From Candidatus Sericytochromatia bacterium (lineage in GTDB: Bacteria; Cyanobacteriota; Sericytochromatia; S15B-MN24; UBA4093): 64,000 nt of DNA. How positions within the stretch are numbered: the first letter of the stretch is position 1; each line of letters opens with the position of its first letter. Below are positions 1 through 64,000 of this stretch, piece after piece. The DNA lies in NCBI GenBank assembly GCA_036676455.1, contig JAKFCW010000101.1, forward strand, positions 5,211 through 69,210, read 5' to 3'. The position numbers and the translations under genes were made by a program. Under the pieces are notes generated by a model, which ran no database searches, had not been told where the DNA came from, and saw only the letters and a program-made list of their open reading frames with translations.

Positions 1-437
1 TCGATCGAGAAGCACGAGACCACGTCCGCCGTGTTGCTCCGCCGGTGGAAGGCCAGCGATAGCTCCTGGAGGTGGGCGAAGACCTTGCGGCGCAGATCCC
101 GCTGGATCAGGCTGACGACCTTGGCGTACAGGTAGTCGCGCCCCAGGCTCGCCAGCGAGACCAGGACCAGGGCCCCCATGAGGGCGCTCAGGGTCCAGAC
201 GAGGGTCGCGTGCTGGTTCTTGGTGATCCCCTCGTCGATCAGGTGCTTGAAGCTCATGGGGATCAGCCCGGTGAAGCCCATCTCGAGCAGCAGCGCCAGC
301 AGGATGAGCAGCCCCTGGCCAGGATAGCGCGCGAAGGGCGCGCAGATGCGAGCGAGCGTCGCGCCCACACCGAGGACTTTCAGCGGCGCCGACTCGCCGT
401 CATGGCTGGCGGAAATCCGGAGGGGACCCGTGGACAT
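1..437 (-). CDS. ABC exporter, N-terminal transmembrane part (MsbA-like ABC_membrane region). The gene runs off the left edge.
   Basis: This ORF is absent from the track because it is open at the window edge. Reverse-strand reading from the ATG at 437 (AAGGAG 5 nt upstream) gives MSTGPLRISASHDGESAPLKVLGVGATLARICAPFARYPGQGLLILLALLLEMGFTGLIPMSFKHLIDEGI...LIQRDLRRKVFAHLQELSLAFHRRSNTADVVS. That is the typical start of a type-I ABC exporter membrane domain. Confidence 0.6.
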   Translation of the reverse strand, partial: MSTGPLRISASHDGESAPLKVLGVGATLARICAPFARYPGQGLLILLALLLEMGFTGLIPMSFKHLIDEGITKNQHATLVWTLSALMGALVLVSLASLGRDYLYAKVVSLIQRDLRRKVFAHLQELSLAFHRRSNTADVVSCFSI

Positions 438-555
438 GTGCGCTCCTTGCAGGGGGGATGGGGGACTACCAGCATATCATCGGGACCCTCTGGCCAACCG
501 GATGAAAACCGAGTAAAACATGTCAGTTCAGTAAACACCACGACGGCGCATCGCC

Positions 556-1242
556 ATGGGGGCAACCGTGATCCATCCGGCCACCGAGCTTCGCTTCATC
601 GACCCGGCCATCGGCTACGGGGTCTTCGCCACCCGCTTCATTCCCCGCGGAACCATCGTCTGGACCCTCGACGAGTTCGACCGCATCCTCAGCCGCGACC
701 AGGTGCGCGACCTGCCCGGCCTGCTGCGCGCCCAGGTGGAAACCTACGCCTACGTCGATTCGAACGGCCAGTTCATCCTCTGCTGGGATTTCGGCCGCTA
801 CATGAACCACTCCTGCGAGCCCACCAGCCGGAGCGTCGGAGAGGCCTTCGAGATCGCGGTCAGGGACATCCAGCCCGGCGAGCAGCTCACCTGCGAGTAC
901 GGCGTGCTCAACATGAGCGGCACGTTCGCCTGTGCCTGTGGCACGCCGTCGTGCCGGGGGAGAATCGGCGCGGAGGACCTCGCCTCGCACTGGCCGCGCT
1001 GGGATCAGGAGGCCGCGGAGGCCTTCCGCGCCTCCTTTGATGTCGAGCAACCCCTCCTGCCCTACGCCAAGCTGAGCTCGGGGGACCGGGCGATCGCCGA
1101 GGCCATCCGCGACGGCCGCCTGATCCCCCTGCCCAGCAGCCAGGACTACCAGGCCGAGGCCCCGGAGCGGGCGCCGGCGGGCGGCGGCCTCTGGGCCGTG
1201 GACGCTCCGGTCACGGCCTCCGAGCGATCGGCCTCCCGATGA
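556..1242 (+). CDS. SET-domain protein (putative lysine methyltransferase), 228 aa
   Basis: Contains GYGVFATRFIPRGTIV, the RYMNHSCEPT (NHSC) motif, GEQLTCEYG, and a post-SET-like Cys cluster FACACGTPSCRG. Confidence 0.75.
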   Translation: MGATVIHPATELRFIDPAIGYGVFATRFIPRGTIVWTLDEFDRILSRDQVRDLPGLLRAQVETYAYVDSNGQFILCWDFGRYMNHSCEPTSRSVGEAFEIAVRDIQPGEQLTCEYGVLNMSGTFACACGTPSCRGRIGAEDLASHWPRWDQEAAEAFRASFDVEQPLLPYAKLSSGDRAIAEAIRDGRLIPLPSSQDYQAEAPERAPAGGGLWAVDAPVTASERSASR

Positions 1243-1844
1243 TCCATCCCGATACCGCGCTCGTGCGGATCGATGAGACCGTCGGCTACGGCCTCGTCGC
1301 CACGCGCCCCCTGCCCCGGGGCACGATCACCTGGGTGCAGGACGCCCTCGACCAGGTCATGCCTCCCGAGCAATGGCGCCGCCTGCCGGCGGCCTACGCC
1401 GATCTGATCGACCGCTACACCTACGGAGACGCGCAGGACAACCGGATCCTGATCTGGGACCTGGGGCGCCAGATGAACCATTCCTGCGCGCCCAACTGCT
1501 TCGGCACGCTCTATGGCTTCGAGGTGGCCTTGCGCGACATCGCGGCCGGAGAGCAGCTGACCAACGACTACGGCACGCTCTTCCAGGAGCCCCACGAAGG
1601 CTTCGCCTGCACCTGCGGCGCCCATGGCTGCCGCGGAACCACCGGCGCCCCCATCACCCCGGATCAGCTCGCCCGGTTGCGCGCCATGCTGCGCGACTCC
1701 CTCGCGGAGCTGCCCTGGCGGCCCCAGCCCCTGGGCGTCCTGCTGCACCCGGATGCCCTGCTGAACGCTTGCCGCGATCTGGGCGCGGACGACGTCGTGA
1801 CGATGTCGGTCCGCGAGGCGCTCAGCGCCCGCCCCAGGTCGTGA
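1239..1844 (+). CDS. Second SET-domain protein, 201 aa, paralog of the upstream gene
   Basis: Contains GYGLVATRPLPRGTIT, RQMNHSCAPN, GEQLTNDYG and FACTCGAHGCRG. Its ATG overlaps the upstream TGA (ATGA at 1239-1242). Confidence 0.75.
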   Translation: MIHPDTALVRIDETVGYGLVATRPLPRGTITWVQDALDQVMPPEQWRRLPAAYADLIDRYTYGDAQDNRILIWDLGRQMNHSCAPNCFGTLYGFEVALRDIAAGEQLTNDYGTLFQEPHEGFACTCGAHGCRGTTGAPITPDQLARLRAMLRDSLAELPWRPQPLGVLLHPDALLNACRDLGADDVVTMSVREALSARPRS

Positions 1845-2640
1845 AGGTGGTGGACAGGGACGCGAAGGGACCCGGGGGATACGCGGACAGCGGGTCGTTG
1901 CCGAAGGCGTAGCCCGCAGCCAGGTAGGTGCCGCCGGCGGTCTGGAAGTGAAGCGCGACGTTGGTCCCGCTGTAATCGCTCTCGCCGCCGACGTGATCGA
2001 CCGCCAGGTACCACGGCCCAAGAGAGGGCGACTCGTAGCCCGCCATGAGCAGCGCCGTCGACGGGCCCGCGAACGGAAACGTCCCCAGGAAGCCGGCCGA
2101 CGCTCCCTGCAGGACCGCGGATCCGGCTCCCGCCGAGACGCGCCCCAGGTCGAGGTCCTTCCATGTCAGGGTCCTGGTGGCGGAGAGATAAATCAGGTTC
2201 AGGCTCTGGTCGGCCCGGCTCGGGTTGACCCCCATGAACCCCACGGCCAAGGCGGGCCAGAGGGCGTCCTCGCCCAGCAGCTGGCCCTTGAGGCTGAGCG
2301 CGACGCGGGCGTCGATGGGATCTCCGCCCCAGCCGATCAGGTCGGCCCCGAACTCCCAGCCCTCGAAGGCCTTGCCGGAGCCGCCATAGGCGAAGCCTCC
2401 TCCCAGGCCGAGGTTCAGGCCACCCCAGACCTGGTAGCCGTCAGGGTAGTAGGCGTCGTAAAGGAAGGCGCTCCCCTCGCCCGTGGCCTGGACCTCGCCG
2501 GTCGGGCAGGAGATGATGGAGGAGGGATAAGCACTCGCCTCTCGCGCCGGGGTGGCCAGCAACAGGCCCGCGAGCAGGAGGGCGCGACGCCGCACGCCGC
2601 ACGGCCGGAAGGGTTTCGACGCCAAGGCTTGGTCCTCCAT
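1822..2640 (-). CDS. Secreted Gly/aromatic-rich protein, probable outer-membrane beta-barrel
   Basis: Start is placed at the internal ATG at 2640 (MEDQALASKPFRPCGVRRRALLLAGLLLATPAREASA signal-like N-terminus). The rest shows alternating hydrophobic/aromatic strand patterns (GGFAYGG, WEFGADLIGWGG, YLAAGYAFG). The longer track ORF (to 2706) adds a non-signal extension. Confidence 0.5.
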   Translation of the reverse strand: MEDQALASKPFRPCGVRRRALLLAGLLLATPAREASAYPSSIISCPTGEVQATGEGSAFLYDAYYPDGYQVWGGLNLGLGGGFAYGGSGKAFEGWEFGADLIGWGGDPIDARVALSLKGQLLGEDALWPALAVGFMGVNPSRADQSLNLIYLSATRTLTWKDLDLGRVSAGAGSAVLQGASAGFLGTFPFAGPSTALLMAGYESPSLGPWYLAVDHVGGESDYSGTNVALHFQTAGGTYLAAGYAFGNDPLSAYPPGPFASLSTTFTTWGGR

Positions 2641-2802
2641 CTCTCGCTGTGTCGCTTGTCGCCTGGTGATGCCTCTAGGATGACACCGCGGGGGGTCAAC
2701 GGGCAAGGGTTTCGCCGGCGCTATCCATTCGGAGGGGGCGGGTATAAGTCCTGTAGCGATCGTCGTTGCCGCACGACCGCGCGCTCAGGAGGAAGAATCC
2801 CG

Positions 2803-3573
2803 GTGATCACGAATCTGCCTCTCAAGGACAACCCGAAGCTCGACGCCTTGATGGCCAAGCTGGAGGAGGACGGCTTCGTTCCGGCCTGCTGGAAGCTCGC
2901 CGACCTCAACTCGATCCGCGCGGGCGTCAACGACCATGGGCCCACCCACGTCAAGATCGTCGCCCACATCGCCTCGAAGCTGTACATGCTGCTGGCCGAG
3001 GCCGGCGTGCCCATGAGCGTCGTGACGGACCACGGCATGGATCCGCATGATGCCCAGGTGGTGGTCGTGATGGCCGCGTTGCTTCACGACATCGGCATGG
3101 ATGTGCACCGCGACAAGCACGAGGAGCACTCGCTCTTCATGGCCTACGAGTACCTCTTCGATCTCTACGACGCGGTCTACCCCGAAGCGCAGCGCATGAT
3201 CATGATCGGCGAGACCCTGCACGCCATGATTGGCCACAACTCCAGCAAGCGCTGCCTCACGATCGAGGCGGGCATCGTGAAGGTGGCCGACGCCCTCGAC
3301 ATGACCAAGTGGCGCTCGCGCTCGATCATCAAGACCGGCAAGGTCTCCATCCACGCGATCTCGGTCTCGGCGATCGACCGGGTCCAGATCGATCAGGGCA
3401 AGTCCAAGCCCATCGGCGTGGAGATCGTCATGAACTCCTCGGCGGGCATCTTCCAGGTGGACGATCTGCTCAAGCACAAGGTTCTCAAGAGTGGTATCCA
3501 CCCTTACATCGAGGTCTCGGCGCACATCGAGTCCGAGGCCGAGGACACGGTTCTGGGGGTCTACAACTTCTGA
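2803..3573 (+). CDS. HD-domain metal-dependent phosphohydrolase, 256 aa
   Basis: GTG at 2803 is preceded by AGGAGG at 2787-2792. Motifs are HVKIVAHIASK ... AALLHDIGMDVHR (H...HD). The 5' 855 nt of the track ORF 1948..3573 is antisense to the previous gene and lacks any motif. Confidence 0.75.
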   Translation: MITNLPLKDNPKLDALMAKLEEDGFVPACWKLADLNSIRAGVNDHGPTHVKIVAHIASKLYMLLAEAGVPMSVVTDHGMDPHDAQVVVVMAALLHDIGMDVHRDKHEEHSLFMAYEYLFDLYDAVYPEAQRMIMIGETLHAMIGHNSSKRCLTIEAGIVKVADALDMTKWRSRSIIKTGKVSIHAISVSAIDRVQIDQGKSKPIGVEIVMNSSAGIFQVDDLLKHKVLKSGIHPYIEVSAHIESEAEDTVLGVYNF

Positions 3574-3611
3574 TTCCACCCGCGCGAGCGTCGCTCCCGC
3601 TGCCCCATGAC

Positions 3612-3668
3612 CGTCACTCCCGCGAAAGCGGGAGTCCAGCCTGGATTCCCGCTTTCGCGGGAATGACG
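3612..3668. repeat. REP-like palindromic element, family 1 (double unit, head-to-head)
   Basis: Sequence is cgtcactcccgcgaaagcgggagtcc-agcct-ggattcccgctttcgcgggaatgacg. Each half is itself a hairpin. It lies between convergent genes, and translating it gives the tell-tale IPAFAGMT / SRESG(S/N)P peptides in the spurious ORFs 3309..3689 and 3561..3887. Confidence 0.85.
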
Positions 3669-3685
3669 ATCATGGGGTGTGGGTC

Positions 3686-5437
3686 TTAGACGGCCGATTT
3701 CTCGCGGCGGCCGACCCCCGCCGAGCGGCCCGAGGCCAGCCATGAGGCCTGGATCTCGCTTTGCAGGGACGTCGGAGCGGGAAGCGGCTCGATGACGTAG
3801 CGCTGATCGGCGCCCAGCCTCAGCATGGTCTCGCAGAGCTGATCGCCCCGGAAGAAGTGCACGGGCACCAGCTCGTCGGGCAGCCACTGCGCGGCGATCT
3901 GGGGCAGCAGCGCCTCGGTGGCGCGGTTCCCGCCAATGGCCACGACGTGGTCACCCGCCATGAGGCCGGCGGCTTGGGCGGCGCCGCCGGCCCGCACGTC
4001 CTCGACGTGAAGGCCGCCGTCGCGGCCCGTCAGGCGGGCCTGCAGGCTCGCCGTGCGGCTCGCGACCGCCAGGCCCAGGCCGGCATGCGCCAGGTACGGG
4101 GCCAGATCGGTCTCGCCCGGCGTGCGCAGGTGCAGCTCGAAGAACTCCGACAGGTCCACGCCGGCGACTTCCGAGGCGACAGCCTCCACGTCCGACGGGT
4201 GGTAGGGCATGTCCGTCTCGCCGAAGCGCGCCCACAGGGCCCGCATCACGTCATCGAGCGACTGGCGGTTCTCGGTGCGGTGCCGGATCTCAAGGTCGAG
4301 CGCGAGCCCCACCAGGGACCCCTTCAAGTAGTAGTTGATCGCCCCGTTCCAGCGGTCGTCCCCGAAGTTCCAGGTGATGAAGCTGGACTCCGAGAGGCTG
4401 GAGATTAGGCGGCCCGGCGATTGCTCGAGCATCTGCAGGCTGCCGGCCACGCCCCGGAGGTAGTCCGAGCGGTTCTGCAGGCCGGCGCGCAGGACCATCA
4501 GCTCGGTGTAGTACTCGGTCAGCCCTTCGACCACCCAGAGCGCCGTCGTGTGGGCCGGCTTCTGGTAATCGAACGGTCCCAGGCCCACCGGGCGCAGGCG
4601 CTTCACGTTCCAGGCGTGGAAGACCTCGTGGGCGGTCAGGGCGAAGAACCCGTGGGCATTGCCGTGCAGGTCCATCGGGCCGACGATCATCATCGAGTCC
4701 CGGTGCTCCAGGCCGTTGAGGAAGTTCTCGGGGCCGTGCTGGTACTGGAAGACGTAACGCGTGTAAGGCAGCTTCACGGCGTCAGCCTCCGGGCCCGACC
4801 AGAAGGCGGCTTCGGCCTCGACGATCCGCTTCAGGCCCTCGACCACCCGGTCGCGATCCATCGGGTAGGGCGCCTGCCAGGTGATCTCGTGCATCACGCC
4901 CAGCGCCTCGAAGCTGGCCCGCTCGAAGGTGCCGGCCTGGATCGGCGCGTCGATCAGGGCGTCGTAGCTGCTCGCCGTGTAGGTAAAGGGAGACGTCTCC
5001 TCCAGGGCCACGGAGATCTCCCAGCCCTCGGGCAGCGCGACATTGAGCTCGCAGGGCCAGTCCTGGCCGCCGGCGGGGTAGACGAAGATCGCCGCGCCGT
5101 TGATCATCGCATGGGTCGCGGTGACCTGGGCCTGGTGGATCTGGGGCTTGTCGCCGAAGACCTTGTAATCGACCGTGAAGTCGGCCCCGCCGTGGTGAAT
5201 CCGCCAGGTGTGCAGGTCGATCCGCTCGACCGGTAGGATCCCCTGGGGGCCCTTGGCGACCAGCGCGCGCAGGTTGCGGGCGTTGTCGACCAGCTTGTAG
5301 GCCCCGGGAGCCCAGCTCGGGAGCTTGAGGTCGATCGACGGTCCGGGAGCGTCCGCCACGTCGAGTTTCACCTCGAAGAGGTGGCAATGGGGCTGGGGCA
5401 TGGCGAGATGGTATCGCAAACGGGCGTGCTGAGGCAT
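3686..5437 (-). CDS. M61-family (glycyl aminopeptidase-like) zinc metallopeptidase with C-terminal PDZ domain, 583 aa
   Basis: The N-terminus YHLAMPQPHCHLFEVKL is typical of M61. The HEXXH motif is present as TAHEVFHAWN with a downstream E (VVEGLTEYY). A PDZ-like segment is LHVEDVRAGGAAQAAGLMAGDHVVAIGG. GGAGA RBS before the ATG at 5437. Confidence 0.8.
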   Translation of the reverse strand: MPQHARLRYHLAMPQPHCHLFEVKLDVADAPGPSIDLKLPSWAPGAYKLVDNARNLRALVAKGPQGILPVERIDLHTWRIHHGGADFTVDYKVFGDKPQIHQAQVTATHAMINGAAIFVYPAGGQDWPCELNVALPEGWEISVALEETSPFTYTASSYDALIDAPIQAGTFERASFEALGVMHEITWQAPYPMDRDRVVEGLKRIVEAEAAFWSGPEADAVKLPYTRYVFQYQHGPENFLNGLEHRDSMMIVGPMDLHGNAHGFFALTAHEVFHAWNVKRLRPVGLGPFDYQKPAHTTALWVVEGLTEYYTELMVLRAGLQNRSDYLRGVAGSLQMLEQSPGRLISSLSESSFITWNFGDDRWNGAINYYLKGSLVGLALDLEIRHRTENRQSLDDVMRALWARFGETDMPYHPSDVEAVASEVAGVDLSEFFELHLRTPGETDLAPYLAHAGLGLAVASRTASLQARLTGRDGGLHVEDVRAGGAAQAAGLMAGDHVVAIGGNRATEALLPQIAAQWLPDELVPVHFFRGDQLCETMLRLGADQRYVIEPLPAPTSLQSEIQASWLASGRSAGVGRREKSAV

Positions 5438-5561
5438 GGGTTCTCCGTTCTGGCTAGACGCGACCTCCTGATTTTAACCGAGTTCCAACGGCTTGTCCCC
5501 CCTTGCCGCATCGGCGCCCGCCCCGGCGGTGCTCGTCTCGGGGCTAAGCCATGCGCGAAGC

Positions 5562-5570
5562 GGGTATAAG
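5562..5570 (+). promoter_or_regulatory. Putative -10 element (GGGTATAAG)
   Basis: Member of the recurrent GGGTAwrAG motif, 27 nt upstream of the ATG at 5598. Confidence 0.3.
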
Positions 5571-5597
5571 ATCGCGCAAGAGAGGAGCCTCGTCTGC

Positions 5598-6371
5598 ATG
5601 CAGCTCAATCCCGACATCCTACTCGCCACCGAAGGAAGCCCGGAGCTTCTCAGCGGCGTCTCGGAGCGCCTCGACGCCGCCGCCCACTGGCTGGCTCCCT
5701 TGAGCGTCATCGGCTTCACCATCGAGGACCAAGGCCTCGACGGCAAGATTCCCCCCGAGCGTCTCGCCAAGATGGCCTCCCATGCCGAGCGTCTCATCAA
5801 GCGCTCGGTGCGCTCGGAGGCGACCGAGAAGCGCCGGGTCACCGACGCGCTATTCCGGGTGGGGCCCGTGCTCTTCCTGGTGCTCTACAACGCCGACCGG
5901 CAGAACTACCTGGTTCCGCTGGCCCGGATCATCGAGGCCTTGCGCCAGGAGGCCTACTCGGTGCTGGGCTCCACGGGGGCCGCTTATCGCCGGCGCATCG
6001 TGATCGGCTCCGCGACCTGGCTGCCCAAGCATGGCATGCTTTCCGCCGAAGCGGCGGTCGGCCGGGTGATCGAGGCGATGACCATGGCGCAGATCCTGCC
6101 GGCGACGGAAGAAGCCTACACGCGCCTGGGCATCACGGCCTCCGCCTCGGATGAGATTCGCTTGAACGAGTACGGCTGGGATGAGGCCCTGTTCCAGCTT
6201 CAGCTTGAGAAGGCGCAGGCTCCCGAGCCCCCGGGAGGCCGCGGCGCCAGGGCAGTCTCGGCCGAGAGCCGTGGAGCCGAGAAGAAGAAGTCCCCTGCCC
6301 AGAAGGCGGGTCGGAGCGCGCCCGCGAAGCCTCCGGCGCCGAAACCCTGGTGGCAGTTCTGGAAGCGCTGA
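5598..6371 (+). CDS. Hypothetical protein with Lys/Pro/Ala-rich basic tail, 257 aa
   Basis: ATG at 5598 is preceded by AGAGGAG at 5581-5587. No motif recognised. The C-terminus is AEKKKSPAQKAGRSAPAKPPAPKPWWQFWKR. Confidence 0.6.
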   Translation: MQLNPDILLATEGSPELLSGVSERLDAAAHWLAPLSVIGFTIEDQGLDGKIPPERLAKMASHAERLIKRSVRSEATEKRRVTDALFRVGPVLFLVLYNADRQNYLVPLARIIEALRQEAYSVLGSTGAAYRRRIVIGSATWLPKHGMLSAEAAVGRVIEAMTMAQILPATEEAYTRLGITASASDEIRLNEYGWDEALFQLQLEKAQAPEPPGGRGARAVSAESRGAEKKKSPAQKAGRSAPAKPPAPKPWWQFWKR

Positions 6372-6374
6372 ACG

Positions 6375-6404
6375 AAGAGGCCGGGCAATTGCCCGGCCTC
6401 TTCG
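6375..6404. terminator. Bidirectional hairpin terminator
   Basis: Perfect 13-bp stem gaagaggccgggc/gcccggcctcttc with an aatt loop, between convergent genes ending at 6371 (+) and 6477 (-). Confidence 0.7.
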
Positions 6405-6444
6405 ACTCCTGAGAATCGTCGGTGATTTTACCAGCGTGTCGCCC

Positions 6445-6479
6445 GGCTATCCGGCAACCGGCTATCCGGCAACCGGCTA
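6445..6479. repeat. Short tandem repeat (15-bp unit ggctatccggcaacc, about 2.3 copies)
   Basis: Direct reading of 6441-6480. It overlaps the stop codon of the small minus-strand ORF. Confidence 0.8.
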
Positions 6480-6686
6480 GCTGAAGGTGATGCCGCCACC
6501 CGGCTTGCTCGCGCGCTTCGCCTCGACCATGGCCAGGGCGAGGTAGGCGCAGTACTCTTCGTAGTCGGGATGGCCCTCGGGCGGCGTGTAATCCCGGAAC
6601 TTCTCCTGGAGCACCCGGTAGTGGTAAACCGTCGTCTTCTTGGTTGAACTCGTTGAACTTTGGGCTTGGGGGTCCTGCTCGTGCAT
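6477..6686 (-). CDS. Small hypothetical protein, 69 aa
   Basis: ATG at 6686 with GGGAG upstream. The composition (KFRDYTPPEGHPDYEEYCAYLALAMVEAKR) is protein-like, not Arg/Gly-rich antisense-like. No family recognised. Confidence 0.45.
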   Translation of the reverse strand: MHEQDPQAQSSTSSTKKTTVYHYRVLQEKFRDYTPPEGHPDYEEYCAYLALAMVEAKRASKPGGGITFS

Positions 6687-6818
6687 GCTTATACTCCCGC
6701 TCGACCAATGGTTGCCTAACCTGAACGTACCCGGTTTGCTTGCCTACCTAACGGTTTCTTCATCGCGCGTCTTGCCACCGGCAGGCAGGACGGATCGGCG
6801 AAGCAAGCCTATTTGCCT

Positions 6819-6827
6819 GGGTATAAA
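6819..6827 (+). promoter_or_regulatory. Putative -10 element (GGGTATAAA)
   Basis: Recurrent motif, upstream of the SLH gene with REP copy 6858..6912 in the leader. Confidence 0.25.
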
Positions 6828-6857
6828 CCCTTTGGATGGGCATCAGCCCTAGTAAGC

Positions 6858-6912
6858 CGTCACTTCCGCGAGAGCGGGAGTCCAGGGGATTCCCGCTCTC
6901 GCGGGAATGACG
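6858..6912. repeat. REP-like palindromic element, family 1 (double unit)
   Basis: Sequence is cgtcacttccgcgagagcgggagtcc-agg-ggattcccgctctcgcgggaatgacg, with the same architecture as 3612..3668. Confidence 0.85.
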
Positions 6913-6959
6913 AGCCTGGGGAAACCCGCGCATGTCGTCAACTCGGAAGGAGGGAGTCA

Positions 6960-7613
6960 TTGAGGGCTTGGGCTTTGCCGGCAGGCATGGTCGTGGCGGC
7001 GGGCGTGCTCGCTGCGGGTCTGGCGCCGGTCTGGGCGAAAGACGTCGGGGATGGCGATCGCCCCTTCACCCGCCGCGACCTCCTCGCGGCCTTGTACCCC
7101 TTGGTCAAGCGCATGGAGGCTCGGGGGGCGATCGCCCCGTCTACCATGCCGTCGATCATGACGTACGCGGATCTGGAGGGGCGTGACCGGGACTGGGCGG
7201 TCGAGCTGGCAAGCCAGTTCCACCTTTTCGTGGGCATGCCGGCCCTGACCACCGGGCGCTTCAATCCCTCGCTGCCTTTGACCCGCTGGGAAGCGAGCGT
7301 GGTGCTGGGAGAGCTGCTTGAGCGCACCCATCCGGAAGCCCGCAAGCTGCTGGCCTCGAACGAGCCCCGGGTCTTCTCGGATCTCACCCCCGCGGAGGGG
7401 CGGCGCCTGGAGCCGCTCGTCACGCAGGGCGTCTTGATCGGCTTTCCCGACCAGACCTTTCGCACACAGGAGCCGCTGACGCACGCGCAGTGGGCGCGCG
7501 TCTCGGAGCGGCTGGGCTCCCTCGACGCCTTCCAGGCCCCGGCCGCCGCTCCGCGCAAACCCCTCTCGCTGCAAGACGATTACCGGTTGCTCAATTCCGT
7601 GCGCGATCGTTGA
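6960..7613 (+). CDS. Secreted protein with two SLH (S-layer homology)-like domains, 217 aa
   Basis: TTG at 6960 lies 5 nt after GGAGGGAG. The signal peptide is LRAWALPAGMVVAAGVLAAGLAPVWA. SLH-like segments are YADLEGRDRDWAVELASQFHLFVGMPALTTGRFNPSLPLTRWEASVVL and FSDLTPAEGRRLEPLVTQGVLIGFPDQTFRTQEPLTHAQWARV. Confidence 0.55.
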   Translation: MRAWALPAGMVVAAGVLAAGLAPVWAKDVGDGDRPFTRRDLLAALYPLVKRMEARGAIAPSTMPSIMTYADLEGRDRDWAVELASQFHLFVGMPALTTGRFNPSLPLTRWEASVVLGELLERTHPEARKLLASNEPRVFSDLTPAEGRRLEPLVTQGVLIGFPDQTFRTQEPLTHAQWARVSERLGSLDAFQAPAAAPRKPLSLQDDYRLLNSVRDR

Positions 7614-7637
7614 CAGGTTTCGGACGCGCCGGGTTCT

Positions 7638-7646
7638 GGGTTTAAT
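7638..7646 (+). promoter_or_regulatory. Putative -10 element (GGGTTTAAT)
   Basis: Variant of the recurrent motif, about 70 nt upstream of the ATG at 7718. Confidence 0.25.
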
Positions 7647-7717
7647 GAGCATGACGCTTGCTTGCCCGGCATTTTGCCCGGCGGGCGGGAAACGTACACG
7701 CCGCAGAGGACTCCGTC

Positions 7718-8236
7718 ATGTTTGATTTCGGGGGCTGGTTCCAGAAGAAGCCGGAGCCGTCCAACCGCTACTCCGATCAGCTCAAGGAGCTTCGCAAGCA
7801 GGTTTCGACCGAGCACCGCCAGCGCTTCAAGCGCCTGCGCGAGGGTGCCGGTCTCTGGTTGACCACCGAGGACCGCAAGCAGGCTCAGTTGATGACCATT
7901 CGTGACATCGAGGCCTGGCTCGCGATGAAGCCCGCCGAATGTGAGGCCTGGTTCGAACGGGTAGAGACCTACATCCAGCAGAAGGATGCCAGCTGGCAGC
8001 GCTGGCAGCAGCACGAGGAGAGCCGGTCTGACCAGGACCCGGAGCCGGATCAGGGCGAGCTGGTGCGGGACATCCGCCATGCCGCCGAGCTGCTCGGAGT
8101 CGCCGTGGATGCCGACAAGACCGAGATCCGCCACGCCTATCGCGCTGCTAGCAAGCAGCACCACCCCGACATGGGCGGTGACGTCCGTCAGTTCACGGCC
8201 ATCCAGCATGCCTATGACGTCCTGATGAGCCGCTAG
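7718..8236 (+). CDS. Protein with C-terminal J domain (DnaJ-like co-chaperone), 172 aa
   Basis: ATG at 7718 follows AGAGGA. The C-terminus AAELLGVAVDADKTEIRHAYRAASKQHHPDMGGDVRQFTAIQHAYDVLMS carries the HPD motif. There is no Gly/Phe or zinc-finger region. Confidence 0.7.
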   Translation: MFDFGGWFQKKPEPSNRYSDQLKELRKQVSTEHRQRFKRLREGAGLWLTTEDRKQAQLMTIRDIEAWLAMKPAECEAWFERVETYIQQKDASWQRWQQHEESRSDQDPEPDQGELVRDIRHAAELLGVAVDADKTEIRHAYRAASKQHHPDMGGDVRQFTAIQHAYDVLMSR

Positions 8237-8252
8237 CCCAAACTAGCCTTTC

Positions 8253-8319
8253 GTTGCTACAGGTCAGCTTCGCTTTCCTCGTTGCCGGCCGCGGGCGCTC
8301 CGCAACAGCCGCGGCGCTC
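8253..8319. repeat. Intergenic repeat, family 2 (copy a, with a ~20-bp internal insertion)
   Basis: gttgctacaggtcagcttcgctttcctc...cgcaacagccgcggcgctc matches the copies at 16337..16380 (reverse complement) and 38354..38397. Confidence 0.7.
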
Positions 8320-8465
8320 ACCCTTCCGAAAAGTGAATCACCGCCGGGATCTGCGGGTACATGAAGGCACGTGACCGAGGTACCAGACACTCCCGCTGCG
8401 ACGCGCCATGATGGGGGCGTTGGGGCGAGCGCGCCTGCGGCTGGAAACGACGGGAAGGACGTGCC

Positions 8466-10448
8466 GTGCGAGATCTTCGAGGCAGACGATATTCCGTGGG
8501 GATCTTGCTCACCGGAGCGCTGATCCTGGCGGGTTTGCCCATGGGTACTCCGCTTTCCGGCATGTTTGCCGTCGGCTCCGCGCGGGCGAACGAGGATCCC
8601 GCGGCCTTCGACCGCTCCTACAAGGAGTCCGGGAAGCTGGCCGCTCAGCTGGCCCAGCGCTATGAGGGCGCCCTGCGGCAGACGGCGCTTCGCCTCGGTG
8701 AGGTGGCGCGGCAGGACGCGGGCGCGCTCGCCCGAAATCCCGTGGCGATCGAGACGTCGCGCTCTCCCTGGCCCATCGTGACCTACGTCCTGAATGGCGA
8801 TCGCCTCTCGCTGATCCCGGAAGGAAAGTCCCACCTCTCGCCCGAGGATCTCCAGGGCGTTTCCGGTCGCCAGCCTCATGTCTTCCTCAAGGGATCCACG
8901 GTCCTCGTGACGGTTCTGGCGGGCTCGAATCGCTACACGACCGCCGAGATCCCCCTGGAGGCCTTCACGGGGCCTCTGTCGAGCATCTCGCTGGGAGGCG
9001 ACTCCGCCCTGATGCTCCTCGATGATCAGGGCCGCAGCCTCGGCGCGAAGCCGCTGGGCTCCGAGGATCAGGAGCTGCTGAAGAGCGTCTCGACGGAGGC
9101 CGCGACCACCCTGGTTTCCAAGACCTCGGTCCTTTCACTGGCTCGGATCCCGTCGGCGGGGTGGACCGTGATCGTGCGCCTCCCGCTTGCCGAGGCCTAT
9201 CGCGGCATCGCCATGCCAGAACTCGACGAGCGCGCCCTCCCCAACCCCCTTTACCTCGTGAAACGGACCCCGGGTGCCTCGCTGGAAGGGGTCGGCCAGG
9301 GCATCCTCTTCTCGTTCGGTGGGTTGGCCCTGCTGGTCGTCGCGTTGCTTCTGCTCCGGAGGCGCCTGCGCGATCCCCGCCTCAAGTCCATCCGGATGCC
9401 TTTCTCCGAGCAGGGCCCCTTCAGCGCCCCGCTATCGGCCGCCCAGACGGGAGGCCTGGCGGTGCTCGAGGCCCTGGTGGGCGAGAAGGCCGGCGCCATG
9501 CCCGACGAGAGGCTCGCCACGGAGAGGCCCAGCACCGAGCGACGGCTTGACGAACGGGCGCTGTTGCCTGCTCCGGCTCCGGCGTCCTCCGAGGGGGCGG
9601 CCTCCGGCGTCTGGCGCGATACCATGAAAGCCGAGGTCGATTACCTGCAGGCCGAGCTCCGCAAGACCCAGGAGCAACTGCAGCAGCTGACCCAGCAGCC
9701 TCAGCTCGGAGCGCTGCAATCCCGCCTGGAGAGCGAGCTGAAAGAGGCCGAGCGTCGCCTCGCGGTTCAGCAGGAAGCCGAACTTCGCGAGTTCTCCGAG
9801 GCCCTGCGGCAGCGGCTGGACCTCGAAGCGCGGCGCCTACAGGCACTCGAGCAAAACTCACGGCAAGCCCTGGATGCTCTCGATCGCAAGGTCGTCCAGC
9901 AGGAAGGGCAGATCCGCTCGCACGTCGAGAGCCTCCAGTCCAAGTACGACGGGCTCTCGGATGGCCTCCGGCAGCGCTTCGAGCAGGATGACCAGCGACT
10001 GGAAGCGGTTCAAACCAAGTTTGATAGACTCTCGGAGGGTCTCCGGCAGCGCTTCGAGCAAGAGGATCAGCTGCTGGCGTCCCTGGATCAGGAGGTCGAT
10101 CGCACGCGGGTCGAGATCGAGGCCTTGCGCGCGCAACAGGCGGGTCTGGGCGAGCTGAGCGAGAGCAAGTTCGGCCTTCTCGAAAGCGAGTTGGAGAGCT
10201 ACCGCAACCAGGGCCAGCAGGCCGATCGCCAATCGAACGAGCGCATCGAGGTGATGGCGAAGGCGCTTCAAGAGCTGCATGCGGCCCTGGGCCAGGTCCA
10301 GTCGTCGAACGGCAAGCTGCGCCAGGAGGTCCAGGCCGCACTCGCGCAGGCCCATCAAGAGAACGCGAAGCTGCATGAGGAGCTAGGCACGCTGTCGGCG
10401 CGCGTGCACCGGGTGGTCCAGTTGCTGGCCAAGGGGCGACCGGCTTAG
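8466..10448 (+). CDS. Membrane-anchored protein: N-terminal signal/TM, about 260-aa periplasmic sensor-like domain, TM, long C-terminal coiled coil. 660 aa.
   Basis: Hydrophobic segments are VGILLTGALILAGL and ILFSFGGLALLVVALLLL followed by RRRLR. The C-terminal ~270 aa is heptad-like and Q/E/L/R-rich, with an internal duplication (GLSDGLRQRFEQDDQRLEAV / RLSEGLRQRFEQEDQLLASL). No kinase, GGDEF or MCP signalling motif seen. Confidence 0.65.
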   Translation: MRDLRGRRYSVGILLTGALILAGLPMGTPLSGMFAVGSARANEDPAAFDRSYKESGKLAAQLAQRYEGALRQTALRLGEVARQDAGALARNPVAIETSRSPWPIVTYVLNGDRLSLIPEGKSHLSPEDLQGVSGRQPHVFLKGSTVLVTVLAGSNRYTTAEIPLEAFTGPLSSISLGGDSALMLLDDQGRSLGAKPLGSEDQELLKSVSTEAATTLVSKTSVLSLARIPSAGWTVIVRLPLAEAYRGIAMPELDERALPNPLYLVKRTPGASLEGVGQGILFSFGGLALLVVALLLLRRRLRDPRLKSIRMPFSEQGPFSAPLSAAQTGGLAVLEALVGEKAGAMPDERLATERPSTERRLDERALLPAPAPASSEGAASGVWRDTMKAEVDYLQAELRKTQEQLQQLTQQPQLGALQSRLESELKEAERRLAVQQEAELREFSEALRQRLDLEARRLQALEQNSRQALDALDRKVVQQEGQIRSHVESLQSKYDGLSDGLRQRFEQDDQRLEAVQTKFDRLSEGLRQRFEQEDQLLASLDQEVDRTRVEIEALRAQQAGLGELSESKFGLLESELESYRNQGQQADRQSNERIEVMAKALQELHAALGQVQSSNGKLRQEVQAALAQAHQENAKLHEELGTLSARVHRVVQLLAKGRPA

Positions 10449-10462
10449 CGGTAGCCGGCACC

Positions 10463-10490
10463 CGTCATTCCCGCGGAAGCGGGAATCCAG
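10463..10490. repeat. REP-like element, family 1 (single unit)
   Basis: cgtcattcccgcggaagcgggaatccag, located immediately after the stop at 10448. Confidence 0.8.
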
Positions 10491-10506
10491 CGGATGAATA
10501 GCCAGA

Positions 10507-10544
10507 AGCACGAGGCCCCGTCCACTGGACGGGGCCTCGTGCTT
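10507..10544. terminator. Bidirectional hairpin terminator
   Basis: agcacgaggccccgtcc / ggacggggcctcgtgct forms a 17-bp stem between convergent genes (8466..10448 + and the pilin gene -). Confidence 0.7.
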
Positions 10545-10562
10545 TGCGGGGTGGAATCCGGC

Positions 10563-11105
10563 TTACTTGCCGCCGACCACGAAGTTGGGGCCTTCGCCCT
10601 TCCCGTTGTGGATCCAGACGGCGAAGTTGCGAACCGAGACGGTCGCTTCGCGCTGCATGTCGAAGATGTCGACCACGCTGGTGTTGGCGGACTTCCGGTA
10701 CTCGATGGCACCGACGAGGGTCGTGTCGGCCGCGGTGGCCGCGGCGACGCCGGCCAGCGAATTGCCGGCGCGAATGCCCTGGGCGTAGACGTCTCCGCCT
10801 GCTGCGGGAGTACCCGCCGCGCCGCCCCAGGGGCTGGACTTGAAGTCATCCGGACGGTTGCGCTGCCACATGGTGGAGAACTGGGCGGCGGTCGGGTAGA
10901 CGCCGAAGTTCTTGGCGGCAAACTCCTCGGCGGTTGCCGTTGCCGCGTTGACCTTGCTCTGGGCCGCGGTGTTGGCGGCGCTGTTCTTGGCCTGGTTATA
11001 GAGAACCGTGGCGCCCGCGATGACCACGACTCCGATAACGATTGCCAGCGTGACTTCGATCAGGGTGAAGCCGGATTCCGAGTGTTTGAGCCGATTTGCA
11101 GACAT
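10563..11105 (-). CDS. Prepilin-type pilin (candidate major pilin or pseudopilin), 180 aa
   Basis: ATG at 11105 follows AGGAGAGAGAAG. The leader MSANRLKHSES-G|FTLIEVTLAIVIGVVVIAG is the class III signal with the N-methylation motif. SPWGG motif present. The gene is monocistronic with its own terminator. Confidence 0.85.
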   Translation of the reverse strand: MSANRLKHSESGFTLIEVTLAIVIGVVVIAGATVLYNQAKNSAANTAAQSKVNAATATAEEFAAKNFGVYPTAAQFSTMWQRNRPDDFKSSPWGGAAGTPAAGGDVYAQGIRAGNSLAGVAAATAADTTLVGAIEYRKSANTSVVDIFDMQREATVSVRNFAVWIHNGKGEGPNFVVGGK

Positions 11106-11135
11106 CTTCTCTCTCCTACATTGGGGACCTTTCCC

Positions 11136-11144
11136 CATATACCC
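11136..11144 (-). promoter_or_regulatory. Putative -10 element (GGGTATATG on the minus strand)
   Basis: About 30 nt upstream of the pilin ATG. Same motif family as the others. Confidence 0.3.
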
Positions 11145-11197
11145 CTTGGTTGGCTGCCTAAACGCGCGAACCGCGTGAATTCTTGGTGAGCTTCCGA

Positions 11198-11851
11198 TCA
11201 AGGAGCAGGAAGCGGTTCACCAAGCTTTTCCAGGGACCGTTTCGCCACCTCCCGGATGCTCGGGTTGCCGGCCCGGAGGTAGATGGCGCGCCACGTGGCG
11301 ACCGCCAGCTCCGTGCGCGCGCCCCGCTCGTACATGCGCGCGGCGAAGTAGCCGGCCTCGGGCGGAGCGCCCGGGAGCTCTGCTGCGCGCTCGAAGTACT
11401 TGGCGGCCAAGAGGGGGTCGTCGCCAAAGAAGAAGAGGGTCATCCCTGCCTGATAGGGAAACCACCAGTTCGTCGGGTCGTGCTTGGCGCCCTTCGCAAG
11501 GAGGTCCACGGCCTTGAGGGACTCACCCGAATCTCCCAGTGCGAGCGCTCCGAGCTCGTAAGCGGCATGGAAGCGGGGATCCAGCTCGACGATGGCAGAC
11601 AGCAGCGGGTAGAGGTTGTGAAAGTTCCGGCCATGCGTGAGCTGATAGCCCCAGTAGCCGATGAAGCGCAGGTAGAGGGCATCGGCGGCCATGTTCCGGA
11701 AGCCCATGGAGCCCAGTTTCAGCGCGGCGGCCGGCGGCACGGAGAGGAGGCCGGCAGGCCGCGCGGCGGCTTCGGTCTCCCAGCGAACCAGCGAGCCCAG
11801 GGCGCAGCTGCCCGCGACCAGAAGGACGAGGACCGAGCGGAGGGGTTTCAC
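11198..11851 (-). CDS. TPR-like helical-repeat protein, possible lipoprotein (PilF/Tgl-like pilotin candidate), 217 aa
   Basis: GTG at 11851 overlaps the upstream TGA (GTGA). The N-terminus VKPLRSVLVLLVAGSC has a permissive lipobox. The rest is TPR-like (AAYELGALALGDSGESLKAVDLLAKGAKHDP, AAKYFERAAELP, YFAARMYERGART). The 550-aa track ORF 11198..12850 is a read-through of another frame. Confidence 0.55.
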   Translation of the reverse strand: MKPLRSVLVLLVAGSCALGSLVRWETEAAARPAGLLSVPPAAALKLGSMGFRNMAADALYLRFIGYWGYQLTHGRNFHNLYPLLSAIVELDPRFHAAYELGALALGDSGESLKAVDLLAKGAKHDPTNWWFPYQAGMTLFFFGDDPLLAAKYFERAAELPGAPPEAGYFAARMYERGARTELAVATWRAIYLRAGNPSIREVAKRSLEKLGEPLPAP

Positions 11852-12609
11852 GGGAGTTCCTTGCGCGCGAAGATCAGGTTGGCCAGGGTGAGGAGGACGA
11901 CGATCAGGCAGGCTCCGTAGGCGATCGCCCAGAGCCACTGCCCGAGGGCGAAGGTTTCGCCGTAGACCACCTGGTTCTTGAGGTTGAACGTTTCGAGGTT
12001 GGGCAGCCCGTAGTAAATCATGGTCGAGACGGCCTTGGCCACGGGATCCGCCTTCTCGCCGAACTGCTTGATGATCTCCGAGCCGTGCCCCAGGACGTAG
12101 AAGCCCAAGGCATAGAGGATGCTGAGCATGGGCGAGGTCATGGTGGTGAAGAGCATGGTCAGGCCGAGCATGACCATGGCCTCGAGGCCGAAGAGGACCA
12201 AGGGGCCGAGGTAGATCGGCTCGAAGCGGCGGGTGATGAGGGCCATCAGGCCGTAGAAGAGCAGTCCCAGCAGGGCCAGCAGGCACCAGAGCGCGGCCGA
12301 GGAGCCCAGGAATTTGCCCGTGAGGAACTGTCCCCGGGTGATGGGTTTGCTGAGGAGCGTGTAGACGATGCGCTGCTCGAGATCGCGCGAGATCAGGCGG
12401 GAGCCCAGGAAGACGGCGAGCAGGACCAGGAGGGCGTTGATGGTGCCCAGGCCGAAGTCCTGGATGATCTTGAGGTCCGCGCCGGCGGAGAGTCCGCCGA
12501 GCAGGAGGGTGAAGCCGATCAGCAGGGCTCCGAAGAGGGCGGCGACGTGGAGGAGTTTGTCTCGGAGGGCTTCCTTGAGGGTGATGGAGGCAATCGCGAG
12601 CGGGATCAT
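11848..12609 (-). CDS. ABC-2 type transporter permease (NosY/GldF-like), 253 aa
   Basis: Starts MIPLAIASITLKEALRDKLL and has six hydrophobic spans. No cognate ATPase gene is present in this window. Confidence 0.7.
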   Translation of the reverse strand: MIPLAIASITLKEALRDKLLHVAALFGALLIGFTLLLGGLSAGADLKIIQDFGLGTINALLVLLAVFLGSRLISRDLEQRIVYTLLSKPITRGQFLTGKFLGSSAALWCLLALLGLLFYGLMALITRRFEPIYLGPLVLFGLEAMVMLGLTMLFTTMTSPMLSILYALGFYVLGHGSEIIKQFGEKADPVAKAVSTMIYYGLPNLETFNLKNQVVYGETFALGQWLWAIAYGACLIVVLLTLANLIFARKELP

Positions 12610-12614
12610 CTTTC

Positions 12615-13175
12615 CTATTCGACTTCGACCGAGATGGGAACCGTGATTTGCCAGGTGATCGTGCTACCGAACTGGTTGCGGCCCTGGAAGGTGACATTGG
12701 CCTGGACGTCGATCTCGGGAATCTTGCTGCCCGAGTCCGGGTTGGTGGCATCGACCAGCTGGCTCGTGATGATTTGCCCCAGGTTGAGGGAAACCGGCGT
12801 CTCGCCCTGCAGGCGGGCCAGGAAGGGCATGATGGCGGTATCGACGCCATCGATGAAGAGCAGCTCGCCGTTCTCGAAGTCTCCGACCGGCGAGTAGTAA
12901 TCGACCTTGGCCATCTGGAGGTCCACGGGCGAGGAGCCGGGGATCAGCGCGACGCTGAGAACGGGGGCGGTCTTGGAGACCTCGTAGATCACGCTGCCGT
13001 CATCTTGCTCGGTCTGCTTCCAGGCGATCTTGCCCTTGGTGGTGACGGTGCCGTCGATCCCGGAGGTGTTGAGGAGCCCTCGCCAGTAGGAGGCCGTGCA
13101 GCCCGTGGCGAGCAGCATGGAGGCGAGCAGCAGGGTGGCGAGCAGGAGGGAAGGAAGCTTAAGCGGCCGCATCAT
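12615..13175 (-). CDS. Lipoprotein of unknown function immediately downstream of the secretin, 186 aa
   Basis: MMRPLKLPSLLLATLLLASMLLATGC has the lipobox LATGC. The start overlaps the secretin 3' end by 17 nt. The body is beta-rich. Confidence 0.7.
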   Translation of the reverse strand: MMRPLKLPSLLLATLLLASMLLATGCTASYWRGLLNTSGIDGTVTTKGKIAWKQTEQDDGSVIYEVSKTAPVLSVALIPGSSPVDLQMAKVDYYSPVGDFENGELLFIDGVDTAIMPFLARLQGETPVSLNLGQIITSQLVDATNPDSGSKIPEIDVQANVTFQGRNQFGSTITWQITVPISVEVE

Positions 13176-14868
13176 TGACGATCTCCGGAGTGATGAGGAT
13201 CTGAACCTCAGTGCGGGTCTGATCCACGACCGTGCGCTGGAAGAGCCTGCCGAGGAAGGGGATGTCTCCCAGGAGGGGGATCTTCTCGACCGTCTCGCGG
13301 CCGGAGTCCTGGATCAGGCCTCCGATGACGATGGTCTCGCCGTTGAGGACGCGGATCTCCTGGGTCTGGAATTCTCGCTTGCTCTTGAGCGTGGCCAGGA
13401 TGTCCTGGTTCGTCGCGCGCTCTTCCTTGCGCACGACGGAGATGACGGGGTGGACGTTCATGGTGATGCTACCCTGCGGGTCGATCCGGGGAGTCAGCTC
13501 GAGGGTGATGCCGACCTCGTCGAGTTCGACCGTGCGGGTGGTCAGGGTCTGGTTGGCGTTCTGGGTGATGGTGGTGGTGGTCTTGCCGACGATATCGTCG
13601 GTGATCTTGATGATCGACGAGCGGTTGTTCATGGCCAGGACCGAGGGGCTGGCGAGCACCTTCGCCTTGTTCTGCGAGACCAGGGCGTCCAGGGCCACCC
13701 GGAGGTTGGCGGCCTGATTGGTCGCGCTCTCGAAGGTGAAGCGGCCGTTGTCGGGGGAGTTGGTGTCGAAGTCGCCGCTGAACTGCTTGGAGCCGAGGCC
13801 GTAGCTGAGGCCGAGCCGCTGCAGGGCTCCCTGCTCGATCTGGACGATCTGCGTGCGGATCAGGACCTGCGGGGGCTTGCGATCCAGGACCTTCAGGATC
13901 TGCTCGGCCAGGGCCAGCTCCGACTGAGAGCCGACGGCCAGGAGGGCGTTACGGCTGCCGAGCGGGATGAAGCGGGGGGTCTGCTCGCCGATGGCGATGG
14001 TGTCCGTCTTCGTCGCGGGGAGCTGGCCGGGGGCGGTTCCCGCGAAGTCCCGGTAGGTGTTCTTGACGCTGGCGCCGGATCCGCTGCCGCCGGCGCTTGC
14101 TCCGCCAGCCGCCGCTCCGCTTGCCGCTGCTCCGCCGGACGGGGCTGCAGCAGTGGCGGGTGCGTAGAAGCTCGCCTTCAGGACCTCGATGGCCTCGCTG
14201 ACCGTGACGTACGAGAGCGGGAAGACGCGGTTGGGCAGGAGGACGTCCATGCGCTTGACCAGCTGCTCGACGACCTGCACGTTCGCTTCTTGACCCGAGA
14301 CGATCAGCGCGTTGCTGTTGGTGTCCGGGCGAACCTGGGTGGCGAAGAGCTTGGCGGACTCGCCGCCCGCTGCCGTGCCTCCGGAGGATTCGGCCAGGAC
14401 CGATTTGACCATGGTCGCGGTGTTGGCGGCGTTGGCGTAGGACAGAGGGATGAAGCGGATGACCGGGCGGCCGTAGCGGCCGCTGCGGTAGACGACGTAG
14501 GTCGAGCCGATCCGCTGCAGCTCCAGGCCGTTGGAGCTGATCAGGGTCTCGAGGATGTTGTTGAGCGGGGTGTTGAAGAAGTCGAGGTTGAGGTTCGCCG
14601 ACTTCTCGCTCGAGATGGAATCATCGAGCGTCAGGTTGAGGCGCTTCTGCTCGGCGATCAGCTGCAGGGCCTCACGCAGCGAGGTGTCGCGCAGGCGGAT
14701 GGTGAGCTTGTCCTCGCCTCCAGGAACGGAAATCTTGCTCTGGAGCGAGACGCCCTGCGCCATGGCGGGAGCCACGGATATGGCCGGCGCCCAGAGGGCG
14801 AGCAGCAGGGCGATGCTTTTGGTCCACTTTCTCACGCGAGTCCCCCATGGGCTTAAGCTAGGAGTCAT
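13159..14868 (-). CDS. Secretin (PilQ/GspD family), about 569 aa
   Basis: The C-terminal secretin domain ends in VLNGETIVIGGLIQDSGRETVEKIPLLGDIPFLGRLFQRTVVDQTRTEVQILITPEIV. N-terminal N0/N1-like repeats are present (LRDTSLREALQLIAEQ..., VFPLSYVTVSEAIEVLK). Start is ATG at 14868, or GTG at 14835 giving VRKWTKSIALLLALWAPAISVAPAMA. The track ORF start at 15054 is unlikely. Confidence 0.9.
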   Translation of the reverse strand: MTPSLSPWGTRVRKWTKSIALLLALWAPAISVAPAMAQGVSLQSKISVPGGEDKLTIRLRDTSLREALQLIAEQKRLNLTLDDSISSEKSANLNLDFFNTPLNNILETLISSNGLELQRIGSTYVVYRSGRYGRPVIRFIPLSYANAANTATMVKSVLAESSGGTAAGGESAKLFATQVRPDTNSNALIVSGQEANVQVVEQLVKRMDVLLPNRVFPLSYVTVSEAIEVLKASFYAPATAAAPSGGAAASGAAAGGASAGGSGSGASVKNTYRDFAGTAPGQLPATKTDTIAIGEQTPRFIPLGSRNALLAVGSQSELALAEQILKVLDRKPPQVLIRTQIVQIEQGALQRLGLSYGLGSKQFSGDFDTNSPDNGRFTFESATNQAANLRVALDALVSQNKAKVLASPSVLAMNNRSSIIKITDDIVGKTTTTITQNANQTLTTRTVELDEVGITLELTPRIDPQGSITMNVHPVISVVRKEERATNQDILATLKSKREFQTQEIRVLNGETIVIGGLIQDSGRETVEKIPLLGDIPFLGRLFQRTVVDQTRTEVQILITPEIVNDAAA

Positions 14869-14971
14869 GCCGTCATCGGGATGGTAGCAGGAGAGTGAGA
14901 CGCATGGCTGTGAGCGCTGCACGCCTCCCGTACCCGGGAAGCAAAGGCTTGAAACAACCTTGCCTTGAGGA

Positions 14972-15541
14972 TTAATCCCCGATCTCGCCTTCCACCTGGC
15001 CGCCGGTCTTGGCCTGGGCGCCGTTGACGTAGAAGTAGCGATCGCCGTTGGCATCTGCGATGGCGACCGCGTAGAAGCGGGTCTGGGTCTTGATGCCGCC
15101 CTTGGCCAGGTCCGTGAACGTCAGGAAGCCCTCGATGTCCGCGGGGGCGAGCTGGTAGTAGTAGAGGATGCCGGAGTCCCCTACGTTGGAGTCGTGGCTG
15201 GAGTAGTCGTCGCCGCTCAGCGTCCGCCCGCGGATGCCGTCCGCGGTCTCGCCTGCATCGCCTCCGATGGCGGGGCCGCCCCAGGGGCTGACGGCGTAGT
15301 CCAGCGGACGCTTGTTCTTCCAGACCACCCGCAACTCTTCGACCGTGGGGTAATTGCCGGCGTTGGCGACGGCCATGTCCTCGACCGTGGTCTGCAGCGC
15401 GAGGACTCGCTGCCAGGCGTTGGTGTGGCCGGAGTTGTTGCGCATCTGGTTGTACAGGGCCAGGGACGACCCCAAGAGGATAGCGCCGACCACCAGGACC
15501 AGCATGACCTCCGTCAGCGTGAAGCCGTCTTGCCGTTTCAT
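14972..15541 (-). CDS. Prepilin-type pilin, 189 aa
   Basis: MKRQD-G|FTLTEVMLVLVVGAILLG, with an SPWGG motif. AAGGA lies 7 nt before the ATG at 15541. An alternative ATG is at 15556. Confidence 0.85.
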   Translation of the reverse strand: MKRQDGFTLTEVMLVLVVGAILLGSSLALYNQMRNNSGHTNAWQRVLALQTTVEDMAVANAGNYPTVEELRVVWKNKRPLDYAVSPWGGPAIGGDAGETADGIRGRTLSGDDYSSHDSNVGDSGILYYYQLAPADIEGFLTFTDLAKGGIKTQTRFYAVAIADANGDRYFYVNGAQAKTGGQVEGEIGD

Positions 15542-15562
15542 CGGGTGTCCTTTCATGAGGCG

Positions 15563-16102
15563 CTACCTTCCGCTCTGCACGTGGAAGAAGAGGCGCCCTT
15601 GGCCGTTGATCGGTTTGTCGCCGGCGACCATGTAGGCGGTGGCGGAGACCGTCGCTCCGCGTGTGACGTCCCAGAAGTTCGCGGTGCCTGCTGCCCCGGC
15701 ATTGTCGATCCAGATGTAATGGAGCGCTCCACCGGTGCTCGAATCCTTCTCTTCTTCCTCGTAGTGCGTGGCGCCGTGGCTGATGGTCTGGGAGAGGATG
15801 CCCCGGTTGGCCTCGCTCGAGCCGATCACGGGACCGCCCCAGGGGCTGCTCTTGTAATCATCGGGCCGGCGCGCCTTCCAAGCGCTGCGCAGGGTATCGG
15901 GGGTCGGGAAGGCGCTGGTGGGGGCGTAAAGCTCCTCGACGAGCGTGCGGAGATCCTGGACCCTCTGGCGCATCGCGGCGTCTCCGCTCTGATCGCGCAG
16001 GGCCTTGTAGCCGTAGACGGCCGTGCCCGTGAGCAGGATGCCGATCGAAAGGGCCAGGCCCACTTCCATGAGCGAATAACCGCCTTCTTTTTTCCGATCC
16101 AT
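15563..16102 (-). CDS. Prepilin-type pilin-like protein, 179 aa
   Basis: MDRKKEG-G|YSLMEVGLALSIGILLTG, with an SPWGG motif. First gene of the minus-strand pilin-secretin operon. Confidence 0.8.
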   Translation of the reverse strand: MDRKKEGGYSLMEVGLALSIGILLTGTAVYGYKALRDQSGDAAMRQRVQDLRTLVEELYAPTSAFPTPDTLRSAWKARRPDDYKSSPWGGPVIGSSEANRGILSQTISHGATHYEEEEKDSSTGGALHYIWIDNAGAAGTANFWDVTRGATVSATAYMVAGDKPINGQGRLFFHVQSGR

Positions 16103-16158
16103 GCCTGACTCCCTTGCTCCGGCTACTGCCGCTCGTCGCCCGATCCGGCTTCCTCCTT

Positions 16159-16167
16159 ACTATACCA
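16159..16167 (-). promoter_or_regulatory. Putative extended -10 element (TGGTATAGT on the minus strand)
   Basis: About 55 nt upstream of the ATG at 16102, in the divergent intergenic region. Confidence 0.3.
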
Positions 16168-16336
16168 ACCAGCAATGCCCCTCTAACCAAGATGGCCGTT
16201 GGTGACCGATCTCTCAGACAAGCCTGGGGAGATCGGCGATAATCCGAACGGAAATCCAGTCGCCTTCAGCCTTCCGTGGGTTTCAGTCTCCTCGGCAACG
16301 GGTACTTTGTTGCTTGGTTCTGTCGGGATGCGATGT

Positions 16337-16380
16337 GCCCGCGGCTGTTGCGGAAGGCAGCGAAGCTGACCTAAAGCAAC
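16337..16380. repeat. Intergenic repeat, family 2 (copy b, inverted)
   Basis: The reverse complement reads gttgctttaggtcagcttcgctgccttccgcaacagccgcgggc. Confidence 0.7.
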
Positions 16381-16404
16381 GTTTGCGCAAGGAAGAGGCC
16401 TGCC

Positions 16405-17946
16405 TTGTCCAAGCTCTACGAGTGCGTCGTTCACTCGGGAAATGAATTGCGCCGGGAGTCTGTCGAAGCCGACAGCCTTCGGGACGTTCGCGCCATTCTC
16501 CGGGGACAGGGCCTCTTCCCGCTGGAGATCAAGGAGGCGAAGAAGCCGCGCCGCAACGTCATGGCCGAGCTGAAGGCCCAGCTCGCGACCGACAAGACCG
16601 AGCGCGAGGCGCTTCGCGAGAACAGCAAGCAGGCCAAGAAACGCAAGTATTACTTCGAGGCCGTTCCCGTCAACGGCGGTGAGCCGATCCAAGGGGACAT
16701 CATGGCCCCGGACATGAAGTCGGCCCGCCAGATGCTCCGGGATCAGGGGCTGAGCGTGGGACTGCTCGAGGTGAAGCAGTTCTGGCATGACTTCAAGCCC
16801 AAGGATGCCAAGGCCATGCTGCAGCTGGGGGACGAGGCGCGGGCCAAGGCCCCCAAGCGCACGGCAGCGCAGCAGTTCCAGGACCTCTTCATGCGGAAGA
16901 GGGTTCCGATGAAGGCCATGTCCTTCTATGCCCAGCAGCTGGCCACGATGCTGGATGCGGGGCTGTCGATCAACCAGACCCTCGATATCTTGCAGGAGGG
17001 CATCACGGACCCCCGGCTGATGATGATCAACCGGGAGGTCAAGCAGCGGATCATGGAGGGCGTCGGCATGGGCGAGGCGTACAGCACGTTCGACCGCTAC
17101 TTGCCGCCGATCTTCATCGACCTGATCTCCGTGGGTGAGCTCTCGGGTAACGTCGAGGAAACCTTGAAGCGCCTCTCGGAGTACTTCGAGAAGGAGCTGG
17201 AGATCCAGGCCAAGATCAAGTCCGCCCTCTCCTACCCGACCATCCTGGTGGTCCTGATCGTCCTCATCGTGATCGGAATGATGCTCTTCATCGTGCCGAG
17301 CTTCCTGGACCTCTTTGCGGAGTTCAACCTGACCTTGCCTTGGACCACGAAAACCCTGCTGGCCTCCAGCGCCTTCGTCTCCACCAAGTGGTGGACCCTT
17401 CCGCTCTTCGGCGGCGGGGCCTTCGTGGGCTGGCGCTGGTTCAGCTCCACGCGGTTCGGCTCGCTCGTCGTGGACTACTTCGAGTTCAAGGTGCCCTTGA
17501 TCGGCAAGCTCAAGTACAAGGTGCTGATTGCCAGGTTGCTTCACAACCTGGCGCTGATCCTGCGCTGCGGAGTGCCGATCATGGTCGCCCTGGATCAGGT
17601 GCGCCAGGGCGTGCAGAACCGCAACGTCGCCCTGAAGCTGGGCGAGATCCGCGCGGGCGTCGCCCAGGGCGTGCGGGTCGCCACGCTGTTCCAGGCCTCG
17701 GGGTTGTTTCCCCCGTTCATCATCCACCTGCTGGTGGCCGGCGAGGAATCGGGCTCAATCGACGGCTTGCTGGCCAAGGGAGCCAAGTACATGGACGCGG
17801 AGGTCGAGCAGGGAGTGAAGGCCATGACCACGGCCATCGAGCCCATCCTCACCGTCATGGTCGCCGGAACCGTCCTCTTCATCCTGGGCAGCCTCTACAT
17901 GCCCCTCATGGGCCTCATGGGCTCGGGAAGCAAGGTGCCGACATGA
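16405..17946 (+). CDS. Type II secretion / type IV pilus platform protein (GspF/PilC family) with duplicated N-terminal cytoplasmic domain, 513 aa
   Basis: Two T2SSF-like regions are present (FYAQQLATMLDAGLSINQTLDIL..., ARLLHNLALILRCGVPIMVALDQV...) with the usual TM segments. Two copies of the small F-Y/E-x-A...G...A...LR.QGL N-domain are present (YECVVHSGNELRRESVEADSLRDVRAILRGQGLFPLEI and YYFEAVPVNGGEPIQGDIMAPDMKSARQMLRDQGLSVGLLEV). Start codon is TTG. Confidence 0.9.
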   Translation: MSKLYECVVHSGNELRRESVEADSLRDVRAILRGQGLFPLEIKEAKKPRRNVMAELKAQLATDKTEREALRENSKQAKKRKYYFEAVPVNGGEPIQGDIMAPDMKSARQMLRDQGLSVGLLEVKQFWHDFKPKDAKAMLQLGDEARAKAPKRTAAQQFQDLFMRKRVPMKAMSFYAQQLATMLDAGLSINQTLDILQEGITDPRLMMINREVKQRIMEGVGMGEAYSTFDRYLPPIFIDLISVGELSGNVEETLKRLSEYFEKELEIQAKIKSALSYPTILVVLIVLIVIGMMLFIVPSFLDLFAEFNLTLPWTTKTLLASSAFVSTKWWTLPLFGGGAFVGWRWFSSTRFGSLVVDYFEFKVPLIGKLKYKVLIARLLHNLALILRCGVPIMVALDQVRQGVQNRNVALKLGEIRAGVAQGVRVATLFQASGLFPPFIIHLLVAGEESGSIDGLLAKGAKYMDAEVEQGVKAMTTAIEPILTVMVAGTVLFILGSLYMPLMGLMGSGSKVPT

Positions 17947-18380
17947 CGAAATCCCGAGGAATCTCGCTCCTGGAGGTCTCCCTGGCGGTCTCGGTGAGCT
18001 TGATGCTCACGGCGGGCGGAGTCTACGCCTACCGCCAGCACATGCAGTCCACCCGCGTCTCCCAGGCCAAGATCATGCTCGCGACCATGCGCCAGGGGAT
18101 CGAGATGCAACGCTACCGGACCGGGGCCTTCCCGACGGTCGCGTCGATCAGCGTGAACGTGGACGACACCGGCAGGGGGTTCTACGGCAAGGCCGGCTCG
18201 CCCTTGCGCGATCCCCTCAACCCGCCGATGGATGCGGCCGCCTTCTCGCGGATCATCGACTTGACGGCAGCCGCAACCGGCTCTCCCTGGGGAGGATGGG
18301 CGTATCATCAGGGGACGGGCTATCTTGAACCCAACCTGGATCCCGCGGCATTCCCGGGCGATCCGCCGAGTGCGTGGTAG
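17943..18380 (+). CDS. Prepilin-type pilin-like protein, 145 aa
   Basis: The ATG overlaps the upstream TGA (ATGA). MTKSR-G|ISLLEVSLAVSVSLMLTAG, with an SPWGG motif near the C-terminus. The track ORF 17340..18380 carries a spurious 5' extension. Confidence 0.8.
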   Translation: MTKSRGISLLEVSLAVSVSLMLTAGGVYAYRQHMQSTRVSQAKIMLATMRQGIEMQRYRTGAFPTVASISVNVDDTGRGFYGKAGSPLRDPLNPPMDAAAFSRIIDLTAAATGSPWGGWAYHQGTGYLEPNLDPAAFPGDPPSAW

Positions 18381-18392
18381 ACAGGAATAGGC

Positions 18393-20051
18393 ATGGGAGT
18401 GAAGAAGGTAAAACCTTTCGTTGGGCTCTACATCACGGCGGACCGCCTCGAGGCCGCCGTCGTCGGAGGCACGCCTGGCGAGCCCGTCATCGAGACGCAA
18501 TACCTGGCCGAGTTGCCGCCCGATCTGGTCGACGCGGACGGCGCCATCCAGGACGTCGCCGCCCTGGGCGCCGAGCTGAAGCGCTTCTGGAAGGAATCCG
18601 GCCTGCGCAACCGCCGGGTCGTGCTGGTCATCGACTCGCGCAAGGCCCTGCTGCGCCAGATCCGCCTGCCCAAGATGCCGATCAACAGCCTGGACCAGGC
18701 GATCCTGAGTGAGGCCGAGCAATTCGCGCTTTACCGCGACGAAGAGCCGCTGATCGACTACTTCGTGAACGAGCTCGAGCACGAGTTCATCCAGACGACC
18801 TACGGGGTGGTTCCCGAGGAGACCGTGAACGCCTACTCCAAGGCGCTCAAGACGGCGGGCCTGAACCTGATCGCCCTCGATCTCGCCCAGCTGGCGGGTC
18901 AGCGAGGCATGGAGTTCTACCACCCGCTGGAGGACGATCACTGGACGGGCGTCATGGTGCAGCCCCAGCGCCTGATCATCTCGTGCTGGATGGAGCGCCG
19001 CCTCTGGGTCATGCGCGAGATCATCCTGCCGGAGCGCATCTCCCACGACATGGCCATGCTGGCCCAGAGCTACCTGCCCAATATCGCGCACTCGGTCGCA
19101 AGTGACACCAACTCCTTCGACGATCCGCACATGGTGCTGGCCTGCGATCGCTTCGAGGACGCGCGCGTGCTGGCCGATCATGCCAAGAGCCTCCTCGAGG
19201 GCCGCATCAGCATCGCGGGCCCCGGAGAAGATTCCGACGACGACGAGGCCTCGGATCCCTGGGGCGATAGCGTCGACAGCGCCCTCGACGGAGCCTTTGG
19301 CGCGTCGGACGCGCTGGATCCCGAGGATGGCTTCGCGCTGACCGCCACGCTGCCCCAGGCGTCTCCTGGTGCGGACTCCGAGGAGGACGAGGACGGCGAG
19401 GACGACCTGGAGGACGATCTCGACGACGAGGGTCCGCAGATCTCCTATATCGCCCTGGGTGCCGCCCTCTGGGGGCGCCCTGGCGTCGTGCCCTCGCTCA
19501 ACCTCCTGCCCAAGGGCAAGTCCACTGCCAGGACGCTACCCAAGCTCGAGTTCGACCTGGATCGCCGCGTGCTGATGGGCCTGGCGGCGACCCTGCTGGT
19601 CGGCGCCGCCTTGACCGGCTGGCAGATCTGGCAGAAGGGCGAGCGCGAGGCCCAGGTGAAGATCCTGATGCGCCAGCTTGCCGACGCGCAGGTCCAGACG
19701 CAGGGCAACCAGCAGATGATGGACTCCCAGCCTCCCGAGGCAGAGCTGCTCAAGCAGTGGATCCCTCACCTGGAGGAGAACGTCTTCGCCCGCCAGTTCC
19801 TCGAGACCCTGCGCGAGACCACGCCTTCCGACGCCTGGATCTCCAAGGTCACGTACACGGCGGGCAAGGAGATGGTACTCTCGGGTGGGGCCTTAAGCCA
19901 GACCTCCTGCCTGTACTTCGCCGATCAGATCGCTGCCCTGGATCGCGTCCGCCAGGTCAAGATCCTCAAGATTGAGAAGAGCGGCGCCGCCTACACCTTC
20001 GAGATTCAAGCCGGTCTGGGCACGCAGACCGCAGGCCAGGCGCTGCCATGA
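18393..20051 (+). CDS. PilM-PilN fusion (actin-like ATPase fold + acidic linker + TM + PilN-like periplasmic domain; GspL-like architecture), 552 aa
   Basis: The N-terminus VGLYITADRLEAAVV...VVLVIDSRKALLRQIRLPKMP...AILSEAEQF is PilM-like. An Asp/Glu-rich insert follows (GEDSDDDEASD...SEEDEDGEDDLEDDLDDEG). The TM segment is VLMGLAATLLVGAALTGW, followed by a coiled coil and a C-terminal alpha/beta domain. Confidence 0.7.
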   Translation: MGVKKVKPFVGLYITADRLEAAVVGGTPGEPVIETQYLAELPPDLVDADGAIQDVAALGAELKRFWKESGLRNRRVVLVIDSRKALLRQIRLPKMPINSLDQAILSEAEQFALYRDEEPLIDYFVNELEHEFIQTTYGVVPEETVNAYSKALKTAGLNLIALDLAQLAGQRGMEFYHPLEDDHWTGVMVQPQRLIISCWMERRLWVMREIILPERISHDMAMLAQSYLPNIAHSVASDTNSFDDPHMVLACDRFEDARVLADHAKSLLEGRISIAGPGEDSDDDEASDPWGDSVDSALDGAFGASDALDPEDGFALTATLPQASPGADSEEDEDGEDDLEDDLDDEGPQISYIALGAALWGRPGVVPSLNLLPKGKSTARTLPKLEFDLDRRVLMGLAATLLVGAALTGWQIWQKGEREAQVKILMRQLADAQVQTQGNQQMMDSQPPEAELLKQWIPHLEENVFARQFLETLRETTPSDAWISKVTYTAGKEMVLSGGALSQTSCLYFADQIAALDRVRQVKILKIEKSGAAYTFEIQAGLGTQTAGQALP

Positions 20052-21211
20052 ACCAGACCGAGAAGATCCTGATCGCCGTCGCCCTCGTGCTGGCCCTGGC
20101 CGTCCCCGCGGGGATCCATTTCATGGGGGTGAAGGCTGCGGAGGGCAACCTCACGCGCCTGCGCCAGCAGATCGACCAGGCGATGCGCGATCGCGACTCC
20201 AGCGATCGCCTGCTCTCCCTGCGTCAGCAGGAATGGCAGAAGGTCACCACCGAGATCGAGCGTCTCCGGCTCTTCGACCTCCGCAAGGAGGAGCGCTACG
20301 AGACCGTGATGATCAACCGCTCGAACCTCGGGTTGATCGCCCTCTCGGAGATCTTCGAGAAGAACGGCATCGCCATCGACGCCCTGGAGCCCCAGCCCAG
20401 CGAGTACAAGCAGGTGATGATCGCCGAGGCCCCCCAGGCCGGCGTGGCGCGCCGGCGCTACGTGCTTCTGGCCCGGGGCCCCTACCAGAGCCTCTTGAAG
20501 GTCTACGACGCCCTGAAGACCCTGCCTCCCACCCTGGAGGTCAGCGGCTACGAGGTCTCCTACCTCGACTCCAGCGCCCAGCGCGCCACGGTCTCCCTGA
20601 AGCTGGATCTCGCCTTCAACTACCTGCTGACGCCCGAGCAGCTGAACCAGGCCCAGGCCGCCGAGCAGACGCCGGGCGCCGCTCCGCCGCCGCCGATCAG
20701 CTGGCATCCGGGAGAGGCGTGGAAGGTCGTGATGGACTGGGTCATGCCGCCGGCATGGGCGCAATCGCCCGCCCCGGAGAAGCTTTACACCATTCCCGTC
20801 CGCAAGACTCCGCAGATGGGACGTTCGGAGCCCTTCCTGCCGCTGGCTCCCACGGGAACCGAATCCCTGGGGGTCAAGGCCGCGCCGAAGCCCACCTTGC
20901 AGGTTGCCTTGATCGGTGTCTTGCTCGGAGGGGACGGCCTTCCCGGCGCCATTCTCAGCTCGGGCGGGCAGCGGATCCGCGTGCGGCCGGGAAGCGTCCT
21001 GCCCTCTGGAGCCGAGGTGCTGGCCATCGGGGATGGCTACGTGTTGATCCGCTATTCGGGATCCATCCACCGGGTGGGCTTGAGCCGGGACATGCGCGCC
21101 CCGGAGCCGGCGGAGCCGACTCTCGGCGTACCGAACACGCAGCCTCCTCCGATCCCGGGCCTTCCCCTCCCGGGGTCGCCCCTGGATTCCTTGTTGCCGC
21201 GTGGAGAGTGA
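20048..21211 (+). CDS. PilO-like N-terminal half fused to a PilP-like C-terminal beta domain, 387 aa
   Basis: The ATG overlaps the upstream TGA. The N-terminal TM ILIAVALVLALAV is followed by a coiled coil and a ferredoxin-like region (PilO/GspM pattern). A Pro-rich linker leads to LIGVLLGGDGLPGAILSSGGQRIRVRPGSVLPSGAEVLAIGDGYVLIRYSG (PilP / GspC-HR-like). Confidence 0.55.
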   Translation: MNQTEKILIAVALVLALAVPAGIHFMGVKAAEGNLTRLRQQIDQAMRDRDSSDRLLSLRQQEWQKVTTEIERLRLFDLRKEERYETVMINRSNLGLIALSEIFEKNGIAIDALEPQPSEYKQVMIAEAPQAGVARRRYVLLARGPYQSLLKVYDALKTLPPTLEVSGYEVSYLDSSAQRATVSLKLDLAFNYLLTPEQLNQAQAAEQTPGAAPPPPISWHPGEAWKVVMDWVMPPAWAQSPAPEKLYTIPVRKTPQMGRSEPFLPLAPTGTESLGVKAAPKPTLQVALIGVLLGGDGLPGAILSSGGQRIRVRPGSVLPSGAEVLAIGDGYVLIRYSGSIHRVGLSRDMRAPEPAEPTLGVPNTQPPPIPGLPLPGSPLDSLLPRGE

Positions 21212-21215
21212 GCTG

Positions 21216-22994
21216 ATGGAAACGAACGAACGGGCTCTGATCCCGACCAACCAGATCGAACGCCGGCAGACGCAAGACGGCCCCATCAAGAAGCTCCGCG
21301 TCGGCGAGTGGCTCAAGAGCCTCGGCTTCATCTCGGAGTTCCAGCTTTCCGAGGCCCTGACCATCCAGATGGAGACGGGCAAGAAGCTGGGTGAGATCCT
21401 GGTCGCCAAGGGCTATGTCGCCGCCAAGGAGCTGCAGGAGATCCTCAACCTGCAAGAGGTGCTATCCAGCAAGTCCACGCTCGCTGATTTCGTGGTCGAT
21501 GCGGGAATCCTGGCCATGGTGCCCGAGACCTTTGCCCGCCAGCACCTGGTCATTCCCCTGGTCAAGGTGGGCCGCCGCCTGGTCGTGGCCGTGAACCGCG
21601 CCGACGACACCAAGCTGCTCGACCATCTTTCGCTTCTGACGGGCCACTTCATGGTGCCCCTGGCCTTCCGCAAGGAGGACCTCGAGGGCGCGCTCACGAC
21701 GTTCTACGACAGCCGCCACCGCAGCAACACCAGCGCCATCGAACGGGCCATCAAGTCCGGTACCCATGAGACCGGGCAGCCGCAGCGCCAGGTCCAGGAG
21801 ATCAACGCGACCGGCAACTCCGACGCTCCGATCATCGAGCTGGTCAACGCCATGCTCTCCGAGGCGGTCGAGCGCGGGGTCAGCGACATCCACATCGAGC
21901 CCCGCGAGACCTTTATGGAGATTCGCTTCCGGATCGACGGCGTCCTCAGCAAGTACCTGGACGTTCCCAAGGCCATCGAGAACTCCGTCGCCACTCGCCT
22001 CAAGGTCCTGGGCAACATGAACATCACCGAGAAGCGCCGCCCCCAGGACGGCCGCTTTGGGGCCAGCTTCGCGAACGGCGAGAAGGTGGACTTCCGCGTC
22101 TCCTCCATCTCCACCCACTGGGGCGAGAAGCTGGTCCTGCGCCTGCTGCGCCAGAAGTCCATCGCGCTCGGCATGGAGAAGCTCGGCTTCGAGGAGGACC
22201 ATGCGAAGCTGATCGATCGCCTGCTTCACAGCCCCACGGGCATCATCCTCGTCACCGGCCCCACGGGTTCGGGCAAGACCACGACCCTATACGCGGCCCT
22301 GCAGAAGTTCGATCGCGAGACCGACTCGATCGTCACGATCGAGGACCCGGTCGAGTACCCGGTGGAGGGCATCGCCCAGATCGGCATCAACAACAAGATC
22401 GACCTCAACTTCGCCGGGGCCCTGCGCACCATCCTGCGCCAGGATCCGGACGTCATCATGCTCGGTGAGATCCGCGACCACGAGACCCTGGAGACCGCCA
22501 CCCACGCGGCCATGACCGGCCACCTGGTGCTCTCGACCCTGCACACGAACGACGCGGTCTCCACCGTGGGCCGCATCGTCGAGATGGGGATCCCCCCTTA
22601 CGTCGTCTCCTCGACGGTGATGGGAGTCATCGCCCAGCGCCTGGTCCGGAGGATCTGTCCGGGCTGCACCGAGGAGTACGAGGCCACGCCTGAGGACCGC
22701 GCCTTCCTGGGAGTCGCCCCGGATCGCCCCCTCACTCTCGCGCGCGGCAAGGGCTGCGACCTCTGCAACATGACCGGCTACAAGGGTCAGCTGGGCGTCT
22801 ACGAGATCCTCATGATCTCCCGGCCGCTTCAGGCGATCATCAACCGGGGAGGCTCGACCATGGAGCTGGCCGAGGAGGCCCACAAGGGCGGCTTCCGCAC
22901 GATGATCTTCGACGCCAAGCGCAAGGTCATCCGACGGATGACCAACGTTCCCGAGGTCATCCGCGTGCTGGGTTACGGCACCGACGGCTTCTAA
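21216..22994 (+). CDS. Type II/IV secretion assembly ATPase (GspE/PilB family), about 592 aa
   Basis: Contains an N-terminal T2SSE_N-like helix pair (LGEILVAKGYVAAKELQEILNLQ), Walker A GPTGSGKTTT, an Asp box / Walker B DPDVIMLGEIRD, a His box GHLVLSTLHTN, and a tetracysteine motif CPGC...CDLC. An alternative GTG start is at 21201. Confidence 0.92.
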   Translation: METNERALIPTNQIERRQTQDGPIKKLRVGEWLKSLGFISEFQLSEALTIQMETGKKLGEILVAKGYVAAKELQEILNLQEVLSSKSTLADFVVDAGILAMVPETFARQHLVIPLVKVGRRLVVAVNRADDTKLLDHLSLLTGHFMVPLAFRKEDLEGALTTFYDSRHRSNTSAIERAIKSGTHETGQPQRQVQEINATGNSDAPIIELVNAMLSEAVERGVSDIHIEPRETFMEIRFRIDGVLSKYLDVPKAIENSVATRLKVLGNMNITEKRRPQDGRFGASFANGEKVDFRVSSISTHWGEKLVLRLLRQKSIALGMEKLGFEEDHAKLIDRLLHSPTGIILVTGPTGSGKTTTLYAALQKFDRETDSIVTIEDPVEYPVEGIAQIGINNKIDLNFAGALRTILRQDPDVIMLGEIRDHETLETATHAAMTGHLVLSTLHTNDAVSTVGRIVEMGIPPYVVSSTVMGVIAQRLVRRICPGCTEEYEATPEDRAFLGVAPDRPLTLARGKGCDLCNMTGYKGQLGVYEILMISRPLQAIINRGGSTMELAEEAHKGGFRTMIFDAKRKVIRRMTNVPEVIRVLGYGTDGF

Positions 22995-22998
22995 GGGC

Positions 22999-23052
22999 CG
23001 TCACTCCCGTGACAGCGGGGACCACTGGATTCCCGCCTGCGCGGGAATGACG
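22999..23052. repeat. REP-like palindromic element, family 1 (double unit, diverged)
   Basis: cgtcactcccgtgacagcggggacc-act-ggattcccgcctgcgcgggaatgacg, between convergent genes. Confidence 0.8.
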
Positions 23053-23059
23053 CCACTCG

Positions 23060-24205
23060 TCACGCGGTCGGCTCGCGCCGCCGTAGCAGCCGTGCACTCC
23101 AGGCGGTGACGAGCAGCGTGGCGACCATGCCGATCAGGCCGGATTCCCAGGCCAGCATCACCGAGACGAAGTAGTCGTAGTTGAAGAGCCGAACCAGCGA
23201 GACCTTGATGGAGGTCACGTCGCCCAGGCGTGTGATCAGCAGCAGGGAGAGCGAGAGCCCGAAGTACATGAGGCCGGTGCCAATCGCGAGTGCAGGCAAG
23301 ACCTTGCGGCCTTCCCGTAGGCCGGCTTCCAGAGCGTCCTCCTGCGGGTGTTGGGTGATCGCCCGCGCTGTCACCAGGCTCGCCAAGATCAGCCCCCCGA
23401 GAGTGGTCAGGACGGACCCGGCCAGCCAGAGCTGGCGGTAGTCGAGCGTGCGGGACTGGTTGACCTGCGTGTACAACACCAGGGCATCCGGGGTCGCGAG
23501 CCCGCTGACGTGTCCGGTCGCGTAGGCGATCGCCATGACGGCAATCGTTACGACCAGCCCCGCTCCCAGGCCCAGCATGGCGGCTCGAAGTGCCGTCGAA
23601 CGCTTTTCCAGTGCGAGGCGGAGGGCGCCCAGGCCGATGGCCAGGCCAGCGAGGCCGCTCAGCGCGGCCGGAGAAACGCCGCGGATCAAGAGGGGGAGCA
23701 CGACGACGTAGAGCCCGCCGAAAACCGCGATGACCATGGCCAGGGCCTTCAGGCCTGCCTGCCGGCCGACCAGCAGCAGGGCCAGGGCGCTCAGGGCCGA
23801 AACCCAGGCCAGGGCTGGCCGGCGGTCGTAGTCGACCACCCGGTAGAGCATGCGCCCATCGGAGAGCCGGCTTTCGGCCACGATGACTCGCTCACCGAGG
23901 CGCGGATCGACATCGACGCTGGGGTTGCCGAAGAGGTAGTGCTCGACCGTGACGCGCTGGCCGTGGTGTGCGCCGCTCAGCAGCTCGACCGTCAGTGAGA
24001 GCTGGGGAGGCTCCTGGAACAGCCCGCCTGGCATTCGCGGGAGAGCGTCCGGGGCGAACGTAGCGGGGATCTCGACGATCACGCCCGATACGTAGGTTTC
24101 CGCCCCCTGGAAGAGCTGGATCGGCATGTGGGCCTGGGCCTCGCGGGGCATGAGCGCCGCGAGCAGGACGATCGCCAGGGCGATCAGGGCTCGGAGGAGG
24201 CTCAT
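23060..24205 (-). CDS. YibE/F-like integral membrane protein, 381 aa
   Basis: ATG at 24205 overlaps the upstream TGA (ATGA). The order is an N-terminal signal/TM, a ~130-aa extracytoplasmic beta domain (QLSLTVELLSGAHHGQRVTVEHYLF...YRVVDYDRRPAL), then 6-7 TM segments, which is the YibE/F arrangement. The 962-aa track ORF is a frame read-through into the upstream gene. Confidence 0.6.
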   Translation of the reverse strand: MSLLRALIALAIVLLAALMPREAQAHMPIQLFQGAETYVSGVIVEIPATFAPDALPRMPGGLFQEPPQLSLTVELLSGAHHGQRVTVEHYLFGNPSVDVDPRLGERVIVAESRLSDGRMLYRVVDYDRRPALAWVSALSALALLLVGRQAGLKALAMVIAVFGGLYVVVLPLLIRGVSPAALSGLAGLAIGLGALRLALEKRSTALRAAMLGLGAGLVVTIAVMAIAYATGHVSGLATPDALVLYTQVNQSRTLDYRQLWLAGSVLTTLGGLILASLVTARAITQHPQEDALEAGLREGRKVLPALAIGTGLMYFGLSLSLLLITRLGDVTSIKVSLVRLFNYDYFVSVMLAWESGLIGMVATLLVTAWSARLLRRREPTA

Positions 24206-26796
24206 GGGGTCCAGTTGACCTGCGCATAGTCGAGGGTCGGGGCGAGGCCTGCGGCCTGCTTGAGCATGAGGATCTTCAGCCTCAGCTCGGGGTAGGCGAT
24301 GGTCGACAGGCCGGCGAGCGAGACAGGGGTCGTGCTGAAGCCGGAGGAGTTGTTGGGCAGGACGGTGTCGGGCAATGCCACGCCGTCCTTGGAAAGCACC
24401 TGGATGCGGACAGCGCTTCCGGCGGGCGTTGCGGCCGAATAGCTGAGATCGCCCCACGCGGTGAGGGAGTTGGGGGCGATCGCCAGGGTCGTCGCCGTCG
24501 AGGCGGTCGAGCCGATGTCCACCCGGCTGAGCAGGGGCTTGGATTCGATGCTGTTGGTCGTCAGAGTCGCCTTGTAGCGCAGGTAGCGCCCGGTGACCCC
24601 GGCAGGCACCGCGCCTGGAGCCGAGTACGAGGTGCCGGCCGTTCCGTCGGGTCCCTTCCACGCGAGGTCCGTGGCGCCCGCATCGTCGGTCGCGGCCACC
24701 TGGAAGCTGATCTTGGTATCGGTGCTGGGATGCGCCGAGACCCAGCTGAGGCGGGTGCCGGCCCAGTTGTAGCCATTGGCCCCCGAGTTGAAGGCGCGCG
24801 AGGTGAAGCTGCCCGAGACCGAGGTGCCGCGGTCGAAGGTGTAGTACATCGAGTTGATCATGGCCTTGGCCTCGAACTCGCTGGGCACCGCCTGCGTGTG
24901 GCCGTAGCTGAAGAAGGCCGCGTTGGAGTTGGCCGTCGTGAACGTGGTCCAGTAGGGGTAGGCCTTGGCATCGGCCTCGGTCGTCACCTTGAAGGCATAC
25001 CAGACTGTCGCGGGATTCGCCACGTGGTTCGAGGAATGGGAGTTCTGGATCGAGAACTGGCTGACGGCCGAGAGGTTGAAAGGCTTGTTGAGCACGGGGC
25101 TGGACGTGTTGACCCCCGGAGCCTGGTAGACGGTGGTGGCTGTGAGGGCGCTGCCTCCGGCGGTCATGCCGTGCAGGTCGGTGAGCGAGAAGAAGTTGGG
25201 CCGGCTGGTCGGCAGGGTATCGTGGGTGAAGACGATGCCCCGTCCCAGCAGCGCGAAGCTGCGCGTGAGATCCCGCGAGTTGGTCGTGAGGTCCATGCCG
25301 CCGCCGCCGAAGGCGGCCGACTTGGCGTAGGAGTCGGCCACGCCGAAGTAGAGGATGTCGTAGTCCTGCAGGGTGCGCGTCACGGTGCCGCCCAGGGTGG
25401 CGGTGGCCGGGGCGACGGTGCCGGACTTGTTGACCACCGTCACCGAGAAGGTCGCGTCGAGCGTGGTCAGGGTGTTGTAGGTGGTGACGGGCAGGGTGTC
25501 GAACGAGAAGAGATCCGGCCGCCAGTTGTAGACCCCCTGGGCCGCCACGATCTGGCTCTGGCCGTCGGGGTAGACCTGCAGAACCCGCAGGGCACCGATC
25601 TGAAGCGTCACCGCACCGTCTCCGCCGTCGACCGGGTCGGGCACGTCCTTGCTCACGGGGCCGCTCACGGCGCCCGCGGCGAAGTCGGCGTTCGTCGTGT
25701 CGACGAAGCCCAGGCCGGTGCCTCCCTGCATGGTCAGCGCTCCACTGCTGACGGTGGTGTTGAAGAGGTCCTTGAGGTCGTTGGAATCGTCGTAGGGATC
25801 CTTCCAGCCGGTTTGCGTCCAGACCGGGCCGGTCTTGAGCAGGCCTCCGACCTGGACGGAGATCGGGCCCGACAGGCCCAGGCGGCGGGGCACCTTCACG
25901 GAGAGGACCTCGCGATCGGCGCTCACGGAGAGGACCTCGCCCTTCCAACCGTTGAACTTCACCACGTTGTTGGACGGGATGGGATCGAAGGCATACCCCG
26001 CGAGAGTCACCGTGTCCTGCGACATGCCGGTGGTCGGAGTCACGCTCTGGATCGAGAAGCCCTGCTCCGTGCGCAAGTACCGGCGCGGGGGGCCCATGTC
26101 CATCGAGACGGCGAAGACGGGATCCACGTCGCGATCCAGCGCCTCGTTGACCAGGGCGAAGACCTGGTGGTACTCGTCATTGCCGATCTGCGAGGCTCCC
26201 GGCTGGAACGTGTCGGACGTGGCGGGGCTCAGCGAGGAGTCGGGGAAGCCGACGTTGAGCGCGTTGATCATGCCCTCGGTGTTTACGGTCTGGCCCGCCG
26301 CGTTGCGGAGGTTCGTGATGATCGAGAGGGCCGTGGTCGAGCGGTTGACGATGATTCCCTGGCGGGAGATGCTCTTCCAGGTGCCGCTGCGCCAGTAGAT
26401 CAGCGTGCGCACGCGAGCGAGCGATGCCCCGGCCCGGTTGGAGTCTCCCCCGGCCGAGAGGCCCTTGGCTGCCTCGAGGAAATAGGCGGCCGTGCGGCTG
26501 GGGCGGAAGGAGCTGCCGAACTTGAGGCTGAAGATGCCGTCCACGTCCGTCACCGAGGAGGCGATCGTCTCGTTGGTGGCGGCGTTGATCAGGCTGACCG
26601 TCGCGCTGACGGCGACCTCTCGCATGTCGGCCTGGACGGAGCGCTCGGCGAAGCGGACGCTTCCCGTCAGCTCGGGGGTCGGGCCGTTCTCCTCGGGCGC
26701 CTGGGTCGGGACGATCGGGCGGGTGCAGCCCACCAGCACGAAGAGCGCCAGTAGAACGGAGAGTACCGTCCTCGCCGATTGCGTGATTCCGCGCAT
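24202..26796 (-). CDS. Large lipoprotein with the shared N-module (CarboxypepD_reg-like + linker + IPT/TIG) and a unique ~550-aa C-terminal region, about 864 aa
   Basis: MRGITQSARTVLSVLLALFVLVGC lipobox. Family motifs are VSATVSLINAATNETIASSVTDVDGIFSL, AYFLEAAKGL, NRAGASLARVRTLIYW, STTALSII and LDRDVDPVF. The IPT-like segment is IQSVTPTTGMSQDTVTLAGYAFD...VKFNG...LSVKVP...SGPISVQVGG. ATG at 26796 (GGGG 5 nt upstream), or GTG at 26802. Confidence 0.8.
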   Translation of the reverse strand: MRGITQSARTVLSVLLALFVLVGCTRPIVPTQAPEENGPTPELTGSVRFAERSVQADMREVAVSATVSLINAATNETIASSVTDVDGIFSLKFGSSFRPSRTAAYFLEAAKGLSAGGDSNRAGASLARVRTLIYWRSGTWKSISRQGIIVNRSTTALSIITNLRNAAGQTVNTEGMINALNVGFPDSSLSPATSDTFQPGASQIGNDEYHQVFALVNEALDRDVDPVFAVSMDMGPPRRYLRTEQGFSIQSVTPTTGMSQDTVTLAGYAFDPIPSNNVVKFNGWKGEVLSVSADREVLSVKVPRRLGLSGPISVQVGGLLKTGPVWTQTGWKDPYDDSNDLKDLFNTTVSSGALTMQGGTGLGFVDTTNADFAAGAVSGPVSKDVPDPVDGGDGAVTLQIGALRVLQVYPDGQSQIVAAQGVYNWRPDLFSFDTLPVTTYNTLTTLDATFSVTVVNKSGTVAPATATLGGTVTRTLQDYDILYFGVADSYAKSAAFGGGGMDLTTNSRDLTRSFALLGRGIVFTHDTLPTSRPNFFSLTDLHGMTAGGSALTATTVYQAPGVNTSSPVLNKPFNLSAVSQFSIQNSHSSNHVANPATVWYAFKVTTEADAKAYPYWTTFTTANSNAAFFSYGHTQAVPSEFEAKAMINSMYYTFDRGTSVSGSFTSRAFNSGANGYNWAGTRLSWVSAHPSTDTKISFQVAATDDAGATDLAWKGPDGTAGTSYSAPGAVPAGVTGRYLRYKATLTTNSIESKPLLSRVDIGSTASTATTLAIAPNSLTAWGDLSYSAATPAGSAVRIQVLSKDGVALPDTVLPNNSSGFSTTPVSLAGLSTIAYPELRLKILMLKQAAGLAPTLDYAQVNWTP

Positions 26797-26870
26797 CGTC
26801 ACCCCCTGTGTCGCGACTGTCGTGACCCGCTGGCCACCCCTTGGTTCTTATTCCCGCCGGCGAGCGATCG

Positions 26871-27965
26871 TTACGGGACGAAGACGTGGACCCGGTGGCC
26901 CGTCTCGTCCGTCACCCAGAGCCGGCCGCCCGGAGCGAAGGCCAGGCCATGGGGCCGTAGGCCGATGGTGTAGTTCTTGACGAATGCGCCCGACGCGTTG
27001 AACTTCTCGACCTTCCCGGCGGCCGGGACGCTGACCCAGGCGTTGCCGGAAGCGTCGATGGCCATGTCCGCGGGGGCGCCGCTGAGCCCCCGGTTCAGGG
27101 TCTCGTCCGTCGCGGGGTCGATCCGCCAGACGCTGTTGCCGCTGTGGTTGAGCACCCAGATGGCGTCCGCGGACGCGCGGATCACGCCGGGGTTGCTCCC
27201 GACGGGGATCGTGCGATCGGGGTTGCCCTGGCCGTCGTAGACCTCGACCCGGTCATTCTCCGTGTCGGTGACCCAGATCTTCCCGCCATGAACGGCGACT
27301 CCGCCGGCGGCGAGGGTGGCGACGGACTGGGTCGCGTTGTTCTGGGTTGCCAGCTTGACGAGGGCGCGAGCGCCCTCCAGGGCCACCCAGAGGTTCCCGT
27401 CGTTGTCCGCGGCGAGATCGCGGGGGCCGGCGCCGACCTGGACCTGGGACATGGTTCCGCTGGCAGTGAACTTGGTGAGGGTGTTGCCGGAGCGATTGGC
27501 CACCCAGATGTTGCCCGACTTGTCGGCCACGACCGCCGAGGGAGCGTCTCCGGTCGGCGGGTCGCCGAGGAGCTGGCCGGTAGAGTCGACTTTTGCCACG
27601 TTCCCGGACTCGTTCAGGGCGACCCAGGCGTTACCGCTCCAGTCGAAGGCCAGGCCGCGCGGGTCGCCGTACCCGATGGTGACGGCGAAGGCGACGCTCT
27701 CGGAGGGAGGAGGCGTCGGGGTGGGCGTGGGCGTGGGAGTGGGGGAGGCGACCACGGGAGGCGGGCTCTCCTGGCCGCCGATGTTGCCGCCGAGGTTGCT
27801 GCCGTCGGGAGTTGGCGTGCTGCCGTCCGTTCCGGACGTGCCGCCGGGTCGGGTGCCGGTGCGGCCTCCGATGAGCAGACTGTCATCCTCGGCACAGCCC
27901 ACTCCGATCATGGTGAGGGCGAGCCCCAGGGCCACCGCGGAAATCAGCTGTCGGCTCGCGACCAT
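26871..27965 (-). CDS. Lipoprotein: S-type leader (GCAEDDSLL) + Pro/Thr linker + single NHL-type beta-propeller, 364 aa
   Basis: The leader is LALTMIGVGC-AEDDSLLIGG and the linker is [13 protein letters not shown]. About six repeats of the G-N-(I/L)-W-V-A pattern follow (GNAWVALNESGNVAKV, GNIWVANRSGNTLTKF, GNLWVALEGARALVKL, GKIWVTDTENDRVEVY, DAIWVLNHSGNSVWRI, GNAWVSVPAAGKVEKF, GRLWVTDETGHRVHVF). Confidence 0.8.
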   Translation of the reverse strand: MVASRQLISAVALGLALTMIGVGCAEDDSLLIGGRTGTRPGGTSGTDGSTPTPDGSNLGGNIGGQESPPPVVASPTPTPTPTPTPPPSESVAFAVTIGYGDPRGLAFDWSGNAWVALNESGNVAKVDSTGQLLGDPPTGDAPSAVVADKSGNIWVANRSGNTLTKFTASGTMSQVQVGAGPRDLAADNDGNLWVALEGARALVKLATQNNATQSVATLAAGGVAVHGGKIWVTDTENDRVEVYDGQGNPDRTIPVGSNPGVIRASADAIWVLNHSGNSVWRIDPATDETLNRGLSGAPADMAIDASGNAWVSVPAAGKVEKFNASGAFVKNYTIGLRPHGLAFAPGGRLWVTDETGHRVHVFVP

Positions 27966-28004
27966 CGCTCCTCCAAGACCTCAAGCGCCGGGATTGCTGG
28001 GGAG

Positions 28005-28013
28005 ATCATACCC
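28005..28013 (-). promoter_or_regulatory. Putative -10 element (GGGTATGAT on the minus strand)
   Basis: About 40 nt upstream of the ATG at 27965, in the divergent region shared with the 28092 gene. Confidence 0.3.
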
Positions 28014-28044
28014 CCTGCCCGTCTGGCATAAACAGGCGCATGGT

Positions 28045-28053
28045 CGGGTATAA
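28045..28053 (+). promoter_or_regulatory. Putative -10 element (GGGTATAAA)
   Basis: About 40 nt upstream of the ATG at 28092. Confidence 0.3.
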
Positions 28054-28091
28054 AGCGCTCGAGTCGATGCCGGATGAGGGAGGGTTGCCTG

Positions 28092-30206
28092 ATGTCGCGG
28101 ACGAGGTTTCGGGGAACTGACGCGAAACGAATCGCCGGCGTGCTGCTCGTCCTCTCGATGCTGGCGCTCGCGGGCTGCCCCCGGCCGATGCTCTCCACCA
28201 CCGGGGACATGGCTCCGCCCGTCGTGGGCGCGATCGACTTCACCTCGGAGCTATCGACCCAGGCCACCATGGCCGAGATCGCCCAGGCGGCGACCGTGAG
28301 TCTGATCGACCCTTTCCAGGGGCAGACGGTCGCGACCTCGATCACCGATTCCAACCGTCAGTTCCGTTTGACCTTCGACTCCACCTTCAAGCCGGGCAAC
28401 GCGCCCTACTACCTCGAGGCGGTCAAGGGCCTCCAGGTGGGCGGGGCGGCCAACCGGGCGGGCGCGCCCGCCGCGCGCATCCGGACGCTGATCCAGTGGA
28501 CCGACGCCGGCTGGCAAAGCGTCTCCTCGGGCTCGATCACCGTCAGCGCGACCACCACCGCCCTCAGCGTGATCGCGAGCCTGCGCTCCGACGATGTCTC
28601 CCGGCCTGCGCTCATCAACTCGCTCGTGATGGATACGCCCGACACGTCCGTTCTGCCGCAAACCCCGGACACCTTCGCGCCGGGCGCCTCCGGGGTCACC
28701 AACGCCGAGTTCCACCGCGCCTACGAGCTGGTCTCCAACGCCCTCTCGCTCGATCAGGATCCCCTGCAGGTGATCTACCGGGCCGAGGACGGCAGCTACC
28801 AGCGCGTGACCCAGGGCTCGACCGTGCAGCGGGTCAGCCCCACGAACGCCGCGATCGGGGCGGCCGTGACCATCGTGGGGCACGGCTTCGCCACGCCGGC
28901 GGCCAACAACGTGGTCACCTTCACCGGGGGCGTCACGGCCGTCCCCACGGCCGTGAACGCCGATCGCACGCAGCTCACGGTGACGGTGCCCGCCGGAGCC
29001 GGCACGGGCCCCGTGGCCGTCTCCTCCACGACGGGGGAGCTCTCGGTATCGGGCGGGTTTTTGGCGATCGCCAACGCTCCTTTAGCCGGCACCCGCTTCA
29101 TCGGTCTGAATGCCGGCGACATCGACCCGACGGGACGCGACCTCGGCAACTTCGCCCGGATCGTCGCCCTGCACCCGAACACCCGGATCACCCTCCACAC
29201 CATCCGGAGCACCGGCGCGGTCGATCATACGGAGAGCCGACTTCTCATCTCGGCCGGCAGCGTCTGGGAGCCCGCCCTGCTCGCTGACCGGATCGGCATG
29301 TTCCAGATTCTCAGCGACAAGCCCGTGCTCGCCAGCTACGACGCGATGGCCTACGACGCTCTGGCCACCGGCCATGCCAGCGACGACGAGTGGGCCACCC
29401 AGACCGGAACCGATTACTATATCCGGGTGCCGCGGACCCATGGCGAGTACCAGATCATTTCGCATGCCTCCAACAACACGGTGTCGCTCACCTGCGCGAT
29501 CGACCCCACCCTCAACGAGACCCAGACCCTGGCGGAAGGCGGAACCCTCAGTCGCACCAGCGTCCCGAGCGGAGCCACCAGCTACTGGTTCCGGGTCCAG
29601 AGCACCCATCCCACCACCGCGATCTACGGGATCTTCGCCGACAACGCCTCCACCCAGGTCTTCTCGGCCGACATGAAGACCTTCTACGCGGCGCACCTGA
29701 GCGGAGGAGCGGCGGCCAAGTACCAGCTCGTCGGCTACGAGGACGGCACCTCGGTGACGGTCACCAACCTCATGACCGGCGTCCCGGAAACCATCGCGCT
29801 CAACGCCGGCCAGCTCGCCGCACGGCCCTACGGCACCACGGGCCTGGTCAAGACGCGGGTCGTCTCGAACAAGCCGCTCGGCTTCTACGTGACCGACTAC
29901 GGCATCTACTACGAGAACAACCAGCACGGCAGCGTGGACCAGCCCGGATCCATCGGCAAGACCTACCGGATCGTCGCGCCCGGCACGACGGCGACCAACG
30001 TCTACGTGCTGTCGCTCTCGGGTTCCAACACGGTGACGCTTACCGGCGGCCTGACCGGAACCCAAGCCCTTGGAGAGCTCCAGTGGAAGAACGTGGGCTC
30101 GCTTGCCCCCAACACGGTCCTCACCCTGAGCGCCGATGAGCCGATCGCCGTCTTCACGGCCGATAACTACCCCAACGAGTTCAACTACACGCTGTTGCCT
30201 TACTAG
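28092..30206 (+). CDS. Large lipoprotein with the shared N-module and a unique repetitive beta-rich C-terminal region, about 704 aa
   Basis: ATG at 28092 follows GAGGGAGGG. The lipobox is LALAGC-PRPM. Family motifs are AATVSLIDPFQGQTVATSITDSNRQFRL, PYYLEAVKGL, NRAGAPAARIRTLIQW, TTTALSVIASL and LDQDPLQ. The IPT-like segment is VQRVSPTNAAIGAAVTIVGHGF...VVTFTG...LTVTVPAGAGTGPVAV. Confidence 0.8.
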   Translation: MSRTRFRGTDAKRIAGVLLVLSMLALAGCPRPMLSTTGDMAPPVVGAIDFTSELSTQATMAEIAQAATVSLIDPFQGQTVATSITDSNRQFRLTFDSTFKPGNAPYYLEAVKGLQVGGAANRAGAPAARIRTLIQWTDAGWQSVSSGSITVSATTTALSVIASLRSDDVSRPALINSLVMDTPDTSVLPQTPDTFAPGASGVTNAEFHRAYELVSNALSLDQDPLQVIYRAEDGSYQRVTQGSTVQRVSPTNAAIGAAVTIVGHGFATPAANNVVTFTGGVTAVPTAVNADRTQLTVTVPAGAGTGPVAVSSTTGELSVSGGFLAIANAPLAGTRFIGLNAGDIDPTGRDLGNFARIVALHPNTRITLHTIRSTGAVDHTESRLLISAGSVWEPALLADRIGMFQILSDKPVLASYDAMAYDALATGHASDDEWATQTGTDYYIRVPRTHGEYQIISHASNNTVSLTCAIDPTLNETQTLAEGGTLSRTSVPSGATSYWFRVQSTHPTTAIYGIFADNASTQVFSADMKTFYAAHLSGGAAAKYQLVGYEDGTSVTVTNLMTGVPETIALNAGQLAARPYGTTGLVKTRVVSNKPLGFYVTDYGIYYENNQHGSVDQPGSIGKTYRIVAPGTTATNVYVLSLSGSNTVTLTGGLTGTQALGELQWKNVGSLAPNTVLTLSADEPIAVFTADNYPNEFNYTLLPY

Positions 30207-30712
30207 TCGAGGCCCAGTCGCCGTTTGATTCGCTGCCAGAGGCTTTCCGGCTGCAGGCGGGGCGTCGGGCCGAAGCGCGCATCGGTGACGGCAAGCATCG
30301 GCCAGTGATCCATGGTGCTGAGCCGGTGGATCCGGCCCGCGAGGTCGATCGTCACGATGAACGGAGTCTCTTCCACCTGCAGGCGCGCGACCTGCGCCGG
30401 GAGGATCCAGCCCGCCTTCACGATCCCCCCGCCGTAGGGAGTCACCCCGGCGGCCCTGCCCTCGCGGATTTGTAGTGACAGGGCACTCACGTTCGGGCGG
30501 CTGCCGACCAGCTCAACCAGCTTCGCCTCGCCGAACCTGCGCTTGGTCGTGCCATCCTGGGCATGCCAGACCAGCAGGGCGGCGGGCGGCTGAATGGCCA
30601 GCTCTGCTGCCAGGGGGAAGGCCCGGTTGGTGAGGGGATGGGAGCCGTCGGCATCCGCCCAGGCCGGCGCCGCCAGCAGCAGGAAGGCGAGAAGGGTGTG
30701 GATCGGAAGCAT
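30203..30712 (-). CDS. Secreted hypothetical protein, 169 aa
   Basis: MLPIHTLLAFLLLAAPAWA signal peptide. The stop codon overlaps the convergent gene's stop (CTAG at 30203-30206). Confidence 0.55.
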   Translation of the reverse strand: MLPIHTLLAFLLLAAPAWADADGSHPLTNRAFPLAAELAIQPPAALLVWHAQDGTTKRRFGEAKLVELVGSRPNVSALSLQIREGRAAGVTPYGGGIVKAGWILPAQVARLQVEETPFIVTIDLAGRIHRLSTMDHWPMLAVTDARFGPTPRLQPESLWQRIKRRLGLD

Positions 30713-30809
30713 GCGGTTTCCTCCTGGGCTTGCGATGCCGGGGCGAGTGCATCATGCCCTCTAGGGGCTTGAAATCACCCGATCGCGCGGATTCAAGGAG
30801 GGGGCGCCC

Positions 30810-30818
30810 GGGTACAAG
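30810..30818 (+). promoter_or_regulatory. Putative -10 element (GGGTACAAG)
   Basis: About 50 nt upstream of the A1 start at 30869. Confidence 0.25.
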
Positions 30819-30868
30819 CTTGATATGACTTCGAGCGAGAAACCGATTCGATGCCTGAGGAGGCCTTG

Positions 30869-33800
30869 ATGATCGATATCAGGCTCCTGCCGGCTTTCCG
30901 GCGCTTCCTTGCGTTCGCGCTGATCATGACCCTCGCTCTGGCCTTGACGGCTTGTCCTCGTCCGCTCACGCCTCCCATGGGCCTGCCGGGCGACGGCTCG
31001 GTGATCCAGGCGGCCGATCACGTGGAAGGCCGCATCAGCTTCGGCTTCCGCCACACCCAGGCCGGCATCAAGGAAGACGTGGCTCCCGGCGCGACCGTCT
31101 CGCTGATCGAGCTGACCACGGGCAACACCGTGAGCACCACGCGCACGGACGCGGACGGCAAGTTCCTGCTCACCTACTCCAACGGCTTCAAGCCGAAGTC
31201 CGGAGATCTCTACTACTTCGAGGCGGTCAAGGGGCTTTCGGGTGGGACGAGCGCGCCCAACGCGGCCGGCTCCGACGCCGTGAGAGTCCGCACCATCGCG
31301 AGCTACTGGAGCGGCGGCTGGGTCACCCTGACCAGCGGCAACCCCGGGACGTCCATCCTGATCTCTCCGATGACCACCGCGCTCTCGGTGGTGGTGAGCC
31401 TGCGCCAGGCCACCTCCAAGAAGCTCGATCCCACGGCCCTCTTCGGGGCCATCAAGGCGGGGCGGCCCGCGGGCGGCTACCCGGACACCGTGCAGATGTC
31501 GAGCCCGGAGCTCGTCCAGATGGTTCAGCGGGCCTACGACCTGGTGGTCGGCTCCCTGGAGAAGGATCGCGACCCCCTGCGCTGGATCCAGCTGTCGAGC
31601 GCGGACCTGGACTTCAACACCGTCACGCTGCCGGAGCTTCCCTTCTCGATCTCGTACCTCGACCCGCCGAACGCGGTCGCCCTGGAGACCATCGATCTCG
31701 TGGGCAGCAACTTCGAGGGCGAGCCGGTGGTGGACTTCCAGGCCGACGGAGGCCAGCTGGCGCGCGCGACCGAACTCAGCGTGAGCTCGGACCTCACGCG
31801 GATCACGGTCCGGGTGCCCCCGACCGCCGTCACCGGCCATGTCCGCCTGAGCATCGGCGAGCGCACCCTCACCGGCCCCATCTTCCGGCTTGACACCCGG
31901 GACGGCCACTCCGTGGTGGACGCCCGGGGCAACCTCTACGCGGCGAACCGGGGTCTCGGCACCGTGGCCATCCTCGAGCCGGTGAGCGGCTCCGACCGCA
32001 CCAGCGTGCGCTCGCTGATCACCGATCTCGGAGAGCCCTCGGCGTTGACGTTCGGCCTCTCGGGCTTCGGCGCCCTGTTTGTCGCCAGCACCGGCGGAGT
32101 CGTCTGGAACGCCTCGCTCGACGTGCCACTGGACGCCGCCACCCCCATCTCCTTCCTCTCGAAGGCCTCTTATTCGACGGGCGGGGCCGCGGATCCGGGC
32201 GGCATGGCCTTCCGGAACAAGCCCGGCGATCCTGGCCACGGCGTCCTCTACGTGACGGACGCGGCCAACCACAAGCTTTACGCCGTGCGGGCGGGGGGCG
32301 GCGTCGCCCAGCTCGTGACGTTGACCGGGGTGGCGTTGTCCCAGCCCCGGGGGCTCTCGTTCGGGCCTGACGGCCGCCTCTACGTCGCCAACGCGGGCGC
32401 CAACAACGTCGTGGCCATCACCCTGACCTCGGATACGACCGGCACCTCCGAGGATTTCGTGAGCGGCTTCAGCATGCCCTGGGGCATCGCGTTCGACAAC
32501 CGGGGCAACTGCTACGTCAGCAACCACCGGGGCAACTCGGTCTACCGCGTGCCGGTGACCTCGGAGCCCGGCGTTACCCCGATCGCCTACGGAAACGTCG
32601 GCGCCTTCTCGAGCATTCCCAGCCCCGCGGGCCTGGATGCCGACGCATCGGGTTACCTCTACGTCGCCGATCGCTTGACCAACGGGGTCTACCGGATCAA
32701 CACCCTGGCGGAGAGCCAGCAGATCGCCTTCGGGATGAACGCGCCCACGTCGACCTGGGTGGATGCGGACGGCCTCTTCCTGCTCACGGATTCCGGCCGG
32801 CTGCTTCACTCGAACAAGCTCGACAGCACGGGCGTCCTCAAGGTCGTGGCCCAGGGGTTGCTCACGGCCAAGGGCCTGGTTCGGGACACCGACGGCAACT
32901 TCTACACCCATCAGGCGGCCCTCGACGCCATCACCCAGATTCGCCCGGACGGCTCCACCGTCCAGGTGGTGGTCGGCGTCAGCACGTCGGACGGCGCGGG
33001 CCTCTCCATCCGCGGAGACAAGCTCTACCTGCGTTCGAACACCAGCTTCGATCCGGGCGGCGACTCCTACGCGGTGCAAGGCGAGGTCCTGGAGTTCACC
33101 CTGGTGCGAGGCGGAGACGGCAAGGTCTCGCACGTCTCCGGTCCGACGGCACGCCTCCGGACCCCCGTCGACAAGCTCACGGGCCTGAGTGGCGGCGGCG
33201 GCACGCTCTACACCATGAACCCGCGAACCAAGACCTTCTTCGCGATGACGGTGGCCGGCACCACGAACCAGAGCGTCGGCCGCAGCTCGACCATGACGCG
33301 CCTGAAGTCGGATCCCTCCCTGGCGGATCCCAAGAACCTCCTGGTCGTGAACGGCAAGATCTGGGTGGCGGATTACGCCGGCGGAGGCAACGGCAGCATC
33401 CGGGTCTATGGGCTCGACGGGACCTTCGAGCAGGAGATCGCGGACATCGAGACCCCGACTCACCTGGCCTACGACGGGACCTACGTCTACGCCAACTCGT
33501 ACACGGGCGGCTACCTGCGGGCCTTCGAAACGACGGCGCCGTACGCCAAGGTCGCCGCGCGCGAGCGCACGGGCTTCAGTAACCCTCGCCCATTCGCCTT
33601 CGAGGGAACCACGCTCTACGTCAACGAGTGGGGCCCCAACCGGATCTCGAAGATCGACAACTACGCCGCGAGCACGGTGATCACTCCCCTGCTCACGCAG
33701 TCCGACCGCAATGATCTCGCGGTCATGGCGGGGACGATCTACGTCACCTCGGGGGCCAGCGTCTACCGGATCACCGATGACGGGAGCGGCTGGACCCAGG

Positions 33801-34378
33801 AGGGCGTGGCGTGGAAGGACTACGACCGGACCCTGAGCACCCTCAGCGTGATCGACGGGGCGCTCTATGCCGTCAGCGACAGCGCCCGGATCCATGACCT
33901 GCGGGAGTCCTCGTACCGGGCGATCGCCACCAGCCTCTACTACCAGTTCGGCCTGTACGGCTACTCGGGCATCCATGGGGATCCGTCGGGCTGGGGCCTC
34001 GTGAAGGGGACGGACCTCGTCTCGTACGGCCGGGGGGATTCGCACTCGACCTACGTCGTCGAGACGGCGCTCGACGGCTCCATGCATCGAACCTACCGGT
34101 TGATCGGCATCACGCTCGGAGGCATGGTGGATGACGGAGCGGGGACCGTTTATCTGACGCACGTCGGCCACGGCACGATCTACCGCCTGGCAGGCAACAG
34201 CTTCGCGCAGTTCGCCTCGGGGCCGTACGGCTCGCTGGATCGCATGTACGGCGGGATCTCGTATCACGGCGGCAAGATTTACCAGGCCATCTACACCAGG
34301 CACTGGATCGACCAGATCGACGCCACCAGCGGCGCCCGGACGACCCTGAAGCTGGGCCTGGTTACCCCGGAGTTGTAG
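30869..34378 (+). CDS. Giant lipoprotein, class A (A1): lipobox-CPRPL + CarboxypepD_reg-like + linker + IPT/TIG + about 800 aa of NHL-type beta-propeller repeats. About 1169 aa.
   Basis: ATG at 30869 lies 6 nt after GAGGAGG. The leader is MIDIRLLPAFRRFLAFALIMTLALALTAC-PRPL. Motifs are GATVSLIELTTGNTVSTTRTDADGKFLL, LYYFEAVKGL, RVRTIASY, MTTALSVVVSL, DRDPLRW, an IPT segment (ISYLDPPNAVALETIDLVGSNF...RITVRVPPTAVTGHVRL), then DGHSVV. NHL-like blades follow (LYVTDAANHKLYAV, LYVANAGANNVVAI, CYVSNHRGNSVYRV, LYVADRLTNGVYRIN). It ends LGLVTPEL. Confidence 0.85.
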   Translation: MIDIRLLPAFRRFLAFALIMTLALALTACPRPLTPPMGLPGDGSVIQAADHVEGRISFGFRHTQAGIKEDVAPGATVSLIELTTGNTVSTTRTDADGKFLLTYSNGFKPKSGDLYYFEAVKGLSGGTSAPNAAGSDAVRVRTIASYWSGGWVTLTSGNPGTSILISPMTTALSVVVSLRQATSKKLDPTALFGAIKAGRPAGGYPDTVQMSSPELVQMVQRAYDLVVGSLEKDRDPLRWIQLSSADLDFNTVTLPELPFSISYLDPPNAVALETIDLVGSNFEGEPVVDFQADGGQLARATELSVSSDLTRITVRVPPTAVTGHVRLSIGERTLTGPIFRLDTRDGHSVVDARGNLYAANRGLGTVAILEPVSGSDRTSVRSLITDLGEPSALTFGLSGFGALFVASTGGVVWNASLDVPLDAATPISFLSKASYSTGGAADPGGMAFRNKPGDPGHGVLYVTDAANHKLYAVRAGGGVAQLVTLTGVALSQPRGLSFGPDGRLYVANAGANNVVAITLTSDTTGTSEDFVSGFSMPWGIAFDNRGNCYVSNHRGNSVYRVPVTSEPGVTPIAYGNVGAFSSIPSPAGLDADASGYLYVADRLTNGVYRINTLAESQQIAFGMNAPTSTWVDADGLFLLTDSGRLLHSNKLDSTGVLKVVAQGLLTAKGLVRDTDGNFYTHQAALDAITQIRPDGSTVQVVVGVSTSDGAGLSIRGDKLYLRSNTSFDPGGDSYAVQGEVLEFTLVRGGDGKVSHVSGPTARLRTPVDKLTGLSGGGGTLYTMNPRTKTFFAMTVAGTTNQSVGRSSTMTRLKSDPSLADPKNLLVVNGKIWVADYAGGGNGSIRVYGLDGTFEQEIADIETPTHLAYDGTYVYANSYTGGYLRAFETTAPYAKVAARERTGFSNPRPFAFEGTTLYVNEWGPNRISKIDNYAASTVITPLLTQSDRNDLAVMAGTIYVTSGASVYRITDDGSGWTQEGVAWKDYDRTLSTLSVIDGALYAVSDSARIHDLRESSYRAIATSLYYQFGLYGYSGIHGDPSGWGLVKGTDLVSYGRGDSHSTYVVETALDGSMHRTYRLIGITLGGMVDDGAGTVYLTHVGHGTIYRLAGNSFAQFASGPYGSLDRMYGGISYHGGKIYQAIYTRHWIDQIDATSGARTTLKLGLVTPEL

Positions 34379-34388
34379 GAGGAGGCCC

Positions 34389-37300
34389 GTGGTGAGAACG
34401 CTTTTCGTGATGCTGCTCGCCCTGGTGCTGGCAAGCTGCAAGCTGCCTTCCCTCGTGCCGCCGCTTTCCTCGTCGGGAGTGGCGCCCGCGCGCCTGGCCA
34501 GCTCGACGCAGATCGCGGGCCGGATCGCCGCGTCGAGCGGAGTGCAGGCGAGCATCCTGGACATCGCCAAGGGCGCTTCGGTCGCCCTCATCGACGCGGC
34601 CACGGGCCTCACGCTCTCCACCACGGTCACCAATCCCGATGGCACCTTCTTCCTGCAGTTCGCAGAGGGCTTCGTCCCGGTGGACGGTCGGTCCTACATC
34701 CTCGAGGCGTTCAAGGGCATCAAGGGGGCGAATCCGGATTACAACCAGGCGGGCGCCGACACCATGCGCCTGCGGACGCTGCTCACCTACCGCGAGGCGG
34801 AGAAGGGCTGGGTGAGCCTGGCCAACGCCGTGCCGGGGCCGATCGACCTGACGATGTCGACCACGGCGGTTTCGGTGGCGATCGCCCACATGAGCCAGGC
34901 CGGCACTCCCGTGGATCCTACCCTCTTCATCGGCTGCTTGAACGGCGATGCCTACGACGAGGCTGCCCGCCCGCTCTCGCTGGTCGCCTTCACGGCCCTG
35001 CGCGCGGAGGTGGAGAAGGCCATCACCGAGGACCGCGACCCCCTTCACTACGTGGTCTACGACAGCAAGACCGGCTCGTTCCTGAGCTCGTTCGTGGCCT
35101 TCGCGGTCTCCGAGATCACTCCGAGCAGCGGCAACATCGGGACCCTGCTCGACATCCGGGGCGACGGCTTCACCTCCGGTCCGCTCGAGATGGTCACCAT
35201 CAACGGGACCCAGGCCGAGATCCAGCCCGGTACCCTCGCGGAGGACCGGGTGGTCGTCAAGGTCCTTCCTGGCACGCGCACGGGCCCCGTCTCGATCGTG
35301 ATCAACGGCGTCGTCCAGGCGGGCCCGACCTTCACCGTCACGATGACCGACGGCCACCGCTCGGTCCGCGGCGAGACCCTCTACGTGGCCAACCCCGCCT
35401 GGGGAACCGTGGCCGAGGTCAAGCCGAACGGCGAGATCCGGACCCTGAGATCCGGGCTTTCGACCCCGCGGCAGGCCGTCGTGGGCCCCGACGACCTGAT
35501 CTACGTCTCCAACGAGGGGGACAACACCGTCGTCCGCTTCGACGCGGCCGGGGGCGCCTTCGAGACCTTCTCGACGGCCGTCACCAAACCCTACGGGCTG
35601 GCCTTCGACGGCGCCGGCAAGCTGCATGTCTCGAGCCGGCAGGCCGCGGGCTCGGTGGTCAAGCTCGATGCCGCGGGCAATGCGGCCGCCACCGTCACGG
35701 GCCTCGCCCTGCCCGAGGCGATCGCCTTCAACGCGGGGGGCGACCTCTTCGTCGCCGAGGACGCCGGCTCCATCCGCCGCGTTCCCGCCGGAAGCCTCAC
35801 CCCGGAGGCCTACTCCTTCGTCGCGACCCCCATGGGCCTGGCGGTCGACTCGGCGGGTGACCTCTACGTCGCCAGCAACGACAACTCCGTCGTCTACCGG
35901 ATCGGGGCCAACCGGGCGCTCACGGTCTTCGCCATGCTCAACCGTCCCGGCGGTCTGACCTTCGATCCGAACGGCAACCTCTACGTGTCGGATACCGAGC
36001 GCAACCTCATCAACCGCGTCTCGCCCTCGGGCGACGTCCGGGTGCTCGCCTACGGCATCAGCATGCCGCGCGGCCTCGCGGTCGATCCGACGACCCACAA
36101 GGTCTACGTCTCCCTCAACCGCTCCAATGCCATCCTGGAAATCGACGGGGATGTCCTGCGGCCCTTCGTCACCGGCATCGCCAACCCGTTGACCCTCACC
36201 TACCGCGGGAGCGGCCTGTACATCGGCCAGCCCGAGATCGACACCATCTCCTTCGTCACCACGCCGGGAGGCCGCCTCTCCACCGTCGCGAGCGGCATCT
36301 CCGAGGCCAGTGGCGCGGATGCCTCCGCGGACGGCACGGTCTACGCCGGTCGCTGGGGACGCGAGGACGCATGGCAGCCCAACCGCAACCCCATCTACGA
36401 GGGCGGCTTCCAGAGCCTCGATCCGCTGGGCGTCCTCCAGCCCATCCGCTATCCCTACGTCCGAAAGACCCGCTTCCGGGCCATCGCGCCGGACGACACC
36501 GTCTACGAATCGAGCCACGACGAGCGGACGATCGCGAAGATCACCCCGCATGCCAACGGCTCGCGCACGGTCGAGCAGCTTTGGCGCTCGGACACCGAGC
36601 GCCCTCGCCACATCGTCCTGGACGCCTCCGGCAACCTCTACGTCTCCTTCCTCGATCAGGACAAGGTCGTGCGCTTCCGCCCGCCAGCCTACGCTCCGGA
36701 AGCGATCACGGGCTTCAGCCAGCCCTTCGGCCTGGCCTTGCACCCGGGGGCCGACGCCGTCAGCCTCGCGGACGACAAGCTCTACGTCTACAACCGCGGC
36801 AATGGGTTCCTCTCCTGGATCAACAACCCGTCGGTCGCCGCGACCAAGACCGCCGACTCGGCCGGCCCCTCGACCGGCATCGCCACCGCCGGGGACACCT
36901 ACGGGCTCGCGCTCGCCCTGAAGCCCGGAGACGACGGCGTCTACCTCGCGGCCCAGAGGAAGGTCGTGCGCTACGACATCGGCGACGGGCTCTTCGCGTC
37001 CTACCTCACCAAGGACCTACCGATCGCGATCACCGAGATCAAGGCCTGGCCCGACGGCACGCTCTTCGCTCGCCCGGAGAACGAGGACTTCGTGACCATC
37101 TCGCCCTCCCTGGTCGTGACCCAGTCGAGGCTGCGCAGCTATGGCGGAGCCAAGAACTGGAAGGACGACGTGGGGCGCACCCTCTTCCAGGGTGATACCT
37201 ATGGCCACCAGATCTGGAGAGGCTCCGAGACCTTCCTCGGCGCGCTCGGCCGGACCTTCGAGGTCGCGGTCGACGGCTCGAGCTACCTCTATCTCGCCGG

Positions 37301-37661
37301 GGCCGGGACCCGCGGGGACACGGGCACCGACTACGGCGGCCTGTTCCGCTACGAGCTCTCCGGGGCCTCTCCCAAGGAGCTCTACGTCCCGATCGGCAAG
37401 GGGCGGGTCTACTCTCTGGTCGTGGCTTCCGACCGCACGGTCTACGCCGGCTCCGGGGATCAGAAGATCTACCAGGTCGACCTGAACGGAGCCGTCACGC
37501 CCAAGTGGTCGCTAGGCACCCTCCCCTACGGCCTCGATCGCGATGGCGACACCCTCTGGGTGGTGGGAGAGAACAACCGCATCTTCTCGTTCGCGCGGAC
37601 CCTGTCCGAGGCGCTGACCCCGCCGTCCCAGACCTACGGCATCATGGAGCCCGTCTTCTGA
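34389..37661 (+). CDS. Giant lipoprotein, class B (B1): [15 protein letters not shown] + the same N-module + NHL-type beta-propeller repeats. 1090 aa.
   Basis: GTG at 34389 follows AGGAGGAGG, 10 nt after the A1 stop. The leader is [24 protein letters not shown]. Motifs are [60 protein letters not shown], an IPT segment ([22 protein letters not shown]...[17 protein letters not shown]), then DGHRS. Blades include [42 protein letters not shown] and [14 protein letters not shown]. It ends YGIMEPVF. Confidence 0.85.
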
Positions 37662-38032
37662 TGCGCATGCTCGTCACCCGCCTCGCCCTCGTCTCCCTCT
37701 GCCTGCTCCTCGGCTGCGCCGAGGATGACGGCTTGCTCGCGGGCCGCCCCTCCGCCCGGGCCTCGAGCCTCCCGGCTGACGGCTCGCCGACCCCCACCCC
37801 CACCCCGACCCCCACTTCGGACGCCACGGCGACGCCCACTCCGGCGCCGACACCGACTCCCACCCCGTCGCCTAGCCCCTCGCCCAGCCCGTCTGCCAGT
37901 CCGTCCCCCCCGCCGAGTCCCGCGGTGAATCCCACCCCGCCCGCGACTCCCGACCCGGAGCCCAGCGAGTTCCAGCCGGGCGAGGACGACGGGGGGATCG
38001 TCGGAGACGGCGACGTCGGCGGCGGGGCCTGA
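37661..38032 (+). CDS. Small Pro/Thr-rich lipoprotein (S1), 123 aa
   Basis: The ATG overlaps the B1 stop by 1 nt (TGATG). The leader is [38 protein letters not shown] / SPSPSPSP low-complexity region follows, then an acidic tail. Confidence 0.75.
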
Positions 38033-38192
38033 GCTCGTCGAAGCCCGCTCCCGAGGGACTCGCGTTCGCCGGAAGGACCTGCAATCAAGAAACTTCCGCT
38101 TTCAGCCTAAGAGGGCCCTAGTAGCCTGTCTGTTACCCCCTCGAACGTGTTGATGGCGCTGCGGAGTCTGGCGACCCCGGCGGGAGGAAATC

Positions 38193-38339
38193 ATGCGAGC
38201 CATCGCGTCATCGGGTCTCGCCGGCCGCGTCCTGAGGGGGGTGCTGGCGGCTTGCCTGCTGGCATTCGTGACGGCGTGTCCCCGCCCCCTGACCCTCGAC
38301 ACGACGCCCACCCCCGGTGAGGAGCTGCTGCCGTTCTAG
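38193..38339 (+). pseudogene. Orphan 48-codon ORF encoding only a class-A-type signal peptide and lipobox (possible gene remnant or leader peptide)
   Basis: ATG at 38193 follows GGGAGGA. It translates as MRAISSGLAGRVLRGVLAACLLAFVTAC-PRPLTLDTTPTPGEELLPF-stop. It is below the ORF-track size cutoff and was read directly from the sequence. Repeat family 2 copy c follows immediately. Confidence 0.5.
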
Positions 38340-38353
38340 ATCGCTAGCCGGTG

Positions 38354-38397
38354 GTTGCTACCGGTCAGCTTCGCTGCCTTCCGCAACAGCTGCGGGC
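38354..38397. repeat. Intergenic repeat, family 2 (copy c)
   Basis: gttgctaccggtcagcttcgctgccttccgcaacagctgcgggc. Confidence 0.7.
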
Positions 38398-38430
38398 GCT
38401 TCTCCTGCGAGGTGTATTCCTCCTCTCGCT

Positions 38431-38439
38431 GGGTATGAG
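38431..38439 (+). promoter_or_regulatory. Putative -10 element (GGGTATGAG)
   Basis: About 100 nt upstream of the A2 ATG at 38541. Confidence 0.25.
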
Positions 38440-38540
38440 AAAGTTAGCGCTTGTCCGGATCACGGACGTCAAACCGGCCACTCCTTCTTCCACCCTCTGG
38501 AACCTTGCATGGGAGTCGCCGGTACCATGCGGGAGGGTGC

Positions 38541-41500
38541 ATGCGAACTTTCGCCTCAGCGATCACTTCACGGCGAACCTGGCGGATCGTTCTAACGGTC
38601 TGCCTGCTGGCACTGCTGACGGCGTGTCCTCGCCCCCTCGTTCCCCCCGCCTCGACTCCCGGCCTCGGTGCTGATCCCAGCCTCTCGGCCACCGAGCAGG
38701 TCCTGGGCCAGGTGGACTTCGGCGGCCAAACAGTGCAGGCCGATATCTCGGACGACATCGCCCCGGGCGCCACCGTCGCTCTGATCGACGTGCAGACCGG
38801 GCAGACCCTGAGCACCACCCGCACGGACGAGAACGGCCGCTTCGTGCTCGTGTACTCCAACGGCTTCAAGCCGGTATCGGGAGGGCTCTACTACTTCGAG
38901 GCCCTCAAGGGCCTGAAGGGTTCCAGCGGGCTTCCCAACGCCGTAGGCGCGGACGTGGTTCGGGTCCGGACCATCGCCAGCTATCGCAACGGCGGCTGGG
39001 TCACCCTCACCAGCCGGACTGTCACCACCTCGATCCTCATCAACCCCATGACCACGGCCCTGTCGGTCATCGTCAGCCTGCGGCAGGGCTCCGTCGCTCC
39101 TCTCGACGTCAGCACCCTCTTCGGCACGATCAAAGCGGGCCGTCCGGAGGGGAGCTATCCCGACACGCTGGACCTGCCGGATCCCTCGCTGGTACCGCTG
39201 GTCCAGAGCGCCTACGACCTGGTCATCGACGCCCTTGCCAAGGAACGGGACCCCGTCCGCTGGATCACGCTCGATAGCGAGAACCCCAACGTCGTCCGCT
39301 TGCCGGACATCCCCTTCTCGATCAAGTTCCCGGATCCCGGCGTCCAGGAGATCGGCAAGGAACTCGATCTGGTCGGGGTCAACTTCGCCCCGGAAGCCGC
39401 ACAGAACCTGGTCTCTTTCCGCACCGACGGCGGCTGGATCCCCGCCACGGTCGTCTCGGTCCTGCCTGACCTGACCCGCCTCAAGGTCATCGTCCCCGAC
39501 GGCGCGGTCAACGGTCCCATTCGCCTGCAGATCGGCGACAAGATCCTGGTCTCGGATTTCAACTTCCAGCTCGCCGTCGTCGACGGCCACAGCGTCGTGC
39601 GCCCCTTCGGAGGCATTTCCTACCTCTTCGTCGCCAATGCCAGCCTCGGCACCATCGCCTACGTCTCCCCTTCGGGCGAGGCCACTCCGCTGATCAAGAA
39701 CCTCTCGAGCCCGCAGGCGCTGACCTTTGGCCCGGATGGATTCCTCTACGTCGCATGTGGCGGCACCACGAAGCGCGTCGTCCGCTTCGACGTCACCCTC
39801 GACGGCAACGGCAACCTCGTGCCGGGCATCCCAACCGATTACTCCGGCTTGCTTTCCAATCCCTCGGGCATGGCCTTTGATCTCTCCGACCCCAACCCCG
39901 ATCCCAGTCAGCGGCTCTATCCGCTTTACGTCGCGGACCGTGGCCTCAACCAGTTGCACCGGGTGGAGTGGACGGCGAACCGCACCGCGGTCCAGCCCAC
40001 CGCGCTCTTCCCCGTGGCAGGGCTCAATGAGCCGCGCGGCCTCTCCTTCGGTGCCGATGGCCGCCTCTACGTGGCCAACGCCGGGGCCAACAACGTCCTC
40101 GCCGTGTCCAAGCTGAGCGGCGAGAGCGAACCCTACCTCTCGGGTCTCGGCAAACCCTGGTCCGTGGCCTTCGACAGCAAGGGCAACTTCTACGTCAGCA
40201 GCAACACCGGCAACTCCATCTTCCGGCGCGACGCCGTCTCGGGAGTCCTCTCGGCCTTCGCGAGCGTCCCCAGCCCCGGTGGCCTGGACGCCGACGCCTC
40301 GGGTTACATCTACTGCGGAGACAACGTCAGCAACCAGATCTACCTGGTCAACTCGCTGGGCGAGACGCGCATGGTCGCCACGGGCATCAGTTCTCCGATG
40401 GGCATCCACGTCGACGCGGACGGCCTCTTCGTGGTGACCGGCAGCGGCCAGTTGCTCAAGGTCACCCACGACACCGGCTCTCTCTCCGTGCTCGCGGATG
40501 GCCTCACGGGCGCGGGCGACCTGGGCCGCGACTCCGCGGGCAACTTCTACGTCTTCCAGAAGAGCCTCGGTCGCATCTCCCGGATCACCCCCGCGGGGAT
40601 CATCAGCGTCTTCCTCAACGTCACGAACACCTCCGACATCTACGTCAAGGGCAACAAGCTCTACCTCAAGAAGACCAACACCCTACGCCCTGACGGCAAC
40701 TGGTCCGGCATGGGAGGAGTCGAGGTCCGGGATCTCTCCGACCGGGAAGTCGTGCAGGACTTGAAGGTCAGCTACATGCGCGATGCTATCGGCATGGCCT
40801 TCGATACCACTCCGGCCGGCGCCTACCGCGATTGGCTCTACGTGGCCAACCTCGACGATCGCTCGGTCGTGAGGCTCAAGCCGGAAGGCGACGGAGACCT
40901 CAAGCGGCACAAGGTCCATCGCTTCCTCGACCGCGTCAACGCCCCCGAGCTGGATCGGCCATGGGACGTCTGGGTGGATCCGGCCAGCGGCAACGTCTGG
41001 GTCTCGGATCAGGGCACGTCCACCGCCGATGATGGCCTTTACGTCTACAACTCAGCCGGTACCCGGATCGCGGACTATTCGGGCATCGTCGATCGCCCGC
41101 TGAAGTTCGGTTACGACGGCTCGCGCCTCTACCTCGCGAACTACGGAGGCCACGAGGTCATCCGGATCGACCCGACCAGCGGGGCCGAACTGGGGGCGAT
41201 CGCCGTCCCCTACCCCCGCTCGATCGCCTTCGACACGGCCAGCAACCGCATGTTCATCGGGACCTGGGACGGCTCGAGCGGCAGCCGCCCGATCAAGAAG
41301 GTCGACGCTTACGCCACCGCGCCGGTGATGGCGGACTACTACGACCTGCTGGCCTACGACCTGGTCTTCGAGAACGGCAACCTCTACACCGCCGCCGGCT
41401 CCTCCTACAAGATCTCCGCCGACCTGACCCGCCACGATCGCTTCATGTCCTCGCGATCCACCCTCTACGACTTCGCGCGCCGCGCCGACGGCAAGATCTA

Positions 41501-42035
41501 CCACATCACCCGCGACGGCCGCCTGGGCCGCTGGACCACGGACTGGGACGGGGAGATCGCCGCCATGATCGAGTACGCGGGAGGCGGCCCCGTGGTGGTG
41601 GATGGCCTCGGGAACTGGATCTCGGCCTTCATGACGGGCTGCTCGGCCAAGGACATCCTGCTGGGCCGGCTCGACGACTCCGACCCCGCCAGCTTCCAGA
41701 TCACGCCGATCCGCTTCGGAACGGACGACTGCTGGGTGCCGGAGGCCAACATGGCCAGCGACGGAGGCGACCTGGTCTTCATCACGGCCAACCCCAAGGC
41801 GGAGCTGGTCCGCTTCAACACCACGACCTACGCCTTCCATCGCCTCGGCAAGCGTTTCGGCATGACGGATCGCAGCCACGGCGTCAGCGTCTACAACGGC
41901 AAGGTCTACCAGACCATCATGACCCGCCACCAGATCGACGTCTACGACGCCAACGGAGCGTCCGGAGGGGAAGGGTCCAACCCGCCGGCATACCTCGAGA
42001 CCCTGCCCGTCGGGCTGGTCGCACCGGAGCTTTAG
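38541..42035 (+). CDS. Giant lipoprotein, class A (A2). About 1164 aa.
   Basis: ATG at 38541 follows GGGAGGG. The leader is MRTFASAITSRRTWRIVLTVCLLALLTAC-PRPLVPP. It has the same module order as A1 (GATVALIDVQTGQTLSTTRTDENGRFVL, LYYFEALKGL, VRVRTIASY, ERDPVRW, IPT, DGHSVV, NHL-like blades such as LYVANAGANNVLAV, FYVSSNTGNSIFRR and IYCGDNVSNQIYLVN). It ends VGLVAPEL. Confidence 0.85.
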   Translation: MRTFASAITSRRTWRIVLTVCLLALLTACPRPLVPPASTPGLGADPSLSATEQVLGQVDFGGQTVQADISDDIAPGATVALIDVQTGQTLSTTRTDENGRFVLVYSNGFKPVSGGLYYFEALKGLKGSSGLPNAVGADVVRVRTIASYRNGGWVTLTSRTVTTSILINPMTTALSVIVSLRQGSVAPLDVSTLFGTIKAGRPEGSYPDTLDLPDPSLVPLVQSAYDLVIDALAKERDPVRWITLDSENPNVVRLPDIPFSIKFPDPGVQEIGKELDLVGVNFAPEAAQNLVSFRTDGGWIPATVVSVLPDLTRLKVIVPDGAVNGPIRLQIGDKILVSDFNFQLAVVDGHSVVRPFGGISYLFVANASLGTIAYVSPSGEATPLIKNLSSPQALTFGPDGFLYVACGGTTKRVVRFDVTLDGNGNLVPGIPTDYSGLLSNPSGMAFDLSDPNPDPSQRLYPLYVADRGLNQLHRVEWTANRTAVQPTALFPVAGLNEPRGLSFGADGRLYVANAGANNVLAVSKLSGESEPYLSGLGKPWSVAFDSKGNFYVSSNTGNSIFRRDAVSGVLSAFASVPSPGGLDADASGYIYCGDNVSNQIYLVNSLGETRMVATGISSPMGIHVDADGLFVVTGSGQLLKVTHDTGSLSVLADGLTGAGDLGRDSAGNFYVFQKSLGRISRITPAGIISVFLNVTNTSDIYVKGNKLYLKKTNTLRPDGNWSGMGGVEVRDLSDREVVQDLKVSYMRDAIGMAFDTTPAGAYRDWLYVANLDDRSVVRLKPEGDGDLKRHKVHRFLDRVNAPELDRPWDVWVDPASGNVWVSDQGTSTADDGLYVYNSAGTRIADYSGIVDRPLKFGYDGSRLYLANYGGHEVIRIDPTSGAELGAIAVPYPRSIAFDTASNRMFIGTWDGSSGSRPIKKVDAYATAPVMADYYDLLAYDLVFENGNLYTAAGSSYKISADLTRHDRFMSSRSTLYDFARRADGKIYHITRDGRLGRWTTDWDGEIAAMIEYAGGGPVVVDGLGNWISAFMTGCSAKDILLGRLDDSDPASFQITPIRFGTDDCWVPEANMASDGGDLVFITANPKAELVRFNTTTYAFHRLGKRFGMTDRSHGVSVYNGKVYQTIMTRHQIDVYDANGASGGEGSNPPAYLETLPVGLVAPEL

Positions 42036-42044
42036 GAGGCCGCC

Positions 42045-45000
42045 ATGAAGAAGCTGATCGGATGGAGCCTCCTGCTGGCCGTACTCGTCACGGGCTGCCG
42101 CCTGCCGTCGCTGCTGCCGCAGACGCCGACGGGCTCGCCCCAAGCCCTCGCCTCCGCCCATGTCCTCCAGGGCCGCCTGGAACCCCCCAGCCGCCTGCAG
42201 GCGGAGTCCGAAGAGGACCGCAAGCTCCGCGAGATCGCCGAGGCCGCCACCGTCACCTTGATCGACGGCGTCACGGGCCACACCGGCGCAACCACCGTCA
42301 GCAACCCGGACGGCACCTTCGTCATGCGCTTCCAGGACGGCTTCGCGCCCATCGAGGGCCGTCCCTACTTCCTGGAAGCCATCAAGGGCATCAAGGGCCG
42401 TGGCCCGAACACGACCCCCAACGACCTCTTCAACCAGGCCGGTGCCGATGCCGTCCGCCTGCGCACCATCCTTTACTACCAGGATTCGCCCTCGGGCTGG
42501 ATCAGCCCGTCCAACGCCTCGCCCGCCGGCATCACCATCAGCCGGCAGACGACGGCCCTGGCGCTCGCGCTCTTCCTGAAGCAGCACACCATTCCCATCA
42601 ATTACGCGGACTTCATCGGCTGCCTGGCGACCGAGACCTACCAGCCGGTGGCCGGCCTCACGGCGCCTGAGTTCGACAGCGCCTTGCTGATCGTCAAGGA
42701 AGCGATCCTCCAGGACCGCGACCCCATCCAGTTCCTGGCCTACGATTCCAGCTCGCAGTCCTTCATGAACCTCTACAACGGTCACTCGATCGACACCCTG
42801 GTCCCGAGCAGCGGAGGCATCGGCGAGGAGGTCACGATCATCGGCGACGGCTTCGACCTTCCCGGCGAGCTCACCGTGAAGTTCAACGGGGTCGAGGCCT
42901 TCCTGACCGCGCCTCCCACCAAGGACCGCCTCAAGGTGAAGGTCCCCCTCGGCGCTCGCTCGGGCCCGGTTTCCGTCCGCATCGGCACGGTCACCCAGGG
43001 CGGCGGCGAGTTCCGGGTCGACTCCTTCGACGGTCACCGCGCCATGCTCGACGGAGTGCTTTACGTCGCCAACTACGACCGCTCCAAGATCGTCAAGGTC
43101 TTCAGCGACACGATCGACGGAGCGCGCGTCGACGGCATCGTCGAGGACGTCGCCGACGTCCCGGCGGGTCCCACCCAGCTCGCCCTCTACACCACGGAGG
43201 CGGATCCCTCGGTGAAGCGGCTCTTCGTGGCCTGCCGCACCGCCGGGAAGATCGTCACGCTCGACCTGAGCGCCCCCGCCCCGCTCGCCACCGACTTCGT
43301 CGCCTTCTCCGAGCCCACCGCCATGGCCTTCATGGGCAACGTCCTGTACGTGGCCAGCAACACGGGCAAGATCTCGCGCTTCAACCTCGACGGGTCCTCC
43401 GCGGGGCCCGACCTCACCGGCCTCACCGCCCCGACGGCCCTGGCGTTCGACTATGCCGGCAACCTCTTCGTGGCCCTGGACGGGGCCGAGGACCGGATCA
43501 AGCGCATCGAGTTCAACCCGGACGCCTCGATCAAGGCCATGCAGGACTGGGCCTACCTCACCGATCCCAGGGGCCTCGCCATCGACTCGGGCGGCGCCCT
43601 CTACGTGGCCAGCTACACGGACGCTCTGGTCTACCGGATCCTGCCCAGCCTCGCCATGTCGGTCTTCGCGCGGGTCCCCGCTCCCGCGGGCGTCATGCTC
43701 GACGAGGAGGGCTTCCTCTACGTCGCCTCCGACACGCAGCACCAGATCTACCGCGTCTCCACGCTGGGCGACATCAAACCCTACGCCTTCGGCATCAGCC
43801 ACCCGCGCGGGGTCGCCGTGGACGGCAACGGCACGCTCTACGTCTCTTTGAGCGAATCGAACGCCATCCTGAAGGTGGAGGACCGCGGAGCCGCCGGCTA
43901 CCGCACCCGGCCCTTTGTCACCGGCATCGCCAACCCGCACTCCATCACCTGGCGCAATGATCGCCTCTACATCGCCCACCGCGAGGCGGGCGTCATCTCC
44001 TCGGCGGACGCCTTCGGCAGCATGCGCACCGAGGCGACGGGCTTGACCATCCCCGGCGGCGTGGACCTGGGGCCCGACGGCACCCTCTACGCGGGGCGCT
44101 ACGGTGCGAGCGGGCATGCGGCGACCGTCCCCCCCAACGTTCCCTGGCACCAGCGCGGAGACGACGGAGGCATCGAGATCGTCGGGCCCGACGGCCTGGT
44201 CACGGTCAAGCGGCGGATCCTCAGGACCAGTGATCGCGCGATCACCGGCCTCAACGACGGGACCCGCTTCGCCATCAACACGGGCACGGACCAGCTCGTC
44301 ATGTACCAGGCCACCAACGGCCACAACTCGAGCTACCGCTACCGCACGATCCGGCAGTTCGGCGCCAACCCCTTCGCCCTCGAACGCGACGCCACCGGCG
44401 CCAACCTCTTCGTCGTCACCGAGAACACCCCGAGCGTCTATCGCTTCACCGGCGCCGGAGCCGCCTGGACCGAGACCGTCATCGCGATTCCCGGTGTCAC
44501 CGACCCCGAGGCCCTGACCTACGATGCCGATAACGACCGGCTCTACGTCCTGCATGGCACCACCACGATCAAGCGCGTCCTGAACGCCACGCAGCCCACG
44601 GCCGCGCTCGACGGCGCCTGGTCGGCCACGGTCTCCAGCGTCTACGACCTCGCCTACCGCGCGGGCACGCTCTTCCTGGCCCGTAGCACCAAGGACGTGC
44701 AGCAGATCGACCTCACGGCCCCGACGCCCACGCCTACCCTCTACGTGGACGGCTTCGGCGAGACCCCGCGCAACATCGTGGCCCATCCGACCAACGGCGA
44801 GCTTTACGTACGCTCCAGCAACAACCAGTATGCCTACCGGGTGACCGCCACCAAGGTCCTCCAGCTCGACGCCGACTACACCGGTTGGGGGCGCCTCACG
44901 GCCTACGGCATCGCGCCGGACGGCAACCGCATGCGCTCGGAAAGCACCTTCCCGAACTACTACTTCCAGGGCAAGACCACGATCTCGAGCCTGATCCAGA

Positions 45001-45422
45001 GCCACGAGGTGGCCTTCCACGACAACCGCGTCTTCGTCGGCTCGTACATGGGAGGCGGCTACACCGGGGTCTACGCCTACAACCTCGCCGACGGCACCGA
45101 GATGTTCATCCGCGGCACCTTCGACTCCGGCGACGATGCCACCGGAGCCGGAGTGCTCGCCGTGAACCCGGAGGCCAACCAGCTCTACGTGGGAACGGCC
45201 AAAGGCAAGATCTTCAACGTGGATGTCGCCGCCGGGGCCACCGAGGGACAGGTCTCGTCCTTCGCGACGCTCAAGAGCGGGGAATGGCTCTACGGCCTCG
45301 ACATCACCAGCACCCGGGACAAGCTCTGGGCGGTGGGTGGATCTCGTAGCCTCTTCTCGCTCCGTCTGAGCGACAAGGTGGTCACCGAGGTCAAGCCCGG
45401 CCTTTCCCAGCCGAGATTCTAG
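42045..45422 (+). CDS. Giant lipoprotein, class B (B2). 1125 aa.
   Basis: ATG follows AGGAGG, 9 nt after the A2 stop. The leader is MKKLIGWSLLLAVLVTGC-RLPSLLP. Motifs are ATVTLIDGVTGHTGATTVSNPDGTFVM, PYFLEAIKGI, NQAGADAVRLRTIL, QDRDPIQF, IPT, DGHRA. The propeller core includes FGISHPRGVAVDGNGTLYVSLSESNAILKV and [16 protein letters not shown]. It ends KPGLSQPRF. Confidence 0.85.
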   Translation: MKKLIGWSLLLAVLVTGCRLPSLLPQTPTGSPQALASAHVLQGRLEPPSRLQAESEEDRKLREIAEAATVTLIDGVTGHTGATTVSNPDGTFVMRFQDGFAPIEGRPYFLEAIKGIKGRGPNTTPNDLFNQAGADAVRLRTILYYQDSPSGWISPSNASPAGITISRQTTALALALFLKQHTIPINYADFIGCLATETYQPVAGLTAPEFDSALLIVKEAILQDRDPIQFLAYDSSSQSFMNLYNGHSIDTLVPSSGGIGEEVTIIGDGFDLPGELTVKFNGVEAFLTAPPTKDRLKVKVPLGARSGPVSVRIGTVTQGGGEFRVDSFDGHRAMLDGVLYVANYDRSKIVKVFSDTIDGARVDGIVEDVADVPAGPTQLALYTTEADPSVKRLFVACRTAGKIVTLDLSAPAPLATDFVAFSEPTAMAFMGNVLYVASNTGKISRFNLDGSSAGPDLTGLTAPTALAFDYAGNLFVALDGAEDRIKRIEFNPDASIKAMQDWAYLTDPRGLAIDSGGALYVASYTDALVYRILPSLAMSVFARVPAPAGVMLDEEGFLYVASDTQHQIYRVSTLGDIKPYAFGISHPRGVAVDGNGTLYVSLSESNAILKVEDRGAAGYRTRPFVTGIANPHSITWRNDRLYIAHREAGVISSADAFGSMRTEATGLTIPGGVDLGPDGTLYAGRYGASGHAATVPPNVPWHQRGDDGGIEIVGPDGLVTVKRRILRTSDRAITGLNDGTRFAINTGTDQLVMYQATNGHNSSYRYRTIRQFGANPFALERDATGANLFVVTENTPSVYRFTGAGAAWTETVIAIPGVTDPEALTYDADNDRLYVLHGTTTIKRVLNATQPTAALDGAWSATVSSVYDLAYRAGTLFLARSTKDVQQIDLTAPTPTPTLYVDGFGETPRNIVAHPTNGELYVRSSNNQYAYRVTATKVLQLDADYTGWGRLTAYGIAPDGNRMRSESTFPNYYFQGKTTISSLIQSHEVAFHDNRVFVGSYMGGGYTGVYAYNLADGTEMFIRGTFDSGDDATGAGVLAVNPEANQLYVGTAKGKIFNVDVAAGATEGQVSSFATLKSGEWLYGLDITSTRDKLWAVGGSRSLFSLRLSDKVVTEVKPGLSQPRF

Positions 45423-45430
45423 GAGGACCC

Positions 45431-45760
45431 ATGTCGCGCAAGGCGTTGCCGCTACTGCTCTTACTCGTCGCGCTGGCCATCGGCTGCGCGGAGGAGGACG
45501 GCCTGATCGGTGTCGGGCGACCGGGCGACCCGTCTCGGACCGCGGACGCGTCGGCGACTCCCGCCGCGTCGGCGACTCCGAGCCCCGGGGCCTCTCCCGA
45601 GGCCACGCCCTCTCCGGCATGGACTCCCAAGCCCTCGCCCACCCCGGAGCCTCAGCATTCGATCGAGCCGCCTCCCCAGCCCACGGAATCCGAAGCTCCA
45701 GTTGAAAGTCCGTCGCCGGATAGCTATACTTCCCCCGATCCCGATAGCGTTAACGGGTGA
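45431..45760 (+). CDS. Small Pro/Thr/Ser-rich lipoprotein (S2), 109 aa
   Basis: AGGAGGA RBS. The leader is MSRKALPLLLLLVALAIGC-AEEDGLIGVG, followed by a low-complexity P/S/T/A/E region. Confidence 0.75.
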   Translation: MSRKALPLLLLLVALAIGCAEEDGLIGVGRPGDPSRTADASATPAASATPSPGASPEATPSPAWTPKPSPTPEPQHSIEPPPQPTESEAPVESPSPDSYTSPDPDSVNG

Positions 45761-45782
45761 GGTCACGATGAAAGAGGAAACC

Positions 45783-45971
45783 ATGAGATCCAGCTTCCCG
45801 ATCCTGGGCATCGCGTTGGCGGCTCTGTTGGCCTTCGGGGCCGGTTGCGCGGAGGAGGACGGCCTGTTCGGCGTTGGCGGCACCGGAGGCAAGAAGGCCA
45901 CGGCTTCCCCCACGAACGGCACTCCGACGCCCACTCCGAGCGGCAGCGGCTTCTCCGGCGGCATCAAGTAG
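45783..45971 (+). CDS. Very small lipoprotein (S'2), 62 aa
   Basis: ATG at 45783 follows AAAGAGGAAA. It translates as MRSSFPILGIALAALLAFGAGC-AEEDGLFGVGGTGGKKATASPTNGTPTPTPSGSGFSGGIK, a clear paralog of 55078..55269. Confidence 0.65.
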   Translation: MRSSFPILGIALAALLAFGAGCAEEDGLFGVGGTGGKKATASPTNGTPTPTPSGSGFSGGIK

Positions 45972-45990
45972 CCTCGCCCTCGCTCAACAA

Positions 45991-46053
45991 AAAAGCCATC
46001 GGCTCCAGCCTCCCCGCCTCTCGGCGGCAGGACGGCTGGAGCCGATGGCTTTT
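45991..46053. terminator. Strong bidirectional rho-independent terminator
   Basis: A 20-bp perfect stem aaaagccatcggctccagcc / ggctggagccgatggctttt is flanked by an A-run and a T-run, between the converging S'2 gene and the minor-pilin operon. Confidence 0.85.
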
Positions 46054-46061
46054 ATCAGGTG

Positions 46062-46646
46062 CTAGGGGATGTTGCGCAGGAAGACGGTCGTCGTCAGGTA
46101 GCGCGGAGGGGACTCCGGCTTGGACTGGATGACCATGTAGATCTCGATGCGCCGGACGTTCGCGAGCAAGGCGGTGGGGTTGCCCGCTGCATCCAGGTAG
46201 GTGAAGAGGCTGATCGGCGTGGTGGCCTTGCTGCCGTCTCGCCGGCGCAGCGAGAGTGCGCCGGGGTTATGGTTCTGGATCAGGCGCTCCGAGCTGATGG
46301 GTAGCGCTCCGCTGCCCAGGTCGAGCCGCAAGGGGCGGAGGCGGGGATCGGCGGCAATGGCGGGTGCCAGGGAGATCTGCCGGGCGGTGGCGCCGTTGTC
46401 GACGACCGAGGTGTAGCTTATCGAGCTGGTGGCGATCGCCGTCAGGCTCCGCGCGTTCGCGAGCTCCTGGCTGATCAGGGACAGGGGTTGCATGGCCTGG
46501 CGGGCGCCCTTGAACTCCCCGACCACCGTCGTGACGGTTTGCTGCTGGCTGCGGAACAGCATGAACAGCCCCGTCATGAAGCCCGCCATCAGCGTCAGGG
46601 CCAGGGTCGTCTCCAGCAGGCTCATGCCCTTCTGAGCGCGGTTCAT
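46062..46646 (-). CDS. Minor pseudopilin (GspJ/PilW-like), 194 aa
   Basis: MNRAQK-G|MSLLETTLALTLMAGFMTGLF prepilin motif. The start overlaps the upstream stop by 1 nt. Confidence 0.75.
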   Translation of the reverse strand: MNRAQKGMSLLETTLALTLMAGFMTGLFMLFRSQQQTVTTVVGEFKGARQAMQPLSLISQELANARSLTAIATSSISYTSVVDNGATARQISLAPAIAADPRLRPLRLDLGSGALPISSERLIQNHNPGALSLRRRDGSKATTPISLFTYLDAAGNPTALLANVRRIEIYMVIQSKPESPPRYLTTTVFLRNIP

Positions 46647-47068
46647 CAGAGCCCCCCCTTCGCGGGGCCGACGATCTTGTCGAATAGCACGGTGCCCACC
46701 ACGGCCTTCGCTGCACCGATAGCCTCGTACTCGGCCGTCGCGGTGTAAGTGGCCTTGCTGAAGCCGTTGACGGGCCCGACGAGGGCCGTGCGATCGGCGC
46801 GCACCGAGTAGGTCGCCCCCGACATGACCAGCACCGCGCCCGTGTGCAGCACATCGGCGGCCGGGCGCGCGCGCATGGTCTCGACCTCGTCGCGCAGCAG
46901 GTGATCGACGATCTCGGGGTGAGGCAGGGGCCCCCGATTGGCAGGCGAGACGCTGGCCACCATGCTACGCGTCAGCTGCGTGATCCCGACGACGCCCGCC
47001 ATCAGGATGAGGACGGCCAGCATGGCCTCCAGCAGCGAGAACCCTTGCTGACGCTTACTTCTGTTCAT
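46646..47068 (-). CDS. Minor pseudopilin (GspI/PilV-like), 140 aa
   Basis: MNRSKRQQ-G|FSLLEAMLAVLILMAGVVG prepilin motif. It overlaps the upstream gene by 14 nt. Confidence 0.75.
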   Translation of the reverse strand: MNRSKRQQGFSLLEAMLAVLILMAGVVGITQLTRSMVASVSPANRGPLPHPEIVDHLLRDEVETMRARPAADVLHTGAVLVMSGATYSVRADRTALVGPVNGFSKATYTATAEYEAIGAAKAVVGTVLFDKIVGPAKGGL

Positions 47069-47537
47069 AGCGCTGTATCACCCAGTGGCTTCCGGTGGCG
47101 ACATCGACGAGGATCTTGCGGGTGGCCTTGGGCCAGTTCGTCGATCCCCCGACCGGCCGAGCCTCGCCCGTCACCTCGAACCGGTAGACGTTCGGGGCGG
47201 GATCGGGAGGGACCGAGACGACCCGGTAGACGACGTTCTGGGTCACTGCGCCCTCCGGGTAGGGTATCACGCGGTTCGGCAGGGCGGAGGCGGGCGGAAT
47301 CTCCAGCGGCGCGTTGCGGGTGGCCTTGGAGTTGTTGCGGTACATCAGGTCGTTGACCCCCATCTCGGCGGCATACAGCGCCTGGGTGCCCGGGTAGCCC
47401 GCGTACTTCATGCCGGCCGCATCGGAGGCATGTCGGCGCAGGAACTGGCTGGCCCCGAGGCTCAGCAGCGTCATGCCGAGGATCAGCACCATGACGATCA
47501 GGAGGGTGTTTCCGCGTTCGGAGGATCGTTCTCGCAT
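47055..47537 (-). CDS. PilX/GspK-like minor pilus protein (hydrophobic N-helix, no canonical G|F cleavage motif), about 160 aa
   Basis: Start is placed at ATG 47537 (MRERSSERGNTLLIVMVLILGMTLLSLGAS), which resembles PilX_N-type N-termini. The track ORF start at 47690 is unlikely. Confidence 0.55.
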   Translation of the reverse strand: MRERSSERGNTLLIVMVLILGMTLLSLGASQFLRRHASDAAGMKYAGYPGTQALYAAEMGVNDLMYRNNSKATRNAPLEIPPASALPNRVIPYPEGAVTQNVVYRVVSVPPDPAPNVYRFEVTGEARPVGGSTNWPKATRKILVDVATGSHWVIQRYEQK

Positions 47538-47661
47538 ACCGCCTGCATACCCGCCATTGGCCAAAATGCACCTCTGACGGGCTGACGGGGGCTTCTCGCA
47601 CGAAAGCTTGAATGAAGAATTGGTGAGCCCTGGCGAGGTGGTGCAGATCTGCTGCAATTCT

Positions 47662-47670
47662 GGGTAAAAC
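47662..47670 (+). promoter_or_regulatory. Putative -10 element (GGGTAAAAC)
   Basis: About 70 nt upstream of the A1' ATG at 47739. Confidence 0.2.
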
Positions 47671-47738
47671 GTGCTCACAGTCGCTCGCAACCTGAGGGGG
47701 CGCTCGCTCTAGTCGCGCGTGGGGAAAGAAGGCCAGTC

Positions 47739-50700
47739 ATGAGAATCACGTCGTTCATCCAGGCGCTAGCCCGCTTAAACGCCCTGGTACTCGCGGCCGT
47801 GCTGCTGCTCGTCCTGACGGCCTGCCCTCGGCCGCTGGTCCCGCCGATCGGCCTGGGGGGGGCGCAAAGCCTCACGTTGGACGCGGAGAGCGGCGTGACG
47901 GGCCGCGTGGAGTTCGGCGCGCGCGCCACCCAGGCCACCATCAAGGACGACGTCGCCCCTGGCGCCACCGTCTCCTTGATCGAGGTGGCCACCGGCAACA
48001 CGGTGACCACCACCCGGACGAACGCCGATGGCACCTTCGTGCTCAAGTACTCCAACGGCTTCAAGCCGGTGAACGACTCCATCTACTACTTCGAGGCGAT
48101 CAAGGGGCTTTCCGGCGGTACGGACCAGCCGAACGCGGTCGGAGCGGACGCCGTGCGCGTGCGCACCATCGCGAGCTACCGCCGGGGCGGCTGGGTGACC
48201 CTGTCGAGCCGGGGCGTCTCCACGGCCATCTCGATCACCCCCATGACCACCGCCCTCTCGATCGTGGTCAGCCTGCGCTCCACCACCAACCGCCCGCTCG
48301 ACGTGAACACCCTCTTCGGCACCATCCGCCTGGGCCAGGCCTCGGACGGCTTCAACGATACCGTGGACATCGCCGATCCCGCGCTGGTCGCCATGGTTCA
48401 GAGCGCCTACAACCTCGTCCTGGACTCCTTCAACAAGGACCGGGACCCGCTGCGCTGGATCCTCCTCAACGCGGCGGATGCCTCGCATAACTCGGTGCTC
48501 CTGCCCGACGTCCCCTTCTCGATCGTCAGCCTCTCGCCCGCCGAGCAGGAAGCCGGCGGCGAGATCCAGCTGATCGGCAGCAACTTCGCCTCCGTCCTCG
48601 CGGACAACGAGGTCGCCTTCCAGACCAATAACGACGCCACCGTCTCCGCCTCGGTCCTCGCCGTCAGCCCCGACCTGGCCCGCCTCACGGTCAAGGTCCC
48701 GCTGACGGCCGTCAACGGCCCCGTCACCCTCACCATCGGGCAGGGCGATAAGCGCAAGACCCTCTTGGGCCCCGCCTTCCGCGTGGCGACGCGCGACGGC
48801 CACAGCGTGGTCGATGCCGCCGGCAAGGTCTACGTGGCCAACCGCGACCTCGGGACGGTGGCGGTGATCGGCCCCAACGCGACCACGGGCAAGACCGAGA
48901 TCCGGGCCTTGATCGAGAGCCTCGACAAGCCGGGTGCGCTCACCTTCGCCCCGGGCGACTACAAGACCCTCTACGTCGCCCTGGGCGGCACCACTCGCAA
49001 GGTCAGGAAGTACGACATCACGGCCCAGCCCATCACCGGCGTGGATTACTCCGGGGCGGGCGGCGTGGCCAACCCCTCGGGCGTCGCCTTCCAGGTCTCG
49101 ACCGGCGCCCTTTACCTCACGGACGCGACCGCCAACAAGCTATACGTGGTCGCCGCGGAGGGCGGAGCGGCCCAGGAGGTCGCACTTACCCTTCCCCTCG
49201 GCGTCAGCCTGAACGGCCCGCGCGGCCTCTCGTTCGGTCCCGACGGCAAGCTCTACCTGGCGAACTCCGGCGCGAACAACGTGCTCGCGATCGACCTGAG
49301 CGCCGCCGCCATCGGCAGCGGGGCCGTCTACCAGACGGGCCTGAGCTCGCCGTGGGGCCTGGCCTTCGACAACAAGGGCTCCTTCTACGTCAGTAACAAC
49401 AAGGGCAACTCGATCTTCACGGTCCCCGTCACCTCGGAGCCGGGCGTCATCCCGCTTGTCTACGCCTCCCTGACCTCCTTCGCGAGCATCCCCAACCCCG
49501 GGGGCCTCGATGCGGACTCCTCGGGCTACCTCTACGTGGCCGACAACGTCAGCAACGGCGTCTACCGCGTCAACCCGGCCGCCGAGTCCCGCCAGATCGG
49601 CTTCGGCATCAGCTACCCCGTGGCCACCTGGGCGGATGCCGAGGGCGTCTTCACCCTTACCCAGGAAGGCCGACTGCTGCAGATCGACACCCAGAACGCC
49701 CTCTCCGTCTATGCCGAGGGCCTCACGGCCTCGGCCGGCCTGGTGCGCGACATTCGCGGCAACTTCTACACCTACAACACCGTCCTCAAGACGCTGATCC
49801 TCGTCCGACCGGACGGCTCGAGCGTGCAGGTCATGTCGGCCCTCGACGCCTACTACCCCGAGCTGTCGATCAACAACGCGCGCGATCGGATCTACTTCCG
49901 CCGCCGCAACTCCGACATCTCCGCCATGGGCCAGGTCGACGCCTATGATCTCAACCTCGACGCCGGGGCTCCATACATGCCCCACTTCAACGTCGGACCC
50001 GATCTCCTCGCCGCTCCCAATCAGGTCTACAAGTCCCCCATGCGCCGCGTGATCGCCATCGCGGCCGACCGCACGGCCGCCGGCCCCCGCCGAGGCGAGT
50101 ACTACGTGCTGCAGGACAACACCAACTCCGAGCAGGCCGTCATGCGCGTCACCTCCGTGGATTCCAACACCTACGACGCCGTCCGGATCGTCAACAACGC
50201 CGACGGACGCCTCAAGGACCCCTCCGACATCGCCATCGATTCCGAAGGCAAGATCTGGGTGGCCGATCGCATCGGCGCCTCCGGGACCGGCGGCCTGATC
50301 ATCTACGACGCCAACGGAGCCTACCTCGACGAGATCGCCGTCGCGCGCCCTGTCCGCCTCGCGTACAACGGGACCCATGTCGTCGCGAGCTGCTACGACT
50401 CGGGCGAGGTCCGCTTCTACAACGCCGACAAGACCCTGGCCCAGAACCTGTCGGGTATCCCCAACCCCGTCGGCGTGGCCTTCTCCAACACCGCTCCCCA
50501 TGTGAACGCCATGTTCGTCAACTCCCACTCGACCGGAAAGGTCTACAAGTTCGACAACTACGCCGCCCTGGGCACCGCCAACGTCGCGGCCTCCCTGGCC
50601 GCGAACGACTACTACGACACGGGCAACAACAACGACATCGAGATGGTGGGCAACGCCCTGATCTTTACCAGCGGCGGCCAGGCGCGCCGGCTCGAGGCCG

Positions 50701-51284
50701 ATCGCCTCACGCGCAACGACTCCTGGATGAACCAGTACTCCTCCTACCTGCGCTTCAACGTCGATCACAACGGCTCGCGCATCTTCGTCACGGACAACTC
50801 CTGGTCCCACCTCGCTCACAACGGCTCGTACAGCGCCGCTTTCGCGGGGCTGCGCGGTTACTCCGCCTCAGGCATCGGCACCCCCATCGTCCTCAACAAC
50901 TCCATGGTGTCGTACGCCCACATCGGCTACAGCGCCAACGCCATCGTCGTCGACTCCGAGCACGATGGGATCAACCAGCGCACCCGCAACGGCCTGGGCT
51001 ACCTCGGAGCGGCCACCAGCAACGGTACGGACACCGCCTTCTTCGCCTCCACGACCGGCGGCACCATCTACAAGTGGAAGAAGGACGCCGTCACCGGCAA
51101 GGGCGTCGCCACCACGGTCGTCAGCGGAGGCTACTCGGGATTCGACTACGTCCGCGGTCTCAGCTACTACAACGGCTACCTTTACCAGCCGATCCGCGAG
51201 AAGCACGTGATCCGGAAGGTCAATGCCGACAACGGGGCCGACAAGGTCGAACTCAAGGTGGGCGTCGTCGCCCCCGAGCTCTAG
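47739..51284 (+). CDS. Giant lipoprotein, class A (A1', closest to A1). 1181 aa.
   Basis: The leader is MRITSFIQALARLNALVLAAVLLLVLTAC-PRPLVPP. Motifs are GATVSLIEVATGNTVTTTRTNADGTFVL, IYYFEAIKGL, VRVRTIASY, DRDPLRW, IPT, RVATRDGHSVVDAAGKVYVANRDLGTVAV (compare A1: RLDTRDGHSVVDARGNLYAANRGLGTVAI). It ends VGVVAPEL. Confidence 0.85.
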   Translation: MRITSFIQALARLNALVLAAVLLLVLTACPRPLVPPIGLGGAQSLTLDAESGVTGRVEFGARATQATIKDDVAPGATVSLIEVATGNTVTTTRTNADGTFVLKYSNGFKPVNDSIYYFEAIKGLSGGTDQPNAVGADAVRVRTIASYRRGGWVTLSSRGVSTAISITPMTTALSIVVSLRSTTNRPLDVNTLFGTIRLGQASDGFNDTVDIADPALVAMVQSAYNLVLDSFNKDRDPLRWILLNAADASHNSVLLPDVPFSIVSLSPAEQEAGGEIQLIGSNFASVLADNEVAFQTNNDATVSASVLAVSPDLARLTVKVPLTAVNGPVTLTIGQGDKRKTLLGPAFRVATRDGHSVVDAAGKVYVANRDLGTVAVIGPNATTGKTEIRALIESLDKPGALTFAPGDYKTLYVALGGTTRKVRKYDITAQPITGVDYSGAGGVANPSGVAFQVSTGALYLTDATANKLYVVAAEGGAAQEVALTLPLGVSLNGPRGLSFGPDGKLYLANSGANNVLAIDLSAAAIGSGAVYQTGLSSPWGLAFDNKGSFYVSNNKGNSIFTVPVTSEPGVIPLVYASLTSFASIPNPGGLDADSSGYLYVADNVSNGVYRVNPAAESRQIGFGISYPVATWADAEGVFTLTQEGRLLQIDTQNALSVYAEGLTASAGLVRDIRGNFYTYNTVLKTLILVRPDGSSVQVMSALDAYYPELSINNARDRIYFRRRNSDISAMGQVDAYDLNLDAGAPYMPHFNVGPDLLAAPNQVYKSPMRRVIAIAADRTAAGPRRGEYYVLQDNTNSEQAVMRVTSVDSNTYDAVRIVNNADGRLKDPSDIAIDSEGKIWVADRIGASGTGGLIIYDANGAYLDEIAVARPVRLAYNGTHVVASCYDSGEVRFYNADKTLAQNLSGIPNPVGVAFSNTAPHVNAMFVNSHSTGKVYKFDNYAALGTANVAASLAANDYYDTGNNNDIEMVGNALIFTSGGQARRLEADRLTRNDSWMNQYSSYLRFNVDHNGSRIFVTDNSWSHLAHNGSYSAAFAGLRGYSASGIGTPIVLNNSMVSYAHIGYSANAIVVDSEHDGINQRTRNGLGYLGAATSNGTDTAFFASTTGGTIYKWKKDAVTGKGVATTVVSGGYSGFDYVRGLSYYNGYLYQPIREKHVIRKVNADNGADKVELKVGVVAPEL

Positions 51285-51296
51285 AGGAGAACGCCG

Positions 51297-54200
51297 ATGA
51301 AACGCCTGACCACTCTCGTTCTGCTCGCGTTCCTCCTCACGAGCTGCCGGCTGCCCTCCCTGCTTCCGACTTCCATGACGTCCGGGGATGGCGCCGGCGG
51401 TACCGCGGCCCGGCAGACCGTCGTCCTCAAGGGCCGCATCGAGGAGCCGCGCTCCGTCATGGCCACTCCCGCCGACATCGCCAACGGCGCCACCATCGCC
51501 CTGATCGATGCGGAATCCGGCCTGACGCTCGGCACCAGCCTCTCGGATCCCCTTGGTAACTTCTTTCTCAGTTTCGGTGACGGCACGAACCTGGTGGACG
51601 GCCGCGCCTACTACCTCGACGTCATGAAGGGCGTCCGCCTCGACGCCAATCAACCCGATTCCCCCTTCAACCAAGCCGGCGCGGATACCCTGCGGCTGCG
51701 CAACATCCTCTTCTACCAGGAGGCCTCGATGGCGGGCTCCGCGGGCTGGAAGAGCCTGATGAACGGCACCGCCGGCAACGTGGTCAACGTAGGCAACCGC
51801 TCGACCACCATGAGTATCGCGCTCGCCCTCAAGCGCCAGGCCGGCGAGACCGTCGTCCTCTCCGACTTCGCGGGCGCCCTCGAGGCGGATATCGAGAACG
51901 ATCCCGCCTGGACCATGGGAGGGCTGACCCAACCCGTTTACACCACCCTGAAGTCGATCGTCCTGGAGGCCATCGCCAACGACCGCGATCCGATCCAGTA
52001 CGCGGTCTACGACGAGGGAAGCAAGACCTTCATGAACCCCTGGATCGGCTTCTCCATCGCCTCCGTCACCCCCGCCGAGGGACCCATCAACCAGGTGATC
52101 ACCATCTCGGGGGAGGGCTTCGACCTCGGCGACCCGACCGTCGCGGTCAACGGCCGCGAGGCCCAGGTCCTCACCCGGACCGCCCAGGTGATCACGGCCA
52201 AGGTCATGCCCGGATCCCGGACCGGCCCCGTCTCCGTCAAGATCGGGACCACCCTGCAGGCCGGCAACACCTTCAAGGTCAACTTCCACGACGGCCACAG
52301 CGCCCTCTACGATCGCACCGTGCTGGGCCAGCCCGTTCGCATGCTCTACGTGGCCAATCCCGCGTGGAACACCATCGTCGAGGTCTCCCCGGACGGCGCC
52401 ATCACCAAGGTCTGGGACGACACCACCATCCCCGAGCTGAAGACCCCTCGCCAGGTCGCCGTCTGGAACGGCAAGCTCTACGTCTCGTGCGATCCCTCCG
52501 GGACGGCCAACGACAAGATCCTCCAGCTCGATCCGACGAATCCCGCCGCCAAGGTCGTCTACAGCACGGCGGTCCAGCACCCCTACGGCCTGGCCTTCGA
52601 CCTCGATGGCTTCCTGCACGTCTCGAGCTATCAATCGGCCGGATCGGTCGTCAAGCTCGATGCCGCGGGCGCCGTCGTCGCCCAGTACGCCGGCCTGGCG
52701 TCGCCCCGTGGCCTCGCCTTCGATTACCTCGGCAACCTCTTCGTCGCCGAGGAGGGCGGTAGGGTCGTCAAGCTCACCGCTCCCGCCATGACCGCCGAGA
52801 CCTGGGGCCTGCTGCCGTCTCCGCTTGGCCTCGCCGTGGACTCGGCAGGAGATCTCTTCGTCGCCAGCAACACCAACGACGTCATCTACCGCATCAGCAG
52901 CCTGCGCGCCATGTCGGTCTTCGCCATGCTCAACAAGCCCGGCGGCCTCACCATCGACGAGCGGGGCTACCTCTACGTCTCGGATACCAGCCAGAACCTG
53001 GTGCGCCGCATCTCGCCCTCGGGAGACGCCAAGATCTACGCCTACGGCATCAGCAACCCGCGCGGCCTCGCCGTGGATCCCACCAACGGCACCCTCTTCA
53101 TCTCGCTCAACAAGTCCAACGCCATCCTGAAGGTGGAGAATGGGGCGCTCAAGCCCTTCGTCACGGGCATCGCCAACCCCATGACCATCACCTTCCGCGG
53201 CAAGGGCCTCCTGATCGCCCATCCGGAGACCCATACCATCTCCTACGCGGAGCGCGACGGCAAGATCAGCACGCTGGCGACGGGCCTGGAGTACCCCGGC
53301 GGAGCCGATCAGGCTGCCGACGGCGCCGGCAACCTGACGGGGCCTCTCTACGCCGCACGCTTCGGCGACATGGAGAGCCCCTTCTCGGCCCGCCTGCCGC
53401 GCTACGACTCCTACGAAGTTTCTAACGGCTCCCACAACGGGGTCGACGTGATCGGCGGCGCCTCGCCTGGCCTCCGGCGCTGGCTCTACCGCCAGCAACT
53501 CAACTACATCGCCGTCGACGCCGCCAAGAACATCTACGCCATCCACTCCGGCGATCGCACCCTGACCAAGATCGCGGCCGAGCCCGGCGGCGGCAACGCG
53601 TCGCGCAAGGTCACCCGGATCGCCGGCCCCCGCTCCCCCTACACCTTCGGAGGCAATCCCGGCTGGGTCTCGGTCGACGCCAACTCCAACATCTACGTCG
53701 TGGTGCCCAGCGAGCACTTGATCTACCGCTTCAAGCCCACGGGCGGCACCTACGCCATGGACACGATCACGGGCTTCAACAGCCCCTGGGGCATCGCCTT
53801 CTCGGATACCACGCCTCAGGCCATGTTCGTCTCCAACACGGCGGACGGCAAGATTCGCCGGGTCCTCGACGCCGTCAACGACGCCGCAGCCCAGCCGACC
53901 ACGACCTTCGAGATCCCGGCCAGCACCGGGGTCCGGGGCCTCGCGTACATGGCCTCGGGCGTGGCGGGCACGGGCACCCTCTACATGGCCAACGGGACCA
54001 GCATCATGATGGCCGGGATCTCCGGCAACGCCTACACGGCCGCCTCCTATGCGACCTACTTCTCGGGCCTGCCGGGCTCTTGCTCGTACCTCTACGCGAA
54101 GCCTTTGACCGGCGAGGTCTTCGCCTGGGCAAACGCGACGTTTGCCTACGTGGTGCCGCCGGATCTTCCCCTGGTGCCGTACGTATTCAAGGATTACACC

Positions 54201-54710
54201 GGCTGGAGCCGCTTCCGTGGCTTCACCTTCGATCCGTCGTTCAATACGTCCACTAACCGCAACACCGGCTACTACGCGATCGAAGATCAGTACTCCGGAT
54301 TATCGACCTTCCGCTCGCAGACGACGACCCGCGAGGTGCAGCTCAAGCCCGATCCCGATCCCCTCAAGTCCGGCGTCCTCTACGTCGCCTCGCCGGATAG
54401 TGAGGGTGCCGGCGGCATCCTGCGCATCGATCTCGACACCCAGGAGGAGCTGATGATTCCCCTGCGGACCTACTCGATCGGCCTGTACGGCGCCGACCTC
54501 TACGCGGGAGCCTCCGACAACTGGATTTACCACGTCGACGCGGCCGGCAAGCATACCTCGAAGTGGAATCTCTCGACCCTCCCGTACGGGCTCGACATCT
54601 ACGGGGACACCGTCTGGGCGGTGGGAGCGAACTCGCTGGTCTTCGAGCGCCCCATCGGGGCGGGAGTGGCCAAGGATCACAAGTTCGGCATGATGGGACC
54701 GGTGTTTTAG
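51297..54710 (+). CDS. Giant lipoprotein, class B (B1', closest to B1). 1137 aa.
   Basis: The leader is MKRLTTLVLLAFLLTSC-RLPSLLP. The core [66 protein letters not shown] parallels B1. It ends FGMMGPVF. Confidence 0.85.
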   Translation: MKRLTTLVLLAFLLTSCRLPSLLPTSMTSGDGAGGTAARQTVVLKGRIEEPRSVMATPADIANGATIALIDAESGLTLGTSLSDPLGNFFLSFGDGTNLVDGRAYYLDVMKGVRLDANQPDSPFNQAGADTLRLRNILFYQEASMAGSAGWKSLMNGTAGNVVNVGNRSTTMSIALALKRQAGETVVLSDFAGALEADIENDPAWTMGGLTQPVYTTLKSIVLEAIANDRDPIQYAVYDEGSKTFMNPWIGFSIASVTPAEGPINQVITISGEGFDLGDPTVAVNGREAQVLTRTAQVITAKVMPGSRTGPVSVKIGTTLQAGNTFKVNFHDGHSALYDRTVLGQPVRMLYVANPAWNTIVEVSPDGAITKVWDDTTIPELKTPRQVAVWNGKLYVSCDPSGTANDKILQLDPTNPAAKVVYSTAVQHPYGLAFDLDGFLHVSSYQSAGSVVKLDAAGAVVAQYAGLASPRGLAFDYLGNLFVAEEGGRVVKLTAPAMTAETWGLLPSPLGLAVDSAGDLFVASNTNDVIYRISSLRAMSVFAMLNKPGGLTIDERGYLYVSDTSQNLVRRISPSGDAKIYAYGISNPRGLAVDPTNGTLFISLNKSNAILKVENGALKPFVTGIANPMTITFRGKGLLIAHPETHTISYAERDGKISTLATGLEYPGGADQAADGAGNLTGPLYAARFGDMESPFSARLPRYDSYEVSNGSHNGVDVIGGASPGLRRWLYRQQLNYIAVDAAKNIYAIHSGDRTLTKIAAEPGGGNASRKVTRIAGPRSPYTFGGNPGWVSVDANSNIYVVVPSEHLIYRFKPTGGTYAMDTITGFNSPWGIAFSDTTPQAMFVSNTADGKIRRVLDAVNDAAAQPTTTFEIPASTGVRGLAYMASGVAGTGTLYMANGTSIMMAGISGNAYTAASYATYFSGLPGSCSYLYAKPLTGEVFAWANATFAYVVPPDLPLVPYVFKDYTGWSRFRGFTFDPSFNTSTNRNTGYYAIEDQYSGLSTFRSQTTTREVQLKPDPDPLKSGVLYVASPDSEGAGGILRIDLDTQEELMIPLRTYSIGLYGADLYAGASDNWIYHVDAAGKHTSKWNLSTLPYGLDIYGDTVWAVGANSLVFERPIGAGVAKDHKFGMMGPVF

Positions 54711-55040
54711 ATGATGACGCGCAAACCTCAGTTCGTGATGTTGGGACTCGTGGCCTTGAGCCTCCTGATCGGCTGTGCGGCCGACGAGGATGGCTTGACC
54801 GGGGTGAGCGGCTCCGGGCGTCGCACCGCCTCGCCCAGCCCCCAGGTCACGGCCACGCCGACTCCCACTCCGAGCGCGGGCTCGGCGACGCCGACCCCGA
54901 AGCCTACCCTGACGCCGTGGCCCAGCCCGACGCCCACCCCCACGCCTTCGCTGGCTCCCCTGCCGGATCCGGTCGGAGGCCCCTCCACCGGCGACCTTGA
55001 ACCGCCACCCGACTCCACCGAGTCCATCGGGGTCGAGTGA
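54711..55040 (+). CDS. Small Pro/Thr-rich lipoprotein (S3), 109 aa
   Basis: The ATG directly abuts the B1' stop (TAGATG). The leader is MMTRKPQFVMLGLVALSLLIGC-AADEDGLTGV, followed by a PTPTP-rich region. Confidence 0.75.
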   Translation: MMTRKPQFVMLGLVALSLLIGCAADEDGLTGVSGSGRRTASPSPQVTATPTPTPSAGSATPTPKPTLTPWPSPTPTPTPSLAPLPDPVGGPSTGDLEPPPDSTESIGVE

Positions 55041-55077
55041 CGCGCATGCGTCGAGTTCCGTCCAGAAAGAGGTTCGC

Positions 55078-55269
55078 ATGAAATCCCTGTTTCCCATCCT
55101 CGGTCTGATCCTGGCGACCGCCATGGCCTTCGGGGCCGGGTGCGCGGACGATGGCGCACTCTTTGGCGTGGGGGGCAGCGGAGGCAAGAAAGCGTCCGCC
55201 GCTCCCCAGGCGAGCCCGGCCCCATCGGCCAGCCCGTCGGGCACCGGAGGCTCGATCGTCAACGATTGA
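55078..55269 (+). CDS. Very small lipoprotein (S'3), 63 aa
   Basis: AAAGAGG RBS. It translates as MKSLFPILGLILATAMAFGAGC-ADDGALFGVGGSGGKKASAAPQASPAPSASPSGTGGSIVND. Confidence 0.65.
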   Translation: MKSLFPILGLILATAMAFGAGCADDGALFGVGGSGGKKASAAPQASPAPSASPSGTGGSIVND

Positions 55270-55297
55270 GTTTGGGCTCCCCGCTCACGATCAACGC

Positions 55298-55345
55298 GCG
55301 AAGCAGCCCCCGCCGCCGGCGGGAAGGGCTGCTTCGCTCCTTTTG
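55298..55345 (+). terminator. Rho-independent terminator
   Basis: A 12-bp stem gcgaagcagccc / gggctgcttcgc is followed by tcctttt. Confidence 0.7.
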
Positions 55346-55366
55346 GTGCGTATTTCGGTGGTTTCC

Positions 55367-55375
55367 GGGTAAGAG
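55367..55375 (+). promoter_or_regulatory. Putative -10 element (GGGTAAGAG)
   Basis: About 60 nt upstream of the A2' start. Confidence 0.25.
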
Positions 55376-55436
55376 AACCTCGATTACTCGCTTGCTCTCG
55401 AAGGGCCCTCGCGCGTCCCGGTGGAAAGGAGCTCGA

Positions 55437-58400
55437 TTGCTCGCAAGTGCACATGCTCGACGCTCGAGCCTCGCCATCGTCTACGTGCTGCTGGCCGCGC
55501 TGGTTGCGCTGCTGACGGCCTGTCCCCGTCCGCTGCTCGCTCCGACCGGAGCCGGGGGCGCGCAGGGCATGGCCCTGGATCCGGAGGCGGCCGTTTCCGG
55601 GCACGTGGATTTCGGCGCCCGAAAGACGCAAGCCACCATCAAGGACGACGTCGCCCCCGGGGCCACCGTCTCGCTCATCGAGGTCACCTCCGGCCAAACC
55701 CTCGCGACCACCTTCTCTCAGCCGGATGGTCGCTTCGTGCTACAGTTCTCGAATGGCTTCAAGCCCGTCTCCGGGGGGCTCTACTACTTCGAGGCCGTCA
55801 AGGGCCTCTCGGGGCCGACCGGCCAGCCCAACGCCGTGGGGGCGGATGCCGTCCGGGTCCGGACGATCGCGAGCTATCGGAGGGGCGGTTGGGTGACCCT
55901 CAGCACGAAAGGCGTCACCACCAGCATCTCGCTCTCCCCGATGACCACCGCCCTCTCGGTCGTCGTCAGTCTGCGCACCGGCACCGCCAAGAGCATCGAT
56001 CCCACCACGCTTTTCGGAGCGGTCCGGGCGGGCCAGGGTGAGGGCAGTTATCCCGATGCCCTCACCCTTCCGGACCCGACCCTCGTCCCACCCTCCATGG
56101 TCTACGAGGCGTACGATCTGGTGGTCGACGCGCTGGCCAAGGAGCGGGATCCGATCCGCTGGATCACCCTGGATAGCGCTGATTTGACGTCCTTGAGCTT
56201 GCCGACGATTCCCTTCTCGATCAAGTACCTCGTGCCGTCGATGCAGGAGGTCGGCCAGAAGCTGGACCTCGTGGGCGTCAACTTCGCCCAGAACCCGGCC
56301 GATAACAAGGTCTCCTTCACGACGGACGGCGGCTGGGTCCCGGTCACCGAGATCGGCCCCGTCTCGGCGGACCTGACGCGCCTGACCGTCACGGTGCCGA
56401 ACGGGGCCATCAGCGGCCCGGTTCGCCTCGAAATCGGCGGCAAGATGCTCTCCACGGACCCGGACAAGTCCTTCAGCCTCGCCGTCATCGACGGTCATAG
56501 CGTCGTACGGGTCCTGGACCGAAAAGCCTATCTCTTCGTGGCGAATCCGGCGAAGGGCACGATTTCCAAGGTCACCCCCGAGGGCGAGGTGGTTCCTTTC
56601 CTCTCGGGCTTGACGAGCCCTCAGGCCCTGACCTTCGGGCCGGATGGCTGCCTTTACGTCGCCTGCGGAGGGGCCAAGAACCAGATCGTGCGCATCACGC
56701 TCACGGCGGCCCTGACGGCTGCGAGCAGCGACGTCCGGGATTACTCGACCCCCCTCGTCAATCCGACGGGTCTGGCCTTCGACATGACCCAGGTCTCGAC
56801 GCAGGCCACGGTCGCCAGCGCTCCGTTGTACGCAGTGACGGGCGACGGCCAGCTTTATCGCTTGCCGTGGACCGGAGCGCTCGAGAACGTGGTGCCGGTC
56901 CTGGTTCCGCTCCAGGGGGCCAGCTTGAGCGGCCCCCGGGGGATCTCCTTCGGTTACAAGGACGACGACTGGCGCTTGTGGATTCCCAACGCGATCGCCA
57001 ACAACGTCGTGATCGTCGATCCGGCCACCGGTCAAGCCACCGTCGAGCTTTCCGGCATCGGGAAACCCTCCGGCGTCGCCTTCGACAGCAAAGGCAACCT
57101 CTACATCTCCAGCAACACCGGTAACTCCATCTTCAGAAGGGAAGCCGGCCAGAGCGAGCTGAAGCCCTTCTCGAGCGTACCCACTCCCGCGGGCCTGGAT
57201 GCCGACGCCTCGGGCTACATCTACTGCGCCGACAACGTCAGCAACCGCATCTACATGGTCAACTCCCAGGGTGAGAGCCGCATGCTCGCCACCGGCATCA
57301 GCTACCCGCTGGGGGTTCACGCCGACGCCGACGGCATCTTCGTCGTCACCGAGATCGGCCAGATCCTGAGAATCTCGCACGGCAGCGGCGTGGTCTCGCT
57401 CTTTGCCGACGGCCTCTCGAATCCCATGAGCCTGGGACGCGACGCGGACGGCAACTTCTACGTGCATCAGCCCGCCCTGAAGCAGATCACCCGCCTGGCC
57501 ACGGTCACGGATGCCTCCGGCCGACTCACCGGCATGATCGACTCCTACCTCCCCGTCTCCAACGTCCGCGACATCCACGTCGCGGGCCGCAAGCTCTATC
57601 TCCAGAAGACCCTCATCAAGAATCCCCAGGGCGAGGACGAGGGCCGAGGCGGCGTCGAGATCCGGGATCTCTCCGACTGGGGAACCACGGAGTCCCTCTA
57701 CACGGGCTTCATCCGGGACGGCGTCGGCATGAGCTTCGACAACTCCACGGGGCCCTTCCAGGGCGCCCTCTACCTCGCGAACTTCACCGACAACTCGATC
57801 GTGCGCATGGACGCAGACGCGGCCAACCCCCCGCGAGGCAAGATCCGGCCCTTTCTCAACGGCACCCAGAACCCCAAGCTGGTGCGCCCGAACGACGTCT
57901 GGGTTGACCCTGCCAACGGCAACGTCTGGGTTTCCATTCAAGGCATCAACACGGATACGGATGGCTTGATCGTCCTCGACTCGGCCGGCGTCGAGCTCAA
58001 GGACTACTCGACGCTGGTCAATCGTCCGCGCAAGCTCGGCTTCGACGAGACCCACCTCTACCTCACCAACGAGGGCGGAAACGAGGTCATCCGGATCGAC
58101 CGCACCACGGGCGCCAAGCTCGCCTCGTACGCGGTGCCCAAGCCGCTTTCGCTTGCCTTCGATACGGCCACCGACACCATGTACGTGGGCTCCAACGATG
58201 GCCAGATCTACCGGATCACCGGGTACCGCACCGCGACGCCCGCTGCGGCCGCTCCCTTCCATGCGCTCCATGCCTACGATCTGTATTTCCACACCGATAA
58301 CTACCTTTACGCGGCGAACTCCTCGACCTGGAAGATCGAGAAGGACGGGTCCACCCGCTTCGTCTACCGCCGGCATTACGGGCAGATCTACGACTTCGCG

Positions 58401-58937
58401 AAGCGCGCCTCGGACGGCAAGATCTTCCACCTCACGCGAGATGGCCGCTTCGATGCCTGGACCAACAACTATGTCACCTCCTCGGGGACCATGTTCACGG
58501 GAGGCAGCTCGGCCGTTCCGGACGGCAAGGGCAACTGGGTCTCGGTCTTCGAGACGATCTGCGGAGGCAAGAGCCTCATCGTCGGCGACCTGGCCGGCAC
58601 GTTCCAGCAGTATGCGGGCAGCCGGATCGGCATGACGCAGTGCTGGGTCACGGTCGGGTCGATGACCAGCGATGGCGACGGGAAGGTCTTCGTGGTGAGC
58701 AATCCGCAAGGTCGCCTGCATCGTTACGACGTGGCGACGGGAGTGCTCGAGCACCTGCCCAAAACCGGCGGAGCCTACAACGACGGGGACCAGGGGCTCG
58801 GCGTCGCGGCCTACAACGACAAGGTCTACGTGACGATGCGCAACCGGCACGTGGTCGACGTCTTCAACGCCGATGCGGCGGCGGACGGCGCCTTCATCGA
58901 GACGTTGAACGTCGGCCTGGTCAACCCCGAGCTTTGA
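55437..58937 (+). CDS. Giant lipoprotein, class A (A2', closest to A2). About 1166 aa.
   Basis: TTG at 55437 lies 5 nt after AAAGGAG. The leader is LLASAHARRSSLAIVYVLLAALVALLTAC-PRPLLAP. The track ORF start at 55140 would span the terminator hairpin. Motifs match A2 (LYYFEAVKGL, ERDPIRWITLDS, LAVIDGHSVVR, TSPQALTFGPDGCLYVACGG, IYCADNVSNRIYMVN). It ends VGLVNPEL. Confidence 0.8.
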   Translation: MLASAHARRSSLAIVYVLLAALVALLTACPRPLLAPTGAGGAQGMALDPEAAVSGHVDFGARKTQATIKDDVAPGATVSLIEVTSGQTLATTFSQPDGRFVLQFSNGFKPVSGGLYYFEAVKGLSGPTGQPNAVGADAVRVRTIASYRRGGWVTLSTKGVTTSISLSPMTTALSVVVSLRTGTAKSIDPTTLFGAVRAGQGEGSYPDALTLPDPTLVPPSMVYEAYDLVVDALAKERDPIRWITLDSADLTSLSLPTIPFSIKYLVPSMQEVGQKLDLVGVNFAQNPADNKVSFTTDGGWVPVTEIGPVSADLTRLTVTVPNGAISGPVRLEIGGKMLSTDPDKSFSLAVIDGHSVVRVLDRKAYLFVANPAKGTISKVTPEGEVVPFLSGLTSPQALTFGPDGCLYVACGGAKNQIVRITLTAALTAASSDVRDYSTPLVNPTGLAFDMTQVSTQATVASAPLYAVTGDGQLYRLPWTGALENVVPVLVPLQGASLSGPRGISFGYKDDDWRLWIPNAIANNVVIVDPATGQATVELSGIGKPSGVAFDSKGNLYISSNTGNSIFRREAGQSELKPFSSVPTPAGLDADASGYIYCADNVSNRIYMVNSQGESRMLATGISYPLGVHADADGIFVVTEIGQILRISHGSGVVSLFADGLSNPMSLGRDADGNFYVHQPALKQITRLATVTDASGRLTGMIDSYLPVSNVRDIHVAGRKLYLQKTLIKNPQGEDEGRGGVEIRDLSDWGTTESLYTGFIRDGVGMSFDNSTGPFQGALYLANFTDNSIVRMDADAANPPRGKIRPFLNGTQNPKLVRPNDVWVDPANGNVWVSIQGINTDTDGLIVLDSAGVELKDYSTLVNRPRKLGFDETHLYLTNEGGNEVIRIDRTTGAKLASYAVPKPLSLAFDTATDTMYVGSNDGQIYRITGYRTATPAAAAPFHALHAYDLYFHTDNYLYAANSSTWKIEKDGSTRFVYRRHYGQIYDFAKRASDGKIFHLTRDGRFDAWTNNYVTSSGTMFTGGSSAVPDGKGNWVSVFETICGGKSLIVGDLAGTFQQYAGSRIGMTQCWVTVGSMTSDGDGKVFVVSNPQGRLHRYDVATGVLEHLPKTGGAYNDGDQGLGVAAYNDKVYVTMRNRHVVDVFNADAAADGAFIETLNVGLVNPEL

Positions 58938-58941
58938 GGAG

Positions 58942-61900
58942 ATGACCATGCCCTTCATGCGCGTTTTGAACTTGCTCTTGGTCGTGCTGCTCGCGGGGTG
59001 CCGCCTGCCGTCGCTACTGCCGCATGCCGCTACCCCGCTTGACGGAACCTCCGCCGCCATGCCGGCGCATGTGCTGCAAGGGCGAATCGTGTCGCCGCCT
59101 CAGGTGCAGGCTTCCCTGACCGACATCGCCTCGTTCGCGAGCATCGCCCTGATCGACTCCGAGACGGGCTACACGGCCGCGACGACCGTCAGCGGCGCGA
59201 ACGGCACCTTTACCCTGAGGTTCGAGGCCGGCTTTTCGCCGGTCGATGGCCGTGCCTACTACCTCGATGCCATCAAGGGCATCAAGGAGACCGGGCCCGC
59301 CACCGACCCCAACCCCCTCTTCAATCAGGCGGGCGCTGATGCCGTGCGGCTGCGCACGGTCCTCTTTCATCAAAGCATGCCCGAAGGCTGGGTGAGCCTC
59401 AAGAACGCCGCGCCAGGCGCGATCTACATCAGCCGGGGCACCACGGCGATCGCCATGGCGGTCTTCCTCAAGCAGCAGTCCCAGGCCATCGCCTGGAGTT
59501 CCCTCATCGGGGCCCTGCACGTGGAGACCGACGCCTATACCGAGGTCCCGGCTTCACTGACCTCCACCGAGTTCCAGGATGCCTACGCCATCGTGGACGA
59601 GGCGATCACCCAGCATCGCGACCCGCTTCAGTTCCTCGCCTTCGACTCGGCCGTCGGCTTCGTCAACCTTTACAACGGCCACTCGGTCGATTCCCTGGAG
59701 CCCGATCACGGCGCGATCAACCAGCAGATCGTGATCAAGGGGGACGGCTTCCTGACCCCCGGCGACGTGACGGTCACCTTCAACACGACCGAGACGGTCC
59801 CCCCGACGGGAGCCAACCGCACCAAGGACAGGCTCGTGGTGACGGTTCCCCCGGGAGCCCGAACCGGGCCGGTGCTCGTCAAGATCGGCACGGTGACCCA
59901 GGCCGGCCCGGCTTTCACGGTGGATTCCTACGACGGGCATCGCGCCAAGCTGGGCGACACCCTTTACGTCGCGAACTTCGACCGCGCCAAGATCGTCAAG
60001 GTCTCGCCGGACGGCGTGGTCGAGGATTTCGCCGACGTGCCGGCCGGTCCCACGCAGCTTGCGATCTACACGGACGACTCCGATCCCCTTCAGCCGATCG
60101 AGCGCTTGTTCGTTGCCTGTGAGACCGCCGACCAGATCGTGACCCTCGACCTGCGCGAGCCCGCTCCGATCGCCCAACCCTTCGTGAACCTCACCAAGCC
60201 TGCAGGCCTGGCCTTCCTCGGAAACGTCCTCTACGTCTCCAGCAAGTCCCTCAAGACCGTCTCGCGCTTCAACCTCGACAAGTCCTCGGCAGGGGACGCG
60301 CTCACGGGCTTCGAGGCTCCAGCAGCCCTGGCGTTCGACTTCGAGAGCCAGCTCTTCGTCGCGGACGGCAACAAGGTCCTCCGGGTCAACCTGACGACGG
60401 GAACGTCGCTGGTCTGGATCTACCTCTCCAGCCCCCGGGGCCTGAGCGTCGATTCCGGCGGCACGCTCTACGTGGCCAACTACGACGACGGCGTGATTTA
60501 CCGGATCCTCGTCATCCCGCCCACCAACCGCCGGGCGGCCTACGTCTTCGCCCGCGTCCCCAATCCCACCGGCATCATGCTGGATGCCGCCGGGTACATG
60601 TTCGCCGCCTCGGAGACGCAGCATCAGATCTCGCGGATCTCTCCGCTGGGCGACATGAAGCCCTACGCCTACGGCATCGCGAACCCCCGCGGCCTGGCCG
60701 TGGATGGCGCCGGGAACCTCTACGTCTCCCTCAGCCAGTCGAACGCCGTCTTGAAGGTGGAGCAGAACGGATCCTATCGAACCCGGCCCTTCGTCACGGG
60801 GATCCCCAACCCGCATTCCATCACGTGGCGCAACGACAAGCTCTACCTCGCCCACCGGGATGCCGGCGTGGTCTCCTCGGCGACCGCCGCGGGGAGCATG
60901 AAGACGGAGGCCGTGGGGTTCACCATGCCCGGCGGCGCGGACGTGGCGGCCGACGGCACGATCTTCGCGGGGCGCTACGGCGCGAGCTGGCACCTGGAGG
61001 TCTGGCCGCCCGATCCCACCCATGTCCACTACAACCGGGGTGGCCTGGAGTCCTACGCCAACGGAGTGATTTCCCTCGACCGCGGCTTCGTCAGGACCAG
61101 CCTCAAGGGCCTGGTGGGCCTGGACGACGGCACACGCTACGTCCTGACCTCCCAGAACACCTTGCTGGAACTCAAGGCCACCAACGGGCCGTCGTCATCC
61201 TACCGGTATCGCCAGCTGGATGCCTACGCCCAGACCCCGCTCCGGATCGAGCGGGATGGAGCGGGCAACCATCTCTACGTGCTCCTGGAGGGCTCGAAGG
61301 ATGTCCTCCGTTACGAGAAACTAGGCGACTCCTGGGTCAAGTCCGTGCTCGACCTCGATCCCGCGCTCGACAAGACGGGTTTCACCAATCCGACGCGGAT
61401 GACCTTCGATGCGGCCGGTGACCGCCTCTATGTGCTCGATGGCGGAGTGCTGAAGCGCGTCGAGGGCGCCACGACCGCGACTCCGGCGCTTTCCACGAAG
61501 GCGCCCGGAGAGCTTTGGTCGGTCTCCTTGACCGGAGCGAACAGTATTTCCTACAAGAACTCCCGGATTTACGTGACCTATGGCAACACCTGGATTCGCT
61601 CTCTCGATTCGACCCTGGCTTCCCCGACCGTCTCGGACTACGCCCAGGGACCGGTCAACCTGACCGGGGTCATCGCCCATCCCGTGAGCGACTATCTTTT
61701 CGCTTACCAGGGTGAAGACGGCTACAAGGTCCCGCCCAGCGGGGTCTTCGAGTACCTCACCGGATACGGCGGCACGGCCTTCGCCTACACGCCGGACGGC
61801 ACCTTCATGCGGGACTACGTCAGTTACATGCCGCTTTATTTCGGCAAGACCACGCTGCCGGGCTTGGTCCAGACCCACGAAGTGGCGGTCGACGGTGACC

Positions 61901-62271
61901 GGGTCTACGTCGGAAGCTCGATGAACGATGAGTACACCGGGGTCTATCGCTTCGATCGCGATACCGGCGAGCAATGGCTCATCCGGGGTCTGGGATCCTC
62001 GGGGGCCAGCGCCATCGCCGTCGGGCCTGACCGGACGCTCTACGTGGGTGGGGGCAACGGCAAAATTTACCAGGTGGACGGCAACGGCGCGGCCTCGGCA
62101 GCCTGGGTGACGACTCCCGCCATTCCAAGCGATCGCCTCTACGGCCTTGACATCACGGCCAACGGCACCAAGCTCTGGGCGATCGGCAGTTCGCGCACCA
62201 TCTACGGCATCACGGTGGCCGGCAAGACCGTCGAGCTGGTCAAGCCGGGCCTCTCGTCGCCACGCTTCTAG
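58942..62271 (+). CDS. Giant lipoprotein, class B (B2', closest to B2). 1109 aa.
   Basis: The leader is MTMPFMRVLNLLLVVLLAGC-RLPSLLP. Motifs match B2 (AYYLDAIKGI, NQAGADAVRLRTVL, QHRDPLQF, VDSYDGHRAKLGDTLYVANFDRAKIVKV, YGIANPRGLAVDGAGNLYVSLSQSNAVLKV). It ends KPGLSSPRF. Confidence 0.85.
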   Translation: MTMPFMRVLNLLLVVLLAGCRLPSLLPHAATPLDGTSAAMPAHVLQGRIVSPPQVQASLTDIASFASIALIDSETGYTAATTVSGANGTFTLRFEAGFSPVDGRAYYLDAIKGIKETGPATDPNPLFNQAGADAVRLRTVLFHQSMPEGWVSLKNAAPGAIYISRGTTAIAMAVFLKQQSQAIAWSSLIGALHVETDAYTEVPASLTSTEFQDAYAIVDEAITQHRDPLQFLAFDSAVGFVNLYNGHSVDSLEPDHGAINQQIVIKGDGFLTPGDVTVTFNTTETVPPTGANRTKDRLVVTVPPGARTGPVLVKIGTVTQAGPAFTVDSYDGHRAKLGDTLYVANFDRAKIVKVSPDGVVEDFADVPAGPTQLAIYTDDSDPLQPIERLFVACETADQIVTLDLREPAPIAQPFVNLTKPAGLAFLGNVLYVSSKSLKTVSRFNLDKSSAGDALTGFEAPAALAFDFESQLFVADGNKVLRVNLTTGTSLVWIYLSSPRGLSVDSGGTLYVANYDDGVIYRILVIPPTNRRAAYVFARVPNPTGIMLDAAGYMFAASETQHQISRISPLGDMKPYAYGIANPRGLAVDGAGNLYVSLSQSNAVLKVEQNGSYRTRPFVTGIPNPHSITWRNDKLYLAHRDAGVVSSATAAGSMKTEAVGFTMPGGADVAADGTIFAGRYGASWHLEVWPPDPTHVHYNRGGLESYANGVISLDRGFVRTSLKGLVGLDDGTRYVLTSQNTLLELKATNGPSSSYRYRQLDAYAQTPLRIERDGAGNHLYVLLEGSKDVLRYEKLGDSWVKSVLDLDPALDKTGFTNPTRMTFDAAGDRLYVLDGGVLKRVEGATTATPALSTKAPGELWSVSLTGANSISYKNSRIYVTYGNTWIRSLDSTLASPTVSDYAQGPVNLTGVIAHPVSDYLFAYQGEDGYKVPPSGVFEYLTGYGGTAFAYTPDGTFMRDYVSYMPLYFGKTTLPGLVQTHEVAVDGDRVYVGSSMNDEYTGVYRFDRDTGEQWLIRGLGSSGASAIAVGPDRTLYVGGGNGKIYQVDGNGAASAAWVTTPAIPSDRLYGLDITANGTKLWAIGSSRTIYGITVAGKTVELVKPGLSSPRF

Positions 62272-62284
62272 CACGGGGGATCCC

Positions 62285-62632
62285 ATGAGACGAGACCTGT
62301 TGCCGACCCTTTTCATTGCCCTTGCGCTCGCCCTGGCGGCCGGCTGCGCCGGCGAGGACGACCTGCTCGGCGGAGCGGGAGCACGGAAGCCGGCTTCCGG
62401 CACGGCCGTGGAGGGTGCGGCGAGCGATACCGGGGCGGGATCGCAAACTCAGACCCCCACCCCCACCCCCACGCCGACTCCCTCGCCCACCGCGACCCCG
62501 ACGCCCGTGCCGACGCCGACGGAATATGCGACCATGCAGCCGCCGCCGGTCAACGATGAACCGGAGGGCCCCGAAGCGAGCCCGCCGCCGATCGATCAGA
62601 CCGAGCCGATCGAGGATGAGAATACCGTCTAG
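62285..62632 (+). CDS. Small Pro/Thr-rich lipoprotein (S4), 115 aa
   Basis: The leader is MRRDLLPTLFIALALALAAGC-AGEDDLLGG, followed by [22 protein letters not shown] and an acidic tail. Confidence 0.75.
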   Translation: MRRDLLPTLFIALALALAAGCAGEDDLLGGAGARKPASGTAVEGAASDTGAGSQTQTPTPTPTPTPSPTATPTPVPTPTEYATMQPPPVNDEPEGPEASPPPIDQTEPIEDENTV

Positions 62633-62705
62633 TCACCCTCGCCCTCCCGAAAACGCTTGCCTGTGCCCGATGCTGCGGGGACGTCGTTACCCGCGTTGAG
62701 CAAGC

Positions 62706-62714
62706 GGGTATACG
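62706..62714 (+). promoter_or_regulatory. Putative -10 element (GGGTATACG)
   Basis: About 50 nt upstream of the ATG at 62761. Confidence 0.25.
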
Positions 62715-62760
62715 AGGGGTAAACGGGCGGCCGAGCAAAGGAGAGCAGGAGCGAAAAAGC

Positions 62761-64000
62761 ATGAGGAAGCGGGGAAATCTCTGGCTGACGTTGCTGATGG
62801 CCGTGCTGCTGGCAGGATGCCCTCGTCCCCTCGTTCATCCCCCCACCTCCGTGCCTCAGTCTCCCCCGGCGTTCGGCGTCCAGGTCATGGTGCCTCCGCT
62901 CCAGGGAAAGGTCGCCACCACCCCGCGCCAGATCCAGGCCGGCATGGAGGACATCGCCGTGGGGGCCACCGTCGCCCTCATCGACACCGGGACCAACAAC
63001 ACCGTCTCGAGCACGGTCACGGATAACGAGGGGCGATTCGTCCTCACGTTCAGCTCGGGATTCGTGCCGCAATCCGGCAAGACCTACTATCTGGAAGCTC
63101 TCAAGGGCCTGCCGGTCAACGGGCAGCCAAACCGCGCCGGCGCCTCGGCCGCTCGCGTGCGGACCCTCATCGCCTGGGAGCCGGCCGGCTGGATGAGCCT
63201 GACCAACGCCGATCCGGCCGGCGGGATCATCATCAGCCGCGCCACGACGGCGATCGGCATCATCTCCTCGCTTCGCACCGCCGCCAACGACGCCCCGACC
63301 CTCGCGCAGCTGATTGGCAACGTCGTCGACGGCACCACCTTCACCCCCTCCGGGGGGATCCAGGCCTCGGAGTTCGACACGGTCCTGGGCTTCGTGAACG
63401 ACGCGCTGTCCCAGAACATTGATCCCCTCTACTACGTCGCTTACGATGCCCTGAGCCGGCAATACCTGCCGCAGCCTCCCGGCGTGGATATCAAGCCTCC
63501 CAGCCCGCTGAAGGGGGGGATCGGGACCGCCGTTTTCATCGAGGGTACCGACATGGGCGCGAATCCGGAGGTGCGCTTCAACGGCGTCCTGGGCACGGAC
63601 ATGGTCGTGAGCCACTCAGGGGTCACGGTCAAGGTTCCCGCCGGCGCCACCAGCGGTCCCCTGACGATCCTGATCGACTCGCTGGCCTTCAACATCGGCA
63701 ACTTCGCCGTCACCAACTGGGATGGTCACAATCCCTTCGACTCCCAGGACAACCTCTATGTCGCGAGCGCCCTTTCCGACCAGATTCTCCGCATCACGCC
63801 CGCGGCGGACCCCAGCGTCTTCGCCGAAGACGCCCGGCTCGCCTACCCACGCGGCATCGTGGTCGACGCGCAGGACAACGTCCTCGTCTCGAGCTGGAAC
63901 GGCAACCAGATCCTCAAGGTCAGCCCGCTCGGAGTCATCACCGACTTCTCCACCCAGGGCGGCTTGATCTACAACCCCTGGCACCTCACCATGGACGGAG
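62761..64000 (+). CDS. Further family member (class-A-like lipobox CPRPL, N-module + start of NHL propeller). Open at the right edge.
   Basis: This ORF is absent from the track because it has no stop in the window. Reading from ATG 62761 gives MRKRGNLWLTLLMAVLLAGC-PRPLVHP...GATVALIDTGTNNTVSSTVTDNEGRFVL...TYYLEALKGL...NRAGASAARVRTLIAW...QNIDPLYY...IPT-like (GIGTAVFIEGTDMG...VTVKVPAGATSGPLTI)...NWDGHNPF...LYVASALSDQILRI...VLVSSWNGNQILKV. Confidence 0.8.
   Translation, partial: MRKRGNLWLTLLMAVLLAGCPRPLVHPPTSVPQSPPAFGVQVMVPPLQGKVATTPRQIQAGMEDIAVGATVALIDTGTNNTVSSTVTDNEGRFVLTFSSGFVPQSGKTYYLEALKGLPVNGQPNRAGASAARVRTLIAWEPAGWMSLTNADPAGGIIISRATTAIGIISSLRTAANDAPTLAQLIGNVVDGTTFTPSGGIQASEFDTVLGFVNDALSQNIDPLYYVAYDALSRQYLPQPPGVDIKPPSPLKGGIGTAVFIEGTDMGANPEVRFNGVLGTDMVVSHSGVTVKVPAGATSGPLTILIDSLAFNIGNFAVTNWDGHNPFDSQDNLYVASALSDQILRITPAADPSVFAEDARLAYPRGIVVDAQDNVLVSSWNGNQILKVSPLGVITDFSTQGGLIYNPWHLTMDG

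Follow-up and report, generated by a model that had tools for sequence, protein, structure and literature searches.

Lipid-Anchored Proteins With Little or No Fold

In LpoA and LpoB of E. coli, a lipid anchor is combined with a long flexible region, such that the far end of the protein reaches a partner across the periplasm. Assembly factors represent another form of association, with LptM serving LptD/E and pilotins serving secretins. Trypanosome procyclins, in turn, are lipid-anchored (by GPI), acidic, Pro-rich, and non-globular. Beta-propellers in general are able to bind short linear peptides; for the PknD sensor, itself propeller-bearing, we know of no ligand. LptM (YifL), as found among Enterobacteriaceae, is of about 6 kDa, possesses no globular domain, and binds a specific envelope partner (PMC10567701). 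The Bacteroidota surface-export signal (LES) consists of C-X-K-(D/E)2, Q-A-(D/E)2, or S-D-D-D-D, as seen at positions +2 to +6, and is common to the many surface-exposed lipoproteins of those bacteria (PMC5080379).

Considered here is a stretch of DNA of 64,000 nucleotides (‘the window’) from a Candidatus Sericytochromatia bacterium. Within it, pairs of genes for large propeller lipoproteins, A and B, are accompanied by genes for small ones, S and in places also S'. By A-B-S cassette is meant a small PT-rich lipoprotein gene which begins no more than ~15 nt past the stop of the second of two ~1100-aa propeller lipoprotein genes.

As with LptM, these are tiny lipoproteins with a conserved motif found right after the lipid-bearing Cys, followed by a short tail, and S', at 41-42 mature residues and with both ends conserved, falls into the same size class. 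S proper, however, is twice as long and PT-rich, the acidic C-A-E-E-D of S/S' stands where LptM has C-G-L-K-G-P, and the phylum is a different one. No S or S' matches PF13627 (LPAM_2) at E <= 5, none comes near an NCBIfam cut-off, and across Pfam and NCBIfam no family is matched, with sub-threshold low-complexity matches only (Trypan_PARP, SslE linker, Lysis_col signal peptide). As with LES, S displays 2-4 acidic residues within +2 to +6 of the lipidated Cys. LES, though, must open with a polar or positive residue (K, Q, S), whereas position +2 of S is A or G; the S cluster is restricted to nine paralogs and is absent from A and B; and Sericytochromatia are unrelated to Bacteroidota.

The maximum reach computed for S, ~27-33 nm, is of an order similar to that of LpoA/LpoB, but the latter have folded domains at their ends whereas S has only a short acidic peptide there. 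The six-bladed NHL propellers of PknD (PDB 1rwi, ‘Pizza’ designs) are kin to A and B, not to S. Procyclins (PF05887, Trypan_PARP) would provide a functional analogue were S to form a coat, but involve no homology, i.e., the Trypan_PARP match to S is 16-18 bits versus a 100-bit cut-off and reflects composition only. S and S' are new in detail, not in kind.

Cassettes and Their Conservation

All six small ORFs that a sequence-only reading had proposed for the window (S1-S4, S'2, S'3) were recovered with the same coordinates and lengths (Table 1). In four of four pairs the S start is found from a 1-nt overlap with, to 14 nt past, the B stop. Thus, the S1 ATG and B1 TGA overlap by 1 nt, the S3 start directly abuts the B3 TAG, and S2 begins 8 nt past the B2 stop, with an AGGAGG Shine-Dalgarno (SD) sequence 5 nt upstream of its start. 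Imperfect ACCCCC repeats are present in S1. An alternative ATG for S'2, at 45768, would yield 67 aa and is the start chosen by gene callers.

Table 1. Positions of cassettes and small lipoprotein genes, in window numbering
Feature	Coordinates	Strand	Description
Headed member, 364 aa	26871-27965	-	S-type leader, SNLGGNI motif, PT linker, one NHL propeller
Cassette 1	30851-37661	+	A1 30851-34378; B1 34389-37661; ~1100-aa lipoproteins with NHL propellers
S1	37661-38032	+	123-aa prolipoprotein, mature 105 aa; C-AEDDGLL, then PT/SP string
Cassette 2	38541-45422	+	A2 38541 (probable ATG) to 42035; B2 42045-45422
S2	45431-45760	+	109-aa prolipoprotein, mature 91 aa
S'2	45783-45971	+	62-aa prolipoprotein, mature 41 aa; end ...SGSGFSGGIK
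Cassette 3	47739-54710	+	A3 47739-51284; B3 51297-54710
S3	54711-55040	+	109-aa prolipoprotein, mature 88 aa; SLAPL motif and acidic tail
S'3	55078-55269	+	63-aa prolipoprotein, mature 42 aa; end ...SGTGGSIVND
Cassette 4	55437-62271	+	A4 55437 (probable TTG start after GGAAAGGAG) to 58937; B4 58942-62271
S4	62285-62632	+	115-aa prolipoprotein, mature 95 aa
Fifth pair, start of first gene	62761-64000	+	continues past window edge
S5	~69348-69749 (contig C101 74558-74959)		after fifth pair, just beyond window

The same spacing of S starts is seen in six related genomes (G001, G008, G003, G016, G020, G014). S-type genes follow or flank the pairs in G001 (2/2), G008 (2/2), and G003 (4/4), as also in G004, G007, G009, G016, G020, and G014. 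Among the genomes with pairs that were examined, only G026 is missing such a gene; in G002 there is neither a full-length B match nor an S leader. The S genes of G020, G014, and one G008 contig (C31) were identified by manual scan, as the filter on GC3 and P, T, and S content misses them because of the high GC1/GC2 of P/T/A-rich genes. Nearly every examined pair, in short, has an S gene within 14 nt of its B stop, with these pairs spanning two families of the order. The idea that an S gene follows every A-B pair therefore holds for the four window pairs and for nearly all relatives but not universally, since S6, on contig C114, lies upstream rather than downstream of its pair and G026 has none. 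S5 begins 54 nt downstream of its pair.

An independent JGI contig displays the order B-S-S'-three pseudopilins-A-B-S-S', with all of these genes called. Versus a related species (L038), identities are 64% for A3, 60% for B3, 55% for S3, 76% for S'3, 81% for S2, and 93% for S'2.

S and S' are genuine conserved genes. Each of the six ORFs is preceded by a ribosome-binding site or has its start coupled to the stop of gene B, and a leader HMM run over the 4.0-Mb assembly finds exactly nine copies, all beside A/B-family genes. Estimates of dN/dS are 0.12 for S3, 0.36 for S4, and 0.39 for S'3, to be compared with 0.16 for B4. GC3 peaks in the proposed frame of every one of the six (0.75-0.89) but was dropped as a discriminator of strand, as long minus-strand ORFs span S genes (e.g., 37642-38088) and share their wobble column; by itself, GC3 thus cannot choose between strands. 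What settles strand instead is conservation, together with the leader and SD sites.

The sequence-only reading had staked the reality of these genes on their conservation after A-B homologs, and both reading frame and leader indeed are conserved there. Its expectation that genes so small are routinely missed by annotation did not carry over to this family: S3, S4, S'2, S'3, and S6 are present in a public protein collection as called genes, most of the S and S' genes here having been called before as “hypothetical protein”, and on related contigs every S and S' had been called.

Lipoprotein Signals

A lipobox was taken to be [LVI][ASTVIG][GAS]-C as preceded by a positive n-region and a hydrophobic core. 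All six ORFs encode a positively charged n-region, a hydrophobic core, a lipobox ending in G-C (LLLG|C, AIG|C, LIG|C, AAG|C, and GAG|C are seen), and then A-(E/D/G)-(E/D)-(D/G). The signal peptide, C-A-(E/D)-rich start, and Pro/Thr string previously described for the S ORFs are present. In the same genome, LspA is matched at 127 bits (PF01252) and Lgt at 292 bits (PF01790). S and S' are predicted from these signals to be bacterial lipoproteins, substrates of Lgt and LspA.

S' and the Headed Forms

S'2 and S'3 are paralogs, as had been claimed, at 56% identity. S' is a family separate from S, with 10 more clusters at 50% identity, all of 59-67 aa and with both ends conserved. (A match of the S' profile in Candidatus Elarobacter was rejected as a shadow-frame artefact within another gene.) An S that is beside an S' lacks GG[IV] in four of four cases, and no GG[IV]-bearing S has an adjacent S'.

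The 364-aa lipoprotein does have an S-type leader, as matched by the S-leader HMM, a PT linker, and an NHL propeller (residues 95-362). A view of S as a ‘headless’ version of this protein is a fitting one, with S5 and the 364-aa protein having in common both leader and SNLGG(G/N)I motif, and with headed forms existing also in relatives, there showing weak, sub-threshold Ig-like matches.

Disordered Strings and Conserved Tails

That S lacks a folded domain is borne out by AlphaFold2 modeling of S3, where a signal helix (residues 6-21) is the sole structure, with a pTM of 0.18 and neither helix nor strand past residue 21. By charge-hydropathy plot, S1-S5 fall on the disordered side, S3 marginally so; the plot places S'2 and S'3 on the folded side, but these are very short (41-42 residues).

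The best-conserved portion of S is its non-repetitive C-terminal tail, i.e., the last ~45 residues, and not the PT string. Versus L038, 48 of the last 50 residues of S2 are identical, with the linker much more diverged, and the tail of S4 is unchanged in another relative (L014). Tail-alignment z-scores are 10-27 between orthologs and 5-6 for the clearest paralog case, S2-S4, which agrees with B2-B4 (53%) and A2-A4 (55%) being the closest paralog pairs. Because each cassette has its own tail type and tail similarity follows A/B paralogy, A-B-S was duplicated as a unit. Upon divergence to the level of genus (G001), S tails are barely alignable.

The weak [LI]EPPP / SPPPID motif proposed earlier for these tails does not survive comparison with shuffled sequences, since PPP is present in 14 of 23 sequences versus 12.7 in shuffles and composition therefore accounts for it. 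Two other motifs do stand out, GG[INV] in 13/23 sequences versus 1.7 and [ST][LM][AR]P[LIV] in 7/23 versus 0.04, the latter seen again in the other family (f4), though such shuffle tests overstate significance because the motifs were defined after the sequences had been inspected. S4, S6, and some relatives are without either GG[IV] or [ST]LAP[LI].

As for what tails might bind, matches to PknD-type NHL propellers (E = 1e-14 to 1e-31) were obtained with the central propellers of both A3 and B3, and the AlphaFold2 model of B3 is an all-beta, multi-propeller body (mean pLDDT 82.7, pTM 0.71). In a B3-S3 read-through fusion (TAG=Q), B3 remained well folded, the S3 portion had a pLDDT of 22-30, and no docking was predicted, a weak negative as the S portion was without alignment rows and contacts are not reported. 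A Foldseek search with this model returned generic tandem propellers only, such as LRP2 and LRP6, and was set aside.

A Flexible Adaptor?

One tail type per cassette, kept across species, implies a specific partner. As read from sequence, these conserved, cassette-specific tails would argue for a specific binding role over that of a passive spacer. We favor, tentatively and with a probability of roughly 0.45, S as a membrane-anchored flexible adaptor for its cognate A and/or B, where binding, tethering, and cellular location are what we infer. More generally, S and S' probably are flexible accessory subunits.

In this adaptor reading, S and S' are the third and fourth genes of an A-B-S(-S') cassette, presumably co-translated, whose members underwent duplication and divergence together. 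Cleavage by signal peptidase II would leave mature S with a lipidated Cys and acidic cluster (C-A-E-E-D-G-L), a Pro/Thr/Ser string of net negative charge and ~90-110 residues (~40 in S'), and then the short conserved motifs, i.e., GG[IV], [ST]LAP[LI]xxP, and an acidic C-terminus that is specific to the cassette. Lipid and acidic N-terminus would fix one end of S, with the PT string allowing the other to extend to its maximum reach, where C-terminal motifs would bind cognate A and/or B. Three or four lipoproteins thereby would form one module.

A more elaborate version, which we consider doubtful, would have the fully disordered lipoprotein be an obligate, cassette-specific subunit of an envelope module of three or four lipoproteins. 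The acidic cluster would route S to a membrane or leaflet other than that of A/B, the ~30-nm string would span the resulting gap, and the C-terminal peptide would plug into the cognate propeller. An ancestral two-motif S would, in the genus of the window as well as in G008, have been split into S, with the tail motif, and S', with GG[IV], on separate lipid anchors.

Alternatives to an Adaptor

The alternative that survives best, though an unlikely one, is that S proteins are acidic Pro/Thr brushes, anchored by lipid and probably O-glycosylated, that space or shield around A and B without specific binding, as in the mucin-like coat suggested by the sequence-only reading. Consistent with such a spacer or coat, P+T+S make up 43-56% of S, net charge is -6 to -14, mature length is held to 88-113 aa in 14 of 15 S despite turnover of sequence, and the PT linker varies in length from strain to strain (96 versus 98 aa; 115 versus 113 aa). 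A pure spacer, however, should not need conservation that is highest in a non-repetitive tail, nor does it account for the partner implied by a single tail type per cassette. The search for O-glycosyltransferases that had been suggested does find GT-C (PMT/PMT_2-like) enzymes in the genome, but these matches are unspecific, with the same families matching E. coli and other control genomes.

Less probable again is that S and S' are assembly or sorting factors which act via lipid and acidic post-Cys motif, either helping A and B to reach or mature at the membrane or instead marking an export route. No other feature of S is conserved as widely between genera as the acidic cluster (C-AEED, C-PEE, C-PGEGDD, C-AEEAP), which is unique to this family, i.e., at least three D/E at +2 to +7 are found in none of 237 other lipoprotein candidates, only in the nine S-leader genes. 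S' conserves even its signal peptide along with C-AE(D/E)xxLFG. It would fit as well that the surface-export signal of Bacteroidota is made up of acidic residues following Cys (PMC5080379), and that LptM works through a conserved post-Cys motif (PMC10567701). With nine carriers only, and with A and B possessing C-P-R-P-L and C-R-L-P-S-L instead, the cluster is not a general sorting code, however; neither PF13627, the LptM family, nor any other is matched; and both cassette-specific tails and a length of ~100 residues would be left unaccounted for.

Already disfavoured, and quite improbable, is the reading of S as decaying remnants, that is, as translated but functionless truncations of headed forms, the 364-aa propeller lipoprotein being one such. 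The leader and SNLGGxI shared by the latter with S5, the headed relatives, and the fast divergence of tails between genera all would be expected of remnants, but dN/dS is far below 1, frames are intact in two families, S identity is on par with that of adjacent folded proteins, and close coupling to B is kept everywhere. That S are not genes at all but chance open frames or antisense shadows within GC-rich spacer DNA is extremely improbable, for although every S is covered by a long minus-strand ORF with a common wobble column, the plus strand alone has the signal peptide, lipobox, and SD sites, the leader matches just those nine loci, the frame is kept in many genomes, and it is S products, not antisense products, that are found in the protein collection.

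Implications

Small lipoproteins without domains are usually written off as annotation noise, yet those which have been studied, e.g., LptM, are real subunits of envelope machines. The S series is conserved, is under selection comparable to that on its large folded neighbours, and is co-duplicating, giving rise to a testable prediction of protein contact. Nothing known is overturned by these findings. The cell envelope of Sericytochromatia is essentially unstudied, and the S series supplies from it a natural set of cognate and non-cognate tails and propellers with which to study short-motif specificity in disordered lipoproteins.

Small Lipoprotein Genes Behind the A-B Pairs

In this region (G+C 65-69%), the window has four pairs of lipoprotein genes, A and B (~1100 aa each), all pointing the same way and each pair followed by small ORFs (S and S'). 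The latter, as the sequence-only reading had proposed, are present behind each A-B pair, and their exact boundaries can be fixed.

Boundaries of S and S' genes and of other genes sharing their leader
Feature	Coordinates	Strand	Length	Remarks
S1	37661-38032		123 aa	ATG shares one base with B1 TGA
S2	45431-45760		109 aa	purine-rich SD-like sequence 5-8 nt upstream
S'2	45783-45971		62 aa	alternative start 45768; purine-rich SD-like sequence 5-8 nt upstream
S3	54711-55040		109 aa	ATG abuts B3 TAG
S'3	55078-55269		63 aa	purine-rich SD-like sequence 5-8 nt upstream
S4	62285-62632		115 aa	purine-rich SD-like sequence 5-8 nt upstream
Propeller lipoprotein	26871-27965	minus	364 aa	leader-profile match
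S5 (fifth S)	contig C101 74558-74959			behind fifth pair, just beyond the window
S6 (sixth S)	contig C114			immediately upstream of a further A-B pair

All six ORFs within the window encode a signal peptide ending in G-C, then alanine and an acidic cluster, and all six have maximal GC3 in the proposed frame; Lgt and LspA are encoded in the genome. As antisense ORFs over each S use the same wobble column, GC3 is unable to choose the strand, which is decided by leader, SD sites, and conservation. Minus-strand ORFs overlying S genes (37642-38088, 45461-45967, 54728-55225) have Gly/Val-rich 'GVGVG' products of 148-168 aa, none of them found in the public protein collection. For A4, the A gene of cassette 4, the listed ORF of 1265 aa begins at a GTG overlapping S'3 (55140-55437); its probable start is instead the TTG at 55437, with GGAAAGGAG in front, the gap to S'3 then being 168 nt.

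A profile of the leader has nine matches in the 4.0-Mb assembly, i.e., the six ORFs along with the 364-aa propeller lipoprotein, S5, and S6. S and S' are very probably real lipoprotein genes. Nor have they been missed by annotation, as was supposed to be routine for such genes: S3, S4, S'2, S'3, and S6 are already in public protein sets, and relatives are labeled 'hypothetical protein [compost metagenome]'.

Conservation in Relatives

In a related species, a 72-kb JGI contig has the order B-S-S'-three pseudopilin genes (minus strand)-A-B-S-S', as in the window, with all S and S' called by the gene caller. Identities to this species are 64% for A3, 60% for B3, 55% for S3, 76% for S'3, 81% for S2, and 93% for S'2. 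In the window the three-gene pseudopilin operon lies between cassettes 2 and 3 (46062-47690, minus strand; counterparts at L038 897-2396 and L016 855-2285), and it holds the same position in a related species, where its products, fast-evolving minor pseudopilins, are just 37-39% identical versus 60-93% for the flanking A3, B3, and S'2.

B is followed, no more than 14 nt from its stop, by the start of a small lipoprotein gene rich in Pro/Thr in the GTDB relatives G001 (both pairs), G008 (both), G003 (three A-B pairs; a further S lies between two C-type genes), G004, G007, G009, G016, G020, and G014, which represent two families of the order. Among relatives examined that have the pair, such a gene is absent behind B only in G026 (genome 64% complete); G002 lacks both an S leader and any B match of full length. 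The sequence-only reading had staked these genes upon conservation downstream of A-B homologs, and S is indeed kept there. S-type genes are restricted to one order of Sericytochromatia.

Partners and Cassette Duplication

A and B contain PknD-type NHL propellers. A-type proteins have the lipobox ...TAC-PRPL and end in ...VAPEL, whereas B-type proteins have ...C-(R/K)LPSL and end in ...P(V/R)F. Both ends are class-specific across genera (window 30851-62271 and relatives): C-P-R-P-L with VGL(V/x)xPEL for A, and C-(R/K)-(L/M)-P-S-(L/I) with G(L/M)xxPxF, the last residue aromatic, for B. A fifth pair (62761-64000, continuing to about 69749 in window numbering) consists of two genes resembling each other, both with the C-PRPL lipobox, and ending in ...WFHYGTF and ...WLNYGSF instead of the A and B endings; S5, 54 nt behind, has an SNLGGGI motif. 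A sixth cassette (C114:8601-15709, same genome) has the order S-A-B, with S6 52 nt ahead of the pair and B followed immediately by a convergent gene, so the position of S relative to its pair is not fixed.

Tail alignments give z = 10-27 for S orthologs. Among paralogs, S2-S4 is clearest (z = 5-6), and B2-B4 (53%) and A2-A4 (55%) are the closest B and A pairs. S1-S6 tails likewise give z of about 6, with A1-A6 (49.5%) the nearest A pair for A1; B1-B6 (42.8%) is not clearly nearer than B1-B3 (42.9%). These parallels indicate that A-B-S was duplicated as a unit, S having co-diverged with its neighbors.

Composition, Motifs, and the S' Family

Mature S is 88-113 residues in 14 of 15 proteins and 142 in the remaining one, with 43-56% Pro+Thr+Ser and a net charge of -6 to -14. 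That S holds no folded domain, as earlier claimed, is borne out: S falls on the disordered side of the charge-hydropathy boundary, and AlphaFold2 (small alignment) gives S3 a signal helix at 6-21 only (pTM 0.18). Searches of S and S' against Pfam and NCBIfam found no family near its threshold.

The PPP-based motif previously proposed reduces to composition (14 of 23 sequences versus 12.7 in shuffles). GG[INV], which is also the conserved C-terminus of every S', occurs in 13/23 versus 1.7, and [ST][LM][AR]P[LIV], which reappears in the order's other family as PTLAP(I/L)ETP, in 7/23 versus 0.04, these shuffle figures being indicative only, as both motifs were defined after inspection of the sequences. 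More robust is the pattern among S orthologs, where turnover is seen in the PT linker but the final ~45 residues, which are non-repetitive, are retained (48/50 C-terminal residues in S2, the S4 tail unchanged). At the DNA level the PT strings are imperfect ACCCCC-type hexanucleotide repeats (37790-37905, 62453-62521), varying by one or two PT units among close contigs (L039/L040, L014: 96 versus 98 aa, 115 versus 113 aa).

S' is a separate family. Its profile, run against 1.84 billion representatives, yields ten more clusters. Their members are all 59-67 aa long; C-A-E-(D/E) and a stretch rich in Gly/Lys lie close to the N-terminus, SG.GG(I/V/L) close to the C-terminus. An S beside an S' is without GG[IV] in four of four cases, no S' neighbors a GG[IV]-bearing S, and in other genera a single longer S bears both motifs, which suggests, numbers being small, gene fission. 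The earlier description of S as 'headless' is apt, since 'headed' relatives exist: the 364-aa protein joins the S leader, SNLGGNI, and a PT linker to an NHL propeller, and in some relatives S-leader proteins match Ig-like domains weakly, below threshold.

Possible Function

The most economical reading, with a probability of about 0.45, is that S is a lipid-anchored flexible adaptor binding its cognate A and/or B. The data show for S a predicted lipid anchor, beside it an acidic patch peculiar to the family, a long flexible string, and, at the far end, cassette-specific conserved motifs that would do the binding. Because S3 continues the frame of B3, a fusion obtained by translating the TAG as Gln served as a stand-in for complex prediction. 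Its B3 part is an all-beta multi-propeller body (block pLDDT mostly >85, pTM 0.71), for which Foldseek matches are generic tandem propellers only; its S3 part has pLDDT 22-30, a weak negative, the S part having had no alignment depth and the model no contact output.

That S instead forms a passive or glycosylated spacer coat is unlikely; the Pro/Thr-rich strings are in keeping with one, the retained tails less so. Slightly less likely still is a role in sorting or assembly, like that of LptM or pilotins, exerted via the N-terminal motif. The acidic cluster is similar to the lipoprotein export signal of Bacteroidota, but that signal requires a polar or positive residue which S lacks (PMC5080379); as the cluster is also limited to the nine genes with the S leader (0/237 other lipoprotein candidates), it is not a general sorting code here. 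For S3, S4, and S'3, dN/dS against near-identical contigs from other metagenomes is 0.12, 0.36, and 0.39 versus 0.16 for B4, and decaying remnants are very improbable; that these are non-genes is scarcely credible.

LptM, a ~6 kDa domain-less lipoprotein which acts by binding LptD/E (PMC10567701), is the closest functional analogue of S and S', neither of which falls within the LptM family when tested. S and S' would belong with small disordered accessory lipoproteins, and S is predicted to be expressed in lock-step with the two large propeller lipoproteins.

Follow-up and report, generated by a model that had tools for sequence, protein, structure and literature searches.

A divergent minor-pilin-like operon and a lipoprotein array at a type IV filament locus of Sericytochromatia

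How type IV filament machines choose the cargo that they display or secrete is a long-standing question. We know of no linear signal for the substrates of type II secretion systems (T2SS), nor, to our knowledge, is a conserved C-terminal tail a known T2SS signal. The tip of the T2SS pseudopilus, as Korotkov and Hol reportedly described it in 2008, consists of GspI, GspJ and GspK. Certain large lipoproteins, such as PulA of Klebsiella and SslE of E. coli, reach the cell surface in a T2SS-dependent manner and are encoded beside their own T2SS.

Two related sets of proteins are described for other type IV filaments. The core minor pilins of photosynthetic cyanobacteria--PilX, PilV, PilW and FimT--are proposed to prime filament assembly, and all cyanobacterial PilX homologues carry a beta-solenoid 'plug' domain (Schuergers et al., bioRxiv 10.64898/2026.02.12.705559). 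PilC/PilY1 of Neisseria, a beta-propeller protein of about 110 kDa, docks with its last 12 residues on the PilX-type subunit PilK by beta-strand augmentation; this PilY1 plug was described only in 2026 (bioRxiv 10.64898/2026.09.18.752573).

Here a contiguous stretch of 64,000 nucleotides from a Sericytochromatia bacterium (termed here the window) is analysed, in which three prepilin-like genes (g3, g2 and g1), a filament machine and an array of lipoprotein genes occur together. The locus is a natural test case: it combines what looks like a three-subunit cap, with a PilX-type protein devoid of an accessory domain, and, within the family, dozens of nearby paralogous giant lipoproteins with a common short tail. 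A literature search on pili in Sericytochromatia, or on a tie between NHL lipoproteins and a T2SS, returned nothing specific.

Three overlapping prepilin-like genes

Positions 46062-47537 of the minus strand hold three overlapping, conserved open reading frames that encode two prepilins (G↓MSLLE and G↓FSLLE, the arrow marking the predicted cut) and a 160-residue protein of the PilX_N type. Their GC content at third (0.82-0.92) and second (0.48-0.50) codon positions matches that of bona fide genes of the window; g3 and g2 overlap by 14 nt, and g2 and g1 by 1 nt (TGATG). At least eight further contigs keep the three genes together, at 34-67% identity, so the trio is not there by chance. Reading frames, GC signal and orthologues thus agree with the original prediction of three overlapping minus-strand genes with prepilin-like N-termini. 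The features of a class III signal (a basic leader, Gly, Glu at +5 and a hydrophobic helix) are present in g1 and g2, and in g3 without the Glu. No prepilin peptidase was found among the scanned open reading frames of the window.

The middle gene, g2 (46646..47068, minus strand), specifies a canonical prepilin of 140 residues, the size of PilV or GspI, with the N-terminus MNRSKRQQ-G↓FSLLEA, an assignment that rests on the N_methyl model and on orthologues. It is the sole member of the trio above a curated model threshold, scoring 25.7 bits against Pfam N_methyl (gathering score 21.2), and its Gly9 and Glu14 (G-1 and E+5) are invariant in seven orthologues. Its match to the PilV model TIGR02523 covers the N-terminus only and falls below the cutoff (27.0 versus 52.2 bits); the T2SSI (GspI) model has no match on it.

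The 194-residue product of g1 (46062..46646, minus strand) appears to be a prepilin, as judged from an AlphaFold2 (AF2) model and a sub-threshold N_methyl score (13.3 bits; 4 of 11 family members match weakly), and its globular domain belongs to no described family. Within its N-terminus, MNRAQK-G↓MSLLET, the residues L-E-T are at least 90% conserved and G-1 and E+5 are nearly invariant in the family, one subclade of which is without any leader peptide. Homologues are few: only 10 among 5.8 billion proteins. The AF2 model (pLDDT 72.9, from a shallow alignment) has a helix at residues 3-63 followed by a beta domain, that is, a pilin topology. None of the 11 members matches PilW or GspJ in Pfam or NCBIfam, a sequence profile search of the PDB found no significant match, and Foldseek with the model against the PDB returned nothing at E<=0.001 (EpsJ ranked fourth, at E=0.39), a test weakened by the fact that solved pilins are without the N-terminal helix.

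The remaining gene, g3 (47055..47537, minus strand), encodes the 160-residue PilX_N-type, minor pilin-like protein, as indicated by coding signal, orthologue alignment, profile relatives and an AF2 model. All orthologues back a start at 47537 (MRERSSERGNTLLIVMVLILG...), whereas public gene calls place it at 47492 and thereby lose the leader. The N-terminus consists of a basic leader, MRERSSER-G↓NTLLI, in which position +5 is Ile, not Glu. According to the original prediction g3 had no cleavage glycine; yet every close orthologue whose N-terminus is available has the Gly of SER-G↓NT, which 59 relatives conserve at 90% or more, and the residue actually missing is Glu5. A profile search at a library-wide E<=1e-3 gathered 65 family members among 1.84 billion representatives. 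Of the 59 relatives scanned, 12 carry Pfam PilX_N (E<=0.01; best 5.9e-8), and G9, A57, E58 and N62 are each at least 90% conserved in the relatives. The window's g3 itself, which carries the motif QALYAAEMGVN, does not match PilX_N (PF14341) at E<=10, and one orthologue does so at E=0.068; the motif common to g3 and its PilX_N relatives is RG(N/S), a hydrophobic helix and QAxYxAExGxN. One distant relative is labelled PilX by its source.

Searches of g3 against other models and structures were negative. N_methyl (PF07963) has no match on it. Neither does T2SSK (GspK) in Pfam or NCBIfam, and g3 has 160 residues against about 330 and an AF2 model without the inserted helical domain. That model (pLDDT 76, again from a shallow alignment) places helices at 6-44 and 47-71 before five strands, in a pilin topology; Foldseek against the PDB gave nothing at E<=0.001 (best, the S. 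sanguinis minor pilin PilA, at E=0.07), and a PDB sequence profile search gave chance-level matches only.

Taken together, the three look like a minor-pilin set for priming or capping, very divergent and stripped-down, with three members against the usual four, a count that speaks against a cap. Across the trio and all family members, Pfam and NCBIfam yielded N_methyl on g2 and weak N-terminal matches, and no curated model for GspI/J/K or PilV/W/X was matched; the globular parts correspond to no Pfam family and to no solved structure. Hence such names mark resemblance and not membership. What survives of the predicted GspI/J/K or PilV/W/X composition is a minor-pilin module, recognizable by motifs, PilX_N relatives and AF2 topology. 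In public annotation this divergent minor-pilin family is either missed or cut short; a metagenome scan found no locus with the g1 alignment and two with that of g3.

The neighbouring machine and the lipoprotein array

Pfam and NCBIfam assign a type IV filament machine to 10.5-23 kb of the window. Its core operon (16405..22994, plus strand) encodes a GspF/PilC-like platform protein, a 145-residue pilin, a PilM-PilN fusion (GspL-like), a GspC-like protein and an assembly ATPase with an MshEN c-di-GMP-binding domain. The minus-strand part (10563..16102) comprises a pilin (10563-11102), an ABC-2 permease, a lipoprotein (12615-13175), a secretin (13159-15054) and two further pilins (14972-15556 and 15563-16102). 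Judged by sequence, T2SS and T4aP fit this machine about equally well: it scores 202 bits for GspD versus 186 for PilQ, 288 for GspF versus 262 for PilC and 539 for PilB versus 534 for GspE, all below the equivalog cutoffs. The four pilins of the core locus are mutual paralogues and none resembles g1-g3, in keeping with the original prediction of a core machine with four pilins and no GspK/PilX-like member.

Whose operon this is can be settled by synteny. In other lineages, orthologues of the core operon (54-92% identity) adjoin the g operon, and in two of these (L004/L006 and L019/L020) g1 and the orthologous ATPase gene (67-88% identical) converge directly on each other; in L004/L006 there is no array within 10 kb. 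In a Sericytochromatia MAG contig (LC028), the order runs from secretin-pilins through F-pilin-PilMN-C-E to A-B-S-S-A-B-S and on to convergent g1-g2-g3, with only 108 nt between the ATPase gene and the first A gene, which follows it on the same strand. The block from DnaJ to g3 of this contig recurs, inverted, in the window, and in both the A-B-S array lies exactly between the ATPase gene and the operon. These arrangements strongly support the assignment of g3-g2-g1 to the neighbouring machine, which in the window is 23 kb away, and with it the earlier suggestion that the two loci are complementary. The accompanying picture of an operon embedded within the lipoprotein array is better inverted: since the array stands between the ATPase gene and the operon, which are in direct contact in two lineages, it is the array that lies inside the pilus locus.

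The array between the ATPase gene and g1 (30851..45971, plus strand) was delimited by Pfam, lipoboxes and C-terminal tails. It consists of A1, B1, A2 and B2, which are TIG/NHL beta-propeller lipoproteins of 1090-1194 residues, and of the small lipoproteins S1 (45431-45760) and S2 (45768-45971). Beyond g3, a second half (47739..64000, plus strand; Pfam and lipoboxes) continues with A3, B3, S, A4, B4, S and a fifth A-type gene; the two S genes lie at 54711-55040 and 62285-62632, and the fifth A-type gene runs off the window from 62761. As predicted, the operon sits at the junction of duplicated double cassettes: A2 and A4 are 52% identical, B2 and B4 50%, A1 and A3 43%, and B1 and B3 38%, so that by sequence an old duplication of a double cassette gave rise to the flanking arrays.

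Between the convergent S2 (plus) and g1 (minus) genes lies an inverted repeat (45977..46067) with 42-nt arms (45977-46018 and 46026-46067). This repeat, behind which come a T run (minus strand) and TTTT (plus strand), is probably an intrinsic terminator that works in both directions. On the other side of the operon, g3 and A3 diverge from a 201-nt intergenic region (47538..47738) in which promoters are presumed and no sigma-70-like site was scored. Of the terminator and promoter region said to bracket the operon, the former is thus backed by the repeat and its T runs, and the latter lacks a sigma-70-like match.

The A and B proteins have only NHL, SGL and TIG domains in Pfam and ScyE-like propellers in NCBIfam; neither library found a PilY1-type propeller in them, and NCBIfam found no C-terminal sorting domain known to it. 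Their lipoboxes indicate SPII processing. An invariant tail, …VGLVxPEL or …GΦxxP[VR]F, closes every A or B protein; among A homologues, about 35 have ...G(L/V)xxPE(L/I) as their exact C-terminus, and the B types finish with ...GΦxxPx(F/Y). Such a tail might instead be recognized by, for example, a PDZ domain, a protease or a sorting factor, which would speak against a coupling to the cap. Since the lipoprotein genes are inserted between operon and machine, the A and B proteins are, by analogy, plausible clients of that machine.

Weighing the explanations

The preferred reading, to which we give about an even chance, is that g3-g2-g1 is the minor-pilin priming or cap module of the 10.5-23 kb machine (itself T2SS/T4P-like) and that the A/B lipoproteins are clients of the cap. 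If the trio is indeed the cap, the odds that A and B are its clients are even or slightly better. A sizeable possibility, short of an even chance, is that the trio caps the machine while the array is a bystander, that is, a fast-duplicating family that expanded in a permissive, convergent ATPase/g1 junction. The original prediction had proposed a functional link between pseudopilus and lipoproteins, to be given up if array and machine occurred apart; at the level of adjacency they do so in part. In L015, L016 and L021, A-B-S arrays stand among unrelated housekeeping genes and no pilus gene lies within +/-10 kb of them, and two lineages have machine and operon with no array at the ATPase/g1 junction. 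(The idea that unannotated genes upstream of the L016 cassette, of 548, 135 and 372 residues, duplicate the machine was rejected: tblastn of the machine proteins of the window had no match there.) For a 275-296 kb contig with the array-less arrangement, no A homologue was among the matches listed by a word-based search that is incomplete and also missed g3 of LC028, so that the gene's absence does not follow. Moreover, the family is highly amplified (at least five A, four B and three related genes in the window), which makes adjacency by chance, and synteny by inheritance, more likely. However, an A-B-S cassette abuts g1 in five lineages (the window, L007, L017, L003/L013 and L018; 35-67% identity), and this adjacency persists down to 35% identity while the abutting paralogue turns over, differing between lineages. 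Likewise, the same-strand A gene just behind the ATPase gene of LC028, the TIG protein and S-like lipoprotein on the other side of the machine in L019, and invariant tails that call for a dedicated reader all speak against a mere bystander. The functional link is accordingly suggestive only, with recurrent adjacency in five lineages and invariant tails on one side and arrays away from pilus genes on the other.

Two further explanations concern the trio itself. It is very unlikely that the trio serves another type IV filament system elsewhere in the genome (e.g., a canonical pilMNOQ pilus) and is placed here incidentally: the machine locus does already own four pilins, but the trio directly adjoins the orthologous ATPase operon in two independent lineages, and LC028 and the window have the same syntenic block. 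Hardly any weight falls on the idea that the three are small bitopic membrane proteins with a hydrophobic N-terminus (e.g., lipoprotein-handling or regulatory) rather than filament subunits. In its favor, g1 and g3 are below every curated family threshold, the g1 subclade without a leader exists and structural matches are not significant; against it stand the N_methyl score of g2, the G-1/E+5 register kept in g1 and g2, the PilX_N signature of g3 and its PilX_N-positive relatives, the helix-plus-sheet topology of the AF2 models and the linkage of the operon to a filament machine.

For the preferred reading, in which trio and lipoproteins act together, what is known of GspIJK and PilVWX suggests the following course. 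A prepilin peptidase whose gene lies elsewhere would cut g1 and g2, and probably g3, behind the conserved Gly; g1, g2 and g3 would then assemble in the inner membrane on the PilMN/GspF platform, with g3, devoid of Glu5, on top; and the complex would seed polymerisation of one of the four major-type pilins. The C-terminal tails of A and B may dock on g3 and/or g1 as PilC/PilY1 plugs on PilK, whereupon the filament might either carry A and B on its tip or drive them out through the secretin onto the cell surface; g3 has no built-in plug domain, unlike the PilX of photosynthetic cyanobacteria. Synteny would fit a history in which the operon was at first convergent with the ATPase gene, and A-B-S cassettes were inserted and amplified at that junction and subsequently beyond it. 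Should tail and cap interact, the tail would be a portable targeting tag, the place of the array inside the pilus locus would be explained, and a first functional handle on the surface biology of an uncultured cyanobacterial sister class would be gained; should they not, a clean description of a very divergent minor-pilin family would still result.

Comparison with known systems

The nearest set by host is that of photosynthetic cyanobacteria, to which the Sericytochromatia are the sister class. Both sets have a PilX-type subunit without Glu5 and a single locus with small and larger prepilins. However, the operon here has three genes and no FimT-like member, and g3, at 160 residues, is modeled as a plain five-stranded sheet without a beta-solenoid; sequence similarity is confined to the N-terminal ~75 residues.

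The trio resembles GspI-GspJ-GspK (XcpV-W-X; PMC6211770) in combining a small pseudopilin, a larger one and a cap subunit without Glu5, and in being encoded with a machine that has a secretin and GspE/F-like, GspL-like and GspC-like proteins. It differs in that the T2SSI, T2SSJ and T2SSK models are unmatched, GspK is twice as large as g3, the genes run cap-small-large rather than I-J-K, and the machine, below every equivalog cutoff, scores equally as T4aP.

As for cargo, PulA and SslE likewise are large lipoproteins encoded in or beside a secretin/pseudopilus locus, and they set a precedent for surface export by such a machine; A and B are not homologous to them, and form many paralogous pairs accompanied by small Pro/Thr-rich lipoproteins. 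The FimU-PilVWX-PilY1 and PilHIJK-PilC systems (PMC7541494) also have large beta-propeller proteins (~110-130 kDa) encoded beside a minor-pilin operon, with several paralogues per genome, and the short conserved tail of A and B recalls the PilC/PilY1 'plug', from which docking here would follow by analogy. Unlike PilC/PilY1, which have SPI signals and the PilY1 propeller, A and B have SPII signals and NHL/TIG domains, and are arrayed as A-B-S triplets. A bolder, rather doubtful proposal is that Sericytochromatia have a hybrid T2SS/T4P machine whose plug-less, three-subunit cap is completed by exchangeable clients from the large family of paired A/B proteins, the universal 8-10-residue tail of which beta-augments g3 and/or g1. 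If so, one machine would display or export many alternative surface lipoproteins, and these would amount to a PilY1 analogue made of lipoproteins, with a tail that would be a novel targeting signal, defined by sequence, of a type IV filament system.

A minimal and divergent set of minor pilins

Because the window has a G+C content of about 67%, spurious long ORFs are common within it, and ORFs were filtered by codon position (GC3 > 0.8). This filter picks out three consecutive minus-strand ORFs exactly at 46062-47537, where a minor-pseudopilin operon had been predicted: g3 (47055-47537), g2 (46646-47068) and g1 (46062-46646), with g3 and g2 overlapping by 14 nt and g2 and g1 by one base (TGATG). 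The translations agree with the original prediction that g1 and g2 have prepilin N-termini, which read MNRAQKG-MSLLETTLALTLMAGF and MNRSKRQQG-FSLLEAMLAVLILMAG, respectively. For g3, said to be without a cleavage glycine, the canonical glycine is in fact present (SER-G-NT); close orthologues conserve it, as do at least 90% of 59 relatives, and what is absent from g3 is Glu at +5. The g3 protein opens with MRERSSERGNTLLIVMVLILGMTLLSLG, a start backed by every orthologue. Public g3 calls (145 aa) begin 15 codons late, at an internal ATG, and lose the conserved leader MRERSSERGNTLLIV (window 47492-47537), which hides the pilin-like nature of g3. Downstream of g1, and shared with a convergent small lipoprotein gene, is an inverted repeat with 42-nt arms and T runs at both sides--a credible bidirectional terminator, as had been proposed--and on the upstream side of g3 a divergent region of 201 nt separates it from lipoprotein gene A3.

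The g2 protein scores above the Pfam N_methyl threshold (25.7 versus 21.2 bits), is weakly PilV-like (below cutoff), and has invariant Gly-1 and Glu+5. The g1 protein has the same prepilin register with a sub-threshold N_methyl score; its globular part matches no Pfam or NCBIfam family, and only 10 homologues occur among 5.8 billion clustered proteins. For g3 there is no direct match to Pfam or NCBIfam models, and when 1.84 billion representatives are searched exhaustively with a profile, only 65 relatives emerge at E ≤ 1e-3. Pfam PilX_N is passed by 12 of the 59 relatives scanned (best 5.9e-8), all share a basic leader, RG(N/S), a hydrophobic helix and then QAxYxAExGxN, and one distant relative is annotated as PilX at its source. 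AlphaFold2 models of moderate confidence (pLDDT 73 for g1, 76 for g3) have pilin topology, that is, a long N-terminal helix and an antiparallel sheet, and g3 has no extra domain. Foldseek and PDB sequence searches with g1 and g3 return no significant match, the best Foldseek match for g3 being a Gram-positive minor pilin at a non-significant E = 0.07. The trio is thus a very divergent, minimal minor-pilin set, consisting of a PilX_N-type, cap-like subunit without Glu5, a small prepilin and a larger prepilin. The predicted GspI/J/K or PilV/W/X composition is borne out by motifs and topology as regards a minor-pilin set, which in its working looks like those systems; membership of those families is not demonstrable.

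In one subclade (L004:9557-10510 and L006:73-1038, on related contigs; proteins P0005-P0007, P0009 and P0010) g1 is leaderless and begins with M-ASFLET immediately behind the g2 stop, without a change of frame (VGL-stop-MASFLET). Removal of the initiator Met would place Glu at +5 as in the other g1 proteins, with no need for prepilin peptidase; alternatively, read-through of the stop would fuse g2 with g1.

The pilus locus and the lipoprotein array

The type IV filament machine at 10.5-23 kb comprises a secretin, four mutually paralogous pilins, a GspF/PilC-like platform protein, a PilM-PilN fusion (GspL-like), a GspC-like protein and an assembly ATPase, and scores equally as T2SS and T4aP, always under equivalog cutoffs. 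The ATPase (21201-22994) carries an MshEN c-di-GMP-binding domain (NF053729, 55.5 bits versus a cutoff of 38; also Pfam MshEN), which suggests that the machine may be under c-di-GMP control. Directly downstream of the secretin gene, and overlapping it, is a gene for a 186-aa lipoprotein (12615-13175) without a family match, which could be a pilotin-like partner.

None of the four machine pilins resembles g1-g3, so that the predicted complementarity of the two loci was reasonable on content; related contigs decide the matter. On L004 (a JGI contig) and L006 (a Logan contig), where identity to the window is 46-51% for g1 and 88% for the ATPase, an orthologous trio is immediately convergent with an orthologous ATPase-GspC-PilMN-pilin-GspF operon. 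On the more distant L019 and L020 (34% identity) the order is TamB, response regulator, RplS, Peptidase_C11, g3-g2-g1 and the convergent ATPase...GspF operon. In the sole genome match, MAG 'Candidatus Sericytochromatia bacterium LC028', left flank and machine are the same, and A-B-S-S-A-B-S occupies precisely the interval from the ATPase gene to g1, the first A gene following the ATPase gene 108 nt on, on the same strand. The window has the LC028 arrangement, expanded further by more cassettes beyond g3. By this synteny, trio and machine form one conserved block, and the lipoprotein array is embedded in the pilus locus--the reverse of the original prediction, which placed the operon inside the array. 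The array may have been inserted in one clade or lost in two others: the distant, array-less L019 favours insertion, but the equally distant L018 has a cassette beside g1. Very probably the trio serves as this machine's cap.

The pilus block has the same neighbours in the window (3686-10448) and in L004, namely genes for Peptidase_M61 (with PDZ), x292, a DnaJ-domain protein and a 660-aa protein; relative to L004 and to M61-x292, everything from DnaJ to g3 lies in the opposite orientation in the window. In three lineages a Peptidase_C11 (clostripain-like) gene, absent from the window, comes after rplS and directly precedes g3 on its strand (L003:7307-9061, L013:729-2504, L019:7435-9255, L020:1703-3523). 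At 556-1844 the window also contains two adjacent SET-domain protein genes, which are unusual in bacteria.

Lipoproteins A, B and S

A and B (1090-1265 aa) combine Ig-like TIG or CarboxypepD_reg domains with NHL/SGL beta-propellers, and have lipoboxes TAC-PRPL (A) and C-(R/K)LPSL (B); S proteins are small Pro/Thr-rich lipoproteins. All of the roughly 35 full-length A homologues retrieved end exactly in G(L/V)xxPE(L/I), or VG(L/V)xxPE(L/I)-COOH (A1-A4 in the window, ends 34378, 42035, 51284 and 58937), and all B types terminate in GΦxxPx(F/Y), or G(I/L/M)xxP(V/R/T)(F/Y)-COOH (B1-B4, ends 37661, 45422, 54710 and 62271; homologues, P0019-P0058). These extreme C-terminal tails fall outside every Pfam and NCBIfam model, sorting domains included, and are kept also in stand-alone cassettes far from any pilus genes.

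Right after the lipid Cys, S lipoproteins (45431-45760, 45768-45971, 54711-55040, 62285-62632; L019:18604-19119) and a 364-aa NHL protein (26871-27965) share an acidic motif, C-A-(E/A/G)-(E/D)-(D/E)-(D/G)-L-(I/L/F)-G, in place of which A has C-PRPL and B has C-(R/K)LPSL. The motif is reminiscent of acidic surface-export signals in Bacteroidota lipoproteins. A 48-codon ORF (38193-38339) lies between B1 and A2, at the place of the S gene in other cassettes; it encodes an A-type lipoprotein signal (VTAC-PRPL) and looks like what is left of an A copy that was lost or recombined. A fifth A-type gene (62761-64000, lipobox LLAGC-PRPLV) runs past the window edge; the array therefore continues beyond it.

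Possible coupling of cap and lipoproteins

Beyond the gene structure, motifs, conservation and synteny, which are observed directly, GspIJK, PilVWX and PilHIJK biology suggests that g1-g2-g3 would be cleaved at their conserved glycines, would assemble at the platform with g3, lacking Glu5, on top, and would prime polymerisation of a locus pilin. A/B tails might then bind the cap, with the filament either displaying the lipoproteins or pushing them out through the secretin. Surface lipoproteins that depend on a T2SS have precedents in PulA and SslE.

Whether the trio is both cap and coupled to A/B is, in our judgment, evenly poised. A functional link had been predicted from the operon's position, and what speaks for it is recurrence: an A-B-S cassette abuts g1 in five lineages at 35-67% identity (window, L007, L017, L003/L013, L018), with varying paralogues in that place (B2-type in L018, B3/B1-type in LC028); L019 has a TIG protein and an S-like lipoprotein at the machine's other edge; and the invariant A/B tail, absent from the original prediction, points the same way. 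A doubtful but serious alternative is that the trio caps the machine and the array is a bystander. On L015, L016 and L021, cassettes and arrays have housekeeping genes for neighbours and lack pilus genes within 10 kb; L004/L006 have no array near the pilus locus; and given how far the A/B family has been amplified, adjacency by inheritance or by chance is not negligible.

Two recent preprints bear on the tail. The beta-propeller adhesin PilC/PilY1 of Neisseria (~110 kDa) docks on PilK, a PilX-type minor pilin, through its last 12 residues, which add a beta-strand (beta-strand augmentation) and are enough for tip localisation (bioRxiv 10.64898/2026.09.18.752573). Unlike PilC/PilY1, A and B are lipoproteins and lack a PilY1 domain, which counts against coupling. 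PilX proteins of photosynthetic cyanobacteria have an inserted beta-solenoid proposed to replace the PilY1 plug (bioRxiv 10.64898/2026.02.12.705559); as modelled, g3 differs in lacking this domain, which makes an external, plug-bearing partner an attractive idea. The resulting tail-plus-minimal-cap hypothesis is sharply testable and the main source of interest here. We found no literature on this trio, machine and lipoprotein system. As a kind, the minor-pilin priming module of a type IV filament machine is already known; new are the minimal three-gene set with a PilX_N-type subunit that has no extra domain, globular domains that belong to no described family, an occurrence limited to a few Sericytochromatia-like lineages, and arrays of tail-bearing giant lipoproteins inserted between ATPase gene and cap operon.
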